IMG/VR virus record: IMGVR_UViG_3300020084_000003
Location: 124,001-188,000 of that record
Length of the DNA stretch: 64,000 nt
Direction: 5' to 3' (one strand)
Numbering within the stretch: position 1 is the stretch's first letter; every line of letters begins with the position of its first letter. The position numbers and the translations under genes were made by a program. This document shows, piece by piece, positions 1 to 64,000 of this stretch. The notes beneath the pieces are model-generated. The model worked only from the letters and a program-made list of their open reading frames with translations. It had not been told where the DNA came from and did no database searches.

Positions 1-2
1 GT

Positions 3-248
3 AAGATTAAACTGGTTCCTAGAAAAAGTATCAGTATTGACAATATGTTAATTTCTTCAACTTTCCCTATAAACTTTTTCAATATGTATATTGAATATAC
101 ACCATTTTTTATAGTGAACTTGATTGATGCTGAAAGAAGTATTATTAAAAGTCATTATATAAGATGCTACTTTTCTAATTGCGTAGTGCAGGGGAAAAAT
201 TTGGAGATGCTGGAATATGACAACTGCGAAATCATCACTGCCACTTGA
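3..248 (+). CDS. Partial (5'-truncated) member of the ~140-aa tandem paralog array
   Basis: The frame is open from the window start. It has the C-terminal 'YFSNCVV...YDNCEI' motif seen in the downstream paralogs. Confidence 0.6.
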   Translation, partial: KIKLVPRKSISIDNMLISSTFPINFFNMYIEYTPFFIVNLIDAERSIIKSHYIRCYFSNCVVQGKNLEMLEYDNCEIITAT

Positions 249-282
249 CATTACCCCTCTGTATGATAAAGTGTCATCAGGC

Positions 283-717
283 ATGGACCCATACCAAATT
301 GGTGAAGGCTACAGAGAAACCATCTTTCACAAAAAAGGTGGTTTGTTTTAACTTGAAAAAGAAATAGTGTTGTCTTGTGTAAGATGGCACATTGGAAAAA
401 TGTTTATAATAAGCATCGAAATAAATGGGTTTGTAAAAGAAAAGAACATATCTATACCTATGCCAGATGGCATGGAGCCTATTGTATTTGAGAACAAAGA
501 TTACAAAAATATCTATACACCTGAAAACTTTGTGTATGACAAGGAAGTGGTCATTAAAAATAGAAACCTTGTGAGTGGAGTGATTTTTCGATTCTCTAGA
601 AACTCCGGTTCTGAAATAATAACTGCGCCAATGATATATCAAGATTGCATTTATTATACAAGTCACAAATATATACCTTTAACAATTAATAGTATACAGG
701 AAAACGACAATGGATAG
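283..717 (+). pseudogene. Paralog-array member interrupted by an in-frame TAA at 349-351, or a shorter CDS 367-717
   Basis: ATG 283 is in frame with ORF 367-717. The full span is 144 codons, matching its siblings. A TTGACA promoter element lies at 245, and the C-terminus has 'YQDCIY'. Confidence 0.45.
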
Positions 718-1129
718 TATTGAAGAAGCTATTAAAGAAATATATAAAACGACCTCTTTGAAGTTTGAATATAATGGCATCCATTGTGCAATTCACAAGA
801 AGCTGTTTAATGCGGAACTTTATGTGAATTTGGATCAGGCCGAAGATACAGAAAAGAGAATAGGCAAATATATTGGCTTTGATTTTGAATACGATATAAA
901 CAAGCATTTTCTTCCCAATACGAACATACAAATTCAAAAGAAACCAAATTTTGGCCTTGTTTTTGTCAACGAAGTAAAGCCCATTGAAATAAACCTTACG
1001 CTTGTGAGAAAGGAAGTAGAATATAAAACGAACACGTTATATAAAGGATGTGTTTTCAAAAGATCACAATGTTTAAATCCTGCGCGGTCTATTTTTGATA
1101 ACTGTGAAGGGGTAGATGGTTTAGAATAA
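710..1129 (+). CDS. Hypothetical protein, tandem paralog array
   Basis: 139-aa ORF overlapping the upstream stop, with a 'YKGCVF...FDNCE' motif. Confidence 0.75.
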   Translation: MDSIEEAIKEIYKTTSLKFEYNGIHCAIHKKLFNAELYVNLDQAEDTEKRIGKYIGFDFEYDINKHFLPNTNIQIQKKPNFGLVFVNEVKPIEINLTLVRKEVEYKTNTLYKGCVFKRSQCLNPARSIFDNCEGVDGLE

Positions 1130-1149
1130 CAACTCAATAGGATATAGAT

Positions 1150-1587
1150 ATGGAAAACGAGGTTTCAAAACTTATAGGTCGTTTCTTGGAAATTTCAAAA
1201 AAGAAGAACGATGATTATGAAGAATATTCTACCAGTGTCAAATCAGACGTTGAACCCCAGATGGACATTGCTTTAGAATTTTGGTATGATTTTTGCGAAA
1301 TTGTCGTAACGATATATTGTCATGCGTCAGTTTATGATGCTGAAAAATTCATAGTAGAATTGCCTAGTGGTGAAACGCTGTATTACAACCATTACTCTAC
1401 AAATACGGTCAACATTAGAAACATTGACACGAACGGATATGATATTCTCTTCTTTGTTGTATTTGAAAAAGAATACGAAGAAAAACAAGCAAAAGAAAGG
1501 TTAAATATCAAATATAAAAACTGCGTTGTAAACAATTATATGCTCTCTGATAATTCAGTAGAAGGATGTGAATTTTATGAAAGGTGA
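1150..1587 (+). CDS. Hypothetical protein, tandem paralog array
   Basis: 145 aa with an AGGA RBS and a 'YKNCVV...EGCEF' motif. Confidence 0.75.
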   Translation: MENEVSKLIGRFLEISKKKNDDYEEYSTSVKSDVEPQMDIALEFWYDFCEIVVTIYCHASVYDAEKFIVELPSGETLYYNHYSTNTVNIRNIDTNGYDILFFVVFEKEYEEKQAKERLNIKYKNCVVNNYMLSDNSVEGCEFYER

Positions 1588-1978
1588 TAGTAAAAAACTG
1601 GTGGATATTTACACTAGGCAAATGCAAGGGCTTGATACATCTCCATATAGGATATTGGTTAATCAATCGAAATATTTGGACGTTTATTCTATGGGGGTCG
1701 AAGATATCACTATGGAAGAGTTTGGAATTTCCAATATAGACCATGAACAGTTTAATCTGAAAACCATAAAAGACTCATTTCAAAAACCTGAATTTCATAG
1801 CTTTGAAGTTGATAACTTGATTCTCATATACCCATTAAGATTGACATTTTTTGTGGGAACTATAGAATACCATTTGAATGTAAAACATAATAACTGCATA
1901 TTCAAATTAGGCCAGAAGAAATACTATGAAACTATTAACGAGCATAATTGTGTATGGTGTTTAGATGATGTTGGGTAA
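1577..1978 (+). CDS. Hypothetical protein, tandem paralog array
   Basis: 'HNNCIF...HNCVW' motif. The start is probably MKGDSKK. Confidence 0.7.
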   Translation: MKGDSKKLVDIYTRQMQGLDTSPYRILVNQSKYLDVYSMGVEDITMEEFGISNIDHEQFNLKTIKDSFQKPEFHSFEVDNLILIYPLRLTFFVGTIEYHLNVKHNNCIFKLGQKKYYETINEHNCVWCLDDVG

Positions 1979-2393
1979 AACTGAAAACAAGCTACTTGAA
2001 ATGTCAAAAATAAGTGGAAATGGAGTAACTATAAGCATTGATCCGTATAAAGTAAAAATCATGATTAGATATGATGAATTTTGGCAATTCGCAGATATTA
2101 TTAGCAGTATATTCGATCAGCAAATTTCCGAAGAAGATTTCGAATTCTGCAAAGTTGTATATGGTGGTGCAATTGCGCCTGATGCAAAATACTTCATAAA
2201 CTCCTCTAGTTTTGCACATTTTCAAAACATGAAATTGGAAAAGCCCATATTGATAAATGGTAGAATAAAATCCACTAATCTTTATATCATCAATATGGAT
2301 TACACCAATTGCGTATTTGAATGTGAAAAGCCAGTAACAAAAATATATAAAATTGCCAGAAGCGATAAAGACTGCATATGGAGCAAAACATGA
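1965..2393 (+). CDS. Hypothetical protein, tandem paralog array
   Basis: Shares 'FAHFxNM..KPI.I...INMDYTxCxFxC' with the next ORF. Confidence 0.75.
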   Translation: MMLGKTENKLLEMSKISGNGVTISIDPYKVKIMIRYDEFWQFADIISSIFDQQISEEDFEFCKVVYGGAIAPDAKYFINSSSFAHFQNMKLEKPILINGRIKSTNLYIINMDYTNCVFECEKPVTKIYKIARSDKDCIWSKT

Positions 2394-2794
2394 GCATTGA
2401 AGAGACAATATTGGAACATTCCAAACATTCTAGAATTTTTATATTACTCAATAGTTCAAAAAACTACGATGTGCTAGAATATAATTACAGCAATTTCGGT
2501 GAATTTCAGGCAGAGATTGAAACCCTATTCAATGTGGATATAGAGAAAGATGATTTTGAGATATACGTGGATGATCCAATTACAGATATGCAACTGTTTA
2601 GGTATAAACATCAATTCGCTCATTTCAAAAACATGCATTTTAAAAAGCCCATAGTAATACGAGCATCATATGCATATGGAGATATATACCACTATATAAA
2701 CATGGACTATACTAGTTGCATATTTGATTGCAGTGAAAAATTGGTTAATACTAGATCAAGGGTCAAAACGGATTGTATATATTTGGGTGATTAA
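2390..2794 (+). CDS. Hypothetical protein, tandem paralog array
   Basis: Clear paralog of 1965-2393, with an ATGA overlap. Confidence 0.75.
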   Translation: MSIEETILEHSKHSRIFILLNSSKNYDVLEYNYSNFGEFQAEIETLFNVDIEKDDFEIYVDDPITDMQLFRYKHQFAHFKNMHFKKPIVIRASYAYGDIYHYINMDYTSCIFDCSEKLVNTRSRVKTDCIYLGD

Positions 2795-2806
2795 AAGGGT
2801 ATTGAA

Positions 2807-3226
2807 ATGAAGAATGACATAAGCAAATTTATCGGCTATTATGTGAATATGGCTAAAAAAGGAGAATTTCTGGATGAGATTGTTGATTCAATTTCTGAAA
2901 TTAAAATAGAAGTCAATTCATATGTGGGTTCCCAACATGCTCGATATTTAGATATTGAAGTAATTACACCATACCATATAGGAAATGACCCAATTATGCT
3001 TTTACCATCGAATGAAATATTTCATTTATATCATGATTTGATCGTATTGAAAAACCTCGCATTTAACGATATCCGAATACATATAGAAACCGATACTCCA
3101 TTTCCTAAAAATACGATCAATGTAAATGACGCATATAGATATAAAATCGAAATGATTAATTGCGTTTGTCCCGATTATAAAAGGGACATATATGAATTTA
3201 AAAACTGTGAAATATTTTCATGCTAG
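2807..3226 (+). CDS. Hypothetical protein, tandem paralog array
   Basis: The N-terminus MKNDISKFIG resembles MENEVSKLIG of 1150. It has a 'INCVC...FKNCEIF' motif. Confidence 0.75.
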   Translation: MKNDISKFIGYYVNMAKKGEFLDEIVDSISEIKIEVNSYVGSQHARYLDIEVITPYHIGNDPIMLLPSNEIFHLYHDLIVLKNLAFNDIRIHIETDTPFPKNTINVNDAYRYKIEMINCVCPDYKRDIYEFKNCEIFSC

Positions 3227-3485
3227 TTTGAGACACAACTAGGCAAAAGAACAAACCGTGAACAAAAAATCAGCTTGACAAAAATCGTGATTCTAAGATA
3301 TTCTGGTGGTGGACCCGAATCGAAATATGAGAATCAAAAAGAGCCAAGAATATCATAGGATCGAAACATGCGTCAAGTAAAAATAAGAACGAGGTTTTTT
3401 CATTTTAGGGCTTGCATTGAGATTGATTCTTCCCTAGATATGAAATCACCGAAACGGCGAACCCGCCAGCAAAAGGACAGTTATC

Positions 3486-3674
3486 ATGACCTACGATCAA
3501 GCCAATGCCGCCGCCCGCGTCCTGCGTGAAGCTGGTCAATATGATGCAGCAGAACATATGGAGGTAGTCGCGGAAACTGCCCGTCGCCAGCATTTCCAAG
3601 ACATGGCACAGAAATGCTATGACGACCCGGATTTTGCACTAGCCTATGAAGAGGACATGCGAGAATTTAGATAG
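3486..3674 (+). CDS. Small hypothetical early protein
   Basis: Own promoter, AAGGA RBS, and a terminator AAAAAGCCCTTTGGGGCTTTTTT at 3676-3700. Confidence 0.75.
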   Translation: MTYDQANAAARVLREAGQYDAAEHMEVVAETARRQHFQDMAQKCYDDPDFALAYEEDMREFR

Positions 3675-4000
3675 GAAAAAAGCCCTTTGGGGCTTTTTTT
3701 AATGCGTCCTGAGAACAAAACGTGAACGTGAAAACACCCCTGTTTTTGGCCTCTGAGCGGCCTTTGATGTTTCCGGGTAGGGTGATGAGGCATGACGGCG
3801 CAACGGGCTTCTACGGGCAAAATAGAGCGTCTGGGAACGTGTCTGCATCGGAACATGAGTCTTAGGGTATCAACTCGGCAAAAGAACAAACCATGAACAA
3901 AAAAAGATTCAAAAAAATGCGTTTTCCCTATTGCGAATCGGAACGGGAACGCATATTCTTTAGTTATAGAGACAGACACACACCAACCCCGGAGGCTACC

Positions 4001-4234
4001 ATGACCGCTCGCATCCAACTCGACACCTTCAACGGTCGCGGCTCGCAGCATCACCTGAAAAATCCGAAGACCCCGGCAGAAGAAAAAGCCCTGATCGCGG
4101 GCGGCTCTAAAGTCCGGTTTCAATCCACCCCTATCTCGAAAAAAGAAGAGGCGGAAAATTTCATCGCCGCCCGTGCGAAACTCGCCCGCAACAGCAAGGC
4201 AAAAGTCACTCTGGAAAAAGCCCCTTGGGAATAA
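4001..4234 (+). CDS. Small basic protein, VxLxxxPW-tail family (MTARIQLDTFNGRGSQHHLK...VTLEKAPWE)
   Basis: GGAGG RBS at 3991. Close paralog of 7841-8071. Confidence 0.8.
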   Translation: MTARIQLDTFNGRGSQHHLKNPKTPAEEKALIAGGSKVRFQSTPISKKEEAENFIAARAKLARNSKAKVTLEKAPWE

Positions 4235-4485
4235 GGGGAACGGGCGGGGGAAACCCCGCCTTCCTTGTTTCACGTGAAACAATCTCGCAATGAAAAAAGT
4301 TGAAAAAGGGGATTGACCAAAATCAGCAAGGCATGATATTCTGAAATAGAATCAAAAATTTTTTAGATGATTCGCATGAAGATTCTATTTCAGAATATCA
4401 CCGAATCACGATATCCGTCAAGAGGAAAAATCGTTCACGTTTTGTTCTCTATGGGGAAAAAGAAAAAGCCCCGAAGGGCTTGATC

Positions 4486-4764
4486 TTATGCCGCGAGGGC
4501 TTTCATCAAAATGTCTTCAAGTTCGGTTTCTTCCGGTTCATCTTCATAGATGCGGTTTTCCATGAAGAGCGGACCTTGCCACTTGTCCAACATGAAATTG
4601 AATTGCTTGCGGACAAGGCGCATTTTCCACTGAGTCCGAACCGAAATGAATTCGTCCATATAGAAAGAGGTATCAAATTCCATGATTTCCGAAAAAGTCA
4701 TGGCGGCGATTTCCGCGCGGATGGCGACGAAAGCAGCGCGGGCGAGTTTTTTGGATGTAAACAT
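4486..4764 (-). CDS. Hypothetical early protein (MFTSKKLA...)
   Basis: AAAGGA RBS and terminator AAAAAGCCCCGAAGGGCTT. Confidence 0.7.
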   Translation of the reverse strand: MFTSKKLARAAFVAIRAEIAAMTFSEIMEFDTSFYMDEFISVRTQWKMRLVRKQFNFMLDKWQGPLFMENRIYEDEPEETELEDILMKALAA

Positions 4765-4991
4765 GGCTGATCCTTTCCAGATCAAGAGGGTTAAAGCTGG
4801 CCGGAACCTCGTTCCGTTAAGACATAGATAGACCATGATTCTGATTCCCGCAAGAGATATTTTCAACTATTTTTCAGTTATTTTGGGGATTGACGCATTG
4901 CAATATCCTATGATATTCTTCCCGCCAGACCGAATCACGTTCACGTTTTGTTCTCTATAGGGAAAAAGAAAAAGCCCCGAAGGGCTTGATC

Positions 4992-5114
4992 TTATTTTTC
5001 CCAAGGGGCTTTTGGCAGGCTGACCGGTTTTTTCGGGGTTTCCACTACCATCTGCGCGAGTTTGGCATCGGTGGAGTTGAGGGCAGTCACTTGGATCATC
5101 TTTTGAACGAACAT
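4992..5114 (-). CDS. 40-aa peptide, VxLxxxPW-tail family (MFVQKMIQVTAL...PVSLPKAPWEK); not in the ORF track
   Basis: Read by hand. It has an AAGGA RBS, an upstream promoter and a downstream terminator. Confidence 0.7.
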   Translation of the reverse strand: MFVQKMIQVTALNSTDAKLAQMVVETPKKPVSLPKAPWEK

Positions 5115-5488
5115 TTCCGGTCTTCCTTCTCTGGACGCGACCCCTTGCCGCGTTTCCTGATTCCTAGATAGGCCATGATGGCGAGTCGTGCAAGAGGAAA
5201 AATGAAAAAAGTTTGCCCGCCGTAGACCCCTCTATTTTGGCCTGTGACGGGCATTGACGTTTCCGGGTAGGGCGATGCCCCTGTGAGCCTTGCGGGGCTT
5301 CCTACCGCGCCACAGCGACTAGGACGACATACCCCGGACGATCCAGACGTATTTTGTGACGAAAGGAATTGTGCGGATAGTCGGCACGGAATTTCTCGAC
5401 AGTCCGCACAAATAGGTCAGGGAATTGAGTCGCCCATGATACCATCATTTCAACTGTGACAGATGCGAGTCTTGGCTTTTGCATTTTG

Positions 5489-5923
5489 TTATCCCCATTT
5501 ATCAAATAGATTTCGACATTCATTATGCCATTCTTTCACAGATTTATTATATTCCAAATCACCTTTTAGAAATTCAGCATATGAAATTGCATCCTTTTCT
5601 CGGAAGAAAAGGAAATGGGCGTTGTATCCATTAAGCCCGCCGATATTGTAATCTTTAAGTGATCCGCCAGAAGAATATTCTTCACCCGTATATTGTGAAA
5701 TATAGGTATATGCAAAAGAACCTTTTTTGGTAAATGTTTCATCTTCATATTCAACGCCATTAATTTCATTAAATGACGCAATTTTAGTGAAATGTCTTTT
5801 AGCCAAATACCCGCCTTGCGATACTTCCCAAATATCGGAACCAGTGAGCAAATGCATTTGCTCGACTGTTTCAATTGCGCCTTTAGGATATTCCCGCGCA
5901 GTTGTTCCTTTAAGTTTAATCAT
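5489..5923 (-). CDS. Hypothetical protein
   Basis: 144-aa ORF with an AAGGA RBS. Confidence 0.65.
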   Translation of the reverse strand: MIKLKGTTAREYPKGAIETVEQMHLLTGSDIWEVSQGGYLAKRHFTKIASFNEINGVEYEDETFTKKGSFAYTYISQYTGEEYSSGGSLKDYNIGGLNGYNAHFLFFREKDAISYAEFLKGDLEYNKSVKEWHNECRNLFDKWG

Positions 5924-5952
5924 GTCTTTATCCTTTCCCTATATGTGGCCCC

Positions 5953-6219
5953 TTATCGGGACCACTTGCGATTGATGTTCCACTTTTCCACGACGAGTCC
6001 CGTTTCCGTTTCATCCGTCACGATATACGCGACAGTTTTCTTGACGAGGGCGAAACGGGTTTCTTGATTTGGCCCGACAAAAACCAGATGTTTATAATCG
6101 CGAAATTTGTCCTCGGGGAACGCAGTTGCGTTCATATACTCGAAAGTTTTGCCGTGATCTTTTTCCACGAACATTCCGGCGATTTTGTCTTGCGAGATAT
6201 GAGCGGGGGCATAGGACAT
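5953..6219 (-). CDS. Hypothetical protein
   Basis: AGGAG RBS and own promoter. Confidence 0.7.
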   Translation of the reverse strand: MSYAPAHISQDKIAGMFVEKDHGKTFEYMNATAFPEDKFRDYKHLVFVGPNQETRFALVKKTVAYIVTDETETGLVVEKWNINRKWSR

Positions 6220-6337
6220 GGCGCAACTCCTTTTGGCGCGGTGGGTTTATCCTGTGATACATGATTCGCCTGTCCATGTCAAACCATTATTTCGCCTTGA
6301 CGCACGAAACCGTTGTGTGCTAGTCGTGGAAGTCTGA

Positions 6338-6571
6338 ATGGCAAGGAAAGGAATCATTGTGCTGCCCACATATTACGCAATTGATATTGTTACATCTCGC
6401 AAGGGCTTGCTAATGATGGCGCAGTTTCTTGGGCTTATGGCTTACGGAAATGATTTTGTGCAAGGCAATCGCATGATGACATATGACGCGCGAAACAAGG
6501 TTTTGAGCGTTACGATGACAAAACAAGACGCACTAAAACTGTCGGAAAAATTCAACTTTGAGTTCCAGTGA
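6338..6571 (+). CDS. Hypothetical protein, paralog of 13754-13972
   Basis: Shared PTYYA..IVT...GNRM..YD...DAL.LS..FNFEF. A parS site follows immediately. Confidence 0.75.
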   Translation: MARKGIIVLPTYYAIDIVTSRKGLLMMAQFLGLMAYGNDFVQGNRMMTYDARNKVLSVTMTKQDALKLSEKFNFEFQ

Positions 6572-6756
6572 TTTGTTTCACGTGAAACAATAGCCTTAGA
6601 GTCTTCTAGGCAAAAGAACAAAACGTGAACAAGATTAGGGCTTGACAGCATCATGATTCGATGATATTCTGGACTAGAGACTCGAATCTTCTGGTGATAA
6701 AAATCAGGTTTTACTTTTAGAATATCATATCGAATCGGGGTAAGTAAAGGGGCAAA

Positions 6757-7158
6757 TTATGCCCCCTGAGTCTTTCTTATTAGTTCGCCCATTTCATAGC
6801 TGAACCCGTGCGACCAACAAAAGCCTTCCCGGTCATACTTTGAATTAACATCATCCCCCGTGGCGTCAAACTGCCAGCGGATAACATCGCCCACACGGGC
6901 GTTAAGTTGGACGGCGAGGGCATGAACCCCGCGAATCCAATCATTATATCGGCGGGTTTCATCCTCAACCCGTTGCGCCTCATTGCTGGCGAGTTGCGCG
7001 ACAAGGTAAGAATAATCCTCGTCAAAAGCCTCGACCGAAGCCCAGACGTTCCAGCCGCGCGGGCGGCACCCGTAAACGTCTTTGTAAAGATCGGAGTAGC
7101 AATCATCCACGATCATGCAAACGGAACCAGCGGCGAATTCTTGGTCTTGAGCGAACAT
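6757..7158 (-). CDS. Hypothetical phage protein (YSDLYKDVYGCRPRG motif)
   Basis: AAGGA RBS before MFAQ. The motif is typical of a widespread phage hypothetical family. Confidence 0.7.
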   Translation of the reverse strand: MFAQDQEFAAGSVCMIVDDCYSDLYKDVYGCRPRGWNVWASVEAFDEDYSYLVAQLASNEAQRVEDETRRYNDWIRGVHALAVQLNARVGDVIRWQFDATGDDVNSKYDREGFCWSHGFSYEMGELIRKTQGA

Positions 7159-7412
7159 GGCGATCATCCTTTTTTGCACAGTTTTCCCTCGGAGCATCGC
7201 GCCCCGCAACACCTACGTAGCAGGGAATCACCCTGCTTGTCAAGCGTATATGCAAAGAAAAAATCGAATTATTTGGGGTTGACAGGCCGGGCGATTCTAC
7301 GATATTCTGAAATAGAGAGTCTATGCGAATCACTTGGAAGATTCGAGATTCTATTTCAGAATATCACACTCAGATTTCATGTAAAGATAAAAAAAGCCCC
7401 GAAGGGCTTAAT

Positions 7413-7586
7413 TTATGAAAACTCCCGGTCTACTATTTCCAGACGTTCCCAGACTTGCGCCCACGTGGAGTCGGCGGGAAGATCACACAGAAACATTTCC
7501 GCGTGGAACGTTGCATTGTTTGCAACGTCAATGGCTTCTTCCAGCGACAGTTCGGGGCGGGCTTGGACTTGGGCGAGGATGGACAT
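7413..7586 (-). CDS. 57-aa acidic hypothetical protein (MSILAQVQARPEL...)
   Basis: Read by hand. AAGGA RBS and a terminator at 7390-7409. Confidence 0.6.
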   Translation of the reverse strand: MSILAQVQARPELSLEEAIDVANNATFHAEMFLCDLPADSTWAQVWERLEIVDREFS

Positions 7587-7840
7587 TTTCAGTTTCCTTC
7601 AAACATGGTTGGTTCCGAGGACGTTCCCCGTGCCTCATACGTAGCTGATTCTTGTGTTTGTGTCAATATAGGAAAAGCATTATTTTAGTTTATTTTTGGG
7701 GTTGACGTAAAAAGTGAGTATGATATTCTGGACTAGACTCTTGATTCTCGCGTTCACGATTCGTTCTCATTGTGGGTTGTTCACGTTTTGTTCTGTTTCA
7801 CGTGAAACAAAAGCCCCCCGTTTCCGAGGGGCTTTTCCTT

Positions 7841-8071
7841 TTACCAAGGCATCGCGGGGAGGGAGACTTTCGCGGTTGACTTGCGGGCGAGGCGGGCGCG
7901 GGCGGCTTTCGCGTTTTCGATTTCTTCCGCTTTCGTGATCGGAGTATGTTGAAAGCGGACCTTGTTCCCGCCAGCGATCAGAGCGGCCTCTTCCGCTTTG
8001 CTTTTGGGGTTTTTCAGGTGGTGTTGGCTTCCGCGACCGTTGAAGGTATCCAGTTGAACCGCTGCGACCAT
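7841..8071 (-). CDS. Small basic protein, VxLxxxPW-tail family (...VSLPAMPW)
   Basis: Paralog of 4001-4234 in inverted orientation. Confidence 0.8.
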   Translation of the reverse strand: MVAAVQLDTFNGRGSQHHLKNPKSKAEEAALIAGGNKVRFQHTPITKAEEIENAKAARARLARKSTAKVSLPAMPW

Positions 8072-8619
8072 CTTTCCGTTCCTTCCGCTGTGGGCCTCTG
8101 CCCGTTTCCATACTTAAAGAATATGCACTCTTGATCCGATTCGCAACCCCCCAAATGCACTTTTTTGAATCTTTTTTGTTCATGATTTGTTCTCAGGTTT
8201 CGCGGCGAAACTGCGTTCACGTTTTGTTCTTTGGCCCTCTATTTTGCGCTGTGAGCGGCCTTGTGGGTTTTCGGGTGTGTGGGTATGGCAAAAGCCCGTA
8301 GGAACCACCTACGGGCTTCTACGGGCTTGTGAGAGGCATTATCGAAAACCTAGTGCCGCTGCGAAAAACTCCTTGAATAGATCGAAGAAGATTAGCAGAG
8401 GAAGGATTACCGCCATCAGCTTGATGATGAGATAAACCTTTAGTAGTGTGATGAATGCCCCCATCAGGTTGTTTTGAGGATGTAAAGAGCAGCCAGACCC
8501 AGAAATCCAAACGCTACGATGAACAACATATTGTTTTCCTTTCACTTTCCTAGCGGGTTTCACAGACACAACTTGCCAGCATCAAATTGGTTTCATGATG
8601 CTGGCAAGATTCTTCTAAG

Positions 8620-8745
8620 TCACTCGTCTTTCAACTGAAATTTCTTGTGAACCCCCGACTCGTATTGCTTGCGGGCGCTTTTGTTCTTGCGCGCGTTGCG
8701 GATTTGTTGCTTGGCGTTGTTCTTGTCGCGCTTTTGGTCTTTCAT
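8620..8745 (-). CDS. 41-aa highly basic peptide (MKDQKRDKNNAKQQIRNARK...)
   Basis: Read by hand. AAGGA RBS and an upstream promoter. Confidence 0.55.
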   Translation of the reverse strand: MKDQKRDKNNAKQQIRNARKNKSARKQYESGVHKKFQLKDE

Positions 8746-8962
8746 GATCCGGGTTTCCTTCTGTTTCCGGGTTTCTGTATCTTGAATGTATGGGGGGCCA
8801 GATGATTCGTCAATAGGAAAAAATAGGAAAGATTCTTTTTATTTGGGGTTGACAGTGTGGGGTGGGGATAATATTCTGAAATAGAATCCAGAATCATCGT
8901 TCACGATTCGTTCTCATGGGGTTTCGCTGCGAAACTGTTTCACGTGAAACAATGACATTGCC

Positions 8963-9154
8963 CTAAAGCAATGCCATAAGTTGAAACATGATGATGATAG
9001 CAGACAAACAAATAGTAAGAAGAAACGAACAAGTCAAAGCGTTAACTGTATCTTTAGCAATCGCGCAACGGATGCTAAGGTTAAGCAAAATCAACCCCAT
9101 CATGCAAAACGTAGCAGTAGCGCAAGAAGCGATGAAAAGAAGAAAGTGTTCCAT
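8963..9154 (-). CDS. Small two-TM membrane protein
   Basis: Hydrophobic 63-aa ORF flanked by two parS sites. Confidence 0.55.
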   Translation of the reverse strand: MEHFLLFIASCATATFCMMGLILLNLSIRCAIAKDTVNALTCSFLLTICLSAIIIMFQLMALL

Positions 9155-9218
9155 ACTATTTTCCTTTTGTTTCACGTGAAACATAGGGGCGGGATGATCC
9201 CGCCCCCTGTTGATTGCA

Positions 9219-9524
9219 TCAGGCTTGCACCGCTTCCGCTTGTGCAGCACGTTCGGCACGTTTCGCCGCGTTGCGTTCCATCGTGGCAACCCACGTCCGC
9301 GCACGGCCCGTCAGGGCAGGAACATGGCGCGGACGACCACGCTTGCCTTCAATCCGTTGTTCCTGAATCTCGACCAGACCAGCCTCGACCAGTTGCGCCG
9401 TCAGGTGACGCGAAGGGATGTTTTCAGCATCGCCCGCCTTGATCGCGACCAGCGCGGCAAGCTTGGCCTCTTTGCTGTTGAAGGTTGCCGGGCGACCACG
9501 GGCGGCTTTGATTTCTTTCGTCAT
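9219..9524 (-). CDS. AT-hook (RGRP) / winged-helix-like DNA-binding protein, copy 1
   Basis: Two RGRP motifs and the pattern 'PSRH...LVEAGLVE...RGRP..VPALTG'. Paralogs at 13167, 23299 and 25705. Confidence 0.75.
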   Translation of the reverse strand: MTKEIKAARGRPATFNSKEAKLAALVAIKAGDAENIPSRHLTAQLVEAGLVEIQEQRIEGKRGRPRHVPALTGRARTWVATMERNAAKRAERAAQAEAVQA

Positions 9525-11024
9525 GATGTAGTCCTTTCTTTGCTGTTGGGCGTCTTGCCCGTTTCCATGATTAAGAGATAGAGCATGATTCTGATTCGTG
9601 CAAGCACAAAATGCGATAGGAACGAAAATAGTTTTTGCATCTTCTCGGCAAAAGAACAAAACGTGAACGAATAGGTTTCGCGGCGAAACCACGACGCAAT
9701 GAGAACGAATCATGAACGGTGATTCTGGATTCTATTTCAGAATATCATACTCAGGTTTAGTGTCAACAAGAAAAAAAGCCCCGAAGGGCTTTTCCTCATT
9801 CCATGAAGTTTTCAAATTCTGTCCAGCTATATTCTTCCGCAACCCCATAGGTTTCTTGGAATTGCTTGAACTCACGTTCTGCCGCATCGTGCGAAAGATT
9901 GTAGTGGGTGAGCAGGAGGTTCATAATGTCTGCGGGCGAGAGCATGGCGGGTTCCTTTCCCTTGGCTATGATTAAGATATAGCATCAGATTGTGATTCGT
10001 GCAAGAGGTAAAATGACTTTTTTCAAATTATTTTTGGGGTTGACAGGATAGGGGAGGGGATGATATTCTGAAATAGAATCAAGAATCACCGTTCATGATT
10101 CGTTCTTATAGGTTTCGCCGCGAAACTGTTTCACGTGAAACAAAAGAAAGAGGGGGCGTTATGCCCCCTGTTTCCATCCTTCTGCGATTTTTTCTTGCAT
10201 ATCATCAAATGCGATATGTTTGGGGATAACGGTTTGCGTCATAGCTTTACCATCCCAATACAGAGTCGCAGTTACATCTTCGTGCCCGAAAGTGGACTCG
10301 TAGGTGATTTTGAGGTTGGAGTTGGTAATAGTAATCATGGCGGGGTTCCTTTCCTTTGCCGATTATTCTTTATAGCATTAGCGGCAGGTTGCGTCAACAG
10401 GAAAATGCGTCACCAGATAGATCAAATGAATCCTTTCACAATGTGCGGATTCTTTGAAATAGTGATTTGTTGCTTTGATGAAAGCAAACCGGAACGGGCG
10501 AAATGCCAGACGTTTATTGCGATAGACACGGGAACAGATAGGTTCCCAACGGAAACCGCGCAGAAACTTGTGGTTCCACTCGCAGGAACGATAGTAATGA
10601 GTCAAGTCGCGCATTGCCTTATCTCCTGCTAGGGTTTCCATCTATATTTATAGTTGCACGATTCGGGTGTCTATGTCAATATCTAAAAAATAATTGTGAC
10701 GCGAACATGACACTTGCAAACAACCTAAACGGGTGCTAAGGTTCTGGCAGTTGTAACGAAAGGAGCGAATCATGTTTGATATTGTCAAGAAAATAATTAC
10801 ATTCCCCGGAAAATTTGTCGATTGGTTTGAGGCGGAACGTGGAACTGGTGAAGGAAAAAATGGTTGGGTAGGTAAACCATCGCGGGACTAGGGAGGATGA
10901 AAGACTCCTCTTTTCCCTATTGACAGCATGGGGAGGGCATGATATTCTGAAATAGAATCTTGATTCTTGCGTTCATGATTCGTTCTTTTGCGGATAAAAG
11001 AAAAAGCCCCGAAGGGCTTTCCTG

Positions 11025-11213
11025 TTACCAAGGGGCTTTTGCCAGAGTGACTTTGACTTTCCGCTTTGCCGCTGCGCGTTTCTCTTGAGCCAGAGCGAAA
11101 GCCTTTTCATCTTTTGCGGTAATGGCAGGAGCGGCACAATTTCCGCAACGCTTCTCAAAATCGACCCGGTTCATGTTAGCGTGGGAATTGAAGTATTGAG
11201 CGGAGACTTGCAT
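11025..11213 (-). CDS. Small basic protein, VxLxxxPW-tail family (...KVTLAKAPW)
   Basis: Own promoter, RBS and terminator. Shared C-terminal motif. Confidence 0.75.
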   Translation of the reverse strand: MQVSAQYFNSHANMNRVDFEKRCGNCAAPAITAKDEKAFALAQEKRAAAKRKVKVTLAKAPW

Positions 11214-11318
11214 CGGGTTGCCCTTTCTTGGCTGGTGTAATTATAGAATATGCCTTGCCAGATGATTCGTCAACAGGAAAAATGAAGTTTTTTGAATCTT
11301 TTTTGTTCACGGTTTGTT

Positions 11319-11837
11319 CTATATATAACCATGTTCCCGTTCTGCTTCATTTCTAGCAACTATTGCATCATCCAATTCTTTGAATCTTCCTATATGTTTT
11401 CTTTTACCATTTCCATCTCTAATTCTGACAACATAAGCATTTTTGAAAAAGTATATATTTCTTTCTTTTAACTTATTAGGTTTAACTACATTTTTATAAT
11501 TAATACTTTGTGAAACATCTCTAAGATTTTTTATTCTATTATCTTTTTTATCTTTATTAATATGATCTATCTCACATTTAGGCCATTCGCCGTAAACAAA
11601 AGCCCACGCTAATCTATGTGCGGAACAAATAATTTCATTATCCGCATATCCCAAATATATGTAACCATTTTTGTTAGACCCTGCAATTTTACCAGAATAC
11701 TCATTATTCCAATTAAGTTTTCTTTTAGTATTATATGGACGATGGTGTTCTTTTCTTTCTTTCCAATAAAATAATCCAGTATCTTTATTATAAGAAACTA
11801 GTTCTTTCCATAATTCTAAATTAGAATCACTTTTCAT
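11319..11837 (-). mobile_element. Freestanding HNH homing endonuclease with a C-terminal AP2-like domain
   Basis: 'AHRLAW..VYGEWP..EIDHINKDKKDNRIKNLR' and 'HIGRFKELDDAIVARNEAE'. AT-rich relative to its flanks. Confidence 0.85.
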
Positions 11838-11883
11838 GCTATACTCCTTTTTATTCGGAGCATAGCATGAAAATATTAAATTG

Positions 11884-11976
11884 TCAATCCTTCCAAGGAT
11901 AGGGCGGGAGGCTGACGGGCTTGCTCGACTCTTTCTGCGAGGCAAGGGCTTGAGCGATTTTCTTTTGCTTGGACAT
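11884..11976 (-). CDS. 30-aa peptide, VxLxxxPW-tail family (MSKQKKIAQALASQKESSKPVSLPPYPWKD); not in the ORF track
   Basis: Read by hand. AAGGA RBS and an upstream promoter. Confidence 0.65.
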   Translation of the reverse strand: MSKQKKIAQALASQKESSKPVSLPPYPWKD

Positions 11977-12190
11977 TCGGGCTTTCCTTCTGCTTTCCCG
12001 TTTCCTTATCTAATAGATAGCCCATCCCAACATGATTCGCAAGAGGTATGATGCAGATTCTTTTTTTATTTTGTGCATTGACAGGTTGCGGGGTTGTGTG
12101 ATATTCTGCGCGACCAATTGACCAGATGATTCGTTGTTTCACGTGAAACATAAAGAAAAGGGCAGAGGTTTACCCCCTGCCCCTATGCCT

Positions 12191-12622
12191 TTACAATGCC
12201 CGCAGCCATTCCAGAACGTCGCCGGGAACCTCTTTCCGCAGCCATGCGCTGCCGTATGTGTAGGGCTTGCCGTTGTGCAGATAGGTTGCATCGTGCAAAA
12301 TATCGGCGGGCATTTGTTCCAGAATGTCTTGATATGCCCGCACCCCAGATTGTGCAATCCATGCCTCTTGCGCGGGTGATCCTGCCGTCAAGTCATTCAG
12401 ATGCCAATCTTTCCAGATTTGGTAAAGTTTGGCAATCTTACCAACAGTCCAGCCCGGCGCAGTTTCCGTGATGTTAAGCAGTTCATCACGGATTTGTCCA
12501 TAGGCAATGTTTCCGACATTGCCGCAAATCGACAGATTGTCGCCTTCTTTAATTCCAATTTCCACCACGACCGGGCGATGGTCGATTTTGCCGATAGTGA
12601 GTTTCTTGAACATTTTTCGCAT
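12191..12622 (-). CDS. Hypothetical phage protein (WHLNDLTAG...Y.YGSAWL motif)
   Basis: GAGG RBS and cassette promoter. Confidence 0.75.
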   Translation of the reverse strand: MRKMFKKLTIGKIDHRPVVVEIGIKEGDNLSICGNVGNIAYGQIRDELLNITETAPGWTVGKIAKLYQIWKDWHLNDLTAGSPAQEAWIAQSGVRAYQDILEQMPADILHDATYLHNGKPYTYGSAWLRKEVPGDVLEWLRAL

Positions 12623-12756
12623 CCTCTTGTTTGCGTGTGATTCTGTTATGCCATATCTCTTCCGAGTCGTCAATCATTTTCTTTCTATTGACACCCTGCC
12701 CCTTCCCATGATATTCTGCGCGGCCAGACGAATCAGTAAAAAGAAAAGTGTGGCAA

Positions 12757-12975
12757 TTATGCCACACTCAACTCCGTAATCTTGCAGGGAAATACTTCTT
12801 CCGTTGTCATGAAACCGCCGAAGTGAACCTCGATGCCGAACCAATGATTCGGATTCATTCCTTCCGGCAGAGGATCAATCTTGACCACGCGACCCGTTGA
12901 ACCTGCGGGGATCGGCTCGACCCCTTCAATGATGACCAGCGGAACGATGTTCTTGACGATGGAACCAACTTGCAT
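12757..12975 (-). CDS. Small beta-rich hypothetical protein
   Basis: AGGAG RBS and cassette promoter. Confidence 0.65.
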   Translation of the reverse strand: MQVGSIVKNIVPLVIIEGVEPIPAGSTGRVVKIDPLPEGMNPNHWFGIEVHFGGFMTTEEVFPCKITELSVA

Positions 12976-13166
12976 TTTGTTCTCCTGTTTCTGATGATTC
13001 TGTTATGCCATATCCATTCCGAGTCGTCAACATTTTTCTTTCTATTGACAGGTTGCGGGGTTGTGTGATATTCTCGCCCGCCCTGCCCCTGCCCGATTCG
13101 CATTGGAATGTTTCACGTGAAACAAAAGCAAGAGGGGCAAGGTTTCCCCTGCCCCTCTCTCTTGTC

Positions 13167-13457
13167 TTAGGCTTCCGCCTTGGCAGCGCGACGGGCCGCG
13201 TTGCGTTCCATAGTCGCAAGCCACGAACGGGCTTTGCCGGTCAGGGCAGGGACATGAGCGGGACGGCCACGCTTGCCAGTAGGTTCCGCCGTTTTCATCT
13301 CGACCCGGCCCATCTCGACCAGTTTCAGCAGCAGATGGCGCGAGGGGATGTTCTCAGCATCGCCCGTATGGATGGCGCGGAGTGCAGCCACGATGGCGTC
13401 ACGGTTGGCGAAAGTAGCGGGACGGCCACGGGCGGCTTTGGTTTCGGTGTTGGTCAT
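13167..13457 (-). CDS. AT-hook (RGRP) / winged-helix-like protein, copy 2
   Basis: Close paralog of 9219-9524. Confidence 0.75.
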   Translation of the reverse strand: MTNTETKAARGRPATFANRDAIVAALRAIHTGDAENIPSRHLLLKLVEMGRVEMKTAEPTGKRGRPAHVPALTGKARSWLATMERNAARRAAKAEA

Positions 13458-13753
13458 GAGGTAGTTCCTTTCTCGTTTGTGGGCGTCTTGCCCGTTTCCA
13501 TGAACTATAGATGCCACATGGATTCGATTCGTGCAAGAGGAAAAATGACTTCCAAGCGAAAAAAGTTGTAAGCCGTTGAAAGTAAACGGAAACTTTCTTT
13601 TCTTTATGAGAATCACCCCATGCGCGGGCGCGAGAGAATATCACAAGGAACGGGCATGGGTCAAGGGTAAAAATGATTTGGTGCAATTGAACTTTGGGGT
13701 TGTGCTTGCGTTGGGGATGTGTCAGAACTGACAGGACGCAACAACAGAAGGAA

Positions 13754-13972
13754 ATGAGATTGCATCCCACCTATTACGCTTTAGGTATCGTGACGGATGC
13801 GCGAGGACTTCAACGGATGGCAACTTTTCTTAATCTAACCAAATGCGGCAACACTTTTGCAAATGGTAACAGGATGCTACAATATGATAAAGAAAACAAT
13901 CTTTTGCTCTTGAACTCGACAAAAGATGATGCCTTGAGACTCAGCGCACGATTCAACTTTGAGTTTGAATGA
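13754..13972 (+). CDS. Hypothetical protein, paralog of 6338-6571
   Basis: Sequence similarity. Followed by a terminator and a parS site. Confidence 0.75.
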   Translation: MRLHPTYYALGIVTDARGLQRMATFLNLTKCGNTFANGNRMLQYDKENNLLLLNSTKDDALRLSARFNFEFE

Positions 13973-14173
13973 AAGAAAGAAAGAGGCAGGGGAAACCCTG
14001 CCTCTTTTGTTTCACGTGAAACAGTTTCGCAGCGAAACCACCGAATCACTTTTCACGTGAACGCGGGAGAATATCAAATAAATAACTATAGGTCAACAGG
14101 AAAGATTGAGTTGACAAACCGTTCTGGTTGTGCGAGTATTGGAATCAGAACTCAAACATGAAAGGAATCGAAA

Positions 14174-14377
14174 ATGATTGTTATCGTGGAACATATGGAT
14201 AAACAAAATCCTGATGGGCGCTATATGAAAGACGTTATCACCAATGCAAAAGCAGCGGAATCGTTCCTCGGGCAAGTCAATATGTCCAACAAAAACAAGG
14301 GCAAGGGCGAGGCTCAGGCGGGTGACGTGATCGGAAACTTGCGTATCGTGAAAATTTCCGAGAAAAATAAAGCTTGA
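14174..14377 (+). CDS. Small hypothetical protein
   Basis: TTGACA promoter and AAAGGA RBS. Confidence 0.65.
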   Translation: MIVIVEHMDKQNPDGRYMKDVITNAKAAESFLGQVNMSNKNKGKGEAQAGDVIGNLRIVKISEKNKA

Positions 14378-14430
14378 CGCGAATCAGGGATTAGGGCATG
14401 ATGGAATCACATCAACAAAGGAAACCAGCC

Positions 14431-14616
14431 ATGTTCTTGTCCCTGACCAAAATCCGTGAAGATGCAATGAAAATCATCAAGGAAAACAACATCACTTGCC
14501 CGGCAGAGGTTTACTTTGCCGTCATCAACGCGACTAACGGTGACGTGATTCAAAAGCGCGTCAACAAGGTAGTTGATAGCATCTGCCGCGAATTGAACAT
14601 CCCGCAAGAGTGGTAA
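14431..14616 (+). CDS. Small hypothetical protein
   Basis: Own promoter and AAGGA RBS. Confidence 0.65.
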   Translation: MFLSLTKIREDAMKIIKENNITCPAEVYFAVINATNGDVIQKRVNKVVDSICRELNIPQEW

Positions 14617-14958
14617 GACACCATCGCACAAGACCTCAGAAGCCCGCCTAGTGCGGGTTTCTTGCTTTTGTGGGTCTACCTACCAGAGCAGCATAACGCG
14701 GCTCACAGGGCAATTTTTAGGGGGTTGACACTACGGGCAGAGGTATGATATTCTCCGCGACTTTTTCCAATAGTGATTCGTATTTCGCTTTTCTTTCAAT
14801 ATAGATTAATGCGTCACAATATCTTTTTGAATATTTAATGTAAGCATCACATTCTTTAATTAAACGAATTAATTCTAATTCATCCATTTAATTCTCCTTT
14901 TCTCTCCTGATCTATTTATGAGAAAAGGAAAAGGGGCATTTCTGCCCCTTCCTGTTTC

Positions 14959-15330
14959 CTATGCGCTGATCTTTTCCAGCACTTCTTTTTGATTGGCAAT
15001 CGCCTTGTCCAGAGCATCATTGATGAACATGGCAACGGCAGGAACCTTGTCAGGTCCGCACAGCGTGACAGCCGCAAGCCCTTCGGCATCTTCACGGGTG
15101 AACATGGGGGCAAAGGTAATGCCCGTCACGTGCCCTTTCAAGACTTCGCGGCGACCATTCACGGCAGGGGCGAAATCGTAATCCATGCCCATGCCCGCGA
15201 CAGGATTCCACACAACCCAACCGTGCGAGACAATCGAGTTTTTGATTTTGCGGGCTTCACATTTTGCGATGAACTCGGCGGCATCCTTGGAAACCATATC
15301 GCGCAGAGCCTTGGCTTGTTCTTCGGTCAT
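14959..15330 (-). CDS. Hypothetical early protein
   Basis: Cassette promoter with AAAGGAACCC RBS. Confidence 0.7.
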   Translation of the reverse strand: MTEEQAKALRDMVSKDAAEFIAKCEARKIKNSIVSHGWVVWNPVAGMGMDYDFAPAVNGRREVLKGHVTGITFAPMFTREDAEGLAAVTLCGPDKVPAVAMFINDALDKAIANQKEVLEKISA

Positions 15331-15517
15331 TTCTGGGTTCCTTTCCCTTTGCTGATGATTCTTTATCTCACATCCCAAACGATTCGAAAAGCGAAAATTG
15401 ACATAGGGGCCAATTTTTTATAGTATTGACACTATACCCTCTCCTATGATATTCTTCCGCGCCCATATAGAGAGTGATTCGAAAAGGGTGTGACATTTCT
15501 GCCACACCCTCGGTAGG

Positions 15518-15781
15518 TTAGGCAAGTTTCCTTGCCAGCCTCTCTTGATATTGTTGCATCCGTTGTTCTGCGAACGTGATGCAGCCGACTCCCACCATAC
15601 CGAACTTTACCGCGTTGACTTGTGCGCGGATGTAGGTTGCATTAAGTTTCCGAAGAAACTTCGTGGCGGGGTCGTTGTTTGCCACTTCACCCCACAGAGA
15701 CGAGTCTTGGCTGACGTTCTCTTCATAGTAGTCGATGCGGGCGAACATTGCTTTGCAGAGGTCATTGAAGTTGCGGATCAT
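15518..15781 (-). CDS. Hypothetical early protein
   Basis: Same cassette leader as 14959. Confidence 0.7.
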   Translation of the reverse strand: MIRNFNDLCKAMFARIDYYEENVSQDSSLWGEVANNDPATKFLRKLNATYIRAQVNAVKFGMVGVGCITFAEQRMQQYQERLARKLA

Positions 15782-15955
15782 CTTTTGGGTTCCTTTCCCT
15801 TTGCTGATGATTCTTTATCTCATATCCCAAATGATTCGGAAAGCGAAAAATGACTGACAGAAACACTTTTTTCGAATCACCCAATGCAAAGGCGGCGCAG
15901 AATATCACACTCAGACTAGCAGTCAAGAAGAAAAAAGGGGATTGCTCCCCTTCCT

Positions 15956-16273
15956 TCACAGGTTCCACATTTCCAGAATTGCATGGGCTTGCTTTACCGC
16001 ATCCCGGTCAAGGTGCCATGATGGGACTCCACCTTCAAGATTCAGTCCCGTTCCCCGCACTGTTTTGAAAGTGTCCAGATTGTAACGGGAAACAAATTGC
16101 CCGAGGATCGTGTCACCAATTTTGTCAAACCGATAAAGAATGTCGTAAAACTCAACCATCGGTTCATCTTTTTCGTGGGTGAGTTGCATCTTATGGCCGT
16201 AGCAGTCGCCTTTTTCCACAACGCGCATGTTGAAGGCTTCACCGCTTTTGTTCTGGATAGTTGCGAGTTTCAT
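15956..16273 (-). CDS. Hypothetical phage protein
   Basis: Same cassette leader. 'VEFYD..Y....GQFVSRY' motif. Confidence 0.7.
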   Translation of the reverse strand: MKLATIQNKSGEAFNMRVVEKGDCYGHKMQLTHEKDEPMVEFYDILYRFDKIGDTILGQFVSRYNLDTFKTVRGTGLNLEGGVPSWHLDRDAVKQAHAILEMWNL

Positions 16274-16364
16274 CTGTTGGGTTCCTTTCCCTTTGCTGAT
16301 GATTCTTTATCGCATAGCAGAAACGATTCTGCAATAGTAAAAGGGGGCATTGCTGCCCCCTTTT

Positions 16365-16655
16365 TCATCCCATTGGAGTCATTGTCCTGATCCCGAAAAT
16401 GATTCCGTCGATGTAAGTTGCCATTTCCGACGCATTGACACGACGCGAGAGAGGGCCGAACGTGGACTCGCCCGTGGACTCTTCCATTTCCCGCAGGATA
16501 TAACCGCCATAAATGGGGGCATGATCCAGCTTGATGTGGCCCACGTTTCCGTCAAACGTGCCGTTTGCGTTGCGGGTATAGGGCGTTTCGGGACGGTTCA
16601 GAATCTTGTTCAGGCGGGTAACTTTCGCTTCCAGTTCTTTTTTAGTAACGCGCAT
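16365..16655 (-). CDS. Hypothetical early protein
   Basis: Same cassette leader. Confidence 0.7.
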   Translation of the reverse strand: MRVTKKELEAKVTRLNKILNRPETPYTRNANGTFDGNVGHIKLDHAPIYGGYILREMEESTGESTFGPLSRRVNASEMATYIDGIIFGIRTMTPMG

Positions 16656-16824
16656 TTGGGTTCCTTTCCCTTGCTGATGATTCTTTATCGCATATCCGAA
16701 AGCAGATTGCAAGAACTTTTTTGGGGTTGACGATACATCCCTTCCCATGATATTCTCCCGCTCCAACTGCCTAGATGATTCGTTGTTTCACGTGAAACAT
16801 AAAAGAAAAGAGGGGCAATGCCCC

Positions 16825-17079
16825 TCAATCCTCTTCCGGGTCAATTGAATAAGAAAGAACATCAATCAACTTTTGTCTTTCTTTATCATCACAAAGAAAC
16901 TCAACAAGGGCAGTTATCTTTGAGTATTTGGTATCATTGAAGATACCGAAATCAGATAAAAGGCTTTGAAACTTTTTAAGCATTAACTCTTCACAATGGT
17001 CAATTGCCTTTTCCCTTGTTTCAAACATTTTCCCGTCAATTTCATAAACGGTTTTAGTTGCAATCCGACGCATTTTCAT
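16825..17079 (-). CDS. Hypothetical protein
   Basis: Translationally coupled to the upstream ORF. Confidence 0.6.
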   Translation of the reverse strand: MKMRRIATKTVYEIDGKMFETREKAIDHCEELMLKKFQSLLSDFGIFNDTKYSKITALVEFLCDDKERQKLIDVLSYSIDPEED

Positions 17080-17354
17080 TTCCCTTTCAATTTGGCTTCA
17101 CGTGCAGCCCGCAATTCTTCCCGATATTCTTTCCCGTAAAGTTTATTGAATTTGCGATTATATTCCCGCATCATGGCGAAAAGTTCGCGTTCTTTTCGAT
17201 AGGCTTCCTGCCATTCCGGGGTGGCCTTGATGTGGGCGGGGGTCAGACCCATCGGGCCACGTTCATCACCGGACACGATGCGAAGGCGGATTGCGGCAGC
17301 ATCATGCGCCATATCAATCATGGCTTTCCCGGCTTTTGCTTTCAGATAGGTCAT
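17076..17354 (-). CDS. Hypothetical protein (GPMGLTP..IKATPEW motif)
   Basis: Cassette promoter and RBS. Confidence 0.7.
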   Translation of the reverse strand: MTYLKAKAGKAMIDMAHDAAAIRLRIVSGDERGPMGLTPAHIKATPEWQEAYRKERELFAMMREYNRKFNKLYGKEYREELRAAREAKLKGK

Positions 17355-17509
17355 GACAAGGTTCCTTTCCTCTTTTCCTGATTCCTTTATGCCATTTTGA
17401 AAATGATTCGTCAAGCACTTTTTTTAGATTGACAACCAATCCCATCCCATGATATTCTTGGCGGCTTTCCGAATCAGTAAAAGAAAAGGCGGGTTTCCCC
17501 GCCTCCCTC

Positions 17510-17911
17510 TCACCACCCTCCGATCCAATAAGGCTCATAATTTTCACCCTCAGACGGCGTTACCATATAAACCGACTCTGGCCCCTCTGCATCCTCGTAA
17601 ACCCGTTCCACGTGGCGCTTATAGGCTGCTACGCTAAGGGGCATTTCGCTGATATAGCTTGCCCGCGTCCCGTCGCAGTCACGCGATTCACGTATAACGA
17701 AAACAGTCCCGCGTTCTGTTTTCTTTTCTTCCATAGCATCGCGGATCAGTTGTTTCTCTTGAAGGGCATCCCAATGATTCCCGTAACGATTTTGATGGCC
17801 TTCGGCACCCACACCAAAAACACCATCAACATCATATTTTCCGCCATGTTTGCGGAAGTTTGCGCGAATTTTCAGAAAATCATATTTGCTCAGGTTGACT
17901 TTGGAGAACAT
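17510..17911 (-). CDS. Hypothetical protein
   Basis: Cassette leader with AAAGGAACCC. Confidence 0.7.
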   Translation of the reverse strand: MFSKVNLSKYDFLKIRANFRKHGGKYDVDGVFGVGAEGHQNRYGNHWDALQEKQLIRDAMEEKKTERGTVFVIRESRDCDGTRASYISEMPLSVAAYKRHVERVYEDAEGPESVYMVTPSEGENYEPYWIGGW

Positions 17912-18076
17912 GATTCGGGTTCCTTTCCCTTTGCTGGTATCCCTTTATCGCATATCCAAAAGAGGATTGCAACAAATATTTTCGAATCAGTTTGGGAAAA
18001 GGTGCGGGAGAATATCATAGAACCTACAGGCAGGCAATAGAAAAAAGGTGTGACATTTCTGCCACACCTTCTGATC

Positions 18077-18418
18077 TTATCGGAGGTAGTCGGGACCGGT
18101 CCACTTGATCCACGACAAATCCCCTTCTGCCAAGTTGCCCCGCGCTTGGTTGCGGGCAGGGGTTGCCCATCCGGCAGGCTTCAAAATATCGCCATATTTG
18201 AACTTCTTGTCGTCATGGCAGTTGACAATGAAGCAATGCACCGAATTGTCGAGAATCACCTTGATGTATTTTTTACCTTCCGTGTAAGTCAGGATTTCAC
18301 CCGACTCCATCTTGGCAACATGGCCCACGGCATAGCTGTTGCCTTCCGCAAGGCTTTTCGCGTTCCACTTTTTGTAGTCCGCGATAATGGCATCCAGAAG
18401 GCTTTTGACGTTCAGCAT
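18077..18418 (-). CDS. Conserved phage hypothetical protein (GKKYIKV...GDILKPAGWATPA..ARGN)
   Basis: Motif recognisable from widespread myophage hypothetical proteins. Confidence 0.7.
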   Translation of the reverse strand: MLNVKSLLDAIIADYKKWNAKSLAEGNSYAVGHVAKMESGEILTYTEGKKYIKVILDNSVHCFIVNCHDDKKFKYGDILKPAGWATPARNQARGNLAEGDLSWIKWTGPDYLR

Positions 18419-18478
18419 CTTTGCAATCCCTTGTTTTGTGTTTCTGTGATTCCTTTTTACAGGAACCACATTGACTTG

Positions 18479-18805
18479 TCAACCCCGCGTGACTTGGTAG
18501 CGTTTGCCGGGAACGGCATGTTCAACGCAAGTCGTGTTTTCATAGGGGTTGAATACGGCAACGAACGTGTTGCTGCCTTGCTGGATAATGTCATATTCCC
18601 ATTGATAACCGAGTCCATCGACCTCGCCAAGCCCCGAACCAATGTAACGAATATCTTCCGAATATTCCATAATGTCAGCAAAATGTTCCACATCATAGCA
18701 CTGCGCCGCGACAGGCTCAACCTCGATGATGCTGGACATATACCCATCAGCGAAAGCGGCAGACGTGGAAAGTATCAGGGCGGCGATGGTTGCAAATTTG
18801 GTCAT
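18479..18805 (-). CDS. Secreted/periplasmic acidic protein
   Basis: Signal peptide MTKFATIAALILSTSAAFA. Confidence 0.65.
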   Translation of the reverse strand: MTKFATIAALILSTSAAFADGYMSSIIEVEPVAAQCYDVEHFADIMEYSEDIRYIGSGLGEVDGLGYQWEYDIIQQGSNTFVAVFNPYENTTCVEHAVPGKRYQVTRG

Positions 18806-19751
18806 GGTTCTCGTTCCTTTCGGTTGTGTTTTGTTTCTCTGTGATTCTGTTATGCCATGAATGAAGATGATTCGCAAGCACTTTTTCAAAAATCTTTTTC
18901 CTTGACTTGATCTTGTGTTGTGTGATATTCTCTGCGAATTTTTCGAATCAAAAAAAGAGGGGGATTTCTCCCCCTTAGTTATTCGTTTACTTGCATTGCA
19001 ATTGCCCAGACACTTGCGCCTTCTTCAATGCTCATATCATGACGCTGACAAACTGCGGCAAGATTTGTTCCATCCGGTTGAATTTTCACAATTTCTTCCT
19101 TGATTTTCTCATACATGACTGCTTTGCCCATTATTCCCGTTCCCCTTCATCGTCAACCCGAACGTCCAGAAGTTGATTCCGATTGTCGCGGGCTGCAAGG
19201 CGTTGTTCGCGCCGTTGCTGGCGAACGCCATTGCGATCACGTTTCCGATCACGCGGGGTGAATTCTTCGTCGTCTTTTTCAAACCATTTCGCCATTTTGT
19301 TTCTCCTATGTCTGGCGCTTCGTTGTGATTCTGTTATAGCTGATTCGGTTCAGGTTGTCAAGAATAAGTTTTTTTCACCCATTCATCAAAATTGGTATCG
19401 AAACCCTCGAAAATACATTCCGAATTGACATAATTTTCAATCGTCCCATCATGAAACGAAACCGTGTAAATGGGTTCCAAATTGTCACCACCAACATCTT
19501 CCATCCGCATCCCCACTATATGGAAAGGTTTTCCGTTGTGGTTGGTGCAAGTATCTGCATAGAAAAGCTTTCTCAAATTAAGATTCGGCGTTCCCACGTC
19601 ATTCTCCTTTTGCTGTTGTGATTCCTTTATGCCATACCCATTCCGATTCGTCAATCAATTTCTTTCTATTGACACGATACAGTATGGTGTGATATTCTCT
19701 GCCGCCCAGACGAATCACAAAGAGTGTGACATTTCTGCCACACCCTTGTTT

Positions 19752-19985
19752 TCAGACTGCCTTGTAAGATTTCACTTGACGGGACCGGGTGAAAGATTCG
19801 CCTTCATGGATACTGTAGCCGATAAACTTGCGTTTCTGGCATTCACGCTTGGCGATAGCTTCCGAGAAGTCCATACGGTTGCGGGCGTCCAGAATAATCA
19901 CGGCACGATCCCCACAAGCAGGAATTGCCTTTGATGGTTTACCCGGAAAGGCAACAGACATTTGGTAAAATTGAGCGTAGCGCAT
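19752..19985 (-). CDS. Hypothetical protein
   Basis: Cassette promoter TTGACG-17-CATAAA at 20015-20043. Confidence 0.7.
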   Translation of the reverse strand: MRYAQFYQMSVAFPGKPSKAIPACGDRAVIILDARNRMDFSEAIAKRECQKRKFIGYSIHEGESFTRSRQVKSYKAV

Positions 19986-20105
19986 GAGAGGTTCCTTTCT
20001 CTTTTCCTGATTCCTTTATGCCATACCCATTCCGATTCGTCAAGAACAATTTTCATCTTGACACTATCGGTGTTGATATGATATTCTCTGCCGCTTTTGC
20101 GAATC

Positions 20106-20784
20106 AAAAAAAGTGGGGCAACCGTTCCAAACAGTTGCCCCGTTACGTCATATTATTAGCCCCTGACGCGGGGGATGCACAATGGTCGTCTGACCATTGC
20201 AAAACCTGTTTCATTTCAACAGGCTTGGCAATGGTGGCATATATTAGCCTATATGCCAGAGGCTTATTCACCTACCCAGATGTTGCCATTTATTTACACA
20301 AATAGCTCGCTGTTTTGACCTAATAGGATTTACGTTACAGCGCGGGATTTTCCCTTCAGGCCCGACGCAGCGGATTTTCCTGTAACTACCTACTAGAGCA
20401 GGATTTAGACTGCCGTGACAATCCCTTTTCTGTTATCGCGTCCCCTCTCTTCTATACGGGAAACGGCACGGAGTTTAATGGACTGACAGCACCCTGTCTG
20501 TATGATCCATTTTATTTTTCTATACTTTCTTTTTTTACATAAATTGGCCGCGCGTCCCGGCCTGCGCGAATGGAATTACATGGCTTTTCCTTCCCTGCTA
20601 TCCTGTCCATCTTTTTTTATCGGCTGGACATTTACCGCAATGATTAAACTTTCTCTATATGTATTTTTACACTCATAAATTAAGGTTAACTATTGGGGCG
20701 GATCACGCATGTTTCAATTCTCCCTAGTTGCATCTAGTTAACGCCATTTAGGTTCAGAGCCATCGGGTTCTTCCCGATCCCTAT
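20106..20784 (-). ncRNA. Putative large (~680 nt) structured non-coding RNA
   Basis: Promoter TTGACA (20814-20819)-17-TAGATT (20791-20796) and a terminator hairpin with U7 at 20106-20141. There is no minus-strand ORF of 60 aa or more. Many nested stems have G-U wobbles only on the minus strand. Confidence 0.7.
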
Positions 20785-20827
20785 GCAAAAAATCTACCAT
20801 GTGATTCTCTGCATGTCAACACCTATT

Positions 20828-21082
20828 TCAAAGTGTTGTAATTAGCCGCCCGAAGGAATTGCACCCTCCTATTCTTCCCCAAAAAGAACCTAACACGTTT
20901 GGGGCATGTTAGTTCGTCCACTAGGAAAGCGGCTTATTGCAACACTTTTTTTAAAGAGACAGGCTAGTTCAGCAAGTCCAAAGGTAACTATCTTAGGCGA
21001 TAATGTTTTTGACCTTTGTGGGTATGACTTCCTAAGTGAGCCACTTTTTTACCCTGTCTTGCTTCCCTTCCTGTCTCTCTAT
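20828..21082 (-). ncRNA. Putative ~250-nt two-domain ncRNA (long irregular hairpin plus a tRNA-like domain)
   Basis: Cassette promoter at 21089-21117 with no ORF. Closing stems are 20955-20963/21070-21078 and 20830-20849/20929-20948. T-arm-like GAGGG-TGCAATT-CCTTC at 20852-20868. Confidence 0.6.
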
Positions 21083-21572
21083 GCATTCTTTATGCCATGC
21101 TGCATTGCGATTCGCAACAGGAAAATGCACATCGGCAAAACTTTTTAGGGGTTGACTCATATAGGGTTGGTGTGATATTCTCCCGCACACGATTCGGGAT
21201 AGAAGAAAACCTGTGACATTTCTGCCACAGGTTTTTGTTGGTTTATTCTGTCAGTCTGCGTGAGCAACTTCCAGATTGGAATCCACGATCAAGAAAACGC
21301 TGCAATCGGGATTTTCTTCATCGAATTGGTCCCAAGCCTTTTCATAGCTTTCCGCCTCGACTTCTTCATAGCGGCGCTCTTCTTCTTCATTGAAGTATCC
21401 GAAAAGAAACTTTTGCATGTTCACTCCTTTGCTTGTGTGATTCTCTTATGCCATATCATGAGATGATTCGCAAGTGAAAAGATACTCTTGACATTATTTC
21501 TTATGGATGATATTCTTCCGCGCACGATTCGGGATAGAAGAAAACCTGTGACATTTCTGCCACAGGTCTATT

Positions 21573-21815
21573 TCAGATTGCGATTGCTTTTGCAAGATGT
21601 TTGATGTAGTCCACCACATCACCATTGAGAAAATCAATCTTGACAAGCATTGATTTCAGATGCCGTTGTTCTTCACTGTTGGTCATTTTCATGGCGTCTA
21701 GAATCATCCCAATAAGAATATAATTGACTCCACTTGGACCTTCGACTTCTATAATTTCGTCCGTCTGGATTCCTTTTTCTTCAATGAAAGTGTCCAGCCA
21801 TTTGTTGAAGGTCAT
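21573..21815 (-). CDS. Hypothetical phage protein
   Basis: AGGAG RBS and cassette promoter. Confidence 0.7.
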   Translation of the reverse strand: MTFNKWLDTFIEEKGIQTDEIIEVEGPSGVNYILIGMILDAMKMTNSEEQRHLKSMLVKIDFLNGDVVDYIKHLAKAIAI

Positions 21816-21972
21816 CTGCTTTCTCCTTTGCTTGTGTGATTCTCTTATGCCATATTCATTTCCGATTCGCAAGTGAAAAGTTGCGCTTGACATTATTTCT
21901 TCTGGATGATATTCTCACGCGCACGATTCGAATCGAAAAAGAGGTGTGACATTTCTGCCACACCTACTTCTT

Positions 21973-22344
21973 TCATTTTTTGCGCTTTTGATTATACTTG
22001 ACCCGCGCACCGCGATCAAGCCACTCTTGCGGAGTCCAGACTCCTAGTTCGGAATAATCCTCTCCTTCCGCCAGAGGACGCAATTCTGCCGTTTTATAGG
22101 CTGCGCCCATTTCGGTTGCGCCATTGTAGTTTTCCGACAGGGTTGCATAAAGCCCATGATCCGCTTCCCCATCCGTATAGACGTTCTGCCACGCATAGGA
22201 ACGCGCACGATGCGAGGGAATGAAGCCATTCGGAATGACGCATTCCATGAACGAATAAGGGCAATCATCCTTGCCCATTTCGATGCGGGCACTAGGCCAG
22301 TTGCCGTCATTTCCGTTGCCCATCCGAAGAAGAAACTGAGCCAT
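21973..22344 (-). CDS. Hypothetical protein
   Basis: AGGAG RBS and cassette promoter. Confidence 0.7.
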   Translation of the reverse strand: MAQFLLRMGNGNDGNWPSARIEMGKDDCPYSFMECVIPNGFIPSHRARSYAWQNVYTDGEADHGLYATLSENYNGATEMGAAYKTAELRPLAEGEDYSELGVWTPQEWLDRGARVKYNQKRKK

Positions 22345-22715
22345 GCTAAACTCCTTTTGCTGGCGTTTCGTATGATTCTGTTATGCCATGCCAGAAACGA
22401 TTCGTCAACAGCAAAATTAAATTGAAAGAATGTTTTTTCGAATCACCCTTTCAAAACGCGCGGCAGAATATCATGGCGGCTGCGCTAGGTCAACAAGAAA
22501 AAACCGTGACATTTCTGCCACGGCTTGATTACTTCTGAACAATCTCTATTCCTTTGTCTCTCATATTCTCAATTATTGAACCCATGCCATAAGTCAATCC
22601 TGATAGCCATTTCATAGCCTTTTCTGGGTCTTTGGTCGTTTGCACTGGCATATCATTGCAGATGGAAACATAATCGTCACCATCTTTTTCAATTATATAT
22701 CTTCCGGTTGGTATC

Positions 22716-23072
22716 TCAATATCCATTATTTTTATTTTTTGCATAATCATAGTCCTCTATATTTTTGTGACTATCAAGCAAATTAGGATGCGTCGTCACT
22801 AGGGTTTTTCTTTCTTTATCATAAACCAAAGGGATAATTCCATCAATATTACTAAGGATTAACGCATAGACTGACAAACGGTTGCTTTGTTTCGCACGAA
22901 AAGATGCCACTACAGCAACATTGTGCCCATTGAAGCTGACGTTCTGTCTCTTGCCCGTGTGAATGGCTTTTACAATCGCGTTATAGCCATCGTTGTTGAT
23001 AGTGAGGCCATAGCGTTCTTTGAGCCGATTCTTGAAGTGATTTTTCTGACAATTTGCTTTGTTGGGTCGCAT
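22716..23072 (-). CDS. Hypothetical protein with an H-F-x-x-R-x-x-E-R motif (possible RelE-like fold)
   Basis: HFKNRLKERYG...LVTT. The fold assignment is inference. Confidence 0.5.
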   Translation of the reverse strand: MRPNKANCQKNHFKNRLKERYGLTINNDGYNAIVKAIHTGKRQNVSFNGHNVAVVASFRAKQSNRLSVYALILSNIDGIIPLVYDKERKTLVTTHPNLLDSHKNIEDYDYAKNKNNGY

Positions 23073-23298
23073 GAAGTCCTGCCTTTCTTTGTTGACTTTT
23101 GTTGTTGCATCCAAGATAGGCAATTTGGTCACACAGTTCAACAGGAAAGAGATTCGCCATATTATTTCGATCTATTGCCATTGACATTGTTATTGATTCG
23201 CGATATTCTCTGCACCCTGACGAATCACAAATGAATAGGTGTGACATTTCTGCCACACCTATTTTTCTTAAAAGAAAAGGGCCGACTGGCCCTTGACT

Positions 23299-23706
23299 TT
23301 ATTCTTCGGGGTTGGACGAAACGTCAGCGAAATCTTCCGATTCGGCTTCGGCAGCGGCAGCAGCTTGCGCGGCCTTTTCCTCTGCCTTGGCGCGGTTGCG
23401 TTCGATCAGCTTGACCCACGAATTGCCCTTGCCAGTCAGCGACGGGACCAGAGCGGGACGGCCACGGCCACGGGTTTCGCCTTCCGCCAGCGTGGCAGCT
23501 TCCAGCTTGACCATGCCCTCTTCAACCAGTTGCTTGACGATGAAGCGCGACGGCATCTTGTCAGCGTTGCTATCGCGGATTGCGACCAGAAGATCAAACT
23601 TGCTGTCGCGATCAGCCAGCGTGGGCTTGCGGCCATTGTTGGCGCGACCATCGGTTTTGACTTCGGCTTGAGCGGCGACTTCGTTGGTTTCAACTTGAGC
23701 GTTCAT
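23299..23706 (-). CDS. AT-hook / winged-helix-like protein, copy 3
   Basis: PSRF..KQLVEEGMV...RGRGRP..VPSLTGKG. GC-rich codon usage. Confidence 0.75.
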   Translation of the reverse strand: MNAQVETNEVAAQAEVKTDGRANNGRKPTLADRDSKFDLLVAIRDSNADKMPSRFIVKQLVEEGMVKLEAATLAEGETRGRGRPALVPSLTGKGNSWVKLIERNRAKAEEKAAQAAAAAEAESEDFADVSSNPEE

Positions 23707-24635
23707 GATGTAGTTCCTTTCTTTCTGGGTTGCGGCGTCATTGCCTGTCTCTTTCGATGATTAAGATATAGACGATGATTCTGATTCGCACAAGAGGAAA
23801 AATGCAGATCAGCAAACTTTTTTTCGAATCGGTCCAGATGAAAAGCGCGGGAGAATATCACTGGATAGATTCATTGTCAACAGCTATTTTTGTTTCACGT
23901 GGAACAATGTCAAACAAAAAAGGTGTGACATTTCAGCCACACCTTCCAGTAGTTATAATCTGATATGTTTTTCTTTCAAAAATTACTTCAATCCCGCATT
24001 GCTGCACCGCCAATAGTTTTAAAGAAAGAAAAGTTAGAAGTATCCCTAGAAAAATAGTTTTTGCCCAAAAATTCATTTTGCATTTTGTCCCTTTCAAATG
24101 AAGAAAAATAACACCCATAAAAAATAACCTGAAATAATTACTGTTACTATCCCCACAATAACAGCAATTAATCCCATATAAAATGTTAAAGTGTGAAATC
24201 TAACACCCATGAAATAAATGCCACCAAATATCAAATATAGTGACAAAACAAATGCCACCCCTATTAGAATAAAATAAAAGATGGCAAATGTTTCTATCAT
24301 TTCATATTCTTTCCACAGAAGTTATTTCTAACCCATGATTCGTCAGTATGTTATACACCATTCTCTCACAGGTTGCAACCTCTTTCCATAGAAAGCGCCA
24401 CTCTTGAAGATGCTTCACACGAAGCACATCCTCAACAGCAACGTCTAGATCACGTGGGTTGTTCTTGCTATAACAACAGAAAACATTCATCTTTGGTTCC
24501 CTTTCATAGCTGATGATTCCATTCTAATCTATTTAGAATCAGAAGTCAACTCTTGACAATGAAAGTGGTTAATGATATTCTCTCAAACTGATTCGCCATA
24601 GAAGAAAGGTGTGACATTTCTGCCACACCCCATTT

Positions 24636-25046
24636 TCAGCTAAGAAATTCCCTCTTGACATAATTTTCCAGTTTCCAGTTCCCCTGAATCTGTTCAATGT
24701 CAGGGAAATTGCTATCCCTTGGACGGTGCGGGTCGTCTTTCCCGATTTGAATGACGACACTATAATCACCTTCAACCCCACCATATGCCTTGTAAGCGTC
24801 AATCAAAAGGCTAGTGGTCAAGGTTTCGTCGTCGGCATAGCCGCAACAATCAAGTGCGGATTTGCGTGTCTTAGGGTTGAAATAGACCGTGCCGACCTCG
24901 ATCAGAAAAATATTATCGGGTCCGCCCATTTCCGATTCCGATACAACATCGACAATATCAGCATAATCATCATCCGGGTTGTTCATGCGCCAGAAATAGC
25001 CGCCATTTTCCAGATTCATATCACCGTTGTAATTCCATTTCGCCAT
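24636..25046 (-). CDS. Acidic hypothetical protein
   Basis: AGGAG RBS and cassette promoter. Confidence 0.7.
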   Translation of the reverse strand: MAKWNYNGDMNLENGGYFWRMNNPDDDYADIVDVVSESEMGGPDNIFLIEVGTVYFNPKTRKSALDCCGYADDETLTTSLLIDAYKAYGGVEGDYSVVIQIGKDDPHRPRDSNFPDIEQIQGNWKLENYVKREFLS

Positions 25047-25315
25047 TGTGATTCTCCTATCTGGCGTTGCTGTTGATTCTTTATGCCACATCTCAAACCG
25101 ATTCGCAAGGACTTTTTTAGAAAACTTTTCGCTTGACACATACAGGGTGGGTGTGATATTCTCCGAGACCGATTCGCAATATTGAAATAGGGTGTGACAT
25201 TTCTGCCACACCCCATTGTTTCATTTATCCAAAACCCATTTTCCGTTGACTTTTGTATACCATTTTCCTTTGGTATATTTTTTCGTTGTATTTGTCAGTT
25301 CGCAATGATAAATCA

Positions 25316-25606
25316 TCAGAATTGGACTCCGAACTCGATTTCGATTGCTTGCTCAATGGAGCGTTTCAGGTTGTAGGATTGGAAAGCCCATCCTGCACCA
25401 TAGCGTTTCCCGCGATACTTGTTGCAATAGGCCGGGCGATACCACTTGCCATCCTTGCCCGTGAACATGAATACGGGGATGTAATAGCGCGGGTTGCCGT
25501 TCACGTCACTGTCAAGGCGGATTGCCGAGTCAACGATTCCTTTCACCATTTCGCGGTGTTCTTCGGTGGCGGTAACTTCACGTTGAACTTGAGCGGCGGT
25601 GTTCAT
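25316..25606 (-). CDS. Hypothetical protein (DVNGNPRY...YRGKRYGAGW.FQSYN)
   Basis: AGGAG RBS and cassette promoter. Confidence 0.7.
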   Translation of the reverse strand: MNTAAQVQREVTATEEHREMVKGIVDSAIRLDSDVNGNPRYYIPVFMFTGKDGKWYRPAYCNKYRGKRYGAGWAFQSYNLKRSIEQAIEIEFGVQF

Positions 25607-25704
25607 CTGGTTTCTCCTTTGCTGGTGTGATTCCTTTATGCCATAGTGAAAACGATTCGTCAATAGCAAAAAAGAAAAAGGTGGCTGTTACGCCACCTTC
25701 TCAT

Positions 25705-25911
25705 TCACCCATTATCCGAAACGAATTGCTGGCCCTTGGGCGTCAGGACGATTTCAGCCAGACCCATTTCGATCAGCTTTTGCTGATAATAGGCAGTTTC
25801 GCCGTTGATTTTTTTCAGCGAATTGGCGATAGCAGCTTTGTCGCTGTTGCCCTTGCCCCATTTCGACGGACGGCCACGGCCACGTTTCACTTCTTCGGTC
25901 ATTGTCTTCAT
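25705..25911 (-). CDS. AT-hook / winged-helix-like protein, short copy 4
   Basis: KRGRGRP...KLIEMGLAE..LTPKG. Confidence 0.65.
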   Translation of the reverse strand: MKTMTEEVKRGRGRPSKWGKGNSDKAAIANSLKKINGETAYYQQKLIEMGLAEIVLTPKGQQFVSDNG

Positions 25912-26848
25912 CCTTTCTTGGTTGCTCTCTATGTTCTTGTTATCGCATGTCCAGAATGATTCGTCAACAGCTTTCTTCTACTAGGACAGAAAAAGTTTCA
26001 CCGATTCGTGAGGGCGCGGGAGAATATCAGATTGACAATGATGTGTCAACAAAAAAAGTGTGGCATTTCTGCCACACTTGCCTGTTCCTCAATGATTTAT
26101 TTGCTAGTATCCCATTTGCTTATTTTTATCGGATTGCCAAGAGTCACCGGCATTGGGATGCCCTCGGTTATCCTCTTGCTCTTGCTGCCTTGTATCACTA
26201 TCATTGAAGTTTTCGTTCATTCGATCTAGAGAACCAATTTTCTGGTCTTCTCTTTTATTTTTATTATCCATTTCATACCTCATGTTTGTTACTACTATCA
26301 TAACAATAATATAACTCATGAGGCACTAAATGGTTCCCTAGTCTATAGAGTAAATTGTCGAATATTGCAAAGCAAGAGGAATATATTTTTCAGGATAACC
26401 CTTTTCCTTTAGAAGATTGATATAATCTTGCTCGGTATAGTCTGATTTGATCTTTACGGGAAACCCATAAGCCCAACCACTAGGCGGATCAATTAGAACA
26501 TATTTCACCCTACCAGACCCACCGCTTGCAGTTGGTTTTCAATATCTTCCATTGTGAAAGCAATGTCTGCAATCACAAAGTCAGTCCCGTGACGGGTGAT
26601 TAGACCCATATCAACAAGGAAATCTTTCTGCTCATCTGTGAGGCTAATTTCTTCCCCATCTTCTTTCAGCATATACATGACTATCTCCTTTCGGTTTCAT
26701 TACATCCCTTACTGATAAGTCCCTTATAGCCGATTCTCTTCTCTGATGCAAGAGAAACTTTCTGTTGACTCCTACAACCTTCCATGATATTCTATGGTCG
26801 TTTTCGAATCAGAAAGAAAGGTGTGGCAGAAATGCCACACCTATTTCT

Positions 26849-27448
26849 TTAGATATAGTCAATCCTTCCATTTTCGTTGAAAGTCCATTCATTAATCTCT
26901 GCCAATTCTTTGAAGGATTCTTCGCTGGTTTGATCCTCATAATCATTTTGCAGTTGTTTGTAAAGCCATGCCGACAAGTCTTTCAATACTTGGCGGAATA
27001 CATCTTCTGCATCGCAGCCCGCATCAAGCCAACCATGATTGCGGCGTTCATCTTCCATATCAACGGAATAACCGTGATAATCGGAATAGGTGAATTTTGC
27101 AGAAAGCGAATAGAAGCATTTGCGCTGCATTGCGGAAAGTTCCTTTGCAATGCGATGCAGTTCTTCATCTTGCGGCGCATATTCTTTGATCTTTTTCACC
27201 ATTTCTTTGCGGAAATAGTAATAGCCAGAAAATGCCGCATAGCTTCCCTGATGATAGAAACCGGAGAATTGAACATCTTTCGACTTTACTTTAAAGCCGA
27301 GAATTTCGCAGATTTGCAGGAAGTCATCATATACACCATCCCACCAGTCATGATTGCAGGCATAGCGCGAGATAGCTTCTTGTTTGGCAGTGTCCGAAAG
27401 TTCCGAGAAGTCATAGACAGTCTTTTCAACCAGTGCAGTGATAGCCAT
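26849..27448 (-). CDS. Acidic phage/plasmid protein (TVYxFxELSDxAKxxA...DWWDxVYDDF family)
   Basis: The N-terminal motif resembles a family often labelled 'antitoxin of toxin-antitoxin stability system'. Its function is unproven. Confidence 0.6.
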   Translation of the reverse strand: MAITALVEKTVYDFSELSDTAKQEAISRYACNHDWWDGVYDDFLQICEILGFKVKSKDVQFSGFYHQGSYAAFSGYYYFRKEMVKKIKEYAPQDEELHRIAKELSAMQRKCFYSLSAKFTYSDYHGYSVDMEDERRNHGWLDAGCDAEDVFRQVLKDLSAWLYKQLQNDYEDQTSEESFKELAEINEWTFNENGRIDYI

Positions 27449-27591
27449 TCTCTTTGATCCTTCTGTTTCTGTTTCCGTTACATCTCTTATAGCCAATGCC
27501 GATGTGATTCGCAAGCACTTTCTTGGAAAACTTCGAGGTTGACAGGGTGATAGGATGATGATATTCTATAGAACAAAACGAATCGGAGACT

Positions 27592-28197
27592 ATGATGTTT
27601 AATGAAATTGATATAAAGTTATTAAAACGATTAATAACTTATGATTATAATACAGGTAAAGCTTTTTGGAAAAAAAGAGACAAAGAATATTTTTATTATG
27701 ACAACAGAACTTTAAACACATGGAATTCAAAATTTGCAGGCACAGAAATTAAAAGCTTAAAAGATGGTTACTATGTTTTTAGACATGAAATAAATGGTGT
27801 TAAATATAGAATAAAATTGCATAGAGTCATATTCGCATATCATCACGGTTATTGGCCTAACGACTTATTAGATCATAAAGATGGAAACAAAATTAATAAT
27901 AAGATAGACAATATAATTCTTTCAAATAAATCTGAAAATGCAAAAAATAGCAAACCAAAAAGCGGCAGTGGATATAAAAATATAACATGGGAACCTAGAA
28001 TAAATAGATGGTCAATTAGATTTAGAGTTTCGGCTGGACATAATATATCAGGTGGTAGCTATAAAAACATAGAAGACGCAGTTAAAGCAAGAAATGAATT
28101 ATTCTTAATATATAATCATCCTCCCGCCAGAGACAATCCAAATTGGGAATATATAAGAGAAAAAGAGGGGAATCAACCCCTCAATTCACCAATTTGA
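27592..28197 (+). mobile_element. Freestanding HNH homing endonuclease with an AP2-like domain
   Basis: 'LHRVIFAYHHGYWP..LLDHKDGNKINNKIDN' and 'GSYKNIEDAVKARN'. AT-rich, opposite strand to its neighbours. Confidence 0.85.
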
Positions 28198-28531
28198 AAA
28201 TAACTTTACCATGTTGCAGAAGTTGTTCGACTACATCATAGCGATAGGTGTCAGGATAATGCCAAAAAGCACCTACAATTTCGCATTCCCCTTCATCGTT
28301 AACATCCATTGACTCGGCAATGCAAATATCGGATGAAAGTCCGACAAACGGGTTTCCTTCACCGGCATCAAAGGGATGATAGCTGCCATTGGCAAAGTAA
28401 TGTTCGAAACCTTCGATCAGGATAAGAATGTCATCCTTTTCCTCTGCCAACTCTTCCATTTCCTCACGAAAATCCTCATGCAACGTGATTTCCAGATCGC
28501 CATTTTCCAGCACCGATGCGTAGAGTTCCAT
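28181..28531 (-). CDS. Highly acidic hypothetical protein (possible DNA mimic)
   Basis: 116 aa, very rich in D/E, with a cassette promoter. Confidence 0.65.
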   Translation of the reverse strand: MELYASVLENGDLEITLHEDFREEMEELAEEKDDILILIEGFEHYFANGSYHPFDAGEGNPFVGLSSDICIAESMDVNDEGECEIVGAFWHYPDTYRYDVVEQLLQHGKVIFKLVN

Positions 28532-28584
28532 TTGGTTTCCCTTTCTGTTTCGATGATTCTTTATCGCATGTCAGAAATGATTCG

Positions 28585-28842
28585 TCAAGCCACCAGTTCA
28601 TCACGTTGCGAGATTTCGCAGCCATGTGCATCTGCATGGGCGATAGCTTCTGCACAAGTATCAAAAACAGGGAATTTCCATGCACAAAGTTCGCCTGCGG
28701 CATTGCGATGTGCGCGGCAACCCATAACATCAGACGTAGTTGCAGGGACTTCTTTGCCCAACACAGTCGGAATTGAGCCAACATAGCCCCAACGCTGAGA
28801 AGGGAATTGAATGATGTGAAGGCCAGCTTTTCCACCGAACAT
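28585..28842 (-). CDS. Hypothetical protein
   Basis: AGGAG RBS. Confidence 0.65.
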   Translation of the reverse strand: MFGGKAGLHIIQFPSQRWGYVGSIPTVLGKEVPATTSDVMGCRAHRNAAGELCAWKFPVFDTCAEAIAHADAHGCEISQRDELVA

Positions 28843-29250
28843 ATTTGTCTCCTTTGGTTTCTCTATGATTCGTTTGTAGCGTATTGAAAACGATTCGTCA
28901 AGCGAGATTCATGCTAACCCGATAAACAGCATAAAAAGATTTTTTCGGAATAATGGAATTTTGCAAAAAGTTCTCCGCAGACTTTTTTTCACAAAAGAAT
29001 GCAGCATCATTCCAATTTTCAGTAAAATAGGCTGCACCGGAATCATAATATGCAAGATATTTACCGTTACCATTAGAAACTACAAACAAATCGTCCATCA
29101 CATTCCCCTTTGCTGTTTCCTTCTTCTAACAGATTCGTTTTGAAAGTGCAAGAGAAAAGATTCCTTGACACCCTATACCAATCCATGATATTCTCTATGC
29201 CTTCCAGACGAATCAATAAGGGTGTGACATTTCTGCCACACCCATTTCTT

Positions 29251-29607
29251 TCAAACAATCTGCCAGACGTGGAAGGCATTATCGCGCAGATTGCGCTCAA
29301 ACCCATAACCATTATCGGTTGCACATGCTTCCCAGAAGTCAAGTTCACGAGAAGAAATATCTTCCGGGTTGACTGCAAGGAGGTATTTGTCAGCAGCAGC
29401 GACAATGGCAGCGGATGCACGATCATAGCCACCACCAGTTGCGCGGGCAGTCTCCATCTTGCGACCAAGCCAATGCACATAGGCCGTCACGCTCAAGCCG
29501 CTCTTGCTGGTATGGGTGATGATGCGGGCGACATATTCACCATTGGATTGAATGGCATAAACCGAACCACCGAGTGCGTTGGACAGTTTTTCGTAGACGT
29601 TCATCAT
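29251..29607 (-). CDS. Hypothetical phage protein (A.GGGYDR.SAA motif)
   Basis: AGGAG RBS and cassette promoter. Confidence 0.7.
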   Translation of the reverse strand: MMNVYEKLSNALGGSVYAIQSNGEYVARIITHTSKSGLSVTAYVHWLGRKMETARATGGGYDRASAAIVAAADKYLLAVNPEDISSRELDFWEACATDNGYGFERNLRDNAFHVWQIV

Positions 29608-29759
29608 TTTTCTCCTGTGCTGGTGTGATTCTCTTATGCCATAGTGAAAACGATTCTGCAAGCGAAAAGATTCCTTGACACCTTATGCCAATCCATGATA
29701 TTCTTTGGCCGTTTCCGAATCAGAAAGAGAAGGTGTGACATTTCTGCCACACCCTTTCC

Positions 29760-30125
29760 TTATCGTGCTGCAACAAAAGTGACGTTGCGCGGGGCATCAT
29801 CAATGTCATAATAACGGGTATCAACTGCCCGATAACGAATTCCGAACTTTCCTTTTGCGAAAGAAACTCCACCTTGAACCCCAAAAAAGCCCATAAAATC
29901 TTTCATGGCTTGGCGAGTCGTGGTGGTCATATAGCGGCAATGGTCAAGCGAAACCTTGATTGCACGGGGATCAGACTCAAGCTCAAACTGAGCAATTTCG
30001 GACCCATGCAGACGGCAGGAAAAGACATTGCCGCCCATGTATTCAATCGTGCGATTGTGACCAACTTTGACTTCACGACCAACCGCTTGAATTTCATCCA
30101 GCGAGATTTCTTTCATCTGAGCCAA
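29760..30125 (-). CDS. Hypothetical phage protein (LHG..IA...TxTT motif)
   Basis: AGGAG RBS and cassette promoter. Confidence 0.65.
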   Translation of the reverse strand: MAQMKEISLDEIQAVGREVKVGHNRTIEYMGGNVFSCRLHGSEIAQFELESDPRAIKVSLDHCRYMTTTTRQAMKDFMGFFGVQGGVSFAKGKFGIRYRAVDTRYYDIDDAPRNVTFVAAR

Positions 30126-30406
30126 GGTCTTATCTCCTATTTGGTGTTTCGTTGTGATTCTGTTTTAGCCTAGCCGAAGCGATTCGTCAAGCTAGAAATT
30201 CACGCACCACCGTTTTCATATCTTCAAATTTTTCAGACTGAGCTTGGAAATTGTAGCCATTAAGACTCGCAGTCCATTTGCCATGACGATTCTTGTAAAG
30301 AACCCCGATCATATCCAGATCATTATTTGCATTTTTCCAGATTGCATAGGTGCTGGCCCCATTTTCACGGGGTTGATTGTGCGAAGAAAAACTGATCTTT
30401 TTCATA

Positions 30407-30688
30407 TTAACCCTCCACAGGAATTTCAATGGAAAGAATGGTATCTTCGGGATACAATTCTTTGAAGATTTTAATGCAATCTTCAACCGTTCCATAAATG
30501 GTAGCAGTCCATTCTTTACAGTCTACATTTGCTGCAAAGAAAGTGAAAGACGAAACTGCAACGTTGTCATCATATTGGCGAACAATATGAAAACCTTTAT
30601 CTTCATTTACCATTTTATCAATGGCAGTTGAAGTCGTTTGAACCAAGAAAATGTCACAAGTGTCTTCATTGACTACAACGTATTTCAT
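30407..30688 (-). CDS. Hypothetical protein
   Basis: Cassette promoter and RBS. Confidence 0.6.
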   Translation of the reverse strand: MKYVVVNEDTCDIFLVQTTSTAIDKMVNEDKGFHIVRQYDDNVAVSSFTFFAANVDCKEWTATIYGTVEDCIKIFKELYPEDTILSIEIPVEG

Positions 30689-31445
30689 CTGATTCCCTTT
30701 CCGTTTCTGTTGTCCTCTTATGCCATCCTCAAAACGATTCGTCAAGAACTATTTTCGAATCACCAAATCTGAAAAAGCGCGGGAGAATATCATAACCTTG
30801 CAACGCAGTCAATAAAAAAGTGGTCGCTAATCATAGCGACCACCCTTGATTTTTGCCTTGTCACGCGAACGCTGCGCTTTAGCAGATTTCGTTTGCGCCC
30901 CTTGCTTTCGCACGATCAGGTGTTGCACGAAAGGGTTGCGGGGTTTGGGAAGCGATTTCTTAGCCATGACAGTCTCCGTTGTTTCGATGACTAAGATATA
31001 GATGATTCGCTTCTTATTGTCAACTACCGAATTCGTGCAACATAATAATCAATGCAACCTTGATAGTCCATCACTTCACCACTACATTCTTGCTTGGCGT
31101 ATTGCAGACGATCACCATCAGTGTAGGGCGGGACACGATCACATGCGGCAATGAAAAGAACCAGAAGACCCACGATCACGAAAGCTTTGTTCATTCTTGT
31201 TCATCCTTCTTGTTGAAGATAAAATGTTTGATGGCGAAAAGAACTCCGACAGCAAATGCTGCCATAATCAGAATAATATTATTCACCACATTCACCTTTC
31301 CATGCCCATGATTTATCTACACAAATTTCTGCATAGCCACGCTCTACTGCATCTTTTTCATACATATCCTTTGCAAGCCAAAATCCAAACAATGCTGTGC
31401 CAGCAACGAATGCAATGATGCAAATAAGATCAATGAAATCACTCA

Positions 31446-31718
31446 TCAATTTTCACCATTAATGATAGCGACCCAAGCCCCCACAGCAACAGCGATGGTC
31501 CAAAAAACAATTGCAACACAAAATGCAAGACCCATTGCAATGTGACCAAAAGTTCCAAATGTCAGGATGATGACATTGACCAGTGCGAAACTTGCAAATG
31601 GCATGAAAAGTTTGATTGGCTTTTCTTTATTATAAATCACACAGAACATGCGATATACGCCAAAGATATAAAGGATAGTCAGGATAATGAGTGCAGCAAT
31701 AACATACCATTCCATCAC
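31446..31718 (-). CDS. Small multi-TM membrane protein
   Basis: Three hydrophobic segments. Confidence 0.6.
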   Translation of the reverse strand: MMEWYVIAALIILTILYIFGVYRMFCVIYNKEKPIKLFMPFASFALVNVIILTFGTFGHIAMGLAFCVAIVFWTIAVAVGAWVAIINGEN

Positions 31719-32892
31719 TCATCTCCTTCTTCAATTGGTGCAAAATTAACTTCGTCGTATTCGTTCCAGAACCAACGAACCTTGTAACGATCAGCGATTC
31801 GTGTTGCCAATTTTTCAATCTTTTCAATGCTATCTACATCGTAGTCAACCAGATTTTCAAACTCATCTAGTGCATTCCAAGCGCATGACATTTCTTTTTC
31901 ACTCCTTTGTTTCAAAAACACTCATCTTCGGAAGCATATGCAACGACAGCATCATGACCCGCAACTTGTGCAAACTCGCAATGCGTCACATCCTTCATAG
32001 ACTTCATATACATCCTTCCACTCTTCCTGTCAAGCATTAAACAGTGGACGTTATCAGATTTCATTGGCCTCATGATTCTACCCGGAACATAAAGATTCCA
32101 ATTAAGTTTGGTAGAACCAAATGGATTAAAAGTAAAGTCAATCATAATCAATCTTATAGTCAATAATATAATACTTGGAAGAACCATTGGGACTCGGATC
32201 AATGACACGACCAGATTTAATGTCAGACTCCATGTCTTTCTTGACTCGCTCAAGAGAACTCATGGGATATGCAAGTTCAAGAGTAGTCTTGATTCCTTCA
32301 AGAATTCCAGAAACAAACTCGACGTTATAGCGAATCGTGAAGCGATCAGTCATCATAGACTCCTCTGTTGATGTTGGAATCATAATGACACATGAGTCGT
32401 CATTGGTCAAGAAGAATCTTTTCCTTGACTTCATGATGGGACTCTGATATTCTATGGGATTTTTTAAAAAACTACGACGCGAAGCGGAGAAACGAGCGAA
32501 GCGAGTTTTCATGATTCTTATAACAAATTACGATTCTATAGAATCATATAATTAAAAAACACGATTCTCATAGAGTCAAAAACGAAGCGAAGCGAAGTTT
32601 TTGACCTGACTCTTCATAGTTATCTATCTTTTATTATATCCACTTTTTCAATTTTGTCAAGATAGAAAATGAATTATGGTCAAAGAAAAGAATTATTTCC
32701 TCTTTTGTTCTATTGGTGAAGAATATTATTCTTCTTGACAGACATAACAGAGAATGATATTCTTCCTTGTTCACCATAAAAAGAAAAGGTGATTCGGAAT
32801 TTCCGAATCACCTTTGCTCATGCAAAAATCAAAATGATAATAAGCACGACTACTACTAGAGGAATACCATACATTATTTTCTCCTTTATTGT

Positions 32893-34053
32893 TTACTTAA
32901 CAAAACCCTCCATCCATGCTTGCAGTTCCTCTTGACGAGAATCTTGATTCAGAAATTTGCGAAGATGATTGTTAAATACCTCCGTCAAATCCTTGTTGTC
33001 AAATCGTGCAAAAGCAAACTGACGCATAACTGAATCCTTGTCACCATTTACCGCATAATCTTTCTTTGAAGAATACTTGGTAACTGCTTCATAGGTGTAT
33101 GCATCAACTGCATGAAACGCAGCATACTTTAGTTTGAAAAATTCTTTCTCCGTTTCGTCAACAATAGCTTTGTCAGCATCATTGAGAAGCGGAATGAAAT
33201 CATCCAGTGTCCCATCCAGAATCATTTCCCAGATATGACGTTTCTTGGTGACAGCATCCTTTGCACGATGTTTGGTCACATAATCTTCTGCCTTTACTTT
33301 ATAGTATTCATTACCAAAAGTAATGACAGCGCCCTCTGTCCCTTTCAGAACACGAATTGTTTCCAAAAACTCATCCATGTTGTGCGGGGATTGAAGAAGC
33401 GGAACACGGTCATGGTCATGCAGCCAATTGTTATTATTATGAATGTTCAGATATTCACCAGTATGATTATCTCGCAATGCAAGCAAAATCAAACGTGGTT
33501 TTTCATAAAAAACCACATGAGGATTGTTCGGGCCGACATATTCAAAAATGGGAGTATGACCCAATTCCAAATGAAATCGCACCTGATCGTATCTTTTAGA
33601 ATTATCATCGTAAAAATCTTTTCCGAAAACGTCAGGAAAATCCTTGCGAAGATTGTTGATAGTATCAGACTCACCCTTGCGAGTGGCCCAACGAATTTCT
33701 CCGTTTAGTGTTTGTTCAATCATGAAAGGACGAACCATAGAACCATCCTCTTTCACCATGATCTTATGGTCACGGCTCATGTCAATCACATTCGCCTGAG
33801 TTTCCTCTAGCTGATTGACATTGAAAAATTTGTGAAAAGGACGAGACACGATACGGCCCTCTTTGTCGAAGAGTAGCCCACGGCACTCACGACGCATTTC
33901 CCAACCTGCATGTTTTTTTGAAAAAGTCTCACCAGTATCCACAACATAGTCGATCCAAGTGTAGTCACCTTTATCAGCGACAATGATTTCATCGAACCCT
34001 TTGATATGGGGCAGAACATCGTCAATGGTATGGATGGTCGGAAACTGATACAT
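32893..34053 (-). CDS. rnlA: T4 Rnl1-family RNA ligase
   Basis: 'RECRGLLFD', 'SRPFHKFFN', motif I 'KEDGS', 'FEYVGPNN', 'EGAV', 'YKVK'. Confidence 0.9.
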   Translation of the reverse strand: MYQFPTIHTIDDVLPHIKGFDEIIVADKGDYTWIDYVVDTGETFSKKHAGWEMRRECRGLLFDKEGRIVSRPFHKFFNVNQLEETQANVIDMSRDHKIMVKEDGSMVRPFMIEQTLNGEIRWATRKGESDTINNLRKDFPDVFGKDFYDDNSKRYDQVRFHLELGHTPIFEYVGPNNPHVVFYEKPRLILLALRDNHTGEYLNIHNNNNWLHDHDRVPLLQSPHNMDEFLETIRVLKGTEGAVITFGNEYYKVKAEDYVTKHRAKDAVTKKRHIWEMILDGTLDDFIPLLNDADKAIVDETEKEFFKLKYAAFHAVDAYTYEAVTKYSSKKDYAVNGDKDSVMRQFAFARFDNKDLTEVFNNHLRKFLNQDSRQEELQAWMEGFVK

Positions 34054-34149
34054 TACAAACTCCTATTGCTTCGTTAGCTACTTCATAGCAGAACGAATCA
34101 TCTCTGTCAACATGAAAAAAGGGGCAACTTAATGCCCCTTTTCTTTAGA

Positions 34150-35340
34150 TCAATCCCACATCATTCGTTCACTGACGGGGGCAACATATGGCGAAATCTT
34201 GATAAAGACCTTGTTAACAGGGTCAGCATAGATCATGGTGCCATCATCTTCAAGTTTCTGGAAATTCTCAGACTTGGCATAGATTGAACTTGCTTGTTCA
34301 ATAAACTTATGCACAATCTTGCGAGTCTCTAGCGGAAGCTTGTTGACTTCTTTTGCATAAGGTGCTTGGTCAGAGACTTTGTATTCGGTATCAACTTCGC
34401 CCGTTTCATCACCATCTTCGTCACGCTTATACTTGAAGTAATTGTGGATATGGAAACCATAATCACCAAGATCACGAATGCGAGTATTCGTATGGCAAGG
34501 CAGTTCAAGGTTAAGCTGCTTGATGAAAATAGAAACATCATAAGTGCGCCAAGACACGTTGTCAAAGTCAGAAATGTTCAGACCTTCAATGGTATCTTTG
34601 AAAGAATTACCAAAGCGATGATATTCCTCAATGATAGCAGAAACCGAGTCAAAGCTAAGAAGAGGATTCATCTTGTGATAAATCTTGAATTCATTGATGA
34701 ATGATTCTGGTGCGGAACAATCTTTCAGGAATTCTTCTGCGGCTTCCTCTTCAACACCACGATAGCTATACTTGTAAAGAATGCGACCGGGACGCGAATG
34801 GAAATAGTCATTGACCTTGCGAGGCTCATTGACAGTCAGAATGAAAAGACGTTTCTCAGCAGACATGACACCATCAAACAGAGTCAGAAGAGAATTTTGT
34901 TGGTCATTTTCTTCAAACATCTTTTCAAATTCGTCAAGAATGTTGATGACAGGGAATTTCAGTTCATTCATGAAATCAACATAACCGCCACTGCGAACGA
35001 CATGCGGGGTCGAAATGATAACAGGAAAACCATCACCCAGAGCCATTTCTGCTACACGCTTTGCAAGAAGAGTCTTGCCCGAACCTTTGTCACCAGATAG
35101 AAGAACACCAGTAGGACGATTGCGCTGCTTGAATGAAGTCATGATTCGTTCAGCGCGGCGGTTGGTAGAACCATACAGCTTATGCGTAATAGTGAAATCA
35201 TCCGTTTGTTCAAGGAAAATGTTTCCGAACATATCTAGATGAGTCTGATATACTCCAACCGGAAGTTTCTGATGAATGGTAAAACGCTTGTCGTCACCAA
35301 TGCGATAAGTCCCGCCACTCTCAATAATAACCTTAGCCAT
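34150..35340 (-). CDS. AAA+ ATPase
   Basis: Walker A GDKGSGKT, Walker B LDEFEK, arginine finger SRPGR. Confidence 0.85.
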   Translation of the reverse strand: MAKVIIESGGTYRIGDDKRFTIHQKLPVGVYQTHLDMFGNIFLEQTDDFTITHKLYGSTNRRAERIMTSFKQRNRPTGVLLSGDKGSGKTLLAKRVAEMALGDGFPVIISTPHVVRSGGYVDFMNELKFPVINILDEFEKMFEENDQQNSLLTLFDGVMSAEKRLFILTVNEPRKVNDYFHSRPGRILYKYSYRGVEEEAAEEFLKDCSAPESFINEFKIYHKMNPLLSFDSVSAIIEEYHRFGNSFKDTIEGLNISDFDNVSWRTYDVSIFIKQLNLELPCHTNTRIRDLGDYGFHIHNYFKYKRDEDGDETGEVDTEYKVSDQAPYAKEVNKLPLETRKIVHKFIEQASSIYAKSENFQKLEDDGTMIYADPVNKVFIKISPYVAPVSERMMWD

Positions 35341-35719
35341 AATATACTTTTCCTTTTTGTTAAATTACTTCATAACCACGATCTTCAAGAGAAAAACGAA
35401 GAGCATTCTCGCAACCTTCGTCACCCTCAATATGACAAACAATTCCGTTCCCATCAAAACGAGTTCCGTAACGTGTCGCATTATAAATTTCTGCAATCTT
35501 GTTCACAGTGCGCTGAACCGCTTCAAAATGATGTTCACCAGCATTCACAATCATTGTTCATCCTTTCTCACAAGATAACCTTTTCGTGCCCAACGTAGAA
35601 TGTCAAAACCATCACCAGCTTGTTCATTCTCTGTCTGCCAACGTTCTAGCACATCGTCAATCTTCTTGTCAAGGTCTTTTTTCAGTTGGTCGCGAGAAAC
35701 AATGTGCTTTGGAGTCTTG

Positions 35720-36244
35720 TCAACCATCTTCCACACTCCCCCAATTATTGATCCAAAATTTGAAATGAGGCTGAACTTTTGCATTTTCGGGAACATCCTC
35801 CATATAATCAGCATACATGTTTTCCAAAACATATTCAGGAATAACCTTGCCGGGACGAGATGCAAGACGCTTCTTCCAGACTTCCATCTCTTCATCCGTC
35901 TTCGGTTTCTCAAAGAAAATGTAGGTGACAATATATCCCGCATCAACAAATGGTGCAATATCACGATCACGAACATGCGAATAAAGATTGGTCTTGTCCA
36001 TCACCAAATATTCAGGCTTGTATTTCAATGCATCCTGAACATGCTGCTTGTATAGTTTGTCAATCTCTTTGCCGTAAGTCTTGAATGCAAGATTGTAGTC
36101 ACAATTGTTTTGCTTGGCAAACCATTCAACAATATTGTCACGGGAAAGAACCTTTCCTTCCATGACAGTTCTTACAAGATGCTTGTTAAAATAAGTGGAC
36201 TTCCCAGACGCGGGAAGTCCAATCAATACATGTAGTTGTTTCAT
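35720..36244 (-). CDS. P-loop kinase (polynucleotide-kinase-like, AAA_33)
   Basis: 'LIGLPASGKST', 'SRD', 'DKTNL...R'. Confidence 0.8.
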   Translation of the reverse strand: MKQLHVLIGLPASGKSTYFNKHLVRTVMEGKVLSRDNIVEWFAKQNNCDYNLAFKTYGKEIDKLYKQHVQDALKYKPEYLVMDKTNLYSHVRDRDIAPFVDAGYIVTYIFFEKPKTDEEMEVWKKRLASRPGKVIPEYVLENMYADYMEDVPENAKVQPHFKFWINNWGSVEDG

Positions 36245-36702
36245 TTATCTTTTTCCAAAATCTGTTTCAATTCCCAATACCGCTTCTGATATTTGACCAT
36301 CCGCTCAATATCCTTGTCACGCATTCCTTTCAGACGGCGAAGATCAGAGTTATGAGTCAAGTCAGCCATCTTCACACGAATGGCATCAAAGTTTGTTTTC
36401 AGATTCTCATAATACTCATCTTCTGTCTGACCGGGCATCTTGGTCATGTCACTGACACCCTCAATGATCCGATCTGTGAAACCAATATCACGCATCTCAG
36501 CAAACGTCAAGTTGGAATCTTCAACAGCGTCATGAAGAAGGGCAATGCACTGCAACTCTTCATCGTCACTGTCCAAAATATTCATGACAGCCAGAGGATG
36601 CATTGCATAAGGATTGCCACCACGATCAAACTGCCCGCTGTGAGCGTTTACCATTGTGTGCAGAGCCTTTTCGAGCAGTTCGCCTTTTTTCATCTTCAAC
36701 AA
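36241..36702 (-). CDS. HD-domain RelA/SpoT-type hydrolase (small alarmone hydrolase-like)
   Basis: 'AHSGQ.DRGG.PY..HP..V', 'ALLHDAVED', 'VKMADLTHN'. Confidence 0.85.
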   Translation of the reverse strand: MLKMKKGELLEKALHTMVNAHSGQFDRGGNPYAMHPLAVMNILDSDDEELQCIALLHDAVEDSNLTFAEMRDIGFTDRIIEGVSDMTKMPGQTEDEYYENLKTNFDAIRVKMADLTHNSDLRRLKGMRDKDIERMVKYQKRYWELKQILEKDK

Positions 36703-36843
36703 CCTCTCCTAGTTCCCATATGAAAGCAAACGGATTGCTCTTCTCATAGTGATATCTACTACCCCAGAACCACAATGTCAAGTATAAAATCTCTCCGGGG
36801 CGAAAGATAATATGCAACCGCCCCGGAATGGTATAATTGATTT

Positions 36844-37173
36844 TCAATTGAAAAACTTTTTCAGAGAATCAGGAATGTCAACATCAGCCTTGCCCAGATT
36901 TTCATTCTCTTCTGCGTCACGCGCCTGTTCCAGCATGTTGACAATGGCATGGCTCATCTGAGATGCCTGAATGCACTCGCTAACACCACGGGTTGCAGCA
37001 TCAAGCAAAACAATGGTCGGAAGCGAAATGCCTTTCGGCGTATCAGCCTCATCAGCAACAGCCATCAGAAACTTTTCATAAGTCCCAAGCATGGCTTGAA
37101 GTTCAGGATAGCCAGCACAAGACTTGCGAATACCCACCATCTGTTCTTTCACTTTTGAACGAAAATCTTCCAT
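36844..37173 (-). CDS. Hypothetical protein
   Basis: ORF within the operon, with an RBS. Confidence 0.6.
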   Translation of the reverse strand: MEDFRSKVKEQMVGIRKSCAGYPELQAMLGTYEKFLMAVADEADTPKGISLPTIVLLDAATRGVSECIQASQMSHAIVNMLEQARDAEENENLGKADVDIPDSLKKFFN

Positions 37174-37175
37174 AG

Positions 37176-37580
37176 TTATACCCTTTCTTCAATTTGTTTC
37201 AAATACTCAAGAACCATGTTCACCGATTCCCGATTCGCTTCCATCTCCCACTCACGCTCAAGATAGGGGATGTGTTTCATCTTGTCAAGCTTTGCTCCAA
37301 GACCATCCCGAAGGTGTTGCTTGATATGCACACACTCATGAAACATCGTCTTCACAATGTCTCCAAGACCACGATTCCCTTCTAGCACAATCAAATAATC
37401 TGTCAATGATTCGTCAATCAACATTCCGTTCAAACCATCAGCCATGTCATCAATCAAAATGACAACAGAAATGTCAGCATGTTCAATGCCAAGATATTTG
37501 AAAGCAAACTCAGCACTGGACCGAATCTGTTCAACACGACCCTCTTCCAGACCATAATCATTGCTGATGGTAAGTTTCAT
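37176..37580 (-). CDS. Zinc metallopeptidase-like protein
   Basis: HECVH motif with a downstream 'WEMEA'. Confidence 0.75.
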   Translation of the reverse strand: MKLTISNDYGLEEGRVEQIRSSAEFAFKYLGIEHADISVVILIDDMADGLNGMLIDESLTDYLIVLEGNRGLGDIVKTMFHECVHIKQHLRDGLGAKLDKMKHIPYLEREWEMEANRESVNMVLEYLKQIEERV

Positions 37581-39524
37581 GCGTTAACTCCATAAATTTC
37601 TTTTGCACAAGCAAGGCGATGCTCTTGGCTAGAACTACCACCAATACAATTCTTCATTGCCGATTCACGTGGATCAGCAAAAATCATGAAAAACACCGAA
37701 ACCGAAAGAATCGCCAATACAATAATAACCAATACTTTATCATCCGAATCCATAGTTATTTCCTTTTCTTGACCAGAGATACATCCATGTATGTCGGTTT
37801 ATAGTCAGTCCCATGCTCACGAATGAGAAGGTTGAAACCGTCGATCTTCAAAACATCAAACCATGCCGCATCCGGTTGTTTGTTGAATGCTACAACATCA
37901 CCTACATGAATCTTCATGACAATCTCCTATGTGTTTCGCTTCGTTCCTTATAGAGTGATTCCATCTCCCTGTCAACACAACAATGATCTTGACTTCTCTC
38001 TCCCCCAAATGATATTCTCCCACGCCCCGCGAATCAAAAACGGCGTCTGTTAAGACGCCGTTGATTTTCTTCCAGTAATATAAATACCTCTTGTCGTTTG
38101 ACTTTCTCTAACTTCAAATCCATAGTTGTTATCAGTAATAATTGTATTTTTATTCAATTCTTCATAAATTTTATGAAATGATTGTCGAAACTTATTGTCA
38201 CCCATAATATGATATGCAAGAAGCGCATAAAGATCACGAGCCTCTGTCAAAGTCATTTCCAATTTGAAAGTCGGCTCACCAACCATTTCAATCTTTGCCA
38301 TTTTTGTTCCTTTCGTTTTCAATTCGCTCAACCAATTCATTGAATTCATCTTCGGTCAAATCTTCAACCGCTTCCATGAACTCCAAAATAACAGGATCAA
38401 AATCATCTTCCATCACTTATCCTTTTGCAACAAAATATTCAGTTTGATGTTGATATGGTATGCATATTGGATGATCCAAAAACATGCTGCCAAAATCGAA
38501 TACTGCCATGAAACAATAAACGAAAGAACAACAAAAACCCAAAAAGATATTTCAAAAATGGCAACCAAATTATTGTCAACCTTTACCTCGTCCATCATTC
38601 ACCCCCTCGGAAAAACATTATTATAATTCTTGGCCTGAACCATCACAGCAAGCATCGCTTTAGACATTCATACAACTCCTATACGCGGTTTCATTACAAC
38701 CCTTATAGAGTGATTCGTATCCCATGTCAACAACATTCTTCGGATTGACACAACCCCAACACTATGATATTCTCCCAAACCCCGATTCGAAAAAGAGGCC
38801 GCAATGGGCCTCAATCTTCAACCTGTTCTTCATTCTTCTTAATAGAAATAGTAATGGTATTTTCATCAGGCATATAACCATAAGAAACCTTTACTACTTG
38901 GTAAACCTCTGGATACCACGGATGAGTCCCCATAACAACTTCTTCACCAATGCGAGGAATATGAGGAAGAGAATCATATGTTCCCTTATATACTTCCTCG
39001 TCAACATCATAATAACTAATTCGCATATGTGTCTCCTATAACACGGTTTCATTACATCCCTTCTATACCGATTCTCATTCCATGTCAACAACAAAATTCA
39101 GCTTGACACAGACCCCTCAATGTGATATTCTCCCCGCCCCGTAACCCCCTGATTCGAAACCATAATTTAAAATGGTGTGAAAAACGGCCATTTTATGCGA
39201 TTTTATAGTGCAGATATACAGCTATTTGAAGATTCGTTGATTTCATTGAATAAAATATTGAATGAAATCAACGAGTAATGTTTAAATTATACCTTTTCTC
39301 GCAGAGTGCCAAGAGCGGCAATATTTGCTTCCAGATTAATATTTAATTGGGAAACACGGCGAACCTGCTCACGGGGAATGAACTCTTCCGTATAAGAACC
39401 ATCATCCTCTTTATGGAAAAGAATAACACTCTCATTATTGTAATAAAGTGAATGAACATCATAAAAGGTGTCATTAACGCCATTGGTATAATAGATTTTA
39501 TATGTGAACATATCTTATTCTCCT

Positions 39525-39749
39525 TTAAGCAAACCTGATCTTAATATCATCGCCACTGTAATAAACTGCACGACAATTACCTTCCAGTTGTTCAAGGAAA
39601 TCATCTTCTGTGAAATTAACATTAATTCGCTCTGGTGTGAATACGACAACATGACCAGCTTCGTCGCGAACCCATAGATCACCATCACTATCCAAAAGAG
39701 CTACAATAAAATCACTTTCCGGGGTTTTTTCTGTTACTACTTTAAGCAT
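39525..39749 (-). CDS. Hypothetical protein, paralog of 52119-52343
   Basis: Shared 'A.LD.D.dLW...Y.GD.i.i.F'. Confidence 0.6.
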   Translation of the reverse strand: MLKVVTEKTPESDFIVALLDSDGDLWVRDEAGHVVVFTPERINVNFTEDDFLEQLEGNCRAVYYSGDDIKIRFA

Positions 39750-41075
39750 ATCTTATTCTCCTTTTTTATGGCGAATGATCGTGGGCTTCACTTCTTCTGG
39801 TTCAAAGTATTCTTTCAGGGCATTTGCCATCTTGATTGCATCTTCTTTATTAATGGAAATGCAATTATTTCGAACCCCATCACTGGTATGGGTTGATATA
39901 AACAAATCCCCGCCAAAATCTTCTAATACAATTGGATCACTATTATCATATTCTATTTTATAGATTTGTTCCATCATTCGCTCCTTTTTCCACGACAACG
40001 ATCTTTAAATGCGGGGTCTTCTTCGAATCTTTTCTTTAGCTTCTCTAATATCTCTTTACTGATCTTTATTCTTTCTTCTTCGCTCATGTCATCCATATAT
40101 CACCTGTCTTGTCCCTTGTCAACTCTTATCTTGCTTCTCTGCCTTCAACAAGACAAAACAGCTTTTTTTCGAGCTTTTTTTATTTCGTGGAAATTTTTGT
40201 TTTCTTCTACTTTTTTTCTTCGTGTTTGTGGCATTAATGTTACAGTGTGATTTTAATGTCACATCTCGAAAATTTTCTTCTAATTTTTTAGATTGGATAT
40301 TCACTTGTCTTGGTTTCTATCATTTCCTTGACTGTTGTTATTTTAAACAGTTTCTTCCATTCCTCTCCCAATACATCTAGATAGATTTCTGCACTATCTT
40401 TTGTATCGAATAGCAAAGCATCTTTATATAGATTGCTACACCGGCGAGTTTTTCCTTTAAATACCACAGGGCGAATAGCGAAGAATGTAATCAGTGATTT
40501 ATTGTATTGTGAATCATACCACAAAACATATTTTCCATCAAGATTTTCTGAGTAGTGGAAATCAATTTTTCTTTTCATCTTTGTTTCCTTTTTCTTCTTC
40601 ACTGAGTTGGATTTTTTATTTCTCTCAGTTTCGAGATTGCTTCTTCTAGTTTGTAGTAAACATCTGCATGAAAGTATGATTTGAATGAACTATCATATCC
40701 CCATGCGTCTAGTCTTAGATCATCCAGAGTTTCAATTACTTCTTCGATTTTATCCTTATCATTCATAGCGTGATTATCCTACAGTTTTTGACTTCTCCAT
40801 CAATAATTCTTTCGCCCCATTGCATCATTTCTTTTTGATATGATGCGAAGATTTCTTCTTCACCTACAACATAACTTTGATAATTTGCGATAGTTAAGAA
40901 TCCTTCGACAATCCTTGCTTTTTGCAATTCTATTTCATAGCTTTGACTATTGACTGATTGCAATGCATTCGCCACTTGTTTTGCAGTAACACGAATGTCC
41001 ATATGGTCATGCCAATAATCTTCCCAGATATGTCTCAGGTCCAGATGATTTAGATATTCCATTCTCTTTATCCTT

Positions 41076-41480
41076 TCACTCGCTGAAAATATTATTATTC
41101 ACAAAATTCAAAAAATTATCAAAGCTGAAACTAGTCTCTGCTGGTTTTTTATCGGGGTTTCTATTGGCAACTATGTCGTGATAGTGTTGAGCGTTTTGCA
41201 GAAAATGAATATCGAAAGCGACTTCTGCATGAGATTGGCAAATGGCTCTTTGGACATTTCTGCTGGAAACAGAACTGCCTTCCAAATCTTCATGGTAATG
41301 TTCATCAGCAATCATATGGCCCACAACACATTTTGTATCATTTTGCCCGCGATATTTACAGGTTGGTTTGTCTTCATCATTTTCTGGAATATATACAGAA
41401 AAGGTTGGAGCCGCTTTGATCTTGTCAAAAGAATTTTTGAGCAATTCAACAAGTTTGGGATCAATTTCACTTAGTGTCAT
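41076..41480 (-). CDS. Conserved phage hypothetical protein (CxYR...KCxVG...Q..HD)
   Basis: Motif pattern. Confidence 0.65.
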   Translation of the reverse strand: MTLSEIDPKLVELLKNSFDKIKAAPTFSVYIPENDEDKPTCKYRGQNDTKCVVGHMIADEHYHEDLEGSSVSSRNVQRAICQSHAEVAFDIHFLQNAQHYHDIVANRNPDKKPAETSFSFDNFLNFVNNNIFSE

Positions 41481-42043
41481 GGTTCATTATCCTTTTCAAA
41501 ATGTTTTGCTTTATATTCTTCCATCCATTTTGCTGCTGACGCCGCCTGTGCTTTCCATTTTGGAAGCCATTCATTCCACATATCTTCCTTGCCTTCCCAT
41601 TTTTCATTAATGGTAGGATTATAGTTTTTTAGATTTTCAATAATGGCGTCAATCTGATTGTCGCTATCATATGTTCCTTCTGCTGCACTGAAAATCTGGT
41701 GGCCCATTGAATTTCCCAAACCTTTAATTGTAGAAATTCCCACGACGCTCTCTGCCCAACATTGATAGCATGAACAAGGAAAAGATGTGCAATCTCCAAA
41801 ATGGCCTGATTTCAACGCTGCTTTAAATTCTTCAATTTCTTCTTTTGAAATGTCAGTATCAAGTGCCTTATAAAATTTTTCTTGTGCTTCTTGCGGGTCA
41901 ATTCTAAAACGAATGGGGTCACGATGATATTGCGCGGCAGTCCACAAACGATCATAGCTAATAAGATTTTCAATTATATTATCTTCACCCTCTTCAAATT
42001 CTATATAAGAATCTAGCGGGTTGTGCTTCCAAATTATTTTCAT
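41477..42043 (-). CDS. Hypothetical protein with an HxGDCxxxPCSCxxC putative Zn motif
   Basis: Cys/His cluster. Confidence 0.65.
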   Translation of the reverse strand: MKIIWKHNPLDSYIEFEEGEDNIIENLISYDRLWTAAQYHRDPIRFRIDPQEAQEKFYKALDTDISKEEIEEFKAALKSGHFGDCTSFPCSCYQCWAESVVGISTIKGLGNSMGHQIFSAAEGTYDSDNQIDAIIENLKNYNPTINEKWEGKEDMWNEWLPKWKAQAASAAKWMEEYKAKHFEKDNEP

Positions 42044-42905
42044 TCGATATCCAATTCTTCCTCTGACATGGGCCAGCCTTTGCCTATTTCACAATCAAAA
42101 TCCACAACATATGGATATATTCTAAGTTTATGATCTGCGTCCACAATCACACCTTTTGTCAATCTTTTCAGATTCATTCCATTTTGGTCTTCAATATCTG
42201 GTCCGACATAGCAGACTTTATCACCAATTTTCATGTTTTACTCCTTCAATACGGATTACTGTCTCCTGTCCATGATTCTATCATCCTTGACACTAGTGCA
42301 TCATAGCGCCAATGTCAAGGCAGTTTCTTCTCTGGCATTGTCAATGTTTCCTCGGCAATGGCAAGCAGGTCTATTGAAGTTTGCGTTGCATTTCTCAAAT
42401 TTTGCTTCGTCATTGGGGGCAAGGTGCTATCTGAACGATAGCAATTTATCTGAAAATTCGTCAGGTTCACCACTCCCGTTCTCAATATCTTTCTAGCCAC
42501 ATCATGATTCGTTTCAACTCCAAATTTGAAAAAATCTTTGATGCAAACTTGAAAGTTCCCTGCACTGGATTGTGCAGGGAATGACAGGGCAAATATCAAT
42601 AATAAAGATTTTAACATGGTTCACACAAAGTAAAGATAGCCGCCAGCATAGCAAATATAAGCATCTTTAGAAGGCTTATCATCTTCATACATATGTTGAT
42701 CGAAATGATCTTCCTGATAAAGAATAAGGTTTGGCTTATTGTCAAAATCAGTTTGGGCAGTATCGTTGCCCTGATATAATCCATATTCACCTTCCCAAAG
42801 GTCACAGATTTCATTGAATTTATCAGAGTAATCGTGACCTAGCTTTGCCAGTTCTTCGATGATTTTATTTGCATAATTCTTTGTATAAGTTTCATAATCC
42901 ATAAT

Positions 42906-43709
42906 TCAATCCTTTTTCCTTGCCAGCAAAGCATCATTTAGCATTTGAATGGTTTCTTCAATGAAAGAACGGATTCGATCAAGCTCTTTTTCCCATTTTC
43001 CCCGAACAAATTTTTCAGTGTCTCCGTCATATGGGAAATTATATGCTTCCGAAATTGCTGCGTAATATTCCTCGTCACTCATACCTTCCTTGCGATACTT
43101 AACAAAACGTTCTTCAAAATCGTCAATGCGACGTTCAAAGTCATAATCTGGTGAATCATAGTAGGTATCACAATGCAATGCAGGATGGCTAAAATAATAC
43201 CTCATATATTCGTAATATTCCATAGCAAACCGTAGCCATTCATCTGACATGAAGTCAACTACACCATCTTTCCAAATAATTGAATATTTTTTTGAAAAAT
43301 TAGAATAGGGTGAGATATGGTTTAGTTTCTTTTTTTCTACCCAATAGACTACTTCCGGCATAGATGCCTTTTCTTCTTTGGTATATAGCCCCTCCACCAT
43401 CGAGTCGAAAACTGGATACTTGAACCTATCTTTATATTCATCAGGAACATCCAAATCTTTAGATTTGTCTTCAATTTCTTTATACCCGTAGAAAAGAGAC
43501 TCATTGCTCACATATTTCTTGGGATATGGGCGAGTAGTAATTTTCCTGAAACGAATGGCTTCTTTAAATTCTTCAAGATCACGAATACCATTACCAATGA
43601 CATTGAACAGTTGATCCGCAACCTTCATTTCAGAAATTGTAACGGAATTTGAAGTATAAATGATAGGATATAGGTTCATGCTGTTGTTAATATACTGCTT
43701 AGGCGTCAT
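42906..43709 (-). CDS. Hypothetical protein
   Basis: Long ORF with an AGGAG RBS before MKFMT. Confidence 0.7.
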   Translation of the reverse strand: MTPKQYINNSMNLYPIIYTSNSVTISEMKVADQLFNVIGNGIRDLEEFKEAIRFRKITTRPYPKKYVSNESLFYGYKEIEDKSKDLDVPDEYKDRFKYPVFDSMVEGLYTKEEKASMPEVVYWVEKKKLNHISPYSNFSKKYSIIWKDGVVDFMSDEWLRFAMEYYEYMRYYFSHPALHCDTYYDSPDYDFERRIDDFEERFVKYRKEGMSDEEYYAAISEAYNFPYDGDTEKFVRGKWEKELDRIRSFIEETIQMLNDALLARKKD

Positions 43710-43790
43710 GAATTTCATGTTTTGATTCTCCTTCAATGGACTATGCCTTGACAGTATAGGAATCACTTCCACCTGTCAAGGCATAATAAC

Positions 43791-44144
43791 TCACTCGCCC
43801 GCGATTGCTTCGTCAAGTTTGGTATTGATTAGCGTTCGGACCTTACCAAAAACCTCTTGATTTTCTGGCGAAGTAATAACCATTTCACCGACCTCGGAGG
43901 CGGCAATCATATAAAGAGTGTCTTTGTTAGGGACTAGAATTGATAAAAATCCTGCTAAGGCGGCAACATACATGAACTTTACACCATACACTTTTTGTGG
44001 TTTTTCCTCCACACTATTATATAAAGCTGCGACAGCATTATAAATTACTAGTATTGTGGCAAGACCAATAGCAATTACGAGCAAGAATTGTGAAAATCCA
44101 GACGAAATGCTTGCAAGATAAAGAAACCAAGATAGCGTATTCAT
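43791..44144 (-). CDS. Membrane protein (phage 'PxKxTxYxIAASE' family)
   Basis: Two TM segments plus the motif. Confidence 0.7.
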   Translation of the reverse strand: MNTLSWFLYLASISSGFSQFLLVIAIGLATILVIYNAVAALYNSVEEKPQKVYGVKFMYVAALAGFLSILVPNKDTLYMIAASEVGEMVITSPENQEVFGKVRTLINTKLDEAIAGE

Positions 44145-44297
44145 AATTTATCCTTTCTGATAGTTTTTAAAATCTACAATTCCCTTGCGAACTCACTTAA
44201 TTTTCTTCGACATTTTTTTCTCCTGTCCCATATAGGCCAAAATTTTCTTCGACTTTTTTAGCAGCTACCAAAACGATATGAAACAAAATCGCCCATG

Positions 44298-44729
44298 TCA
44301 TTTCCACTTTTTATCTAGAGGTTTCAAACCACATTCCTCTGGACCATACTTTTTTTCAAAAAAGTCGTCCTTATGTTTTTGTGGCATGTTTAGAATTTTC
44401 CACGCTTTGATAAATCTAAATTTAGAAATAAGAGAAATAATTTCTTTTCTCAAGTTGTTTCTACCAAAACTCCATCCCTCTCCCCACTCAAATTCCTTCA
44501 TGTCGGGCCAGTGAATAAAACGAATGTTATCTGGAACATCGTCTTCCATTTTCATTTCATCATCTAGCCAATGAGTAGGGCCAAACTGAGGCATTTGTGA
44601 CCATCCTACCGGATAATGCGTATCGCCTTCATTAGCAGTAAAATATGCATCAGAGGCCATACGCCCACTATGTGAAACAATGTATCGTCCTGTTTTCTCT
44701 GGAAAGTCATCAATCCTGCGCCAAGGCAT
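44298..44729 (-). CDS. DUF551-like protein
   Basis: 'W......P...G.Y.V...PTHW' pattern. Confidence 0.55.
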   Translation of the reverse strand: MPWRRIDDFPEKTGRYIVSHSGRMASDAYFTANEGDTHYPVGWSQMPQFGPTHWLDDEMKMEDDVPDNIRFIHWPDMKEFEWGEGWSFGRNNLRKEIISLISKFRFIKAWKILNMPQKHKDDFFEKKYGPEECGLKPLDKKWK

Positions 44730-45627
44730 GTTGTTCTCCTTCTAGTTGTTGTGCCATTTTTGGACACGAAGTCCTTTTTCATTCAAGCCAAGAGTAGTGA
44801 AAACAGATTTCTTGTGAACAGTCCATAACATTCCCGGCACATAACTACGCTGACATTCAATTCCTTTGAACGTCGCTTTGTTAACCTTTGTCACAAGAAT
44901 ATGTGCGCCATGACCACCACGACCACGGACGCAGGGAACAAATATCATGCTCCCTACGCCCACAGGATGATTTTCACCACCAAGAACAATATTCATTTCA
45001 GGAGCATTCATCAAATATCCCCTTCCACTTGTTTCACAAACCGTTTACCATATTCAACCCAAACATCAAGGGGCAGATTTTTCAAATACATGACCATGAA
45101 AGACTCGTTCACGAAAATGTTCCGGTCCACATCGTCATACTGCATGACCCAATATCCACCTTCTCTGCCGGTCACTTTCCACATGTCAAAATGCGGATTG
45201 TCAACGGCCTTTTTGATTTTGCCAACAGTGACAGTCATGGCTACCTCTCTTGTGTTTCTATTCCACCTTGATAGCTGATTCGCCATCATCTGTCAACAGA
45301 GAATAGTCACGCGGGTTCAAATAGTCTGCTAGTTCATCTGTGTTGTTTTCTACAAGAATTCGGTTGGTTTCGTCCAGAATGTGATTGAACCACTCCGAAG
45401 AGATGCAACGAATGGTCTTTTCACCACCCTCAATAAAATGAAAGATATAGTTGATATCATTATCTTCAATTTTCTCAATGTCTTCATATTTCGTGCTAAA
45501 GATAGCGTTGCAGAACTGAATCATCTTCTCTTTATCTGTCATTTTGATATTGCCTTTCGTTCATAGGTGAAGCATTGATTGGTAGCACACTCACCAATCA
45601 ATGTCAATCTCTTATTCACCCGCAGGA

Positions 45628-46740
45628 TTATACGTCCCTTTCCTTGCCCCAGAAATAAGTAATAACTGGAAACCGCAATTTGCCTTCTTTAGTGATATCT
45701 GGAAATCTAACAGTAGCTTCACCAGAGATATACTTTTCTTTATTCTCTAGTCTCTCTTTATTTTGTGCAAACGTTCCTCTAATACCACTTTCTTGAACAA
45801 CACCATTCTTACGTCTAATAAGTGCAGATTTTGCACAACCAGCCCAATTACCTAGACCTTCAATCAGGTCCAATACTTCGACTTCTTCATCAATAAACTG
45901 CTTATGTTTAAGAAGAGATTTAGAACGATTTGATTCGTAATAACTGTCAGGATTGCGATACATCGCACCCTCATATCCGTTTTCTAGACATTTAGCCAGA
46001 TATTCCATTGCTTCTTCGTGATTGTTTACTATAGCAGTATCAACTTCACGAATATGTTCATATTGACCGTATACATTTTCTTTTAGAAATTCAATACGCT
46101 CCTTAACAGTCATAGGCTCTGGTGTGATAACGTCATACACATAAAAGAAAACGTTTTCCCGTGTTTCAAGTAAATCTGCATCAGTGATCTTTTTTGATTT
46201 TCGGATCATGCTCATTAGGCGTTCAAAATCATTTTTTAAATCATGGTTGTATAGTTCCCCATCCAGAATGTAATCTGGAAACTTCTCTTGAAAACTTTCA
46301 ATATCTTCAAGAATATGAGGACATGATACATGACGCTTACCTTTACGGGTCTGCAATGTAATGAAATCGACTCCCAATGCCCGTGATCCATCAAATTTTG
46401 GCTGTGCAATATAAGGAAAATTTGTAGTCTTTTTGGGATCATATTTTTCGGCAAGCATACATTCAACATATGAAGAGCCGTCTGAAATTGTATCTTCACT
46501 TTCATGATATTTACCCTGTGAAAGCTGATATTTGTATTGTGCTTCCACTTCTGCCAATACTTGCTCTTTAACAGATGTTGCGTTGGCTTTACCTACATTT
46601 TTAGGAGTTGGATATACCCAACCAGATTCGACACTCTTTCCATCCTTTAGACCAGATACGGTGCGATATTTTTCATCGTCATATTCCATGTGCCAGACAC
46701 GGGTTTTACCTGTCCTATCTTTCTTATAAAGCTTTTTCAT
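45628..46740 (-). CDS. lig: ATP-dependent DNA ligase
   Basis: Motif I 'QPKFDGSR', 'LDGELY', 'YVYDV', 'GYEGAM', 'LLKHK', 'LRFP'. Confidence 0.9.
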   Translation of the reverse strand: MKKLYKKDRTGKTRVWHMEYDDEKYRTVSGLKDGKSVESGWVYPTPKNVGKANATSVKEQVLAEVEAQYKYQLSQGKYHESEDTISDGSSYVECMLAEKYDPKKTTNFPYIAQPKFDGSRALGVDFITLQTRKGKRHVSCPHILEDIESFQEKFPDYILDGELYNHDLKNDFERLMSMIRKSKKITDADLLETRENVFFYVYDVITPEPMTVKERIEFLKENVYGQYEHIREVDTAIVNNHEEAMEYLAKCLENGYEGAMYRNPDSYYESNRSKSLLKHKQFIDEEVEVLDLIEGLGNWAGCAKSALIRRKNGVVQESGIRGTFAQNKERLENKEKYISGEATVRFPDITKEGKLRFPVITYFWGKERDV

Positions 46741-48008
46741 TATATACCTTTCACTGTAATATTTTTAGCATTGAATATCTCATGGCTGAATACATTTTGA
46801 ATAACATCATTCGAATTCACAGAAACTTTCAAATATTTAAATTCGACATTTGTATACTCAGGTTTTGAGGCAATCAACTCTCTTGTTTGCTGAATTGCAT
46901 CTGTCAGCCTAACATACACTGTAGCCCGCCCCTGATATGGCACCATGTCATTTTTATCAGAGTCGTAATAATTTTCTCTATTCCTATACAAAACTTTAAC
47001 ATCTTCTGCTTTGATGTAGAAATTATCAGTTACAATATAACCATCAATATCAACAGTTTTTGCCTTTAAATTAGTCTTATCTATAAAACTGTATGCCTGT
47101 TCCAGTTTGTTGTAATTGTGTGCATCAACACCCTTTTTTGTAATTTCAACAGATGGATGAATGCTTCCAGATAAATAGTATTTGGTGAGTTTTCCATCTT
47201 TAATATAAATTTTTGTATCAGAACCCATTTGAGCATAATGTATTTCTTCGTTTCTAAAACTTTTTCTGTGGATCAACCAATGCTCATAATCAACCATCTC
47301 TTTAAAGTATTTGTGAACTTTGGAATCTTCTTCATAATTAGCAGCAGAAAAGTCTGTCTCAGACAATACCTTGATTATGTTATCAAAGTTGAAGTCAATG
47401 CCTTCTGAATTGATACTAATTGTTCTTCCATAGAAACCACCTATCTGCATTTCCAAATCTTCCCAAGATTTAGGCAGGCCAGCATTGGCTATAGTTACGC
47501 CAATCTTTAGCATCTCGCCTTTGGACAAATGATAACCACGATGTGCGTATTTTTTTGTTCTGATAAGTGAGGCGTAGGGGAAATTGGTAGCCGTATTGAA
47601 GTTTAGATTGCGGCTTGCAACATCTTCAAAAAATTGTGGATGATAATGAAACTCCTTTGTGTCATAGTCATATGCTGCCATACAAACCGTGAAGTCAAAT
47701 GTTTCGAAAATCTTCTCTGGTGTGGCAAACTCGTCAAATACGATAAGTTGAATTATCAAGCGATTGCCATCATCAGTTTTGACCTGACTGGTTTTAAACG
47801 TAATTGATCGTTCTGTTTCAGACACAACCTGACAGCCTAATTCTTGAATCAGAAAATTGATTATTGATGCAATATCCTCTTTTTTCTTTGGATATAGGTC
47901 ATAATCTGCGACTTCTGTATTAGTCACGTGAGACAGTATCGCCCCACCAGCTAGAAAACAACCTTCCACTTCTATCAAAAGTGGCTTTTTAAGTTTCTTA
48001 TAAATCAT
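46740..48008 (-). CDS. Pol-beta-superfamily nucleotidyltransferase (CCA/poly(A)-polymerase-head-like)
   Basis: 'LAGGAI...ADYDLY' and 'FDFTVCMAAYD'. Confidence 0.7.
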   Translation of the reverse strand: MIYKKLKKPLLIEVEGCFLAGGAILSHVTNTEVADYDLYPKKKEDIASIINFLIQELGCQVVSETERSITFKTSQVKTDDGNRLIIQLIVFDEFATPEKIFETFDFTVCMAAYDYDTKEFHYHPQFFEDVASRNLNFNTATNFPYASLIRTKKYAHRGYHLSKGEMLKIGVTIANAGLPKSWEDLEMQIGGFYGRTISINSEGIDFNFDNIIKVLSETDFSAANYEEDSKVHKYFKEMVDYEHWLIHRKSFRNEEIHYAQMGSDTKIYIKDGKLTKYYLSGSIHPSVEITKKGVDAHNYNKLEQAYSFIDKTNLKAKTVDIDGYIVTDNFYIKAEDVKVLYRNRENYYDSDKNDMVPYQGRATVYVRLTDAIQQTRELIASKPEYTNVEFKYLKVSVNSNDVIQNVFSHEIFNAKNITVKGI

Positions 48009-48166
48009 AATATACCCTCAAATAAAAAAATCCCACATTACCTTTTCGGGGGGATAATGTGGGACTAAAATAAGTTTATATGCTAGTTCGTTTTTTATTT
48101 TTCAGGAGAGAAAATATATGACTTACATACCATATAAACGTGCCAAACAGCTAATAGTTCCCAATA

Positions 48167-48409
48167 TTATGCAAATCTTTTATTGAAACCTTCGGTTCCA
48201 AAGTAATCATCTTGCTCTAGTTCTTCAATAATGGCAACCAGATAGTCTTCAAAGAAATCGTTAAATTCCTCTTCGTTATTGTTGGCCCATCTTAGGAAGG
48301 CGTCAGGTTCACCGTCCCATAGTTCTTCCATGTGATTTTCAAATAGAATGATGAAATCTTCTTCGTTTTCATTGGCCCATTCTAGGAATTCTTCTGAGTA
48401 TAGATTCAT
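48167..48409 (-). CDS. Extremely acidic small protein with an internal repeat (possible DNA mimic)
   Basis: FLEWANENEEDF / FLRWANNNEEEF. Confidence 0.65.
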   Translation of the reverse strand: MNLYSEEFLEWANENEEDFIILFENHMEELWDGEPDAFLRWANNNEEEFNDFFEDYLVAIIEELEQDDYFGTEGFNKRFA

Positions 48410-48424
48410 GTTAGATACCTCGTA

Positions 48425-48868
48425 TTATAGAATATAAACAACTGGTGTGAAGTGTTTTGATTCGGATTCGATGATTTGTGAAATAACTTTCCACTCCCCT
48501 CCACCAAGGCCAGCACCAATAGCAGGCATTGCCACATGGCTTACACCATGAAACTCACACATTTCATCGACTTTCTTAATGCACTGAGCGATCCATTCAT
48601 AATTTACATAACGATGCCCATCACGACCAAAGCCATGCTGAGTAATGGCGTTTGCAATGACCTTCTCGTTTTCTTTAACAAATACAACCTCGCCGCCAAC
48701 ATCACCATGCGCTTCACAGTAACGGTTGTATTTTTTATAAGCGTTGGGATATTTTTCCCTAATGATTTTAGCAACGCCGCTACCCATGACGCCGCGATCA
48801 TTACAACCATGCATAATTACCTTATGATTTGTCGTGAACAAATCTCCTTTAACATATTCAATTTTCAT
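48425..48868 (-). CDS. Macro domain (ADP-ribose-binding/hydrolase) protein
   Basis: 'GDLF..HGCN..GVMGSGVA', 'MPAIGAGLGGGEW'. Confidence 0.9.
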   Translation of the reverse strand: MKIEYVKGDLFTTNHKVIMHGCNDRGVMGSGVAKIIREKYPNAYKKYNRYCEAHGDVGGEVVFVKENEKVIANAITQHGFGRDGHRYVNYEWIAQCIKKVDEMCEFHGVSHVAMPAIGAGLGGGEWKVISQIIESESKHFTPVVYIL

Positions 48869-49161
48869 TATTAATCTCCGTATATGAAATGTCTTCCAGA
48901 ACTCTATACCATGTGATTCGCTCTATGTCAACCTTATAAATTATCTCACCTTGACCAATTACACCATGTTTCTCGTTTTCATTCACTACAAGAGTATGAT
49001 GATCCGAATGTCGTTTTGTAATGAAAAGATGATCGTATTCCTTGTTGTTTATTCTTTTATTAATATAATCGACATACTTTTCAGTTCTGATTTTATTTTG
49101 TTTAATGTCACCATTACGCATGTAAAAGGTGAATATCATGTAATCTTTAACTGACATATAT

Positions 49162-49701
49162 TCATCCTTTCATTATATCTGCTCTAATTGATTTCTCGAC
49201 CAATGCTGTAGGATCATTTTCATCTGGAACCAATATAGCAATAACACTTGTCAAAACATAATCATCTTGGCGTTCAATGTTTCCGGTTGTCACAAGAATA
49301 TTTCTCATACCAATTACCTTACCACGACGCTTAATGAGATTGTCGCCCTTTACACGGGCAGCAGTGATATTTCTATAATCCCAATGTTCATTCTTTTGTC
49401 CACGTGTTGCAGTCACATAACGATATTCAGAGCCGCGAGATGTTTTAACTTTAACCCACATATGGGGCTTAACATTATCCCATACCACATCGCTGACCTG
49501 TTCTTTATTTACTTTTTTCTTCTCTCGCTCTGCTCTCATGCGATCAATTTCTTCCTGCCGTTCTTCTGCCAAAACGTCAGGGTTTTCTCTGGAAAATGCA
49601 TCTAGAGCATTTTTGGCTTCCATGTAAAATTTATGTGCGCCAAATGCAACATCACGAAGATGTTGCAATCTTTGCCTCTTTGTCATAACAACTTCATTCA
49701 T
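49162..49701 (-). CDS. Hypothetical protein
   Basis: 179-aa ORF within the operon. Confidence 0.6.
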   Translation of the reverse strand: MNEVVMTKRQRLQHLRDVAFGAHKFYMEAKNALDAFSRENPDVLAEERQEEIDRMRAEREKKKVNKEQVSDVVWDNVKPHMWVKVKTSRGSEYRYVTATRGQKNEHWDYRNITAARVKGDNLIKRRGKVIGMRNILVTTGNIERQDDYVLTSVIAILVPDENDPTALVEKSIRADIMKG

Positions 49702-50414
49702 GGATGCCTGCCACTTTATTTTGTTTCAGTGAATCAATTTTTGCTTGCATTTCATGAATTTGTTCCCAAAGAAGAACAACAGCCGCGCTAAGTGCATACA
49801 CCCCGGAATCTCCCGGTGTAATATCAATAGGTTTGGTAGGGATAACATGCTGCTTTCCATTAGCATCTACCATAGCAATAGATGTGATGAATTGGGTTTT
49901 TGAAATAAGTCGCCCTGATAGCAAAGAGCTTTCGTCCACATCTACTTTATTAGTATTCATTGTCATCTCCTATTAGTTTTTCCTGATCTTCCATAATGGA
50001 ATGCTGTTTGCTGGAAGGTTTTGTTTGGATGGGTTTCTTATTGCGTTTATTTTTAAAAATGTTTGAAGTATAGTTAATATATGTCATCACACCAAAACCA
50101 AATAGCAGAGCAAGTGTCGAAACAACTGCCATACTACCGTCTAGTGCGCTTCCACCCATGAACAACACCAACCAATTTACACCATATGCAATCGGAAAAG
50201 CCACAATAGCAAACAATCCTACAATGGCAAAAATTGCCAGCATGGCTTTTCCAGTTTCTTTAAAAGACGCAATAAGAATAGGGTCCATACCATTTACTCC
50301 TGTTTCATACCTAGACGATCAGCAATTTTTACAACTTCATTTAGATTAAGTTTTGCCCCGCCTAGCCATTCGCGCATCATACGCATATAGTTTGAATAAT
50401 CAAGGTCTTTCATA

Positions 50415-50750
50415 TCACGCACTCCTTTGTTTAATATAACTGTTCAGCAGACCTTCGATGTTACTCTTGCCGATAGGATTTTGAGAATGGACATAATACT
50501 CGAATTCATCAGGAATAAATTCTTGATCCTCATCCATGTCTTTCTCTACAATCCATTTGGCGATATCATAGCCAGTTTTACTTTCTTCTCCCAAATCGTG
50601 GTCAAAAGAGATAAATTCTGGGCAACCAAGAGATTCCATGATTTCCACCGCTTCTTCAAAATTACGGACAATAAGAATCATCTCTCCGTTTTTGAGCGCG
50701 GCAAGACGTTCATCATCAATAAACAGTCGATACTTGTAGCGGTCACTCAT
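50415..50750 (-). CDS. Cyclic-phosphate-processing receiver-domain protein
   Basis: 'LFIDDER', 'ISFDHDLGE', 'TGYD', 'VHSQNPIG'. Confidence 0.8.
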   Translation of the reverse strand: MSDRYKYRLFIDDERLAALKNGEMILIVRNFEEAVEIMESLGCPEFISFDHDLGEESKTGYDIAKWIVEKDMDEDQEFIPDEFEYYVHSQNPIGKSNIEGLLNSYIKQRSA

Positions 50751-53700
50751 GTTTAGCTCCTATAAAAAAATGCTTCATGAACATCGCGATCATCGAAAAA
50801 TGACAGATCAAGAAGCTTTGTTTCCTTGCTTGTCATCCTCATCACATACGATTCTTCGCCCTGTCCATGAACAAATATAGCAGTGTTTTTACCATTGTCA
50901 AGTGCAATCAATTCACGGTCTTCTTCGTTAGAAACGCAGGTATTGCAGAAAGTTTTGATGAAAACAGGAATATAAAAGTTACCATCTGGCGATTCATAAC
51001 CTAATGGTTCCTCCCCTGTTGTTACATCTTTAGTCCATCCGATAAATCTAAACCCCTCTATTAGTGGCATTGTTCCAAAATAATGCATTTCACTATCAAT
51101 TAGGTTTATATCATCATTACCGTATAAATTCATAATCATATTTCTATTCCTTACTTAACTTCTCCTTATGAACAAACTATAACACATCTATAAGCAGTGT
51201 CAATAGGCAACTAGTCGCTTAGGTAACTTTTAGACTACTTGACAGCACGAATCAAAAAGGGCCATGCGGCCCCTTTCATTTTCGAATCGAGTCGATATAA
51301 AAATCGCTGAATGATCCATCGCTATTGATGTTTCGACACACGTTGATATTGTGTTTAAATGTTCTAGGGTTGTGTTCAAATCCTCGGTATGTCACCGACA
51401 TTTCTGCCTGCATGATGTTGCAGTCTCTAGAATTTACCACAAAATTGATGTAGTCAGCAGTCACAAGAAACGACAATATGATGCCGAATACAGATGAAAT
51501 CTTGAACTTACTGATAAGCCTTTCGTTGGCAACATCAAAGTAAATATCATAAAGATTTGCAGCAAAATAAACAGCAAAAACAAATGCAATACCAAAAAGT
51601 GAAGCACCTAGAACGCTGGCCCCCGCATATGTGAGGCCAAGTAGGCTCGAAAGGTAAATAATCATGATGCCCTCTTATTAAATTACAATAAGAGTTTTTG
51701 CTTCGGTGTTGGAAACAACCGCATATTTGGTGTCTTTTAGTTGTTCCTTGAGCCAAGCATCGAATTGCTTGTTGTGAACATTTTCAGCCATTTCACGCAT
51801 GTAGTCGATAGCACCATATACTGCAACCATGAAATCTACATCGTCCATCTTACCAGATTCTACCGAAGTGATAGGCTTATTTTTATAAAAAGCACGGACA
51901 ATTTGAAGCGAACGCATCCGTGAGCGGAAGCTGCGAGTAATAATTTGACCGTTAGAAACTTCAATAGCTTTATTAGCCAGCTTTTGAGTTTCTTTTAGGT
52001 TAGTAATAAATTCAGGGGTTTCTTCACGTTGAGTTTTGACTACACGATGTGCCATTATATATCTCCTTCATAATTAATTCGTATGACCCTTTATAGGGTG
52101 ATTCGATGCGCTTGTCAATCAGAAAGTAATTTGTAGTGTATCGCCGTCATAGAATTTCTTCTTAGCATTTAATGAATAATCTTCAAACTCAACTTGAGTT
52201 ACAGGGTTGACTTCATAACCACCAGCTTCATATGGAGAAATAACAAAGCAGTCAACACCATCACTAAACCACAATTCATCGTGTTCATCCAAAAATGCTC
52301 TTACTCTTTCAGAATCTTTTTCTTTGTAATCAAATTTCATCATATTGTATGTCCTTCTATCCTTTATAAGTTATTTTATAGTAAATGTCGTAATTTCCAT
52401 CATTTTTAGTGCATATACAACCATCTGGTTTTATGCCTTCTATTTCTATCTTGCACCTTTCAAGATCAACATTATCATCCCATTTGGCTCTCGCCCAATG
52501 CAATAAGTCTTCAATGTTTGATATGGCGCATTCTGGAACGAAAATGCATTTATCTGTGTCCTTGGGAATTGTTGTAGTCATATTGTCTCCTGCAAAATAT
52601 GTAACCCATATAACTAATTATCTTGCAATATGACAAAATTATGACAGCAGTGTTTACTCAATGACGCATTATTGTGCAGAATGAAAACTAGAGAAATGTT
52701 AATGCAAGTGCCGCAAATAGAAAAACAAAAACTAAACCTAGCAATGGCTTGACCAATCCCCACTTGCTATCTTTTTTAACTAACTGGTCAAGCCACCAAT
52801 ACATTTCTTCTCTGTCGATTATTCCATTTTCGTGCGCTTCTCTAATGGCTCTGGCCTGACGCATTTTGAAACCAAGTTGATAGCTTTCTTTACTCATCTT
52901 TGATCCTCACTACACCATCGACAATTTCAGATTTTTCGTCACGCTTGAAAGCATCCATACAGCTTCCCACCTGTGAAGGTGATAGATGAATTGCCATAGA
53001 AATAAGACCGCCTACTAAATATGCCAATGCATTATAGTCGGGCGAATTGATTTTGTATTTCTTTTTCTTGGAGCCGTCTTTCAAGACTATATGTTTTTCG
53101 GTTATTTCTAAAACAACGCCAAAGTTAGGAATGATATCTCCAACAATCATATTAGAAAGTGCAACACGACCAAATTTAAGAACAGGGCTTTCCCTTTTTT
53201 CAACGGCAGGCTTTTCAATTTTATCTTCTGGAAGAGGATAATCCATTAGTAATATCTCCTACAATGAACTTTAACAAATTTCTGGTAAATGTTTTTATGG
53301 ACTTGCTCTAAGGTTTTGAAACCAATCCAAATCAAAGTAAATAAGTATATTGCGAAATATACGACACTATAATTGATGAATACTAGATTCCATCCAGTCA
53401 TAACAAATACGACGAAAACCCATGCAACTGACAGTGTTGAAACCATCAGCAACAATGCTATGAAAAACCAAAATCCAACGTCATACAAAAAATCTGGCAT
53501 TATATAACTCCTAGCAAACTGGATCACCCCAAACTGGCATGAAACAATAAGTTTGCAGCCAATCGCCTCTTGGCCCGAAATCAAATTCGAGCAATCCCAT
53601 TTCTACTAGCTTCCAAGCAGGCTTATTCATTCCGCATTTTGGAAACATTCTAAATGGGTAATACTCTTCTTCGAAACAAGTTCTTGCAACCTTATTTTGT

Positions 53701-54201
53701 TGTTTAGTCAACTTATTCATGGGATATAGCAGAATCCACTAGCAGTGACCGTTTTCCTGTAAAACCCTTCTAGGCCATCTTCCAGAAAATCATAGTTGTC
53801 ATAAATCAAAATTTGAGTTTTGTTTAGAGCAAGCTGTCTATACGAGGTAGCGCCCATGATATGATTTCCATCTTCATCTTGACCCCGAATGAAGCAGCTT
53901 TCAATGTCTTCATTGCTAGGGCTACTCAAGCAAATATACTGACCAATTGCCATATCGGTGCCTTCTGGGTTGCCAATTAGGACTGTCTCATCAATTACAT
54001 TGTAATCAACTCGGTATAACCTAGCTTCACCATTTTCAGTGGTTTGGTCGATAATAATACAATATTCCGAAATAATATCGTTTGCCATAGTAGAAATAGG
54101 CATAAGTGCAATAGCAGTTGCCAGAAAACCAGTTTTGAACATTTCTAATACTCCCATGTATGATGTGTGTGTTGTGTAGATATCATGATTCTCTTTGTAT
54201 G

Positions 54202-54546
54202 TCAATCACTATTATCTGGAATGCTCATAATGAAATCATGCGTTGGCATTTTTCTATAAACTTCTACCGTATCCGCTAGTAGCTTCTCAATGCCGTTAAT
54301 AATCATTGAACCAAATTCGGTTTCCCCATAAGATTTTTCATTGCAGATATATCTAGAACCTGAGTTGCTATAAAAGATATAGTTTCCATTTTTATATTTG
54401 ACAGAGATAATGCCCGCATTCAATCGCCAAGACTCTTCTTCTTTCCAAGTTGCAAATACTTTAAAAATTGGGTGTCCTTTTTCCTGTTCTACTTTAACTA
54501 GAAGCCAAGCATCAGGTATACTATCATTTGGTAGAACGTCTGACAT
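54202..54546 (-). CDS. Conserved phage hypothetical protein, tandem paralog of 54557-54877
   Basis: 'PDAW.LVKV...KVF..W...W.LN.GI...SGS.Y.C...YG'. Confidence 0.7.
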   Translation of the reverse strand: MSDVLPNDSIPDAWLLVKVEQEKGHPIFKVFATWKEEESWRLNAGIISVKYKNGNYIFYSNSGSRYICNEKSYGETEFGSMIINGIEKLLADTVEVYRKMPTHDFIMSIPDNSD

Positions 54547-54556
54547 ATTATTCTCC

Positions 54557-54877
54557 TTAAATTGACATTATGAAATCATGATCCATTTCTAGGTAGGGAG
54601 TATACACATTTGGATTTTGTATTTGCAACTTTATAAGTTCTCTTGAACCAGCAACAGTCATGCCATAATTTTCTTCTTTGCAGAAATATTTCATACCTCT
54701 TTTGCACAAAAATTTATACGTCCCATCATGATAGCTAACAGACTTTACTTCTGTGCTTATTTCAATATCACCTTCACCAGTATACTCTCCCTTGACGAAG
54801 AACATTATTTTGTAGAACTCACCATTCTTATTTTTTACTTTAATTAAAATCCAGTTCTCATGTTCACTTCCACTCAT
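54557..54877 (-). CDS. Paralog of 54202-54546
   Basis: Shared 'W.LIKV...Y.F......Y.C....YG.T..GS...HDFIMSI'. Confidence 0.7.
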   Translation of the reverse strand: MSGSEHENWILIKVKNKNGEFYKIMFFVKGEYTGEGDIEISTEVKSVSYHDGTYKFLCKRGMKYFCKEENYGMTVAGSRELIKLQIQNPNVYTPYLEMDHDFIMSI

Positions 54878-55349
54878 TTTTCTTCTTTTCTACCTCTTGT
54901 TCATTGCCGACAAATTCAATCTTGGCGCACGTCTTGTTTTTGATGTGATGATACATCATCAGCAAACCATTGTCTTCTTCTTTTCCGCGCTCAATTTGCC
55001 GTAGTCTATATGAAGTGCTTTCTTTAAGCTTCGAAACTCCTGCGGCAGTGGCAACTAATATACAAAGAATAAAAATCAGCGCCCAGAAAAATAGTCCGGT
55101 AAAAACTACCTCTGGAATGATAGCACCGATTGACATGAGATAAATTCCATAGAAAAGACTGCCAAACATATAGATAATAACTCCGGCGATAAGCAGGCAA
55201 ATTAGTCCAATGAAGGCCAAAGATATAATAGCCTGCAAAAATTTCCATTTGTAAACGCAAGTGTCTGTGAGTTGTGAATCTTTAACGTCAAGCAACGATG
55301 TGATAAAACGATAGTGCCACGAATTTCTGTTAATGGTAGTTGTTTGCAT
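54864..55349 (-). CDS. Membrane protein (SWHY...C.Y...K.K.C family)
   Basis: Two TM segments. Confidence 0.65.
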   Translation of the reverse strand: MQTTTINRNSWHYRFITSLLDVKDSQLTDTCVYKWKFLQAIISLAFIGLICLLIAGVIIYMFGSLFYGIYLMSIGAIIPEVVFTGLFFWALIFILCILVATAAGVSKLKESTSYRLRQIERGKEEDNGLLMMYHHIKNKTCAKIEFVGNEQEVEKKKNEWK

Positions 55350-56582
55350 AATACTATCTCCCCTTCATCATGTTTGAAAGCTTGCCCAGAATCCCGCCAG
55401 TAGCCTTGCCACCAAGTCGCATTATAATTCTTCTAGGAATAGCACCTTTTCTTTTAGAAGTCAGTGCTTGAACATCACCTAGCAGCTTCGCTATGGTGTA
55501 AAGAACCCCTCTTGCAGAGGAAATAGTCACTTTTCTGTTTCGTCTTGCCATCATCCCATCTCCTTTATCTGATAGTTTGTTCCCGTTTTACCATAGTTGA
55601 TAACATCTTGGTAGCATAGGACAACACATTCTGCCACTGTTTCACCATAATTGTCAAAGGTATAATGTTTGGCTGGATCATTCTCCAAACAAGGCCAGAA
55701 TGTCATTTTGACATGACAATATTTTTCATTAATTTCAACATGCATGTCATATTTAAAAAACGCATGACTCACTAAAGTCATGGCAGCAGATATATCTCCG
55801 CTATATCCAGCTTCTATCAATTCTCTATTAGTCATGATTCTCTTTCCTATGGTTGTTTGGTCCTTTCTATCACAAGAATGCACACCTGTCAACTACATTC
55901 GAAAAGGCCGGGGAATTTTGCCCCGGCCCTCTCACATATTTTTTTCTAAGTATTCTATTCTGTTCTCTAATTTTCTGACTACTATTTTTAAATCTTCTAT
56001 GTCTTTCTTATTTTTCTCTGATCTATTTCTTGCATTGTTAAATTCATTTCTAAGATCACCAAAGAATTCGTTTAAACCCTTGAACATTTTTCTCTCCTAT
56101 ATCTATATGTGGGCCAATACTTATATAACTCACATATAGATATAAAGTTCAACTATTTGTCCAACATCTCCACATAAGAAAGAACAGGAAACTTGTTGTC
56201 ATATCTGAAAACTCTACCATCAGGAAGAAGACAGTTTTTGTAAGATTCAATCCCTTTATCACTACGCACCTGATAACTCTCATTGCATTGAATGAAGAGA
56301 TTTTCATAATATTGTATGCCAAAGTAAAGCACTAAGACACTAGCCAGTGGAAGCAGAGCATGTTTCCACCGGTTTTTTCTAAACAATGCACCAAAGGCAT
56401 AGTAAACGAATGCGAACATTGCAACTAGCGCGAAACCAGCCAGAAAAGAATGAACCAGCGCCATTACAAAAGGCGAAGCCATTGATTGAAAGGTTAGAAC
56501 GTTGACAATTTCCATCTAGACTCCTCCTAAAGATAAGACACAGGCCACATATAGATCAATATGCGGCCTGTGTCAAGTCTTT

Positions 56583-57137
56583 TTATTTTTCGTTAAAAAG
56601 AGGAATCCTTTCTGCTACCATCTGAACTAGAGAATCAATATGAACAGGGGCATAGTTAGTCATTTCAACACTAATATTGATATATTGTGGTTCATCAATA
56701 TTATGTTGATGAATATGTCCATGAACGTTCACCATTCTAATTTTCTTTCTGTGATTGTAACAAGAAAATGGATGCATTGCAAGGTGTGAGCAGATAAAGT
56801 TAAACTCATCAAACCTGCGAATAACATCAGTCTTTTCGAAAAGACGCATTAGACGGTGTGCGTCATCATCATGGTTTCCCCAAAGAAGCCTCTTGTGACC
56901 ATTTAGTTGATTGTGAATCTTTTCATAATCATCAGAAGGACCAAAGAAAACATCTCCAAGATGGTAAATCTTATCTTGAGGCTTAACCGAAGCATTCCAG
57001 TTTTCAATCATTGTGTTATTCATATCTTCTACAGAAGAGAAACCGGGCCTGATTAGGTTTCCAACTTCATCTGTAAAATTTAAAATATTTGCATGATTGA
57101 AGTGCGTATCTGAAATAAACCAAATATCTCTACTCAT
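56583..57137 (-). CDS. Calcineurin-like metallophosphoesterase
   Basis: 'SDTHF.H', 'HLGD', 'GNHD', 'HGHIH'. Confidence 0.9.
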   Translation of the reverse strand: MSRDIWFISDTHFNHANILNFTDEVGNLIRPGFSSVEDMNNTMIENWNASVKPQDKIYHLGDVFFGPSDDYEKIHNQLNGHKRLLWGNHDDDAHRLMRLFEKTDVIRRFDEFNFICSHLAMHPFSCYNHRKKIRMVNVHGHIHQHNIDEPQYINISVEMTNYAPVHIDSLVQMVAERIPLFNEK

Positions 57138-57146
57138 AATATCCTC

Positions 57147-58247
57147 TTACATATAAATTGTTACTTTTTCAGATGCACGTGTAATAGCTGTGTATAACCA
57201 TCTCCACCACATATCTCTGAACACTTCCGATTCGTCAATGATATAAACACTATCCCATTGTGAACCTTGGCTTTTGTGAGCAGTGAGACAGTAACCATAG
57301 GTCATTTGCTGTCTTCCCAATTTCATCTTCCAATGTTCAGGCTCTTTACTTCCATCAAACAGGTATCTCAAAGGTCTAATTTTAAGGTTAGACTTCTCGT
57401 CGTTATCTTTGGATGATACTACCATATTGAAATAATTCAAGGCAGGGTTCTTATCCGTCACTTCCATAACTTCATACATCTCACCATTCAACATACCAAT
57501 GTCGTTTTCATTTTTCAAACAAATAACACGCTCTGTAGCAAGAGGAATGTTACCTTTGTAACCGAAATGCTCTCTGAAAACTCCATTCATATGAACTCTG
57601 GTGGAATTCTTACCGCTAATCATTTGATCCGATGCAAAAACATCAGCCTTTCGAAGCTTATTGGTTACAGATGATTCGCCGTATTCTCCATACTCTAGCA
57701 TGTCTTGGTTCCTAATTCTAGATGCCATGTAGATGATAGGATTTTCGGATGCTTGTCTATGAATTTCTGTTAACATCGAATCAGGTTCTCCCGATGTAAA
57801 AAAGCCAGAACCATCAACTGGTGGTAACTGAGCAGGATCACCCAAAACCAAAATAGGGACTCCAAATGAAAGCAAGTCTTCTCCCATTTTGTTGTTTACC
57901 ATCGAACATTCGTCAATAATAATCAATTTTGCATCCGCGATGGTCGATTTTCTGTTAAGCTTAAATGTTACTTCACCTGTTTTTTCATTCACGATTGGGA
58001 TATATATCATGGAATGAATAGTAGAAGCATCATCACAGCCATTTTTCTGCATAACCAGCGCGGCTTTTCCCGTGTATGCGCCATATGCCACATAGCCACT
58101 AATGAATTGTCTAAAATATTTTGCAATAGTTGTCTTGCCTGTTCCAGCATAACCTGCTAGGTAATAGAATGGTTTCGTTTTAGATTCTTCTTTGAACCAG
58201 CGTTCAACGTCTTTCAGGGCGGCGTCTTGTTGTTTACCTAATTCCAT
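57147..58247 (-). CDS. SF1B DNA helicase (Dda/RecD-like)
   Basis: 'GYAGTGKTT', 'IIDECSM', 'GDPAQLPPV', 'HRQ', 'TAHKSQGSQW', 'YTAITRA'. Confidence 0.9.
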   Translation of the reverse strand: MELGKQQDAALKDVERWFKEESKTKPFYYLAGYAGTGKTTIAKYFRQFISGYVAYGAYTGKAALVMQKNGCDDASTIHSMIYIPIVNEKTGEVTFKLNRKSTIADAKLIIIDECSMVNNKMGEDLLSFGVPILVLGDPAQLPPVDGSGFFTSGEPDSMLTEIHRQASENPIIYMASRIRNQDMLEYGEYGESSVTNKLRKADVFASDQMISGKNSTRVHMNGVFREHFGYKGNIPLATERVICLKNENDIGMLNGEMYEVMEVTDKNPALNYFNMVVSSKDNDEKSNLKIRPLRYLFDGSKEPEHWKMKLGRQQMTYGYCLTAHKSQGSQWDSVYIIDESEVFRDMWWRWLYTAITRASEKVTIYM

Positions 58248-58320
58248 TATTATTCCTTCTTTCATAATTATTTCTGGCTGAGATTTGAGTCTCAGCCAGA
58301 ATTTAGTTTTTGTTTGAAAA

Positions 58321-59715
58321 TTAGCTGTTTGTAATTTTCTTCACCCAATCTTGGGCAGTAGAGCGTGGAATACCTTCACTTTTTGCCCAACGTGTAATTG
58401 AACCGAAATCAGCAACACCGTCCAATATTTCTTTGGATGTATAGGATGAACCATTTCTTTTGAATACTAGACCTTCGGAAACATCATCATTTTCTGTAGC
58501 ATCATCCTTCTCGTCAGAAATTTCAAAAACTTCATATTCGATCATAAGATCAATCATTTCATTAAATTCTGACTCACTCATATGTTCCATGTAGTATGTG
58601 TCGCCACCATTTGTGACGGCTTCTGTATTATCTACGTAGAATGAGAAAGAAGGCGTTTTGAATACAACATCCCAGAAATCAACATCATCATGTTCTAGAT
58701 CATCAGAAAGAGCAATCAGACGATAACCATGTTTGGCAAAATCTTTTTCGCTTATATTGACAACCACATCCATACTTGCTTTATATTCGTCCGCTTCGTA
58801 TTCAGTTTCAACATTCAATCCTTTGAACGTATTTTTTACGTATTGATGCACACCTACATCATCATTTTCGCCATCAACTACATTATCGTTTTCTTCATAT
58901 TCTCTATCCCAACCACTATAATCTTCAAAATACTGGTCGTTTTCTGTGCTGGCAGCGGGTTTGTTAGGATCGACATAGATAGATGTAGTTTCTACATCTT
59001 TAATTGAACCAACTTCAACTTCTGACAGAACTTCATAGCGGCAGACGCGCATTTTAGTTTCATTATAATCGGGCGGAACCGCAACAACATCTTTAGGATT
59101 TACCTTACATACGATTGTGCGGCTATCGGCGGGCCTTGCATAAGAATTCAAATAAATTGAAGCTGCAACATGAAGACCACGGGAGCAAGTAATATTATTA
59201 TTTGCATCAACGCTTTCACGCGGGACTTCAACAATTTTACCTACGCTATTGTCCATTGTGCCAGAGTAGATATCTTTCCAATCTTTACGAATTCGTTTAA
59301 AGGCAAGGAAATGACCATCTTCTGTGAAAGGTGAACCATTCTTTTCCAAGAATGTGAATAGACGCTCACGCGAATCTTGAGATGGATTTAGCATCACGTT
59401 TTCCATGAAGTGAACCCAAGGAGTAACGTCAAACCCATCGTCAAATAGTTGAACAAGACGTTCTGCTAGATAAGTGTGAATTTTGGTGCCCTTGTAATAA
59501 ACTGAATTGCCTTTGATAGTAACGTTTCCTTCTGAAAGGCGGGTCAGTTCTTCTTTAACATTAACAATACTTTCGATGAAAGATTCGTCATGCTCTTTTC
59601 CACGTAGATGCTCTTTTAGCTCATCAAATTTTCTGAATGTGGAAGGAATATTATACAGCCTACCCTTATAAAACAGGGTAATGCTGTTGTTTGTTAGTGT
59701 GAAATTTAAACGCAT
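58321..59715 (-). CDS. rIIB: RIIB-like protein
   Basis: 'NPS...LF.FL...TEDGHFLAFK', 'CSRGLHV', 'KVNPKDVVAVP.DY...KMRVCRYEV'. Downstream of rIIA. Confidence 0.9.
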   Translation of the reverse strand: MRLNFTLTNNSITLFYKGRLYNIPSTFRKFDELKEHLRGKEHDESFIESIVNVKEELTRLSEGNVTIKGNSVYYKGTKIHTYLAERLVQLFDDGFDVTPWVHFMENVMLNPSQDSRERLFTFLEKNGSPFTEDGHFLAFKRIRKDWKDIYSGTMDNSVGKIVEVPRESVDANNNITCSRGLHVAASIYLNSYARPADSRTIVCKVNPKDVVAVPPDYNETKMRVCRYEVLSEVEVGSIKDVETTSIYVDPNKPAASTENDQYFEDYSGWDREYEENDNVVDGENDDVGVHQYVKNTFKGLNVETEYEADEYKASMDVVVNISEKDFAKHGYRLIALSDDLEHDDVDFWDVVFKTPSFSFYVDNTEAVTNGGDTYYMEHMSESEFNEMIDLMIEYEVFEISDEKDDATENDDVSEGLVFKRNGSSYTSKEILDGVADFGSITRWAKSEGIPRSTAQDWVKKITNS

Positions 59716-59721
59716 TATATG

Positions 59722-62220
59722 TTACCTTTCAATTGTATCCATAATTTTTACATAATCAATAATATCTGACACATCTTTTTCATCCAAAGTTGAGTAACGA
59801 TATGATGAAACATGGGCAAGCATGGGGTAGTTGTCAAACAATTGTTCTATCATTATCTTCAACATTCTAATATCGCCTGATATATTGAATTTAGAAATGT
59901 CTTTGGTATTTGGGTCTAGAGCATCTTTCAATGCATCTGAGTAACCTTCTGGAATCTTATTGACGATTCCTCTAGCAAATGATACAAACTTTCTATCTTC
60001 ATAGCTTGGACTATAGCATGAGCGAGACTGTAAGTCAAACACTTTTTCGCACATTTTTCTATAAAGAGATTTTCCTGCTTCTAACACATTCAACTTATCC
60101 TTGTAGTTTTCATGTATCGTATATTCTCTGCATGATTTAGGTATCTCAAACTCATGAGAATTAGCAGAAATTTTATCTGCGAGAGTGATTCTTTCACACT
60201 CCTGAATAAAAGCATCCCATTCAAAATCCTCAGATTCTATGGATATTGAATTTTCATAATACTCAAGAAAATTCTTTGCATAACTTTGAGCAATTATGAT
60301 AACTGGCCTTTTATATATTTTAGAAATATATTGCGCTAGTAGGCTACCAACGTCATTATAATGATGATATACATATATTCCTGTTTTCTTGGTATCCATA
60401 AACTTAGGAATAACAATAAAATCTGTATCTTTGTTGTGAAGATGACAACTTGCGTATTGTTTCCAAGGACCAGAATTTATATCTTTTACATACTCTATAT
60501 CATCAGGATTTATCAGTCTTCCAACTCTTTCTACATCATATGCACCATTAATATCATATGCAGTCACTTTATAATTGGAAATTTTTTCAATCAAAGTTTT
60601 ATTCTTTGAAGGACTACGATAAACCCTTTTCTTGGGAACCGCAATTGACATTAAATCAATTACTTCATACTCGACGCCTTCTACCAGATACTCATCTAGC
60701 AAGTCAAAGAACCTGATCTTTGTAAGGGGATCGCGACCGTAGAATTCTACAATAAATGGATCGCCCTTTACCATATCATGAACAGATGGGTCATAATCAA
60801 TAGTAGATGTGTCATAATGATTTTCAATTTCATCTACATCACATTTCAAAAATGAAATGATGTTTCTCATTTTGATTGTATCTGAATTTACTGATTTATA
60901 ACCCTCGCGCCCGCGATAGCGGTCCACAACAAAAATGCGAATTTTGTTGTAGTTCATACCTATATTGAATTTGTCTGAAAACTGTGCATCTGGCATAATC
61001 TTGTTGCCCTTTGCATCGTTTAGTCTAGCATATGCAAATTCATTCAACGGGTTCTTCATATTAAAGGCATAAGGAGTTTTAATGTCTTTACCTTTATACT
61101 TAGCCCATTCTTTACCAGATGATGGGTTATAATAGTTTCTACTGTAGGTTGGGTATGTTATAGAAAACCATTGTGAAAAGATATGTCTTTCCTCATCCGT
61201 GAACATATCTTCATTTCTGTTGAAATACGTATCGGAATCACTTATGAGTTTGAAAGCCTCATATCTTGTGGGGCAACGATCAATGACGGATTCAATTGTT
61301 GTCTTGATCTTTTCGCGATAAGAATTCAATTCCTTCAAAATTGTAGGAATTGTTGGCTCTTTGCGGCCATAGGACAGGGCTTCCCTAGAGACAGATACCT
61401 CTAGACTGCCCACGGGAACTTCAAAAATATTGAGTGTTTGGGATCGACAAAGATCAATGAATTCTACTGTCAAATCGCCAGAATCAAATATTTCGTTTTG
61501 AATTGCTTCTCTGATAACTTTAGCATCTACTGGATAGATTACGCATCCCATTTTCACATAAAGACCATTATACATATATTCCGAATAATCTTTAGGCCAT
61601 TCGAAATCTTCATCATCTTTTACCAAAGGCTTGACATTAAATCCTAGTGAAACCCTCTTGGCAGCTTCACGGAATGAATTAACATCATGTTTTGCAACCG
61701 GGAAAGATACTTCTACCCCATTTTCTTCGTCAACAATTTCTGAGTGAAGATGCACAATAGTTGGAATACGATCTTCATTCATCAATGCAGTGTAATAGTT
61801 CTTCGCACCGTTATACACAGAAATTACTGAAAATGTGTCGGTATAGGCGAATGGTGACTTTGACCCTAGACCAAAGCTGCCTACCTGAGTATTTGTGTCT
61901 TCTTTTGTAGATTTGAATACGGTAGTATATAGACCCATAACATCTGCATGAGAAAGACCAACACCGTAGTCTCTTACTCGGAAAGTAGGATCGAACATTG
62001 AAGGAAATGTTACTTCAAATGGTTTATCTGGGCAACCAGCAGCAATGTGACTGTCCAGTGCGTTAGACCAAATCTCTCTTGTGATAGATTGAACTTTATC
62101 AGCATACAAGCCTGAAATCAAGGTTTGAAATGCCTTACTATTTGCAACAATAGTAAAGGCATTTGTATCACCGGAAGAATTAATAGTTACGTCATTCTTA
62201 GCATGTTTAGTAGTAATCAT
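59722..62220 (-). CDS. rIIA: RIIA-like protein (N-terminal HATPase)
   Basis: 'LYADK..ITREIWSNALDSH', 'VRDYGVGL', 'GSFGLGSKSPFAY'. Confidence 0.9.
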   Translation of the reverse strand: MITTKHAKNDVTINSSGDTNAFTIVANSKAFQTLISGLYADKVQSITREIWSNALDSHIAAGCPDKPFEVTFPSMFDPTFRVRDYGVGLSHADVMGLYTTVFKSTKEDTNTQVGSFGLGSKSPFAYTDTFSVISVYNGAKNYYTALMNEDRIPTIVHLHSEIVDEENGVEVSFPVAKHDVNSFREAAKRVSLGFNVKPLVKDDEDFEWPKDYSEYMYNGLYVKMGCVIYPVDAKVIREAIQNEIFDSGDLTVEFIDLCRSQTLNIFEVPVGSLEVSVSREALSYGRKEPTIPTILKELNSYREKIKTTIESVIDRCPTRYEAFKLISDSDTYFNRNEDMFTDEERHIFSQWFSITYPTYSRNYYNPSSGKEWAKYKGKDIKTPYAFNMKNPLNEFAYARLNDAKGNKIMPDAQFSDKFNIGMNYNKIRIFVVDRYRGREGYKSVNSDTIKMRNIISFLKCDVDEIENHYDTSTIDYDPSVHDMVKGDPFIVEFYGRDPLTKIRFFDLLDEYLVEGVEYEVIDLMSIAVPKKRVYRSPSKNKTLIEKISNYKVTAYDINGAYDVERVGRLINPDDIEYVKDINSGPWKQYASCHLHNKDTDFIVIPKFMDTKKTGIYVYHHYNDVGSLLAQYISKIYKRPVIIIAQSYAKNFLEYYENSISIESEDFEWDAFIQECERITLADKISANSHEFEIPKSCREYTIHENYKDKLNVLEAGKSLYRKMCEKVFDLQSRSCYSPSYEDRKFVSFARGIVNKIPEGYSDALKDALDPNTKDISKFNISGDIRMLKIMIEQLFDNYPMLAHVSSYRYSTLDEKDVSDIIDYVKIMDTIER

Positions 62221-62229
62221 AATATATCC

Positions 62230-62901
62230 TTATTCCGTGTTTTGGTTCCTCATTGGGCTACACACCGCATCCAGCATATCTGGATACCAATCGCCTCTAC
62301 GCATCAATGTTTTAATTCTAATACCATAGCTGTAAACCTGACATTCGTTAACACCCGGTGCAACTACAGCGGCAACTCTGTCAGGATAGAAGAAATATCC
62401 TCTGGTAAAAAGAGAATAAACTTGGTGAAATGCAGTCGGTCTTACCCTAAAGTAAACTGAGTTTGCTTCCGAACATGGAATGGTTTCACATCCGCGAACC
62501 GAATAAACATCGTCTTCTGGGTTTACCTCTTCCGCATTGGTCAGATATATAACCTCATACTGCTGCGTTGTCAAGAACAAAGTTGCCTGATATGAGAAAA
62601 ACAAAACCATAGGAATAAGATAAAGTGAAGCAACTGTGGCGAGGATCACCAGACCTGCCCTCATACGGGAAAATCTACCATCACCTTTGTATAGGGTCCA
62701 TTTCCAAATTTTAATTTCTCTTTTGTAAACTAGTTTATTCCAAATCCACATGTAACGATCAGAAAACCAGCGCCATACACGAAAGATTCTGCGCCCAATG
62801 GGGACCATGATTTTTTGCCAAATCCATGTCAGACCTAGCATATACTGTGCCAGCCATTTAAGGACTCGGGCAGGCCAAGGTTCTTTAAGATATTCGCTCA
62901 T
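62230..62901 (-). CDS. Membrane-anchored hypothetical protein
   Basis: Trp-rich amphipathic N-terminus, one TM segment and a Cys-containing C-terminal domain. Confidence 0.7.
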   Translation of the reverse strand: MSEYLKEPWPARVLKWLAQYMLGLTWIWQKIMVPIGRRIFRVWRWFSDRYMWIWNKLVYKREIKIWKWTLYKGDGRFSRMRAGLVILATVASLYLIPMVLFFSYQATLFLTTQQYEVIYLTNAEEVNPEDDVYSVRGCETIPCSEANSVYFRVRPTAFHQVYSLFTRGYFFYPDRVAAVVAPGVNECQVYSYGIRIKTLMRRGDWYPDMLDAVCSPMRNQNTE

Positions 62902-62939
62902 GGGACAAACCTTTCATAAATGGGATGGGAAGTCCCGCA

Positions 62940-64000
62940 TTATAGAATGCGGAACTTTTTGTTTTCATAAATGAACTCAAGTCTACCTGAATTGCCATCA
63001 AGAATGAAATCAGTAACTTGCGGCTCAAGCTGTGAAATAATGAAGCCGGGAAGACCACGCGCACCTGTTCTAGCATCATAATTTTCTTCACAGAATTTTT
63101 CAATGCAAGCATCACTAACCACAACATCAACATTGGAATGTTTGTAAGAATTCGCAACGTCAACCAGTTCACGCTTAACAATCTTTTCAATTGAATCAAG
63201 TTCAAGACGGTTAAAGCAAATGATGTTCTGACGGCCATTGAAACGGTTTAGGAATTCTGGACGATATTGCTCATCCAAATCAACCTTAGCCAATTTCTCA
63301 GCATCATCAAAGGACAGGTCCATATTAAGGAAATGAGGCTGACCGATGTTTGTTGTCATAATGATAATAGATTCCGAGAAATCTGCAACACGACCAACGT
63401 TATCAGTAAGACGCCCATCATCCAGAATTTGAAGGAAAAGGTTGAACACATCTGGGTGCGCCTTTTCAATCTCATCGAACAGGATGATTCGGTTTCTATT
63501 CTTTCGCATCTCATTTGTCAAGATGCCACCAGCTTCAAAGCCCTCGTAACCCGGAGGCGCACCAATTAGTTTAGAAACTGCATGACGCTCCATGTATTCC
63601 GACATATCAAAGCGCAGCAAAGCCTTAGCATCACCCTGTAGGGCTTCTGCAATTCTTTTAGCAACTTCTGTCTTGCCAACACCTGACGGACCCATGAACA
63701 GGAAACTGGCCTGCGGCTTGTTTTTATTCCGACGCCCAACACGTGACACTTTAATTGCGTTGGATGATTTCACCAGAACATGATCCTGACCGAAAACATG
63801 ACTTTTAAGAATTGTTTCAAGATTACGTAGAATCTCTTTTTCATCTTCGTCAAGTTTGTTTGCAGCAATACCAGTAATACGTGAAAATTCCTTTACGACT
63901 TCATCACGGGTAAGCATTAGATCAGCATTCATAATTTCAGTTAGTTCATCAAATTCTTTCTTTGATTTGATTACTTCTTCCTTTGCTACTTCTAGCATCT
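62940..64000 (-). CDS. ClpA/ClpB-family AAA+ chaperone, C-terminal part (gene continues beyond the window)
   Basis: 'GPSGVGKTE', 'DMSEYMERHAVSKLIGAPPGY', 'FDEIEKAHPDV', 'RPEFLNR', 'GARGL'. Confidence 0.9.
   Translation of the reverse strand, partial: MLEVAKEEVIKSKKEFDELTEIMNADLMLTRDEVVKEFSRITGIAANKLDEDEKEILRNLETILKSHVFGQDHVLVKSSNAIKVSRVGRRNKNKPQASFLFMGPSGVGKTEVAKRIAEALQGDAKALLRFDMSEYMERHAVSKLIGAPPGYEGFEAGGILTNEMRKNRNRIILFDEIEKAHPDVFNLFLQILDDGRLTDNVGRVADFSESIIIMTTNIGQPHFLNMDLSFDDAEKLAKVDLDEQYRPEFLNRFNGRQNIICFNRLELDSIEKIVKRELVDVANSYKHSNVDVVVSDACIEKFCEENYDARTGARGLPGFIISQLEPQVTDFILDGNSGRLEFIYENKKFRIL

What the first reader, a model, noticed from the sequence alone, without database searches (positions are those of the whole stretch)
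4266..23906. Eleven chromosomal-type parS sites in a lytic phage
Seen: 10 perfect TGTTTCACGTGAAACA plus one variant, all intergenic, with no parA/parB in the window. Established: this is the conserved chromosomal ParB loading site, normally present in only a few origin-proximal copies, and in Caulobacter ParB-parS links to PopZ, MipZ and SMC. Inference: the phage loads host ParB to position or coat its DNA, or drains ParB from the host centromere to stall segregation and division.
Basis: partly seen in the sequence, partly recalled or inferred. Interest (0 to 1): 0.8.

Follow-up and report, generated by a model that had tools for sequence, protein, structure and literature searches.

The report
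Host-type parS cluster in jumbo phage
A 285-kb T4-like lytic phage from lake water carries eleven copies of the exact DNA site on which bacterial chromosomes load the segregation protein ParB, with no ParB gene in the half of its genome that could be read, so it most likely borrows the host's ParB, as the small Bacillus phage phi29 is already known to do.

Summary
There are 10 exact copies of TGTTTCACGTGAAACA and one copy with a single mismatch at window 4266-23906, against 0.07 expected by chance, and no copies with 2-3 mismatches. The core is 99% identical between copies, while the flanks are about 30% identical, which is roughly random. As RNA the palindrome folds weakly (-3.9 kcal/mol). 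Together these point to a protein-binding DNA site under strong selection.

The window belongs to a 284,776-bp T4-like jumbo phage from lake metagenomes. The sites lie in a 20-kb, GC-richer hyperplastic early region built from repeated promoter/terminator cassettes. Nine of the eleven sit just past the terminator of a small gene and in the path of a convergent strong sigma-70-type promoter.

No ParB or ParA gene was found in the window or in 145 kb (51%) of the genome. A GapR homolog, and GcrA boxes on 39 of 47 of these promoters, point to an alphaproteobacterial host.

The closest precedent is phi29, which has five parS sites bound by host Spo0J plus Spo0A boxes on its early promoters. I read this as a new variant of that kind: host ParB is loaded onto a phage centromere-like domain. 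What the phage gains (tethering or partition, ParB titration, or silencing) is not resolved.

The parts
4266..4281 (.). parS site 1 (exact 16-mer)
   Evidence: It lies 31 nt after the stop of the + gene 4001-4234, just past terminator 4242-4261. A convergent P1(-) promoter at 4392-4421 is 110 nt away.
6574..6589 (.). parS site 2 (exact)
   Evidence: It lies 2 nt after the stop of the + gene 6338-6571. A convergent P1(-) at 6719-6748 is 129 nt away.
7794..7809 (.). parS site 3 (exact)
   Evidence: P1-like(+) 7702-7729 ends 64 nt upstream. A bidirectional hairpin (about 7810-7836) and the stop of the - gene 7841-8071 follow.
8936..8951 (.). parS site 4 (exact), abutted by palindrome GTTTCGCNGCGAAAC at 8921-8935
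   Evidence: P1(+) 8849-8877 ends 58 nt upstream.
9168..9183 (.). parS site 5 (exact)
   Evidence: It is followed by GC hairpin 9186-9206 and the stop of the - gene 9219-9524, 35 nt away.
10127..10142 (.). parS site 6 (exact), abutted by palindrome at 10112-10126
   Evidence: P1(+) 10040-10069 ends 57 nt upstream. The - strand terminator 10151-10169 and the stop of gene 10159-10338 follow.
12135..12150 (.). parS site 7 (exact)
   Evidence: P1(+) 12078-12107 ends 27 nt upstream, and the GcrA box TGATTCG ends 1 nt before the site. The - strand terminator 12158-12184 folds at -29 kcal/mol, z -4.8. The stop of gene 12191-12613 is 40 nt away.
13109..13124 (.). parS site 8 (exact)
   Evidence: P1(+) 13045-13074 ends 34 nt upstream. 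The - strand terminator 13130-13159 and the stop of gene 13167-13457 follow.
14008..14023 (.). parS site 9 (exact), a mirror-image cassette abutted by a palindrome at 14024-14038
   Evidence: The + gene 13817-13972 is followed by hairpin 13980-14007 and then the site. The convergent P1(-) 14068-14096 is 44 nt away.
16784..16799 (.). parS site 10 (exact)
   Evidence: P1(+) 16727-16756 ends 27 nt upstream, and the GcrA box ends 1 nt before the site. The - strand terminator 16810-16826 and the stop of gene 16825-17079 follow.
23891..23906 (.). parS variant (A12G, one mismatch)
   Evidence: It lies 10 nt outside the -35 of P1(-) 23852-23880 and 16 nt before a variant of the second hairpin family at 23923-23942. 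It is 7.1 kb from the other ten sites.
4266..16799 (.). Core parS domain: ten exact sites in 12.5 kb, median spacing 1142 bp
   Evidence: The spacing is within the roughly 2-kb spreading range reported for Caulobacter ParB per site (PMC5815017).
3275..39131 (.). Hyperplastic early region built of repeated cassettes
   Evidence: It holds about 50 copies of TTGACA-N16-TGATATTCT (P1), mostly on the + strand; small ORFan genes, mostly on the - strand; GC-rich or GTGTGACATTTCTGCCACAC hairpin terminators; and GC of 0.40-0.50 in the 4-26 kb part against 0.35-0.38 for most of the rest of the window. The P1 motif is absent from the flanking loci.

Best explanation
The eleven palindromes are real chromosomal-type parS sites, kept exact by selection. 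They lie in the hyperplastic early region of a 285-kb T4-like lytic jumbo phage whose host is probably an alphaproteobacterium. The phage shows no ParB of its own, so the sites most likely nucleate the HOST ParB. ParB dimers would bind each 16-mer, close into CTP clamps and slide about 1-2 kb. Sites spaced about 1.1 kb apart would then merge into one ParB-coated, centromere-like domain of about 15-20 kb on every phage genome. By analogy with phi29 (parS/Spo0J plus Spo0A boxes), I propose that this domain tethers or partitions the phage chromosome through the host ParA/pole machinery while the early programme is gated by the host cell cycle. The gating would work through GcrA boxes, that is, methylated GANTC sites read by the GcrA-sigma70 holoenzyme. 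Once the phage DNA replicates, hundreds of extra strong parS copies would also pull ParB off the host centromere. What is shown: the identity, number, invariance and placement of the sites; the absence of ParAB in 51% of the genome; the T4-like nature of the phage; and the alphaproteobacterial signals. What is inferred: ParB occupancy, that the ParB is the host's, and everything downstream.
For: The 16-mer equals the universal ParB site. There are 10 exact copies and 1 near-exact copy against 0.07 expected, and no intermediate variants. The core is 98.9% identical between copies, against 30% in the +-40-nt flanks. That is sequence-level constraint, not structure-level constraint. The neighbouring hairpin families, by contrast, vary in sequence with compensating changes, and one of them pairs fully only in the minus-strand RNA. 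As RNA, parS folds at only -3.9 kcal/mol. No ParB/ParA Pfam hit is on record for any called gene over contig 95.9-240.8 kb, and there is no GERRxRA box in six frames. The sites form one discrete cluster, with none in about 81 kb of flanks. The median spacing of 1142 bp fits the roughly 2-kb spread per site and the need for clustering reported for Caulobacter ParB (PMC5815017). Host signals are a GapR_DNA-bd homolog (E 1.8e-19; nearest genome hit a Hyphomicrobiales MAG) and an excess of YGAKTCG boxes: 73 against 14.5 expected (z 15), with 39 of 47 P1 promoters carrying one at +4..+33. That is the window reported for GcrA-activated promoters (PMC9976885). There is a precedent in phi29, which has five parS sites, Spo0J-dependent spore entrapment and Spo0A boxes on its early promoters (PMC2731898, PMC9437464). 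My blind IMG/VR scan for the 16-mer picked up phi29-like podoviruses with 3-6 sites, so the motif search does find a known ParB-borrowing family. The sequence is not an assembly artefact, because identical sequence was assembled independently from other samples and by another assembler, although only the two JGI contigs span the repeat region and the Logan contigs break inside it.
Against: There are no binding data. The host is unidentified, and 49% of the genome is unread, so a phage ParB cannot be excluded. No diverged relative was found, so conservation across phages could not be tested. Seven to nine of the sites lie 27-129 nt downstream of a near-consensus promoter aimed at them. Heavy transcription could keep ParB off the sites, or this placement could mean their real role is transcriptional. 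Some copies share cassette ancestry (the pairs 12135/16784 and the trio 8936/10127/14008), so the eleven are not eleven independent events. Base modification of the phage DNA, which is common in T4-like phages, could block ParB and was not assessed. The phi29 rationale (spore entrapment) does not transfer directly to a non-sporulating host.
Confidence: 0.6

Rival explanations
1. ParB sponge as the selected function. The sites exist mainly to drain host ParB from the chromosomal centromere, and with it MipZ, SMC loading and PopZ anchoring. This would stall segregation and division, a host-takeover device made of DNA alone.
For: The sites are ten perfect, highest-affinity copies. In Caulobacter, a low-copy plasmid with one strong parS cuts viability about 1000-fold, and a plasmid with two is lethal (PMC5815017). 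A replicating phage would supply hundreds of copies, and host ParB is essential in at least some alphaproteobacteria. The host signals are alphaproteobacterial.
Against: Titration does not need tight clustering in one 12.5-kb domain, nor a fixed place in the cassettes. It works only after replication, when the host is already doomed. T4-like phages usually shut the host down with proteins. It may simply be a side effect of any ParB loading.
Confidence: 0.25
2. Transcriptional device. ParB bound at parS (or its sliding clamps) acts as a roadblock or silencer for the convergent P1 promoters, or for the whole early region. This would resemble silencing by P1 ParB or KorB, with the host ParB level serving as an input.
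For: Nine of eleven sites sit 27-129 nt (one further site 290 nt) downstream of a P1 aimed at them and directly outside the terminator of the opposing gene. In two cassettes the GcrA box ends 1 nt from parS. In the right half of the region the same slot is filled by a hairpin terminator family instead. In the P1 direction most of the GC hairpins lack a good U-tract, so a protein roadblock would fill a gap.
Against: Chromosomal ParB is at best a weak repressor in most species studied (established knowledge). The intergenic spaces here are so crowded that any intergenic site would lie near a promoter. Sites 8936 and 23891 do not fit the full pattern. About 35 other P1 promoters manage without parS.
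Confidence: 0.15
3. The phage has its own ParB (or a whole ParABS) in the unread 49% of the genome. The cluster would then be the centromere of a phage partition system, for example for a plasmid-like carrier state.
For: Only 145 of 285 kb could be read. ParB-domain proteins are common in phages (established knowledge). The cluster is as dense as a chromosomal centromere.
Against: Partition loci normally keep parS next to parAB, and nothing of that kind lies within 30 kb to the left or 90 kb to the right of the cluster. The site is the host-universal consensus rather than a private one, which would cause incompatibility with the host system. T4-like phages are not known to be maintained as plasmids. 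No replication-initiator, integrase or repressor domain is on record in the part read.
Confidence: 0.12
4. Not ParB at all. The palindrome would be a site for an unknown phage regulator, an RNA hairpin, or a recombination hotspot of the mobile cassettes, and its identity with parS would be coincidence.
For: It is embedded in PeSL-like repeated cassettes, which are known to recombine (PMC2839356). A second parS-like palindrome, GTTTCGCNGCGAAAC, abuts three of the sites.
Against: The chance that an arbitrary 16-bp palindrome equals parS is about 1 in 65,000. The RNA hairpin is weak (-3.9 kcal/mol) and shows no compensatory variation, unlike the true hairpins. No Rfam family matches.
Confidence: 0.06
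5. Artefact: bacterial origin-region DNA was mis-joined into a phage contig.
For: The region is GC-richer than the rest, and Logan assemblies break at its edge.
Against: The same sequence was assembled at 100% identity from two JGI samples and two Logan runs, and the phage is present in 11 lake runs. The sites sit inside phage-specific cassettes whose promoter family continues to 39 kb among T4-type genes. The genes in the region are phage ORFans, HNH, TreK-like and g100-like proteins.
Confidence: 0.02

Closest known systems
phi29-family parS sites bound by host Spo0J (Meijer et al. 2005, as described in PMC2731898 and PMC9437464)
   Same: It is a virulent phage without its own ParB that carries several copies of the host chromosomal parS. 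It also carries binding sites for a host master regulator on its early promoters (Spo0A boxes there, GcrA boxes here). Host ParB acts on phage DNA.
   Different: phi29 is a 19-kb protein-primed podovirus of a spore-forming Firmicute. Its five sites are spread along the genome, and their purpose is spore entrapment. Here the phage is a 285-kb T4-like myovirus whose probable host is a non-sporulating alphaproteobacterium. It has eleven sites packed into 20 kb, built into promoter/terminator cassettes. No function has been shown.
Chromosomal parS clusters (e.g. seven Caulobacter sites within about 10 kb; PMC5815017)
   Same: The 16-mer is identical, the clustering is dense with kb-scale spacing, and a merged ParB spreading zone is expected.
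   Different: The cluster is not on a chromosome, has no adjacent parAB, and its relation to an origin is unknown. The sites lie in transcribed leaders of strong promoters.
PeSL cassettes of T4-type hyperplastic regions (PMC2839356, PMC4122927)
   Same: Both have strong sigma-70-like promoters with a T/A-rich upstream tract plus stem-loop terminators, repeated tens of times between ORFan genes in a hyperplastic region of a T4-like genome.
   Different: PeSL promoters point into the next gene. Here most P1 promoters point at the 3' end of the neighbouring gene. PeSLs are not described as carrying parS or GcrA boxes.
Prophage-plasmid partition systems (P1, P7, N15 ParABS/SopABC)
   Same: Both are phage DNA carrying a centromere bound by a ParB-family protein.
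   Different: Those phages encode their own ParA/ParB and use private parS sequences for stable plasmid inheritance. Here no ParAB was found, and the site is the host's.
CtrA-box 'lytic deferment' in alphaproteobacterial phages (PMC9437464)
   Same: Both involve co-option of a host cell-cycle regulator's sites in phage promoter regions.
   Different: No CtrA box occurs here. The sites here are GcrA/CcrM-type and ParB-type.

Membership tests
Chromosomal-type parS (ParB/Spo0J loading site) | 16-bp palindrome matching tGTTNCACGTGAAACa | tested here: met
   10 exact copies and 1 with one mismatch.
Chromosomal-type parS (ParB/Spo0J loading site) | Bound by ParB, with CTP-dependent loading and spreading | not testable with these tools
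   This needs EMSA/BLI or ChIP-seq.
Self-contained ParABS partition locus | parA and parB encoded on the same replicon, usually next to parS | tested here: not met
   No ParB/ParA Pfam hit and no GERRxRA box in contig 95.9-240.8 kb, which includes 30 kb to the left and 90 kb to the right of the cluster. The remaining 49% is unread, so this is provisional.
phi29-type borrowing of host ParB by a virulent phage | Virulent phage with multiple host-type parS and no own ParB | tested here: met
   T4-like lytic gene set, 11 sites, and no ParB in the part read.
phi29-type borrowing of host ParB by a virulent phage | Early promoters carry sites for a host master regulator that gates the lytic cycle | tested here: inconclusive
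   An analogous feature is present: YGAKTCG GcrA boxes on 39 of 47 P1 promoters at +4..+33. No gating has been shown, and most P1 promoters are antisense to genes.
phi29-type borrowing of host ParB by a virulent phage | Spore-forming host and spore entrapment of the genome | tested here: not met
   The host signals are alphaproteobacterial (GapR homolog; GcrA boxes), and such hosts do not sporulate (established knowledge).
PeSL cassettes of T4-type phages | Repeated strong sigma-70-like promoter plus stem-loop terminator between ORFans in a hyperplastic region | tested here: met
   About 50 P1 copies, two hairpin families, and ORFans with no PHROG match.
PeSL cassettes of T4-type phages | Promoter followed by the Shine-Dalgarno sequence and start of the downstream gene | tested here: not met
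   Most P1 promoters face the 3' end of the neighbouring gene. A second, weaker promoter family (TTGACGAATC..GCATAAAG) precedes the genes.
T4-like (Straboviridae-type) myovirus | T4 core genes: gp23, portal, sheath, gp32, gp59, gp41, UvsX, gp33, rIIA/rIIB, Dda | tested here: met
   Pfam and PHROG hits.

The most novel reading that the evidence does not exclude
A strictly lytic jumbo phage of a non-sporulating Gram-negative host assembles a host-ParB centromere on its own early region and wires the same region to the host cell cycle through GcrA/CcrM-dependent promoters. This would give it a cell-cycle-gated 'wait, be carried along, then lyse' programme, or alternatively a DNA-only weapon that strips ParB from the host centromere. 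Borrowing of host ParB by virulent phages would then be a general strategy that has arisen independently, not a peculiarity of phi29 and sporulation.
Probability: 0.35. Interest if true: 0.85.

Novelty: new variant of a known kind. Interest (0 to 1): 0.7.

Why it matters
The only documented case of a virulent phage carrying host-type parS is the phi29 family, where it serves spore entrapment. Finding a denser, perfectly conserved cluster in an unrelated 285-kb T4-like phage of a probable alphaproteobacterium would show that borrowing the host centromere protein is a convergent phage strategy. It would also raise the question of what ParB does for a lytic phage when there is no spore to hide in. 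In alphaproteobacteria, ParB is tied to polar anchoring, MipZ-controlled division and SMC loading, so the answer bears on how phages position their DNA or disable the host cell cycle. The case is directly testable with existing Caulobacter tools: ParB ChIP-seq, CFP-ParB and MipZ imaging, and the toxicity of plasmid-borne parS. The co-occurring GcrA boxes would be, as far as I could find, an undescribed use of the CcrM/GcrA epigenetic module by a phage.

Tried and rejected
- Near-identity searches of two window stretches (4-17 kb and 45-64 kb) against GenBank phages found nothing. Caulobacter phage Cr30 is in that collection, so it is not the source.
- The best protein relatives are only 42-51% identical, from Ruegeria, Rhodobacter, Rhizobium and Bordetella phages.
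- I looked for diverged relatives to test conservation. rIIB in IMG/VR returned only the source contig. The P1+parS pattern returned only the source plus one chance hit. A neighbouring 145-aa protein found only itself among 5.8 billion proteins. The ORFans next to the sites have no PHROG family.
- A 16-nt scan for the second hairpin family was too short and gave mostly chance hits.
- Laying contigs of four other lake runs on the region showed the same strain with no differences at the sites, so it gave no population variation to exploit.
- Two encoding-contig look-ups were lost to wrong gene boundaries.
- Walking the contig reached only 51% of it.
- The GapR scan of bacterial genomes gave a single 42% hit, enough for a class-level hint but not for a host.
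- CtrA boxes: none. Rfam: none. tRNAs: none.
- I rejected the RNA-hairpin or terminator reading of parS, chance, and misassembly.

Full report
**1. The observation**

A search with up to two mismatches finds exactly eleven sites. Ten are the perfect 16-mer TGTTTCACGTGAAACA, at 4266, 6574, 7794, 8936, 9168, 10127, 12135, 13109, 14008 and 16784. One has a single change, at 23891. Dinucleotide-preserving shuffles give 0.07 sites.

No site in the 64 kb has two or three mismatches. The five with four mismatches are what chance gives. So the family is all-or-none.

With the copies anchored on the core and oriented by cassette, the core is 98.9% identical between copies. The 40 nt on either side are 30% identical, which is about random.

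As RNA the palindrome folds at only -3.9 kcal/mol. The GC-rich hairpins beside it fold at -29 kcal/mol, with z = -4.8 on the minus strand. A second hairpin family (GTGTGACATTTCTGCCACAC, about 15 copies) varies in its stem with compensating changes. It pairs fully only in the minus-strand RNA, where it has a G.U pair instead of an A.C mismatch; it folds at -18.3 against -11.4 kcal/mol. The real hairpins therefore behave like RNA structures, and parS behaves like a protein-binding DNA site.

**2. What the genome is**

rIIB maps at 100% identity to IMGVR_UViG_3300020084_000003, which is JGI contig Ga0194110_10000009, 284,776 bp long. Window base 1 is contig base 124,004. The contig comes from lake-water metagenomes.

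The same sequence, at 100% identity, was assembled in a second JGI sample and in two Logan assemblies. Eleven lake runs hold it. This excludes a mis-join.

The gene content is that of a T4-like myovirus:
- rIIA, rIIB, Dda, DNA ligase and RNA ligase in the window;
- gp23, prohead protease, portal, tube and sheath to the left;
- ribonucleotide reductase, thymidylate synthase/DHFR, gp32, gp59, UvsX, gp41, the gp33 late coactivator and large fibre-like proteins to the right.

No close relative exists in GenBank phages. Cr30 is present in that collection and does not match. The best protein hits are 42-51% identical.

**3. Where the sites sit**

The stretch from about 3.3 to 39 kb is a hyperplastic region of small ORFan genes, almost all on the minus strand. 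My own model and the JGI gene calls agree on this, and the ORFans tested have no PHROG family.

The region is built from repeated cassettes. About 50 copies of a near-consensus sigma-70-type promoter, TTGACA-N16-TGATATTCT (P1), carry a T-rich upstream tract. A weaker promoter family (TTGACGAATC...GCATAAAG) precedes the genes. Terminator hairpins complete the cassettes.

This matches the PeSL concept described for T4-type phages (PMC2839356, PMC4122927), with one difference. Most P1 copies point at the 3' end of the neighbouring gene instead of into a gene.

For parS, nine of eleven sites lie 2-42 nt beyond the stop of a gene whose 3' end faces them, with the terminator hairpin between the stop and the site. 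Nine of eleven have a P1 promoter aimed at them from the other side at 27-129 nt. In the right half of the region, the same slot is filled by the second hairpin family.

The ten perfect sites span 12.5 kb, with a median spacing of 1142 bp. No further site occurs in about 81 kb of flanking genome.

**4. Whose ParB**

Pfam hits on record for every called gene between contig 95.9 and 240.8 kb (51% of the genome, including the whole window) show no ParB, ParA or SMC-type domain. My own Pfam and PHROG scans of the larger window ORFs agree. No GERRxRA box appears in six-frame translation. The other 49% could not be reached with the look-ups allowed.

**5. Host clues**

A gene 16 kb left of the window encodes a GapR-type DNA-binding protein (E 1.8e-19, above Pfam's threshold). 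From my own knowledge, this family is characteristic of Alphaproteobacteria and their phages. The only bacterial-genome hit is a Hyphomicrobiales MAG at 42% identity.

Independently, GAATC/GATTC is enriched in 4-27 kb (153 against 79 expected). The extended motif YGAKTCG occurs 73 times in 3-27 kb against 14.5 expected (z 15), and 39 of 47 P1 promoters carry one centred at +4 to +33. YGAKTCG is the methylated GANTC subset recognised by GcrA, and +5 to +30 is one of the two windows reported for GcrA-activated promoters (PMC9976885). The weaker promoter family carries the box over its -35 region.

These two signals make an alphaproteobacterial host with the CcrM/GcrA module likely.

**6. Precedent**

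A blind IMG/VR scan for the 16-mer returned more than 119 stretches, mostly with a single copy. The low-GC contigs with three to six intergenic copies turned out to be phi29-like podoviruses, with the phi29 capsid protein, Gp16 ATPase, protein-primed polymerase, tail knob and pre-neck appendage.

That led to the literature. The phi29 genome has five parS sites. Host Spo0J is involved in moving the phage genome into the prespore, and Spo0A boxes on the early promoters suspend the lytic cycle (PMC2731898; also PMC9437464). So a virulent phage that borrows host ParB is a known kind.

No report of the same thing in a T4-like phage or a Gram-negative host turned up in ten full-text searches. Those searches cover only the open-access library.

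**7. Mechanism**

The best-supported reading is that host ParB nucleates at each site, forms CTP clamps and spreads. Caulobacter ParB spreads about 2 kb per site and relies on clustered sites (PMC5815017). The spacing found here would therefore merge into one ParB domain of 15-20 kb.

By analogy with phi29, I favour tethering or partition of the phage chromosome during a cell-cycle-gated early phase. ParB titration would be an unavoidable second effect: plasmid-borne strong parS cuts Caulobacter viability about 1000-fold (PMC5815017).

The fixed position of the sites in front of convergent promoters keeps a roadblock or silencing role open. These three functions are not separable with sequence alone.

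I put 0.6 on 'real parS sites that load host ParB', about 0.8 on ParB-family binding of any origin, and no more than 0.3-0.4 on any one downstream function.

**8. Caveats**

- There are no binding data.
- The host is unknown.
- Half the genome is unread.
- No diverged relatives are available.
- DNA modification, which is common in T4-like phages, could interfere with ParB binding and was not assessed.
- Some sites share cassette ancestry, so they are not eleven independent events.

**9. Verdict**

The novelty is a new variant of a known kind: phi29-type use of host ParB, here in an unrelated jumbo phage and host lineage, combined with PeSL-like cassettes and GcrA boxes. Interest is 0.7.

Noticed in passing
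window 3275-39131 (e.g. 12078-12107, 19669-19698, 29165-29194): About 50 copies of a near-consensus promoter, TTGACA-N16-TGATATTCT, occur here. Most lie on the + strand while the genes are on the - strand, so most fire into the 3' end of the neighbouring gene. They would make either about 50-100-nt RNAs that end at the hairpin or antisense RNAs. The purpose is unexplained. The motif is absent from the flanking loci examined (about 81 kb beyond the window).
   Followed up: partly
window 3000-40000, e.g. 12127-12133, 16776-16782, 19646-19652: GcrA-type boxes (YGAKTCG, a subset of CcrM GANTC sites) occur 73 times against 14.5 expected in 3-27 kb. They lie at +4..+33 of 39 of 47 P1 promoters and over the -35 of the second promoter family. 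This suggests phage promoters read by the host GcrA-sigma70 holoenzyme on methylated DNA.
   Followed up: partly
window 12746-29754 (15 copies, e.g. 18046-18069, 23237-23260): Hairpin family GTGTGACATTTCTGCCACAC has a strand asymmetry: an A.C mismatch in + strand RNA becomes a G.U pair in - strand RNA (-11.4 against -18.3 kcal/mol). The outer stem shows compensatory changes. It is a terminator tuned for the - strand genes and fills the slot that parS cassettes fill further left.
   Followed up: partly
window 8197-8211, 8921-8935, 9675-9689, 10112-10126, 14024-14038: A 15-nt palindrome, GTTTCGCNGCGAAAC, has the same outer arms as parS but a different centre and odd spacing. Three copies abut a parS site directly. 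It is not expected to fit a ParB dimer in register, and its role is unknown.
   Followed up: no
L244:11677-11937 (contig about 104.1 kb, 16 kb left of the window): A phage-encoded GapR-type nucleoid protein (PF10073, E 1.8e-19). The nearest bacterial-genome hit is a Hyphomicrobiales MAG at 42% identity.
   Followed up: partly
window 46740-48008 (-), 48425-48868 (-): A 422-aa protein has a Pfam hit on record to Gad2, the anti-Gabija nucleotidyltransferase family. Beside it is a Macro-domain protein. These are likely counter-defence genes.
   Followed up: no
window 11319-11837 (-), 27592-28197 (+); L242:334-867: Several HNH_3 homing-endonuclease-type genes, one of them in the middle of the parS cluster. 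A GIY-YIG/NUMOD3 gene lies at L247:7539-8264.
   Followed up: no
window about 4483: Two independent Logan assemblies (contigs of 26,950 and 105,012 bp) end exactly here, at the repeated terminator AAAAAGCCCCGAAGGGCTT. The cassette region breaks short-read assemblies, so similar regions may be missing from many metagenomic phage genomes.
   Followed up: partly
L046, L093, L013, L064, L070, L006/L020/L105 (IMG/VR contigs): phi29-like podovirus contigs from metagenomes carry 3-6 intergenic host-type parS sites, often right beside ribosome-binding sites or as tandem pairs. No GERRxRA-type ParB lies in the stretch fetched. The phi29 trait seems widespread in that family.
   Followed up: partly
whole window: GATC is about half as frequent as expected in both parts of the window (58 against 111, and 98 against 172). 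CTNAG is also depleted. This could reflect avoidance of restriction sites.
   Followed up: no
window 8894-9092, 12078-12276, 13073-13271 in lake runs X3, X6, X7, X11: Contig depth spikes 5- to 30-fold exactly over parS sites, with loose ends starting at the site borders. Other, more abundant organisms in the same water carry the identical 16-mer, as expected for bacterial chromosomes.
   Followed up: no
L122:4193-5900, L242:6056-9575, L244:13563-14657: The phage carries a full NAD salvage set: a PnuC-type NMN transporter, an AAA_28 NadR-like protein, NAMPT, an NMNAT-NUDIX protein and NAD synthase. It also has a Thg1-like protein and two RNA ligases.
   Followed up: no

Follow-up and report, generated by a model that had tools for sequence, protein, structure and literature searches.

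Transcription activation by GcrA at methylated sigma-70 promoters is described in Caulobacter crescentus (Wu 2018, PMC5887438), where the consensus recognition site is TGATTCG, more broadly YGAKTCK around a GANTC core (Haakonsen 2015, PMC4647560). Activated promoters carry these boxes centered at −30±2, −20±1 or +5 to +30, in either orientation and in some cases as two boxes, and GcrA acts as a monomer on a long flexible linker (Wu 2023, PMC9976885). We analyzed a 64,000-nucleotide window (positions 124,001 to 188,000 of IMG/VR record IMGVR_UViG_3300020084_000003) from a giant T4-like phage recovered from lake-water metagenomes. We find about 80 host-type promoters packed into a 30-kb early region, nearly all of which carry the heptamer preferred by GcrA, so the phage probably ties its early genes to that host system. 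As in Caulobacter, these are sigma-70-type promoters with YGAKTCK-flanked GANTC boxes, best form TGATTCG, in the −35/−10 spacer or just downstream of the start. Unlike the Caulobacter cases, the boxes occur at very high density (about 3 YGAKTCG-type boxes per kb), the −35-proximal box is fused to the −35 hexamer, and one promoter class adds a box at about −3, which is not a described GcrA position.

Four other systems resemble parts of this arrangement. The PeSL cassettes in hyperplastic regions of T4-like phages are likewise composite units of a conserved terminator stem-loop and an early sigma-70 promoter that flank small variable ORFs (Arbiol 2010, PMC2839356; Comeau 2014, PMC4122927), but PeSLs are not described with host-factor boxes, whereas many units here also hold a divergent or tandem second promoter, of a class described below as class B. 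In the terminal repeats of phiCbK-like phages, clusters of CtrA boxes (TTAA-N7-TTAA) place many binding sites for a host cell-cycle regulator in the promoters of small genes in one genome region, described as 'lytic deferment' (Mascolo 2022, PMC9437464). The regulator differs, and that study scanned alphaproteobacterial phages with a GcrA matrix and reported no clustering of sites, although Sphingobium phage Lacusarx belongs both to its set and to ours. T4 middle promoters also carry an extra conserved element near −30 alongside a −10, but they lack a −35 and need phage MotA and AsiA, while here the −35 is consensus. Finally, phage-derived genes are expressed in a GcrA-dependent way in Brevundimonas subvibrioides (Adhikari 2021, PMC7987155); that case is one operon of a probably defective prophage with no promoter architecture described, rather than the multi-promoter early region of a lytic phage.

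A first-pass annotation had noted gene-driving promoters with one GANTC overlapping the −35, a second near the start site and a −10 lacking the conserved last T, and our analysis confirms this observation. Its example site at 20015–20043 (minus strand) reads TTGACG, a 17-nt spacer, then CATAAA followed by GGAATCA. The sequence TTGACGAATC occurs 14 times exactly in the window, all on the minus strand, and with one mismatch there are 25 hits against 7.1 +/- 2.6 in shuffled sequence. An iterated weight matrix finds 25 sites between 12673 and 30745, again all on the minus strand, which read TTGACGAATC(G/A)-N10-TGGCATAA-N1-2-GAATCA and which we call class A (Table 1). Of these, 22 have a first GANTC at promoter positions 5–6 to 10 that overlaps the last base of the −35 (centre about −28), and 21 have a second GANTC at positions 30–31 to 35 that abuts the inferred start site (about −3). 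GANTC pairs spaced 25 nt apart are the commonest spacing in the genome (17 pairs, of which the 10 GAATC pairs are all on the minus strand). The −10 hexamers are CATAAA, CATAAC, CATAAG, GATAAA, CTAAAA and TACAAA; none ends in T, and all are preceded by TG at −15/−14. In 23 of 25 cases a ribosome-binding site and start codon of a small gene follow 54–72 nt after the −35. As no transcripts support these assignments, start sites and timing are inferred from sequence alone.

Table 1. Coordinates of the early region, its class A promoters and representative neighboring elements (positions in the 64,000-nt window).
Position	Strand	Feature	Box 1	Box 2	Start codon	Remarks
3200–33000	.	Hyperplastic early region				Small genes (mostly minus strand), about 80 sigma-70-type promoters, conserved terminator hairpins, about 250 GANTC sites (1.5 times the Markov expectation)
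12637–12673	-	Class A promoter	CGACTCG	AGAATCA	12613	
12994–13030	-	Class A promoter	CGACTCG	AGAATCA	12975	
15354–15390	-	Class A promoter	CGAATCG	AGAATCA	15330	Degenerate −35 (TTTTCG)
15806–15842	-	Class A promoter	CGAATCA	AGAATCA	15781	Degenerate −35
16298–16334	-	Class A promoter		AGAATCA	16273	TTGCAGAATCG
16676–16712	-	Class A promoter	lost (GCAATC)	AGAATCA	16655	
17378–17414	-	Class A promoter	CGAATCA	GGAATCA	17359	
17936–17972	-	Class A-like promoter	none	none	17911	
18446–18482	-	Class A-like promoter	none	GGAATCA		
18841–18877	-	Class A promoter		AGAATCA	18805	TTGCGAATCA
19325–19361	-	Class A variant		AGAATCA		CGAATCA box in the spacer (centre about −18)
19618–19654	-	Class A promoter	CGAATCG	GGAATCA	19597 (GTG)	
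20007–20043	-	Class A promoter	CGAATCG	GGAATCA	19985	Example site of the first-pass annotation
21081–21117	-	Class A-like promoter	CGAATCG	none		
21437–21473	-	Class A promoter		AGAATCA	21418	TTGCGAATCA
21836–21872	-	Class A promoter		AGAATCA	21815	TTGCGAATCG
22372–22408	-	Class A promoter	CGAATCG	AGAATCA	22344	
25072–25108	-	Class A promoter				Drives the 136-aa gene at 24636–25046; a homolog of this gene in another viral contig (L098) has the same promoter design
25627–25663	-	Class A promoter	CGAATCG	GGAATCA	25606	Best match to the matrix
25931–25967	-	Class A promoter	CGAATCA	none	25902	
28552–28588	-	Class A promoter	CGAATCA	AGAATCA	28531	
28865–28901	-	Class A promoter	CGAATCG	CGAATCA	28842	−10 TACAAA
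29625–29661	-	Class A promoter		AGAATCA	29607	TTGCAGAATCG
30154–30190	-	Class A promoter	CGAATCG	AGAATCA	30125 (TTG)	
30709–30745	-	Class A promoter	CGAATCG	none	30688	
20058–20106	+	Representative class B promoter				TTGACA-18-TATTCT with TG upstream of the −10; CGAATCA centred at about +10; back to back with the class A promoter at 20043; points into the terminator of the upstream minus-strand gene
20115–20141	-	Intrinsic terminator				12-bp stem followed by a T run, ending the gene upstream of the promoter pair; a GATTCG follows the T run
19720–19745	-	Terminator hairpin				One of 15 near-identical hairpins with core GTGRCA-N4-TGYCAC between 12750 and 29750

The further claim that these promoters form a separate GANTC-containing class is wrong. 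A second class in the region, class B, reads TTGACA-N16-18-TGaTATTCT and has 46 copies in the window (33 plus, 13 minus), of which 45 also carry a GANTC box, at +3 to +25. Treating the missing T at −7 as a special feature is likewise not supported, since more than 80% of sigma-70 promoters in the sphingomonad Novosphingobium lack it (PMC8407463).

We next examined the identity and placement of the boxes. The commonest heptamer is TGATTCG, which occurs 68 times in the window against 14.5 +/- 3.8 in shuffled sequence, and 52 of these lie in 4–33 kb. The three commonest flanked forms, TGATTCG, TGATTCT and CGATTCG, all fall within YGAKTCK, as do all 22 class A boxes next to the −35. Five of the 21 start-site boxes, however, read GGAATCA and do not fit YGAKTCK, and the position of about −3 lies inside the future transcription bubble and outside the published GcrA positions. 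Anchoring on every TTGAC pentamer in the region gives sharp GANTC peaks at offsets 6, 15–16, 31, 42–44 and 49–51, and 70% of the 143 TTGAC pentamers in the region have a GANTC within 66 nt, against 19% elsewhere in the genome. Box centres of about −28, about −20 and +5 to +25 match the three position classes of GcrA-activated promoters in Caulobacter.

The same design recurs in unrelated siphoviruses of Sphingomonadales. The cultured Erythrobacter phage vB_EliS-L02 has 18 exact copies, all on one strand, after its terminase gene, and Lacusarx and metagenomic kin carry the same design, although related Erythrobacter phage XM05 and Citromicrobium phage RXM lack it, so that it is not obligatory for these hosts. 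What is conserved is GANTC with its flanks and not a sequence inherited by descent. Box 1 is CGACTCG at two sites in this phage, in Lacusarx the second box sits in the spacer and reads CGAGTCG or CGACTCG, and in contig L098 the second box keeps its centre but is flipped to TGATTCG. A second GANTC is present in 10/12, 23/25, 7/8 and 23/30 promoters of the four phage sets, against about 10% expected from base composition. These data bear on the possibility that no trans-acting factor is involved, and that the GAATC elements are core-promoter and leader features tuned to the host polymerase (an extended −35, a discriminator and start-site context) that were copied around the region by recombination of promoter-terminator cassettes, as with PeSLs. 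In its favor, the region has the PeSL-like build of near-identical terminators plus promoters (PMC4122927), several promoter copies are clear paralogs (families D7, D9 and D12 of promoter copies), and in Lacusarx the start-site element is often ATCACC without a GANTC. We nevertheless consider this reading improbable, as the same heptamer occurs at four different positions, in both orientations and in both promoter classes, GANTC survives changes of its central base and of its position, and the design recurs in lineages with unrelated sequence between the boxes and 38% against 59% GC. Furthermore, GANTC is avoided outside the early regions of all three phages, at 0.79 (this genome), 0.68 and 0.70 of the Markov expectation.

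In order to find a phage-encoded reader or writer of the boxes, a search that the first-pass annotation had proposed for CcrM and GcrA homologs, we performed profile searches of the phage. These found no GcrA, no CcrM-type (PF01555) methylase and no Dam-type methylase. No MotA and no credible AsiA were found, and the only sigma-like gene is a gp55-like late sigma. Sequence comparison found no regulator shared between this genome and vB_EliS-L02 or Lacusarx; apart from replication and nucleotide-metabolism enzymes and a few unannotated ORFs, no protein is shared between the T4-like phage and the siphoviruses, and none of these lies in the early region or looks like a regulator. Only one early gene is shared with any kin contig. 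A different protein could still read the TGATTCG boxes, either a fast-evolving phage early or virion-borne regulator or another host DNA-binding protein, which would switch the early region on or off much as MotA boxes mark T4 middle promoters or operators mark repressed promoters. The boxes are confined to phage early regions and are rare in host-family genomes, which hold only about two TTGACGAATC each, and most early genes are ORFans that could hide a regulator. Orientation and position are also tightly coupled in class B, with CGAATCA centred at +9/+10 and TGATTCG at +17, suggesting a defined protein-DNA geometry, and some related sphingomonad phages lack the design. Against this, a regulator needed at the first promoters would have to arrive with the DNA, and the heptamer and three of its four positions coincide with those of GcrA. 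We regard this alternative as doubtful, though it is the strongest of the rivals.

Taken together, the interpretation that these promoters depend on host cell-cycle factors is partly supported. With moderate confidence we read them as host sigma-70 early promoters of a T4-like jumbo phage whose host is probably a freshwater alphaproteobacterium, likely a sphingomonad, that recruit GcrA-loaded polymerase. In this view nearly all embed one or two copies of the GcrA recognition heptamer (TGATTCG/CGAATCA) at fixed places, class A with one box fused to the −35 and one at the start site, and class B, which has a better −10, with a box at +5 to +25 or at about −20. Our analysis establishes the motifs, their positions and statistics, their conservation in unrelated phages, and that the searches found no phage-encoded reader or writer. 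The mechanism, including GcrA dependence and any effect of methylation, is inferred: host RNA polymerase would travel with GcrA bound to sigma-70 domain 2, and the tethered DNA-binding domain of GcrA would dock on the box, raising polymerase occupancy and open-complex formation at promoters whose −10 lacks T at −7. If the sites are methylated by host CcrM, activation would be stronger, and early transcription would then follow the GcrA/CcrM state of the host.

The more specific proposal of the first-pass annotation was that early expression depends on GANTC-methylated virion DNA and drops once replicated DNA is unmethylated, giving an epigenetic early-to-late switch. GcrA-dependent transcription in Caulobacter does depend strongly on methylation, although double-stranded DNA binding changes only about twofold, and no phage methylase that could re-methylate progeny DNA was found. 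However, without such a methylase, and with host CcrM cell-cycle limited in Caulobacter, virion DNA may be unmethylated, which also weighs against GcrA activation itself. In addition, the phage has a conventional T4-type late apparatus consisting of the gp55-like sigma and TATAAATA promoters, with 30 TATAAATA motifs within 100 nt upstream of predicted genes and none of them in the early region, which already explains the switch to late genes. The proposed switch, which rests on no methylation or timing data, therefore appears unlikely.

With regard to the inferred host, kin of the phages that share this design infect Alphaproteobacteria, where GcrA is near-universal. GcrA was found in 40 of 41 genomes sampled from the order of an Erythrobacteraceae genome (G006), and its DNA-binding domain is about 71% identical to the solved Caulobacter domain. 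We also note that 17 alphaproteobacterial-type LexA boxes lie in the same early region.

In order to place the early region in its genomic setting, we first examined the virus record as a whole. The record, of which bases 124001-188000 were analyzed in detail, is 284,776 bp long, has 38% GC and carries 32 tRNA genes, none of which lies in the window. It is T4-like, with a gp23 capsid protein that is about 69-71% identical to those of Stenotrophomonas phage DLP6 and Sinorhizobium phages phiN3 and phiM12, and it also encodes rIIA/rIIB, a Dda-like helicase, DNA and RNA ligases and a gp55-like late sigma factor. The N-terminal ~320 residues of the rIIA homolog are 44-51% identical to rIIA of Ruegeria, Rhodobacter and Phaeobacter siphoviruses but only about 34% identical to rIIA of enterobacterial T4-like phages over ~380 residues, which suggests gene exchange among phages of Alphaproteobacteria. 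The record comes from lake-water metagenomes, and no RNA run was found to hold the sequence; the transcription starts discussed below are thus predicted. No close relative of this genome was retrieved, and nucleotide comparison of the early region with GenBank phages returned nothing useful. No Rfam family was found in the window either, so the repeats described below are not RNA genes of a known kind.

The observation made in the first-pass annotation, that gene-driving promoters in this region contain GANTC, is confirmed. Its example site reads TTGACG, a 17-nt spacer and CATAAA, followed by GGAATCA. TTGACGAATC occurs 14 times exactly, always on the minus strand, and with one mismatch there are 25 hits against 7.1 +/- 2.6 in shuffled sequence. 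A weight matrix refined from these seeds finds 25 sites, here termed class A, with the consensus TTGACGAATC(G/A), 10 variable bases, TGGCATAA, one or two bases, then GAATCA. In 22 of these sites a GANTC (box 1) shares its G with the last base of the -35 (centre about -28), and in 21 a second GANTC (box 2) ends one base before a conserved A that is the likely start (centre about -3). In 23 sites a ribosome-binding site and the start codon of a small gene follow 54-72 nt later.

We next asked whether these sites have the features of housekeeping sigma-70 promoters with an extended -10. The -35 hexamer is TTGACG, TTGACA or TTGC(A)G at 23 of 25 class A sites. The 17-nt spacer is followed by TG-G/C and (C/G)ATAAA, such that A at -11 and TG at -15/-14 are in place. 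No class A site has T at -7. The first-pass annotation treated the missing -7T as a distinguishing feature, but its absence is the norm in Alphaproteobacteria and exceeds 80% in Novosphingobium (PMC8407463, PMC7703639), so it does not mark a special class. We also compared these sites with T4 middle promoters, which carry a MotA box at -30, lack a -35 and require phage MotA and AsiA. The sites do not fit this type, as a consensus -35 is present, no MotCF match was found, and the AsiA match has E = 0.06, below the cut-off.

All the repeated elements of this genome are confined to one part of the window. In addition to the class A promoters, they comprise 15 almost identical terminator hairpins that end the minus-strand genes, an 11-copy perfect palindrome, and a second promoter class (class B) that reads TTGACA, 16-18 nt, TG-a-TATTCT. 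Class B has 46 copies in the window, 33 on the plus strand and 13 on the minus strand, all with at least 4 of 6 matches to the -35 hexamer and, unlike class A, with T at -7. Many stand back to back with a class A promoter, with 15 bp between the -35 hexamers, and point into the terminator of the upstream gene, while others lie in tandem upstream of class A promoters. In build, this is a PeSL-type hyperplastic region of a T4-like phage (PMC2839356, PMC4122927), with the hairpins sitting next to promoters among small ORFs. Coordinates are collected in the table below.

Features of the early region and of the surrounding genome (window positions unless stated otherwise)
Feature	Position	Strand	Details
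All repeated elements of the genome	3-33 kb
Class A promoters	12673 to 30745	-	25 sites
Class A example site	20015-20043	-
Gene with a homolog in viral contig L098	24636-25046
Terminator hairpins	12750-29750	-	15 near-identical copies, GGTGTGACATTTCTGCCACACC plus a T run, separating the small genes
Palindrome	4267-16798 and 23892		11 copies of TGTTTCACGTGAAACA, often just downstream of class B promoters
Convergent class B promoter pairs	4313-4421, 6662-6727, 7300-7366		60-110 bp apart, with a palindromic stretch between them (CTGAAATAGAATC ... GATTCTATTTCAG)
Third promoter variant	9603, 10004, 13536, 23793	-	TTGCACGAATC(A/G), about 17 nt, TATCTTAATCAT
GTTC-N7-GTTC	3249-11319		17 copies, mostly GTTCACGTTTTGTTC or GTTCAYGATTCGTTC
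HNH homing-endonuclease genes	11319-11837 and 27595-28197	- and +	phrog_99, E = 5e-47 and 3e-38
rIIA homolog	59722-62220	-
gp55-like late sigma factor gene	G000:C1:37999-38577 (whole virus record)	+	phrog_234, E = 9e-51

The first-pass annotation held that the gene-driving promoters form a separate GANTC-containing class. This claim fails, as 45 of the 46 class B promoters have a GANTC box at +3 to +25. In class B, position and orientation are coupled, with CGAATCA centred at +9/+10, TGATTCG at +17 and CGATTCG at +5/+6, and some promoters also have TGATTCG in the spacer at about -20. To test this without using GANTC to pick sites, we anchored on every TTGAC pentamer in the region and observed sharp GANTC peaks at offsets 6, 15-16, 31, 42-44 and 49-51. 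Of the 143 TTGAC pentamers in the region, 70% have a GANTC within 66 nt, against 19% of 765 elsewhere in the genome. GANTC is therefore a shared feature of both promoter classes, which differ in where the box sits and in the quality of the -10. The third promoter variant keeps the -35-proximal box but has TAATCAT in place of the second GANTC.

Regarding the identity of the box, TGATTCG occurs 68 times in the window against 14.5 +/- 3.8 in shuffles, and 52 of these lie in 4-33 kb. The commonest flanked forms are TGATTCG, TGATTCT and CGATTCG. Haakonsen et al. 2015 derived TGATTCG, more broadly YGAKTCK, as the preferred GcrA site among methylated GANTC sites (PMC4647560). YGAKTCK is matched by 22/22 class A boxes next to the -35, by 16/21 start-site boxes and by 24/27 class B downstream boxes. 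Wu et al. 2023 state that GcrA boxes in activated promoters are centred at -30+/-2 and -20+/-1 in the spacer, or at +5 to +30, and report that GcrA acts as a monomer whose DNA-binding domain hangs on a roughly 60-residue linker from the domain bound to sigma-70 region 2 (PMC9976885). Within the 1-2 nt uncertainty of the predicted start sites on which all these positions rest, three of the four positions seen here fit these classes, namely box 1 at about -28, the spacer boxes at about -18 to -20 and the class B boxes at +3 to +25. Class A box 2 at about -3 does not fit; it may act before melting, or through easier melting of methylated DNA, or it may be a start-site element.

Several comparisons suggest that the boxes are maintained by selection rather than by descent. 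Box 1 is CGACTCG at two sites, which still fits the consensus on the other strand. L098, a 56%-GC viral contig, encodes a 43%-identical homolog of one early gene, preceded by TTGACCGAATC(A/G) and, at the same centre as box 2, a flipped TGATTCG. The exact two-box promoter occurs 18 times, all on one strand, after the terminase gene of cultured Erythrobacter phage vB_EliS-L02, and it also occurs in Sphingobium phage Lacusarx (locus L012 in our comparison, 100% identical to KY629563) and in their metagenomic kin. In those phages the spacer sequence is different and the -10 is nearly free, with only TG and A at -11 kept, but the boxes are kept. In Lacusarx the second box usually sits in the spacer and reads CGAGTCG or CGACTCG. 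A second GANTC is present in 10/12, 23/25, 7/8 and 23/30 promoters of the four phage sets, against about 10% expected from base composition. In all three complete genomes (this phage, vB_EliS-L02 and Lacusarx) GANTC is enriched in the early or terminal-repeat region at 1.3-1.5 times the Markov expectation and avoided elsewhere at 0.79, 0.68 and 0.70, respectively, while control pentamers in this genome stand at 0.94-1.13. The promoter is nevertheless not general to sphingomonad phages or to T4-like kin, as Erythrobacter phage XM05, Citromicrobium phage RXM, RcXuper, phiN3 and DLP6 lack it.

In order to determine whether the phage encodes a protein that could read or write the boxes, we performed profile searches of the genome. 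These returned no GcrA family match, no PF01555 (CcrM-type) methylase, no Dam-type methylase, no MotA and no credible AsiA; the one weak PF01555 hit is a PhoH-like ATPase. Additionally, blastp, tblastn and phmmer comparisons of this genome with vB_EliS-L02 and Lacusarx found only replication and nucleotide-metabolism enzymes and no shared regulator.

The cultured phages that share the design infect Sphingomonadales, whereas the host of the present phage is only inferred. GcrA was found in 40 of 41 genomes sampled from the order of an Erythrobacteraceae genome; CcrM conservation is taken from the literature. The DNA-binding domain of this GcrA is about 71% identical to the solved Caulobacter domain, with the RNAVIGKxHRLGL segment, which we take to be the recognition helix, kept. 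A second sign of an alphaproteobacterial host is the presence in the same region of GTTC-N7-GTTC, the alphaproteobacterial LexA (SOS) box type, at 17 copies against 1.9 +/- 1.3 in shuffles. Several of these lie about +20 to +35 downstream of class B promoters, so part of the early region may be LexA-controlled. A scan of 185,579 species genomes for the two-box promoter gave 52 single hits in unrelated taxa, compared with a chance level that we estimate at about 70, and thus gives no host or prophage signal. Host-family genomes hold only about two TTGACGAATC each (43 against 12 for the reversed control in 21 genomes).

Our best explanation is that these are host sigma-70 early promoters carrying GcrA boxes. 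The motifs, their positions and their recurrence are facts of sequence, but every step beyond them is inferred, including early timing, the presence of N6-methyladenine at the sites, dependence on GcrA, recruitment of GcrA-loaded polymerase, help with open-complex formation at -10 elements without -7T, and a boost from CcrM methylation. The interpretation offered in the first-pass annotation, which invoked GcrA and methylation, is in this light only partly supported. Its proposed epigenetic early-to-late switch is not needed and has no support. The T4-type late promoter TATAAATA occurs 51 times in the genome, 30 predicted genes have one within 100 nt upstream, none lies in genome 120-200 kb, which includes the early region, and a gp55-like sigma is present. 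With no phage methylase found, it is also difficult to see how virion DNA would be methylated, and in Caulobacter methylation matters much more for activation than for binding.

In logic, the region resembles the CtrA-box clusters of phiCbK-like phages, although the same study saw no clustering of GcrA sites in alphaproteobacterial phages (Mascolo et al. 2022, PMC9437464). GcrA is so far known as a regulator of cellular genes, and in the literature searched the only phage links are GcrA homologs in phiCbK-like phages and one GcrA-dependent prophage operon. The papers on Lacusarx and vB_EliS-L02 do not describe this promoter. On the reading preferred here, these are phage early sigma-70 promoters that co-opt a host cell-cycle cofactor. 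A phage early region saturated with the best GcrA site at the canonical promoter positions would show that phages exploit this sigma-70 cofactor, and would also give a very dense natural set of GcrA-type promoters with systematic variation in box position and orientation. Because cultured vB_EliS-L02 and Lacusarx share the design, the idea is directly testable, and the shared promoter offers a host clue for uncultured phages. A more far-reaching possibility, which the evidence leaves open but which we consider doubtful, is that lytic phages of sphingomonads from two unrelated lineages have wired essentially their whole early programme (about 80 promoters in this genome) to the host GcrA/CcrM cell-cycle module. 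Infection would then start productively only in cells of the right cell-cycle or methylation state, as a GcrA counterpart of the CtrA-based 'lytic deferment' proposed for phiCbK-like phages.

The early region also contains two HNH homing-endonuclease genes. The palindrome could be a candidate operator or an RNA hairpin. Many plus-strand class B promoters point straight into the terminator hairpins, which would give either antisense RNA or RNAs of about 55 nt, and the convergent class B pairs would give short, fully complementary transcripts.

What the first reader, a model, noticed from the sequence alone, without database searches (positions are those of the whole stretch)
20106..20819. About 680-nt structured non-coding RNA occupying a gene-cassette slot
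Seen: a near-consensus promoter (TTGACA-17-TAGATT, minus strand) and an intrinsic terminator enclose about 680 nt with no credible ORF, in a region otherwise full of ORFs. Minus-strand stems include ATCGGG/CCCGAT, GTTAACTA/TAGTTAAC, TGTCCA/TGGACA, TGCCGT/ACGGCA, nested CTAGTAGG..GTTACAG / CTGTAAC..CCTATTAG, TGGCATATA/TATATGCCA, CCTGTT/AACAGG and CAATGGTC/GACCATTG, joined by A-rich linkers. G-U wobbles in the nested stem and the terminator would be A-C mismatches on the plus strand. Established: phage-associated large ncRNAs of similar size exist (ROOL, GOLLD). I cannot assign this one to a family, so it may be a new class.
Basis: partly seen in the sequence, partly recalled or inferred. Interest (0 to 1): 0.88.

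Follow-up and report, generated by a model that had tools for sequence, protein, structure and literature searches.

The report
Orphan structured RNA gene in jumbo phage
A freshwater jumbo phage carries a roughly 680-base stretch with its own promoter and terminator, no protein-coding signal and an unusually stable RNA fold, so it is probably a non-coding RNA gene; no relative was found anywhere, so neither its structure nor its function could be confirmed.

Summary
On the minus strand, a near-consensus extended -10 promoter (20819-20791) and a textbook intrinsic terminator (20141-20106) bracket about 680 nt. That stretch has no ORF over 42 codons, no codon-usage signal and no ribosome-binding site before any ORF longer than 6 codons. 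It folds far better than shuffles (z -6.6) and better than its complement (z -3.7). Seven of eight neighbouring coding sequences score between -0.5 and +2.

It is not a member of any Rfam 15 family, including ROOL, GOLLD, OLE, HEARO, introns and RNase P. It sits in a 28-kb array of small early-type gene cassettes in a 284,776-bp phage contig.

The ORF-less stretch is larger than reported, about 1.2 kb. It includes a second, roughly 200-nt structured unit just upstream (z -4.55 against -0.43 on the complement).

The weak point is that it is a singleton. Every homolog search returned only identical copies from the same phage population. Covariation cannot be tested and "new class" cannot be claimed.

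Best reading, about 0.5: a real, early, stand-alone structured RNA acting in trans. Main rival, about 0.25: a transcribed relic of cassette debris. Interest is moderate.

The parts
20791..20819 (-). Sigma-70-type promoter: TTGACA, 17-nt spacer, TAGATT, with an extended -10 TG. The predicted start site is near 20785 (GCATAGGG).
   Evidence: It has the same TTGAC-N15-TGG-NANA layout as the array's type-2 promoters.
20106..20786 (-). Predicted ORF-less transcript of about 680 nt (composition A 32%, G 25%, U 23%, C 20%).
20176..20182 (-). 3' arm (UUGUGCA) of the helix that pairs the 5' end (UGCAUAG, 20787-20781) with the 3' region and closes the molecule ahead of the terminator.
   Evidence: mean pair probability 0.77. 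This is a prediction only.
20566..20778 (-). 5' domain. It holds hairpin AUCGGG/CCCGAU (20778-20762) and a branched sub-domain (20720-20566) that includes UGUCCA/UGGACA (20630-20604).
   Evidence: Domain z is -2.66 on the minus strand against -0.59 on the plus strand.
20357..20564 (-). Central domain, closed by a 15-bp G+C-rich long-range helix: CAGGCC..GACGC.GCGG (20564-20548) with CCGC.GCGUC..GGCCUG (20373-20357).
Evidence: pair probabilities 0.89-0.99. Domain z is -2.98.
20326..20411 (-). Cluster of four AAAUCC motifs, with 5' bases at 20406, 20377, 20350 and 20331; two are GGAAAAUCC.
   Evidence: 4 observed against 0.46 expected, P about 0.0005; only 19 minus-strand sites in 64 kb, and no other cluster.
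20193..20306 (-). 3' domain: three tandem near-perfect hairpins (20306-20285 with a GUAA loop, 20257-20236, and 20235-20193).
   Evidence: pair probabilities 0.91-1.0. Domain z is -4.49.
20200..20226 (-). Inner hairpin CCUGUU-GAAAUGA-AACAGGUUUU, a shortened copy of the array's standard terminator hairpin, buried inside a longer helix.
   Evidence: alignment (the loop GAAATG and the arm ACAGGTTTT are shared); D3.
20106..20141 (-). Intrinsic terminator: 12-bp stem, 3-nt loop, one U-G pair, then a U7 tract. The plus-strand reading has no T run, so it works in one direction only.
20058..20087 (+). Type-1 array promoter (TTGACA-N16-GATATTCT) on the opposite strand, pointing antisense into the RNA unit.
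   Evidence: No plus-strand terminator is predicted in 20100-21200.
20880..21086 (-). Unit A: a second ORF-less structured transcript of about 200 nt, closed by an 11-bp helix (21080-21070 / 20963-20953). Its terminator is at 20912-20890.
   Evidence: z -4.55 on the minus strand against -0.43 on the plus strand. No coding signal.
21089..21117 (-). Canonical type-2 promoter of unit A (TTGCGAATCG...TGGCATAAA).
20830..20948 (-). 20-bp helix (20948-20929 with 20849-20830, 90% complementary) that encloses the unit-A terminator and ends just before the RNA promoter. It could form only in read-through RNA.
   Evidence: I1; p 0.87-0.91; z -4.73.

Best explanation
Window 20786-20106 (minus strand) is a stand-alone gene for a structured non-coding RNA of about 680 nt in a 285-kb freshwater jumbo phage.

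**Shown by sequence and computation.**
- It has its own strong host-type (sigma-70, extended -10) promoter directly after the previous unit's terminator.
- It has its own strong one-directional intrinsic terminator directly before the next gene's promoter.
- It has no coding capacity.
- Its predicted fold is much more stable than chance and more stable than that of its complement.

**Inferred.**
- Host RNA polymerase makes it early in infection, like the small host-takeover-type genes around it.
- It folds into three domains, with its 5' end paired to the region just ahead of the terminator. That would make it a stable RNA.
- It acts in trans as a scaffold or decoy for a protein or other partner. 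The fourfold AAAUCC cluster in the central domain is the best candidate binding surface.
- With the roughly 200-nt structured unit A just upstream, it forms a 1.2-kb RNA-only slot in a protein-cassette array.
For: - **Boundaries:** promoter and terminator.
- **No ORF:** all stop types occur in all frames.
- **No coding signal:** none is seen here while the neighbours have one. This is the longest low-coding stretch of the window. There is no ribosome-binding site before any ORF longer than 6 codons.
- **No protein remnant:** the stop-to-stop pieces hit no Pfam or PHROG family. No ORF from 11 related loci leaves a trace here.
- **Fold:** z is -6.27 for the whole unit. The body gives -6.63 against -3.70 on the complement. 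Seven of eight control CDSs of the same array give z -0.45 to +2.0.
- **Helices:** many are predicted with probability above 0.9.
- **Motif:** the AAAUCC cluster has P about 0.0005 and is unique in 64 kb.
- **Companion unit:** adjacent unit A shows the same kind of signal with very strong strand asymmetry.
- **Precedent:** ORF-less orphan transcripts of 236-619 nt are documented by RNA-seq in jumbo phage PA5oct (PMC7318152).
Against: - **No homolog anywhere**, so there is no covariation and no evidence of selection on the fold. The only sequence difference seen, 20336 A to G in L002, is at a contig end.
- **No expression data.**
- **Fold z is not unique.** Values of -5 to -7 also occur in three other 640-nt windows of the array that hold believable protein genes, and in the CDS pair 24094-24490.
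- **Weak domain asymmetry.** The central and 3' domains show little strand asymmetry on their own.
- **A recycled part.** One hairpin is a cut-down copy of the array's standard terminator, so part of the "structure" may be recycled cassette punctuation.
- **Absent in relatives.** Relatives with 66-75% identical downstream genes carry protein genes in this position, not the RNA.
- **The proposed mode of action is pure inference.**
Confidence: 0.5

Rival explanations
1. Transcribed relic. The slot once held an ordinary cassette or cassettes. What remains is a promoter, a terminator and degenerate debris of cassette punctuation (hairpins, terminator copies). It has no function of its own.
For: - It is a singleton with no conserved relative.
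- The inner hairpin at 20226-20200 is a shortened family terminator.
- The array is clearly shuffled between relatives, and homology to them stops at about 20055, at the module boundary.
- The upstream 55-aa gene is also an orphan.
- Inter-cassette modules by themselves give strongly negative z-scores.
Against: - Only one element resembles array punctuation; the rest of the 680 nt has no similarity to anything in the window.
- No protein remnant is left.
- Decayed coding sequence should fold like the CDS controls (z about 0), not at -6.6 with strand asymmetry.
- Both the promoter and the terminator are among the best sites in the region.
Confidence: 0.25
2. One larger RNA. Units A and B are parts of a single structured transcript of about 1 kb (21086-20106), made by read-through of the weak internal terminator. 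The internal promoter gives a shorter isoform.
For: - A 20-bp helix (20948-20929 / 20849-20830) brackets the unit-A terminator.
- A 12-bp hairpin covers the internal promoter region in read-through RNA.
- The 985-nt fold pairs 21086-21081 with 20180-20175.
- The slot has one canonical type-2 promoter (21117) and one canonical downstream module (20058/20043).
Against: - The unit-A terminator (8-bp stem with a T-rich tail) is predicted to work.
- The internal promoter is strong.
- The end-to-end pairing has a probability of only 0.72 and is a single-sequence prediction.
Confidence: 0.12
3. An mRNA for one or more very small peptides (6-42 codons), with the structure serving regulation.
For: - Short ORFs exist.
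- AGGGAG-N9-AUG precedes a 6-codon ORF at 20710, and AAGGA precedes an AUG-UAA start-stop at 20581.
- Unit A has an 18-codon GTG ORF, read from the sequence.
Against: - No ORF longer than 6 codons has a ribosome-binding site comparable to the array's genes.
- There is no codon-usage signal.
- There are no family hits.
Confidence: 0.06
4. Mainly a DNA-level or antisense-regulated element. It could be an origin or recombination site, or a target of the plus-strand type-1 promoter at 20058 that reads back through it.
For: - The plus-strand promoter points into the unit, with no plus-strand terminator inside it.
- An A/T-rich tract at about 20540-20500 lies next to G+C-rich palindromes.
- There are four repeated AAATCC motifs.
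Against: - The fold advantage is strand-specific: -6.6 against -3.7 here, and -4.55 against -0.43 for unit A. That argues for RNA rather than DNA structure.
- The AAATCC spacings (29, 27, 19) are not helically phased.
- The same plus-strand promoter type sits behind about 30 ordinary cassettes, so it is not specific to this unit.
Confidence: 0.05
5. A very diverged member of a known large RNA family (ROOL, GOLLD, OLE, HEARO or similar) that the covariance models miss.
For: Size, phage location and a multi-hairpin architecture resemble ROOL and GOLLD (for their properties).
Against: - No Rfam 15 model reaches its gathering score anywhere in the window.
- With relaxed filters and E up to 10 on 1.2 kb, only five short chance matches to unrelated small families appear.
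- There is no tRNA in 64 kb.
Confidence: 0.02

Closest known systems
ROOL RNA (Rfam RF03087)
   Same: A large ORF-less structured RNA of several hundred nucleotides, encoded by phages and prophages, with no known protein partner or function (bioRxiv 10.1101/2024.12.08.627333).
   Different: - The ROOL covariance model gives no match, even at E up to 10.
- There is no tRNA island nearby.
- ROOL is a widespread family defined by covariation, whereas this RNA is a singleton.
- Multimer or nanocage formation has not been tested.
GOLLD RNA (Rfam RF01998)
   Same: Lake- and phage-associated, very large, ornate, and of unknown function.
   Different: - The covariance model gives no match.
- GOLLD usually exceeds 800 nt and has a universally conserved 3' half, often next to or containing tRNAs. 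None of that is seen here.
Orphan ncRNAs of jumbo phage PA5oct (ncRNA001-004, 236-619 nt)
   Same: - These are ORF-less regions of a roughly 286-kb jumbo phage that depends on host RNA polymerase.
- They have no sequence similarity to anything else and no known function (PMC7318152).
- This is the closest analogue in kind.
   Different: - Those were defined by RNA-seq, and the paper describes them as lacking known promoters. This one is defined by promoter, terminator and predicted fold, with no expression data.
- There is no sequence similarity to any GenBank phage.
CsrB/RsmZ-type protein-sponge RNAs
   Same: A multi-hairpin RNA ending in a strong terminator, with a repeated short motif that could bind a protein.
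   Different: - GGA motifs are not enriched (14 observed against 12.4 expected).
- The only CsrB model match is the terminator hairpin, at E 2.4.
- The repeated motif here is AAAUCC, four copies in one domain.

Membership tests
ROOL (RF03087) | Match to the family covariance model at or above the gathering score. | tested here: not met
   whole window, no hit; E up to 10 on 19900-21100, no ROOL hit.
ROOL / GOLLD | Typical context: a phage or prophage, often beside tRNA islands. | tested here: inconclusive
   Phage context is met. There is no tRNA in the 64-kb window. The tRNA context is frequent but not obligatory.
GOLLD (RF01998) | Match to the covariance model, that is, the conserved 3' half. 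| tested here: not met
OLE, HEARO, group I/II introns, RNase P, tmRNA, 6S and all other Rfam 15 families | Match to the covariance model. | tested here: not met
   One search gave no gathering-level hit in the window. One search gave only matches at E of 1.8 or worse to Fusobacteriales-1, STnc240, DapZ, RAGATH-25 and CsrB, all short hairpin or terminator matches. ARAGORN found no tmRNA.
CsrB/Rsm sponge RNAs | Many GGA motifs, mostly in hairpin loops. | tested here: not met
   GGA 14 observed against 12.4 expected (P 0.33).
Independent bacterial-type transcription unit | Sigma-70-type promoter upstream and intrinsic terminator downstream, on the same strand, insulated from the neighbours. | tested here: met
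   upstream unit's terminator at 20912-20890, promoter at 20819-20791, terminator at 20141-20106, next promoter at 20043.
Non-coding RNA gene (generic) | Absence of coding capacity. | tested here: met
Non-coding RNA gene (generic) | A fold more stable than chance and specific to the transcribed strand. | tested here: met
   Caveat: a few coding stretches of the array reach similar z-scores.
Non-coding RNA gene (generic) | Conserved structure supported by covariation among homologs. | not testable with these tools
   No homolog was found.
Non-coding RNA gene (generic) / PA5oct-type orphan phage ncRNA | A discrete transcript is observed. | not testable with these tools

The most novel reading that the evidence does not exclude
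The 680-nt RNA is the founding member of a new class of large, ornate phage RNAs, possibly together with the 200-nt unit A as a two-RNA module. Like ROOL and GOLLD, it would fold or assemble on its own into a higher-order particle, and it would be deployed early in infection from a host-takeover gene array. Relatives would exist only in sequence space that these tools could not search by DNA, namely the ENA and Logan assemblies where this phage's closest relatives were found.
Probability: 0.15. Interest if true: 0.75.

Novelty: new variant of a known kind. Interest (0 to 1): 0.4.

Why it matters
Large, highly structured RNAs are rare. The few phage-borne ones, ROOL and GOLLD, turned out to form RNA-only nanocages whose function is still unknown. 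A well-delimited 680-nt candidate is easy to synthesise and to test by probing, native sizing or cryo-EM.

This candidate has its own host-type promoter and terminator and sits among early host-takeover-type genes of a jumbo phage. If real, it would add an RNA player to an array thought to hold only small proteins.

Its value is limited for now because it is a singleton. Without relatives there is no evolutionary evidence that the fold matters. ORF-less orphan transcripts have also been seen before in jumbo phages.

Tried and rejected
- **Known RNA family.** Rfam 15 at gathering score on the whole window and at E up to 10 on the locus gave nothing meaningful. ARAGORN found no tRNA or tmRNA.
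- **Alternative genetic code or simple pseudogene.** All three stop codons occur in all frames. Ten stop-to-stop pieces, searched separately, hit no Pfam or PHROG family; the best was E 0.038, which is noise. No ORF from 11 related loci gave a tblastn remnant inside 20106-20819.
- **Paralogs in the window.** None by blastn or nhmmer.
- **Homologs elsewhere.**
  - GenBank phages by blastn and megablast: none.
  - IMG/VR: five exact or gapped patterns from the RNA and two array-grammar patterns meant to pull in related arrays returned only the source contig plus chance hits.
  - JGI metagenomes, 18-mer: only the same 284,776-bp contig plus three chance hits.
  - Genome collection, two patterns: none.
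  - Loci next to homologs of the downstream 77-aa gene in IMG/VR (about 44% identity) and in ENA/Logan (66-75%): protein genes in the slot and no RNA similarity.
  - Protein database queried with the spurious 47-aa ORF that gene callers place on the RNA: only itself.
  - The upstream 55-aa gene: only itself.
  - nhmmer of both units against 134 non-self loci (1.15 Mb): nothing at E up to 1.
  - A covariance model of the 3' domain against 97 loci: only itself.
- **CsrB-like sponge idea.** GGA motifs are not enriched.
- **AAATCC as a genome-wide regulatory motif.** It is not enriched elsewhere.
- **Fold z-score as a sufficient criterion.** Rejected, because three other array windows and one CDS pair score as low.
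- **L007's ORF-less unit as a homolog.** There is no sequence similarity, and its z is only -2.3.

Full report
**Where this is.** The window comes from a 284,776-bp viral contig, IMGVR_UViG_3300020084_000003, also held as Ga0194110_10000009.
- Identical copies of the locus occur on contigs from five JGI samples numbered 33000200xx-33000206xx. From memory, and unverified, these are Lake Tanganyika metagenomes.
- The window encodes phage-type replication and repair proteins: a Dda/RecD-like helicase, an ATP-dependent DNA ligase, a T4-type RNA ligase and AAA+ proteins.
- It has no close relative in GenBank phages.

**The cassette array.** Positions 4-32 kb form a compositionally distinct block, 42-50% G+C against 35-39% further on.
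- It is packed with small genes on the minus strand.
- These genes are punctuated by a repeated grammar:
  - a shared terminator hairpin, GGTGTGGCAGAAATGTCACACC;
  - a "type-2" promoter, TTGACGAATCG...TGGCATAAAGGAATCA;
  - a "type-1" promoter, TTGACA-N16-GATATTCT, found in both orientations.
- Partial relatives of this array exist only on short ENA and Logan contigs. They share the promoter architecture, but the cassettes are in a different order.

**The observation.**
- The promoter is TTGACA, a 17-nt spacer and TAGATT (20819-20791), and it also has an extended -10 TG.
- The terminator (20141-20115 plus U7) is the strongest in the 5 kb scanned and works in one direction only.
- Between them lie about 680 nt whose longest minus-strand ORF is 42 codons with a GTG start and no ribosome-binding site.
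- All three stop codons occur in every frame, so a recoded genetic code is not the explanation.
- A codon-usage log-odds profile trained on 42 called genes of the array gives clear coding frames for the flanking genes and none from about 21300 to 20040.
- By the same measure, 19891-21360 is the longest low-coding stretch in the 64 kb.
- No stop-to-stop piece matches a Pfam or PHROG family. No ORF of 11 related loci leaves a tblastn trace inside the unit.
Only five are favoured by the energy model. The nested stem and three others cost 2.7-8.3 kcal/mol over the minimum.

**Is the fold more than chance?** Yes, with a caveat.

| Region | z, minus strand | z, plus strand |
|---|---|---|
| Whole unit (20106-20790) | -6.27 | -4.90 |
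| Body without terminator (20146-20785, 60 shuffles) | -6.63 | -3.70 |
| 5' domain (20566-20786) | -2.66 | -0.59 |
| Central domain (20308-20565) | -2.98 | -3.64 |
| 3' domain (20146-20307) | -4.49 | -3.62 |
| Unit A (20880-21086, 200 shuffles) | -4.55 | -0.43 |

- Seven of eight coding sequences from the same array give z between -0.45 and +2.0 on the sense strand. Ordinary cassette bodies are therefore not structured.
- The caveat is that 61 control windows of 640 nt average z -2.45, because inter-cassette hairpins contribute.
- Three windows that hold believable protein genes reach -5.2 to -6.9.
- The CDS pair 24094-24490 gives -6.28.
- Fold stability is therefore strong supporting evidence but not diagnostic on its own.

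**Predicted anatomy (single-sequence prediction).**
- The 5' end (UGCAUAG) pairs with UUGUGCA just ahead of the terminator region and closes the molecule.
- The 5' domain spans 20778-20566.
- The central domain is closed by a 15-bp G+C-rich long-range helix (20564-20548 with 20373-20357, probability about 0.9-0.99).
- The 3' domain has three tandem near-perfect hairpins (20306-20193).
- The central domain carries four AAAUCC motifs within 81 nt. That compares with 0.46 expected (P about 0.0005) and 19 sites in the whole 64 kb on that strand.
Two are part of a repeated GGAAAAUCC(C)GC.
- The nested stem and the long-range helix are not nested with each other, so both could coexist only as a pseudoknot. 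This is untested.
- GGA motifs are not enriched.

- The ORF-less region is about 1.2 kb. Directly upstream lies unit A (21086-20880), with a canonical type-2 promoter (21117-21089) and its own terminator (20912-20890).
- Unit A has no coding signal. Its compact fold is closed by an 11-bp helix.
- A 20-bp helix (20948-20929 / 20849-20830) brackets unit A's terminator. A 12-bp hairpin covers the 680-nt unit's promoter region in read-through RNA. A single roughly 1-kb read-through RNA therefore cannot be excluded.
- A type-1 promoter on the opposite strand (20058-20087) points back into the unit. No plus-strand terminator is predicted inside it.
- The inner hairpin at 20226-20200 is a shortened copy of the array's standard terminator. 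At least part of the RNA was built from cassette punctuation.

**Homologs.** None was found. The routes were:
- blastn and megablast against 50,697 phage records;
- eight IMG/VR scans, five with pieces or motifs of the RNA and two with the array's own promoter and terminator grammar to pull in related arrays;
- one JGI metagenome scan and two genome-collection scans;
- loci around homologs of the downstream gene in IMG/VR and in ENA/Logan contigs;
- the 5.8-billion-protein database, queried with the spurious ORF that gene callers place on the RNA and with the upstream gene;
- nhmmer over 1.15 Mb of fetched loci;
- a covariance model of the 3' domain.

In relatives whose downstream gene is 66-75% identical, the slot holds ordinary protein genes. 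DNA homology to the window stops at about 20055, the module boundary. It lies ten bases from a contig end and carries little weight.

**Interpretation.**
- The best-supported reading is a genuine, independently transcribed, structured non-coding RNA made early by host polymerase and acting in trans. I put this at about 0.5.
- The specific idea that it is a protein-binding scaffold or decoy, with the AAAUCC cluster as the contact surface, is inference only.
- The main rival, at about 0.25, is that the slot is transcribed debris of former cassettes. In its favour are the singleton status and the recycled terminator hairpin. Against it are the strength and strand specificity of the fold, the intact strong signals and the absence of any protein remnant.
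- Minor rivals are a single 1-kb read-through RNA (a variant of the main reading), micro-peptide mRNAs, a DNA-level or antisense-controlled element, and a diverged known family. The covariance-model tests effectively exclude the last.

**Comparison with what is known.**
- It works like, or at least looks like, the large phage RNAs ROOL and GOLLD in size, phage location and ornate hairpin architecture.
- It fails their membership test, a covariance-model match, and lacks their usual tRNA neighbourhood.
- The closest analogues in kind are the ORF-less orphan transcripts of jumbo phage PA5oct: 236-619 nt, with no similarity to anything and no known function (PMC7318152).
- I therefore rate it a new variant of a known kind, not a demonstrated new class.

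**Verdict.** This is a real and cleanly delimited feature that is probably an RNA gene. It is accompanied by a second, smaller candidate that shows even cleaner strand-specific structure. Interest is moderate (0.4). It is directly testable and could be a new large RNA, but the evidence rests on one sequence, and orphan ncRNAs in jumbo phages have precedent.

Noticed in passing
window 20880-21117 (minus): Unit A is a second ORF-less promoter-terminator unit of about 200 nt, directly upstream of the finding. It has a canonical type-2 promoter and a compact fold closed by an 11-bp helix. Its z is -4.55 (0 of 200 shuffles) on the minus strand against -0.43 on the plus strand, which is the cleanest strand-specific RNA signal in the locus. 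It also contains an 18-codon GTG ORF rich in His and Lys.
   Followed up: partly
window 3275-39103 (43 sites; e.g. 19669, 20058, 21152, 21488, 21887 on +): There are 43 copies of the promoter-like motif TTGAC-N-N14-16-(G/T)ATATTCT.
- 33 are on the plus strand, although the genes are on the minus strand.
- Most plus-strand copies in the 12-30 kb part of the array sit just after a minus-strand terminator hairpin and point into it. Several of those hairpins are followed by T runs on the plus strand too.
- This predicts a family of roughly 55-nt antisense RNAs.
- A GATTCG/CGAATC box lies 10-25 nt downstream of each copy and also inside the -35 region of the type-2 promoters.
   Followed up: partly
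window 4261-23912 (11 sites, e.g. 6573-6588): A 16-bp perfect palindrome, TGTTTCACGTGAAACA, occurs 11 times in the array, often just downstream of type-1 promoters. It looks like an operator for a dimeric DNA-binding protein.
   Followed up: no
window 24094-24490 (minus): Two small called genes lie here: 62 aa, and a 68-aa hydrophobic protein. Their sequence folds at z -6.28 on the sense strand against -1.65 on the complement, as extreme as the finding itself. It is either a very structured mRNA or something beyond coding.
   Followed up: partly
window 20200-20226 (minus): The RNA's inner hairpin CCUGUU-GAAAUGA-AACAGGUUUU is a shortened copy of the array's standard terminator CCUGUGGCAGAAAUGUCACAGGUUUU, embedded in a longer helix that sequesters its U run.
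   Followed up: yes
L007 6969-7540 (IMGVR_UViG_3300048854_000081, 350 kb): A distant relative has its own ORF-less unit about 570 bp long between a TTGACA-N17-TAAACT promoter and an intrinsic terminator.
- It lies 0.75 kb downstream of the homolog of the 77-aa gene and about 3.3 kb upstream of tRNA genes.
- It has no Rfam hit and no similarity to the finding, and its fold z is only -2.3.
   Followed up: partly
window 4000-32000 vs 38000-64000: The cassette array has 42-50% G+C, while the replication-gene region has 35-39%. Array order differs between relatives while the promoter and terminator modules are conserved. This suggests cassette shuffling by recombination between the modules.
   Followed up: no
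It lies at a contig end, so it may be an assembly error.
   Followed up: yes

What the first reader, a model, noticed from the sequence alone, without database searches (positions are those of the whole stretch)
20828..21117. Second ncRNA: long irregular hairpin plus a tRNA-mimic domain with a probable pseudoknot
Seen on the minus strand behind a standard cassette promoter, with no ORF. Domain 1 (21078-20955) is a rod of AGAGACAGG/CCTGTCTCT, AGCAAG/CTTGCT, AGGGTAA/TTACCTT and CTTAGG/CCTAAG with internal loops, loosely reminiscent of 6S RNA. Domain 2 (20948-20830) has a ~20-bp closing stem ending in a 7-bp acceptor-like helix GCCGCTT/GGGCGGC, next to a T-arm GAGGG-TGCAATT-CCTTC. It also has a D-loop-like TAGTGGA and a hairpin whose CCCCAAA loop can pair with the following TTTGGGG. 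There is no CCA end and no anticodon arm. Inference: a tRNA mimic (decoy for anticodon nucleases, or Y-RNA-like) and/or an RNA polymerase-binding RNA, working alongside the adjacent large RNA.
Basis: partly seen in the sequence, partly recalled or inferred. Interest (0 to 1): 0.72.

Follow-up and report, generated by a model that had tools for sequence, protein, structure and literature searches.

The report
Orphan phage RNA with tRNA-like domain
A lake-water jumbo phage carries, behind one of its standard small-gene promoters, a protein-free stretch predicted to fold into a very stable two-part RNA whose second part nearly passes as a tRNA. No relative and no transcript data could be found, so it remains a good candidate rather than a proven new RNA gene.

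Summary
The observation largely holds. Window 21121-20828 (minus strand) has a true copy of the cassette promoter and no ribosome-binding-site-led ORF. The predicted 257-nt RNA is unusually stable (-94.3 kcal/mol, z = -6.3) and folds better on the minus strand. ARAGORN calls it tRNA-Trp(CCA) at 95% of its default threshold, where shuffled genomes give 0.23 false calls per genome. The CCCCAAA loop and UUUGGGG complement is rare by chance (3 of 1000 shuffles).

Some details fail. Domain 1 is predicted as a Y-shaped three-way junction, not a 6S-like rod. No Rfam family matches at any threshold tried, including tRNA, YrlA, 6S, tmRNA, GOLLD and ROOL. The phage has no Ro60/Rsr gene. The element lacks U33, the UUC T-loop and a CCA end.

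It has no terminator of its own, so it probably reads into the adjacent roughly 680-nt structured RNA (z = -7.9).

It lies in a 28-kb array of shuffling promoter-terminator cassettes in a 285-kb phage. That phage also encodes about 35 tRNAs, a CCA-adding enzyme and an Rnl1-like ligase.

No homologue or paralogue was found, so covariation is untestable, and no RNA-seq run was listed.

Best reading: a real, orphan structured ncRNA with a tRNA-shaped module. Its function as a processing signal or decoy is inferred only.

The parts
21080..21121 (-). Cassette-type promoter of the ORF-free unit. The -35 is TTGCGA (21117-21112), the spacer is 17 nt, and the extended -10 is TGG-CATAAA (21097-21089). 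The predicted start is near 21084-21081.
   Evidence: The matrix built from 26 cassette promoters scores it 19.3 bits; shuffled windows reach at most 10.3 bits. The sequence was read.
20953..21080 (-). Domain 1. An 11-bp basal stem (21080-21070 with 20963-20953) and a 6-bp AGCAAG/CUUGCU helix lead to a predicted three-way junction with two hairpins.
Evidence: MFE -45.6 kcal/mol, z = -4.6.
20830..20948 (-). Domain 2. A 9+3-bp extension helix (20948-20936 with 20842-20830) closes a four-way junction.
   Evidence: MFE -46.8 kcal/mol, z = -4.8. Pair probabilities are listed.
20844..20933 (-). tRNA-shaped core. It has an acceptor-like 7-bp helix (GCCGCUU at 20933-20927 with GGGCGGC at 20851-20845), a D-like loop UAGUGGA (20923-20917), an anticodon-like arm (20912-20890), a long variable-arm-like hairpin (20889-20871), and a T-arm-like GAGGG-UGCAAUU-CCUUC (20868-20852).
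   Evidence: ARAGORN at 95% threshold calls c[20844,20930] tRNA-Trp(cca), 87 nt. The false-positive rate is 0.225 per shuffled genome. The tRNA covariance model gives no match.
20898..20904 (-). The 7-nt loop CCCCAAA. It is anticodon-loop-like (CCA at positions 34-36, C at 33) and perfectly complementary to 20883-20877.
   Evidence: 3 of 1000 shuffles show such a complement.
20877..20883 (-). UUUGGGG, the candidate pseudoknot partner of the loop. It overlaps the weak hairpin 3 and the U-rich tract after hairpin 2.
   Evidence: The duplex is -9.3 kcal/mol, against -5.1 kcal/mol contributed by hairpin 3. Hairpin 2 plus the U-tract is listed as terminator-like.
20791..20819 (-). Second, sigma-70-type promoter (TTGACA, 17 nt, TG-n-TAGATT), placed immediately after domain 2. 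It is the predicted driver of the adjacent large RNA.
   Evidence: 10 of 12 matches, with TG.
20110..20784 (-). Adjacent ORF-free RNA of about 675 nt, ending in a strong intrinsic terminator (20141-20115). This is the first terminator downstream of the nc2 promoter.
   Evidence: MFE -222.9 kcal/mol, z = -7.9. The plus strand gives -194.9 kcal/mol, z = -6.3. The terminator is listed. There is no Rfam match.
21152..21181 (+). Divergent promoter-like element (TTGACT, N17-18, TGATATTCT). It is part of the repeated intergenic module and points into the bidirectional terminator of the upstream cassette (21197-21231).
   Evidence: (family D5).

Best explanation
Shown by computation: the stretch is the payload of one cassette in a jumbo-phage array of promoter-terminator cassettes. 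Instead of a small protein it specifies a structured RNA.

Inferred from promoter geometry: transcription starts near 21082 from a cassette promoter. The first 130 nt fold into a Y-shaped domain. The next 120 nt fold into a long closing helix that carries a tRNA-shaped four-way junction. That junction has:
- a 7-bp acceptor-like helix stacked on a 5-bp T-arm with a T-loop-type UGCAA;
- a GG-containing D-like loop;
- an anticodon-like arm whose loop, CCCCAAA, resembles the UUCCAAA of the phage's own tRNA-Trp;
- a long variable arm.

The anticodon-like loop can instead pair with the adjacent UUUGGGG, which would mask it.

Inferred mechanism: the unit has no strong terminator, so RNA polymerase probably continues into the next unit, the 675-nt structured RNA. 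I infer that the tRNA-shaped module is recognised by tRNA-processing enzymes: RNase P at about 20934/20933 and a 3' endonuclease after 20844. RNase III on the roughly 20-bp closing helix is an alternative. Cleavage would release a domain 1 RNA of about 150 nt and a tRNA-like RNA of about 90 nt, and would separate both from the large RNA. The released tRNA mimic cannot decode. It most plausibly acts as a decoy or binding partner for a tRNA-recognising protein, either a host defence nuclease or a phage tRNA-repair enzyme.

My confidence differs by step:
- about 0.65-0.7 that this is a real structured RNA;
- about 0.4 that the tRNA shape is functional;
- about 0.15 that it is specifically a nuclease decoy.
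For: - Promoter membership: 19.3 bits, against at most 10.3 in shuffled windows.
- It is the only large gap on the minus strand free of ORFs on both strands in the array.
- Fold: z = -6.3, with 0 of 200 shuffles as stable. The background of the cassette region is mean z -1.26, sd 2.0.
- The minus strand is 17 kcal/mol more stable than the plus strand, with many G.U pairs.
- The predicted 5' end falls 2-5 nt before the base of the domain 1 helix.
- ARAGORN at 95% threshold calls exactly domain 2 as tRNA-Trp(cca). Only three extra calls appear in 285 kb, and the other two are backed by the tRNA model. Shuffled genomes give 0.225 calls each.
- The loop complement is found in 3 of 1000 shuffles.
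- There is no good terminator before 20141-20115.
- The phage invests in tRNA biology: about 35 tRNAs, a class II CCA-adding enzyme and an Rnl1-like RNA ligase.
- Phage large RNAs with linked tRNAs have a precedent in GOLLD (paper 10.1101/2024.12.08.627333).
Against: - No homologue was found in IMG/VR, JGI metagenomes, GTDB genomes, GenBank phages or contigs of related phages, and there is no paralogue in the genome. No covariation test is therefore possible.
- No RNA-seq run was listed.
- The tRNA covariance model gives no hit, even on 321 nt alone.
- It has C33, G55 and no CCA, whereas five inspected real tRNAs of this phage all encode CCA.
- ARAGORN's acceptor register, with one mismatch, differs from the thermodynamically best register.
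- ARAGORN at 95% has a genome-wide false-positive chance of about 0.2.
- The promoter is the weakest of the 26.
- All processing and decoy steps are inference.
Confidence: 0.4

Rival explanations
1. nc2 is not a separate gene. It is the 5' extension of one non-coding transcript of about 970 nt that includes the adjacent large RNA. The tRNA-like appearance is coincidental, and the two domains are simply further helices of a large ornate RNA.
For: - No terminator lies between 21084 and 20141 other than a weak hairpin with a U-tract.
- Both units are ORF-free and highly structured on the same strand.
- Both predicted 5' ends begin with GCAUAG.
- The tRNA covariance model does not recognise domain 2.
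Against: - A canonical TTGACA-17-TAGATT promoter with TG sits exactly between the two units, which implies separate expression of the large RNA.
- Each nc2 domain closes on itself with helices of probability about 1.0, so nc2 folds independently.
- No special complementarity exists between nc2 and the large RNA: the duplex energy equals the shuffle mean.
- The ARAGORN near-threshold call and the loop complement are both improbable by chance.
Confidence: 0.25
2. It is an evolutionary relic or by-product. A cassette lost its ORF, or recombination between cassette repeats created inverted repeats. It may be transcribed but has no function, and the structure is accidental.
For: - It is an orphan, with no homologue and no paralogue.
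- Cassettes are gained, lost and reordered between strains and relatives.
- The 5' end keeps an SD-like purine tract (GGAAGGGAA) like the cassette leaders, but with no start codon at the right distance.
- Its promoter has the weakest score.
Against: - The stability is extreme, with z = -6.3 against a regional mean of -1.26.
- It is built from at least seven different helices rather than one inverted repeat.
- It shows strand asymmetry through G.U pairs.
- A decayed ORF would not be expected to give a near-threshold cloverleaf.
- The sequence is identical in independent lake samples, including a 62.6-kb and a 4.7-kb contig, although these are the same population.
Confidence: 0.2
3. The locus is protein-coding or a type I toxin-antitoxin-like pair. 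The plus-strand 80-aa ORF (20906-21148), which JGI's gene caller predicted, would be real, and the minus-strand RNA would be its antisense regulator.
For: - A gene was called there on the identical JGI contig (L125 2838-3080).
- The peptide has a hydrophobic C-terminal half.
- A plus-strand promoter-like site at 20058-20087 could read through.
Against: - No Shine-Dalgarno sequence lies at a usable distance, and no promoter is nearby.
- The ORF runs through the minus-strand promoter.
- It has no PHROG match.
- The C/U-rich antisense of a purine-rich RNA gives Leu/Phe/Pro-rich pseudo-hydrophobic ORFs by composition.
- The plus strand folds worse.
Confidence: 0.05
4. It is a 6S-like RNA polymerase-binding RNA or a Y-RNA (YrlA)-like Ro60 partner.
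For: - It has a long closing helix with a tRNA-like apical module, which resembles the YrlA architecture in outline (established knowledge of YrlA; my comparison is by eye).
- Domain 1 is an irregular hairpin.
Against: - The YrlA, 6S and Y_RNA models give no hit, even with E up to 10 on 321 nt.
- The 285-kb phage has no TROVE/Rsr gene.
- The 6S-like rod is disfavoured by 6.2 kcal/mol, with pair probabilities of 0.02 or less.
Confidence: 0.05

Closest known systems
tRNA (Rfam RF00005), specifically class II-like tRNA with anticodon CCA
   Same: - A four-way junction with a 7-bp acceptor-like helix contiguous with a 5-bp T-stem.
- A G-C closing pair and a 7-nt T-loop with U..CAA.
- A GG-containing D-like loop.
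- A 7-nt anticodon-like loop, CCCCAAA, against UUCCAAA in the phage's own tRNA-Trp.
- ARAGORN calls it at 95% threshold.
   Different: - No hit to the tRNA covariance model.
- C33 instead of U33, G55 instead of U55, and no CCA.
- An 8-bp anticodon-like stem and a long variable arm, which is atypical for Trp.
- The acceptor is extended by 12 more base pairs.
- It is expressed from a cassette promoter, whereas the real tRNAs sit directly behind coding genes.
- It has no sequence similarity to the phage's tRNAs above shuffle level.
GOLLD and ROOL large phage RNAs, often next to or linked with tRNAs
   Same: - Phage-borne, from a lake environment, and ORF-free.
- A very large, highly structured RNA (675 nt, z = -7.9) sits directly beside a tRNA-shaped element.
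- The literature describes tRNAs in the GOLLD linker region (10.1101/2024.12.08.627333).
   Different: - Neither the Rfam GOLLD nor the ROOL model matches anywhere in the 285-kb genome.
- The locus lies in an early-type cassette array, not in the tRNA island.
YrlA / bacterial Y RNA
   Same: The 5' and 3' ends pair in a long helix that carries an apical tRNA-like module with T-arm and D-loop mimics.
   Different: - No YrlA model match.
- No Ro60/Rsr gene in the phage.
- No recognisable Ro-binding helix was identified.
- It has an extra anticodon-like arm and variable arm.
tRNA-like processing modules such as mascRNA at the MALAT1 3' end, and the T4 stable RNAs co-processed with tRNAs (from my own knowledge, not tested here)
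   Same: A tRNA-shaped element without an encoded CCA sits at the 3' side of a non-coding RNA that lacks its own terminator. It could give RNase P- or RNase Z-defined ends.
   Different: No processing data exist. Those examples are eukaryotic, or lie in a T4 tRNA operon. There is no sequence relationship.
PeSL (promoter-early stem-loop) cassettes of T4-like phages
   Same: - The context is an array of small units, each bounded by a composite terminator-plus-promoter repeat.
- Whole cassettes are lost or reordered between strains.
- The concept is described in PMC2839356 and PMC4122927.
   Different: - The repeat sequences differ, and the phage is a 285-kb jumbo phage.
- An extra divergent TGATATTCT promoter-like element is present.
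- The payload here is RNA rather than a small ORF.

Membership tests
tRNA (RF00005) | Score at or above the family's gathering threshold (29 bits) with the tRNA covariance model | tested here: not met
   There is no hit at G000:144828-145117 with E up to 10 in the genome-wide search, which found 44 other matches. There is also no tRNA hit when only 321 nt were searched.
tRNA (RF00005) | Cloverleaf accepted by a tRNA gene finder | tested here: inconclusive
   ARAGORN at default gives none in the window. At 95% threshold it calls tRNA-Trp(cca) at c[20844,20930]. The false-positive rate is 0 at default and 0.225 per shuffled genome at 95%.
tRNA (RF00005) | Conserved U33, the T54-Psi55-C56 (UUC) T-loop, and a 3' CCA that is encoded or addable at a free end | tested here: not met
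   The sequence shows C33, U-G-C in the T-loop, and UAAUUAC after the acceptor helix. Five real tRNAs of the phage all encode CCA.
YrlA / Y RNA | Match to the YrlA covariance model (gathering 69 bits) | tested here: not met
   The only weak hits (23.5 bits or less) lie at true tRNA loci, and none is at nc2. None appears in the 321-nt scan.
YrlA / Y RNA | A Ro60/Rsr (TROVE) protein encoded with it | tested here: not met
   PF05731 has 0 matches in the 285-kb phage, while the control genomes respond. The host genome is unknown and was not testable.
6S RNA | Match to the 6S models, and a long rod with a central bubble | tested here: not met
   No Rfam match was found. The rod helices have P of 0.02 or less, and the rod is 6.2 kcal/mol worse than the three-way junction.
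tmRNA | A tRNA-like domain with CCA plus a tag reading frame, detected by ARAGORN -m or the Rfam tmRNA models | tested here: not met
   ARAGORN tmRNA search finds none. Rfam finds none.
GOLLD / ROOL | Match to the Rfam covariance models | tested here: not met
   No match was found in the window or in the rest of the genome.
PeSL-type mobile regulatory cassette (context, not the RNA itself) | Repeated composite terminator-plus-promoter motifs that flank small units, with indels or reordering at the repeats | tested here: met
   - 26 promoter copies.
- At least 15 copies of the terminator hairpin (family D3).
- A strain lacks exactly 21187-21523, with 45 nt shared at the joint.
- Cassette order differs in a relative.

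The most novel reading that the evidence does not exclude
A new class of phage RNA locus. It would comprise a non-decoding tRNA-Trp mimic with a self-masked anticodon loop, released by tRNA-processing enzymes, and co-expressed with a previously undescribed 675-nt ornate RNA. The pairing would be functionally analogous to GOLLD with its linked tRNAs but unrelated in sequence. It would be used early in infection, either as a decoy against tRNA-targeting host defences or as a handle that loads tRNA-binding factors onto the large RNA.
Probability: 0.12. Interest if true: 0.85.

Novelty: new variant of a known kind. Interest (0 to 1): 0.5.

Why it matters
Phage-encoded structured RNAs are few, and their functions are mostly unknown. 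GOLLD and ROOL are known to form cages and to sit beside tRNAs, but their purpose is not known.

If this locus is real, it would be a second, independent example of a large ornate RNA paired with a tRNA-shaped element. Here it lies in an early, fast-shuffling accessory-gene array, which is where anti-defence functions are usually found.

The phage also carries about 35 tRNAs, a CCA-adding enzyme and an Rnl1-type ligase, the toolkit associated with surviving tRNA-cleaving defences. A tRNA mimic that cannot decode would therefore be directly testable as an RNA decoy.

The locus also shows that PeSL-like cassettes can carry RNA payloads as well as small ORFs.

Tried and rejected
**Searches for homologues (all negative)**
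- blastn (distant mode) against GenBank phages.
- blastn-short and nhmmer against the phage's own genome.
- IMG/VR pattern scans: two terminator motifs gave only chance single hits. The gapped D-loop/T-loop pattern and a large-RNA 22-mer gave none.
- JGI metagenome scan with the gapped pattern gave three chance hits in 58-60% GC coding DNA.
- GTDB genomes scanned with a T-arm/acceptor 21-mer.
- Neighbour-protein routes gave contigs L125-L128 and L149-L161. The queries were the 123-aa, 77-aa and 80-aa proteins and the 55-aa protein. Some of these contigs share the cassette repeats, but none holds nc2 or the large RNA by nhmmer or by the single-sequence covariance model R1.
- A paralogue-family alignment led only to a distant 318-kb phage with no match.
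- The 77-aa family alignment found nothing in IMG/VR.

**Transcription**
- No RNA run was listed.
- DNA runs show nc2 only in identical form.

**Other tests**
- Intermolecular pairing of nc2 with the large RNA is no better than shuffles.
- Antisense matches of nc2 to the cassette translation-initiation regions are no better than shuffles.
- Substitutions in the large RNA of a groundwater relative were not compensatory in the MFE model. This is inconclusive because depth is low and the MFE of 678 nt is unreliable.
- Complex prediction of the phage CCA-adding enzyme with the tRNA-like RNA was not folded by the tool, so it gives no evidence either way.
- A second ARAGORN sub-threshold call, at 7181-7262 and at 90% threshold, overlaps a promoter and leader and was judged to be chance.
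- The other 1.26-kb gap on the minus strand (13458-14716) holds plus-strand cassettes, not RNA genes.
Full report
**Where the window comes from.** The window is bases 124001-188000 of a single 284,776-bp virus record, estimated 100% complete. DNA runs that hold the region are lake-water metagenomes, with fainter signals in groundwater and other aquatic samples. The genome uses the standard code. It has a higher-GC (about 46% against 37%), long-ORF-poor block at roughly 130-150 kb (window profile).

**The cassette array.** Window 3.3-32 kb is an array of about 60 short units, nearly all on the minus strand.
- Each unit has a 42-nt promoter motif (TTGACGAATCG, 8 nt, ATGGCATAAAGGAATCAC). There are 26 copies in the window, 25 of them on the minus strand.
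- Each has a short purine-rich leader with a Shine-Dalgarno sequence and a 30-200-aa ORF.
- Each ends in a nearly invariant terminator hairpin built on GTGTGGCAGAAATGTCACAC, with at least 15 copies.
- A second promoter-like element (TTGACA, N17-18, TGATATTCT) sits back-to-back with most cassette promoters.
- One natural strain lacks exactly one cassette (21187-21523), with 45 nt shared at the joint.
- Relatives found through cassette proteins carry the same repeats with different cassette content and order.

This is the behaviour described for PeSL cassettes of T4-like phages (PMC2839356 and PMC4122927).

**Check of the observation.**
- The promoter of the finding (21121-21080) is a genuine, if weakest, member of the promoter family. 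It scores 19.3 bits, and shuffled windows reach at most 10.3.
- Between 21250 and 19986 there is no SD-led ORF on the minus strand. This is the only gap of its size in the array not explained by plus-strand cassettes.
- Plus-strand ORFs in the gap, including the 80-aa ORF that JGI called, lack a ribosome-binding site and have no PHROG match.
- The 257-nt RNA from the predicted start folds to -94.3 kcal/mol, z = -6.3, with no shuffle as stable. Each domain alone gives z of about -4.7.
- A scan of the cassette region with 250-nt windows gives a mean z of -1.26, sd 2.0.
- The complementary strand folds 17 kcal/mol worse. This is expected if the G.U pairs seen matter, so the minus strand is the likely RNA.
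- The two inner 'rod' helices of domain 1 are not recovered. They have P of 0.02 or less, and a Y-shaped junction is favoured by 6.2 kcal/mol.

**The tRNA likeness.**
- At default settings ARAGORN finds nothing in the window.
- At 95% of its threshold it calls exactly domain 2 (c[20844,20930]) as an 87-nt tRNA-Trp(cca) with a long variable arm.
- Genome-wide, this relaxed threshold adds only three calls. The other two lie in the tRNA island and are backed by the tRNA covariance model. One of them is the phage's real tRNA-Trp, at 51 bits.
- Forty block-shuffled genomes gave 0 calls at default, 9 at 95% (0.225 per genome) and 93 at 90%.
- The cloverleaf is therefore unlikely to be chance at this particular ORF-free, promoter-driven site. 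Genome-wide significance is only about 0.2.
- Against membership: the Infernal tRNA model gives no hit, even when only 321 nt are searched. The loop has C33, the T-loop reads UGC rather than UUC, and there is no CCA, whereas the inspected real tRNAs all encode CCA.
- ARAGORN's acceptor register contains a mismatch and differs from the best thermodynamic register, which continues into a further 12 bp of helix.
- Sequence similarity to the phage's own tRNAs is at shuffle level.
- Conclusion: it is tRNA-shaped but is not a tRNA gene.

**The pseudoknot.** The 7-nt loop CCCCAAA (20904-20898) is perfectly complementary to UUUGGGG (20883-20877).
- Only 3 of 1000 shuffles of the domain produce any hairpin-loop 7-mer with a perfect complement elsewhere.
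- The duplex (-9.3 kcal/mol) outweighs the weak hairpin 3 that it would displace (-5.1 kcal/mol, P about 0.4).
- All seven loop bases cannot be helical at once, for steric reasons (established pseudoknot geometry; inference). Five or six pairs are more realistic.
- The same hairpin followed by GUUCUUUUU also scores as a weak terminator, so a partial stop there cannot be excluded.

**Known families.**
- Rfam 15 gives no match at gathering thresholds in the window or elsewhere in the genome, apart from tRNAs.
- At permissive E-values it gives only noise.
- The YrlA model does not hit the element, and the phage has no TROVE/Rsr gene.
- 6S, tmRNA, T-box, GOLLD and ROOL are likewise absent.

**Surroundings.**
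- Directly after domain 2 comes a canonical TTGACA-17-TAGATT promoter (20819-20791). An ORF-free RNA of about 675 nt follows, ending at a strong terminator (20141-20115). Its MFE is -222.9 kcal/mol with z = -7.9, again better on the minus strand.
- Because nc2 lacks a strong terminator, transcripts from its promoter should run into this RNA.
- Elsewhere the phage encodes about 35 tRNAs, a class II CCA-adding enzyme with an HD domain and an Rnl1-type RNA ligase at window 32893-34053.
- Phage large RNAs associated or covalently linked with tRNAs are known for GOLLD and ROOL.

**Homologues.**
- Every available route failed to find a relative of nc2 or of the large RNA outside the same population. 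The routes are listed under 'tried and rejected'.
- Identical copies occur in at least two JGI assemblies and several lake runs.
- A groundwater run holds pieces of the large RNA at about 96-98% identity, but nothing usable over nc2.
- No RNA run was listed.

**Interpretation.**
- Most likely (about 0.65-0.7): this is a real structured RNA made from a cassette promoter.
- Plausible but unproven (about 0.4): its 3' domain works through its tRNA shape.
- The mechanism I favour is inference. The tRNA-shaped module substitutes for the missing terminator by recruiting tRNA-end-processing enzymes, or RNase III acts on the roughly 20-bp closing helix. Either route would yield a domain 1 RNA of about 150 nt and a tRNA mimic of about 90 nt with a maskable CCA 'anticodon'. 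That mimic would then bind a tRNA-recognising protein.
- A decoy role against tRNA-cleaving defences fits the phage's tRNA-repair toolkit and the accessory-gene context. It has no direct support (about 0.15).
- The rivals are a single 1-kb RNA with the neighbour (0.25), a functionless relic of cassette turnover (0.2), plus-strand coding (0.05), and 6S-like or Y-RNA-like (0.05).

**Verdict.** This is a genuine and unusual candidate, not explained by any curated family. It rests on single-sequence evidence only, so interest is moderate. Its value would rise sharply with one transcriptome or a handful of divergent homologues.

Noticed in passing
window 3300-32000 (both strands): A 28-kb array of about 60 small cassettes with 26 copies of a 42-nt promoter motif and at least 15 copies of one terminator hairpin. 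GC is 46% against 37% for the rest of the phage. One strain lacks exactly cassette 21187-21523, and relatives have a different cassette order. This is PeSL-like modular shuffling in a jumbo phage.
   Followed up: partly
window, e.g. 21152-21181, 20058-20087, 19669-19698, 13045-13074 (+); also L149:2170-2200, L155:1700-1730: At least 15 copies of a strong promoter-like element (TTGACA, N17-18, TGATATTCT). Most are antisense to the cassettes and point straight into the bidirectional terminator, so they would make RNAs of only about 50 nt. In relatives L149, L155 and L156 the same element is in sense orientation and is followed by a conserved ORF-free stretch of about 150 nt, which may be another small RNA.
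   Followed up: partly
window 20110-20784 (-): The adjacent ORF-free RNA of about 675 nt has its own sigma-70-type promoter and a strong terminator. It gives z = -7.9 and has no Rfam match. It contains an SD-AUG-UAA start-stop motif near 20588-20570. A groundwater relative is about 96-98% identical over the pieces recovered.
   Followed up: partly
G000:C1:13411-15378 (outside the window; L162:412-2379): A SIR2-family protein (246 aa) lies immediately upstream of a class II CCA-adding enzyme (405 aa; PolyA_pol head, RNA-binding and HD domains).
   Followed up: partly
window 32893-34053 (-) and 45628-46740 (-): A T4 Rnl1-type RNA ligase (PF09511, E = 2e-25) and an ATP-dependent DNA ligase. The RNA ligase, the CCA enzyme and about 35 tRNAs together suggest a tRNA-repair toolkit.
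   Followed up: no
G000:C1:253852-282660 and 23442-26921: The tRNA islands. tRNAs are spaced 0.1-2 kb apart, directly behind coding genes, and all inspected ones encode CCA. One tRNA (281863-281981) has a 25-nt intron by ARAGORN's call. A weak SeC-like call lies at 269885-269951 (24.5 bits with the tRNA model). The real tRNA-Trp (258767-258840) is missed by ARAGORN at default.
   Followed up: partly
window 9219-9524, 13167-13457, 23299-23706, 25705-25902 (-): A family of four paralogous small proteins with RGRP (AT-hook-like) motifs is scattered through the cassette array. The only IMG/VR relative found is in a distant 318-kb phage contig.
   Followed up: partly
window 21573-21815 (-): The 80-aa cassette protein belongs to phrog_6004. 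It has more than 50 homologues (41-68% identity), and the three homologue-bearing contigs fetched are otherwise unrelated phage contigs of 43-64% GC. It is a widely travelling small early gene of unknown function.
   Followed up: partly
window 710-3226 (+): Six consecutive ORFs of similar size (136-145 aa) lie on the plus strand in a 32-36% GC block. They may be a tandem paralogue family.
   Followed up: no
window 7175-7549, 24050-24299, 8800-9049, 4175-4424 (-): Other 250-nt windows in the array show very negative fold z-scores, from -5.9 to -6.9, although with only 15 shuffles each. Some lie in short ORF-free gaps, so there may be further structured RNAs or leaders.
   Followed up: no
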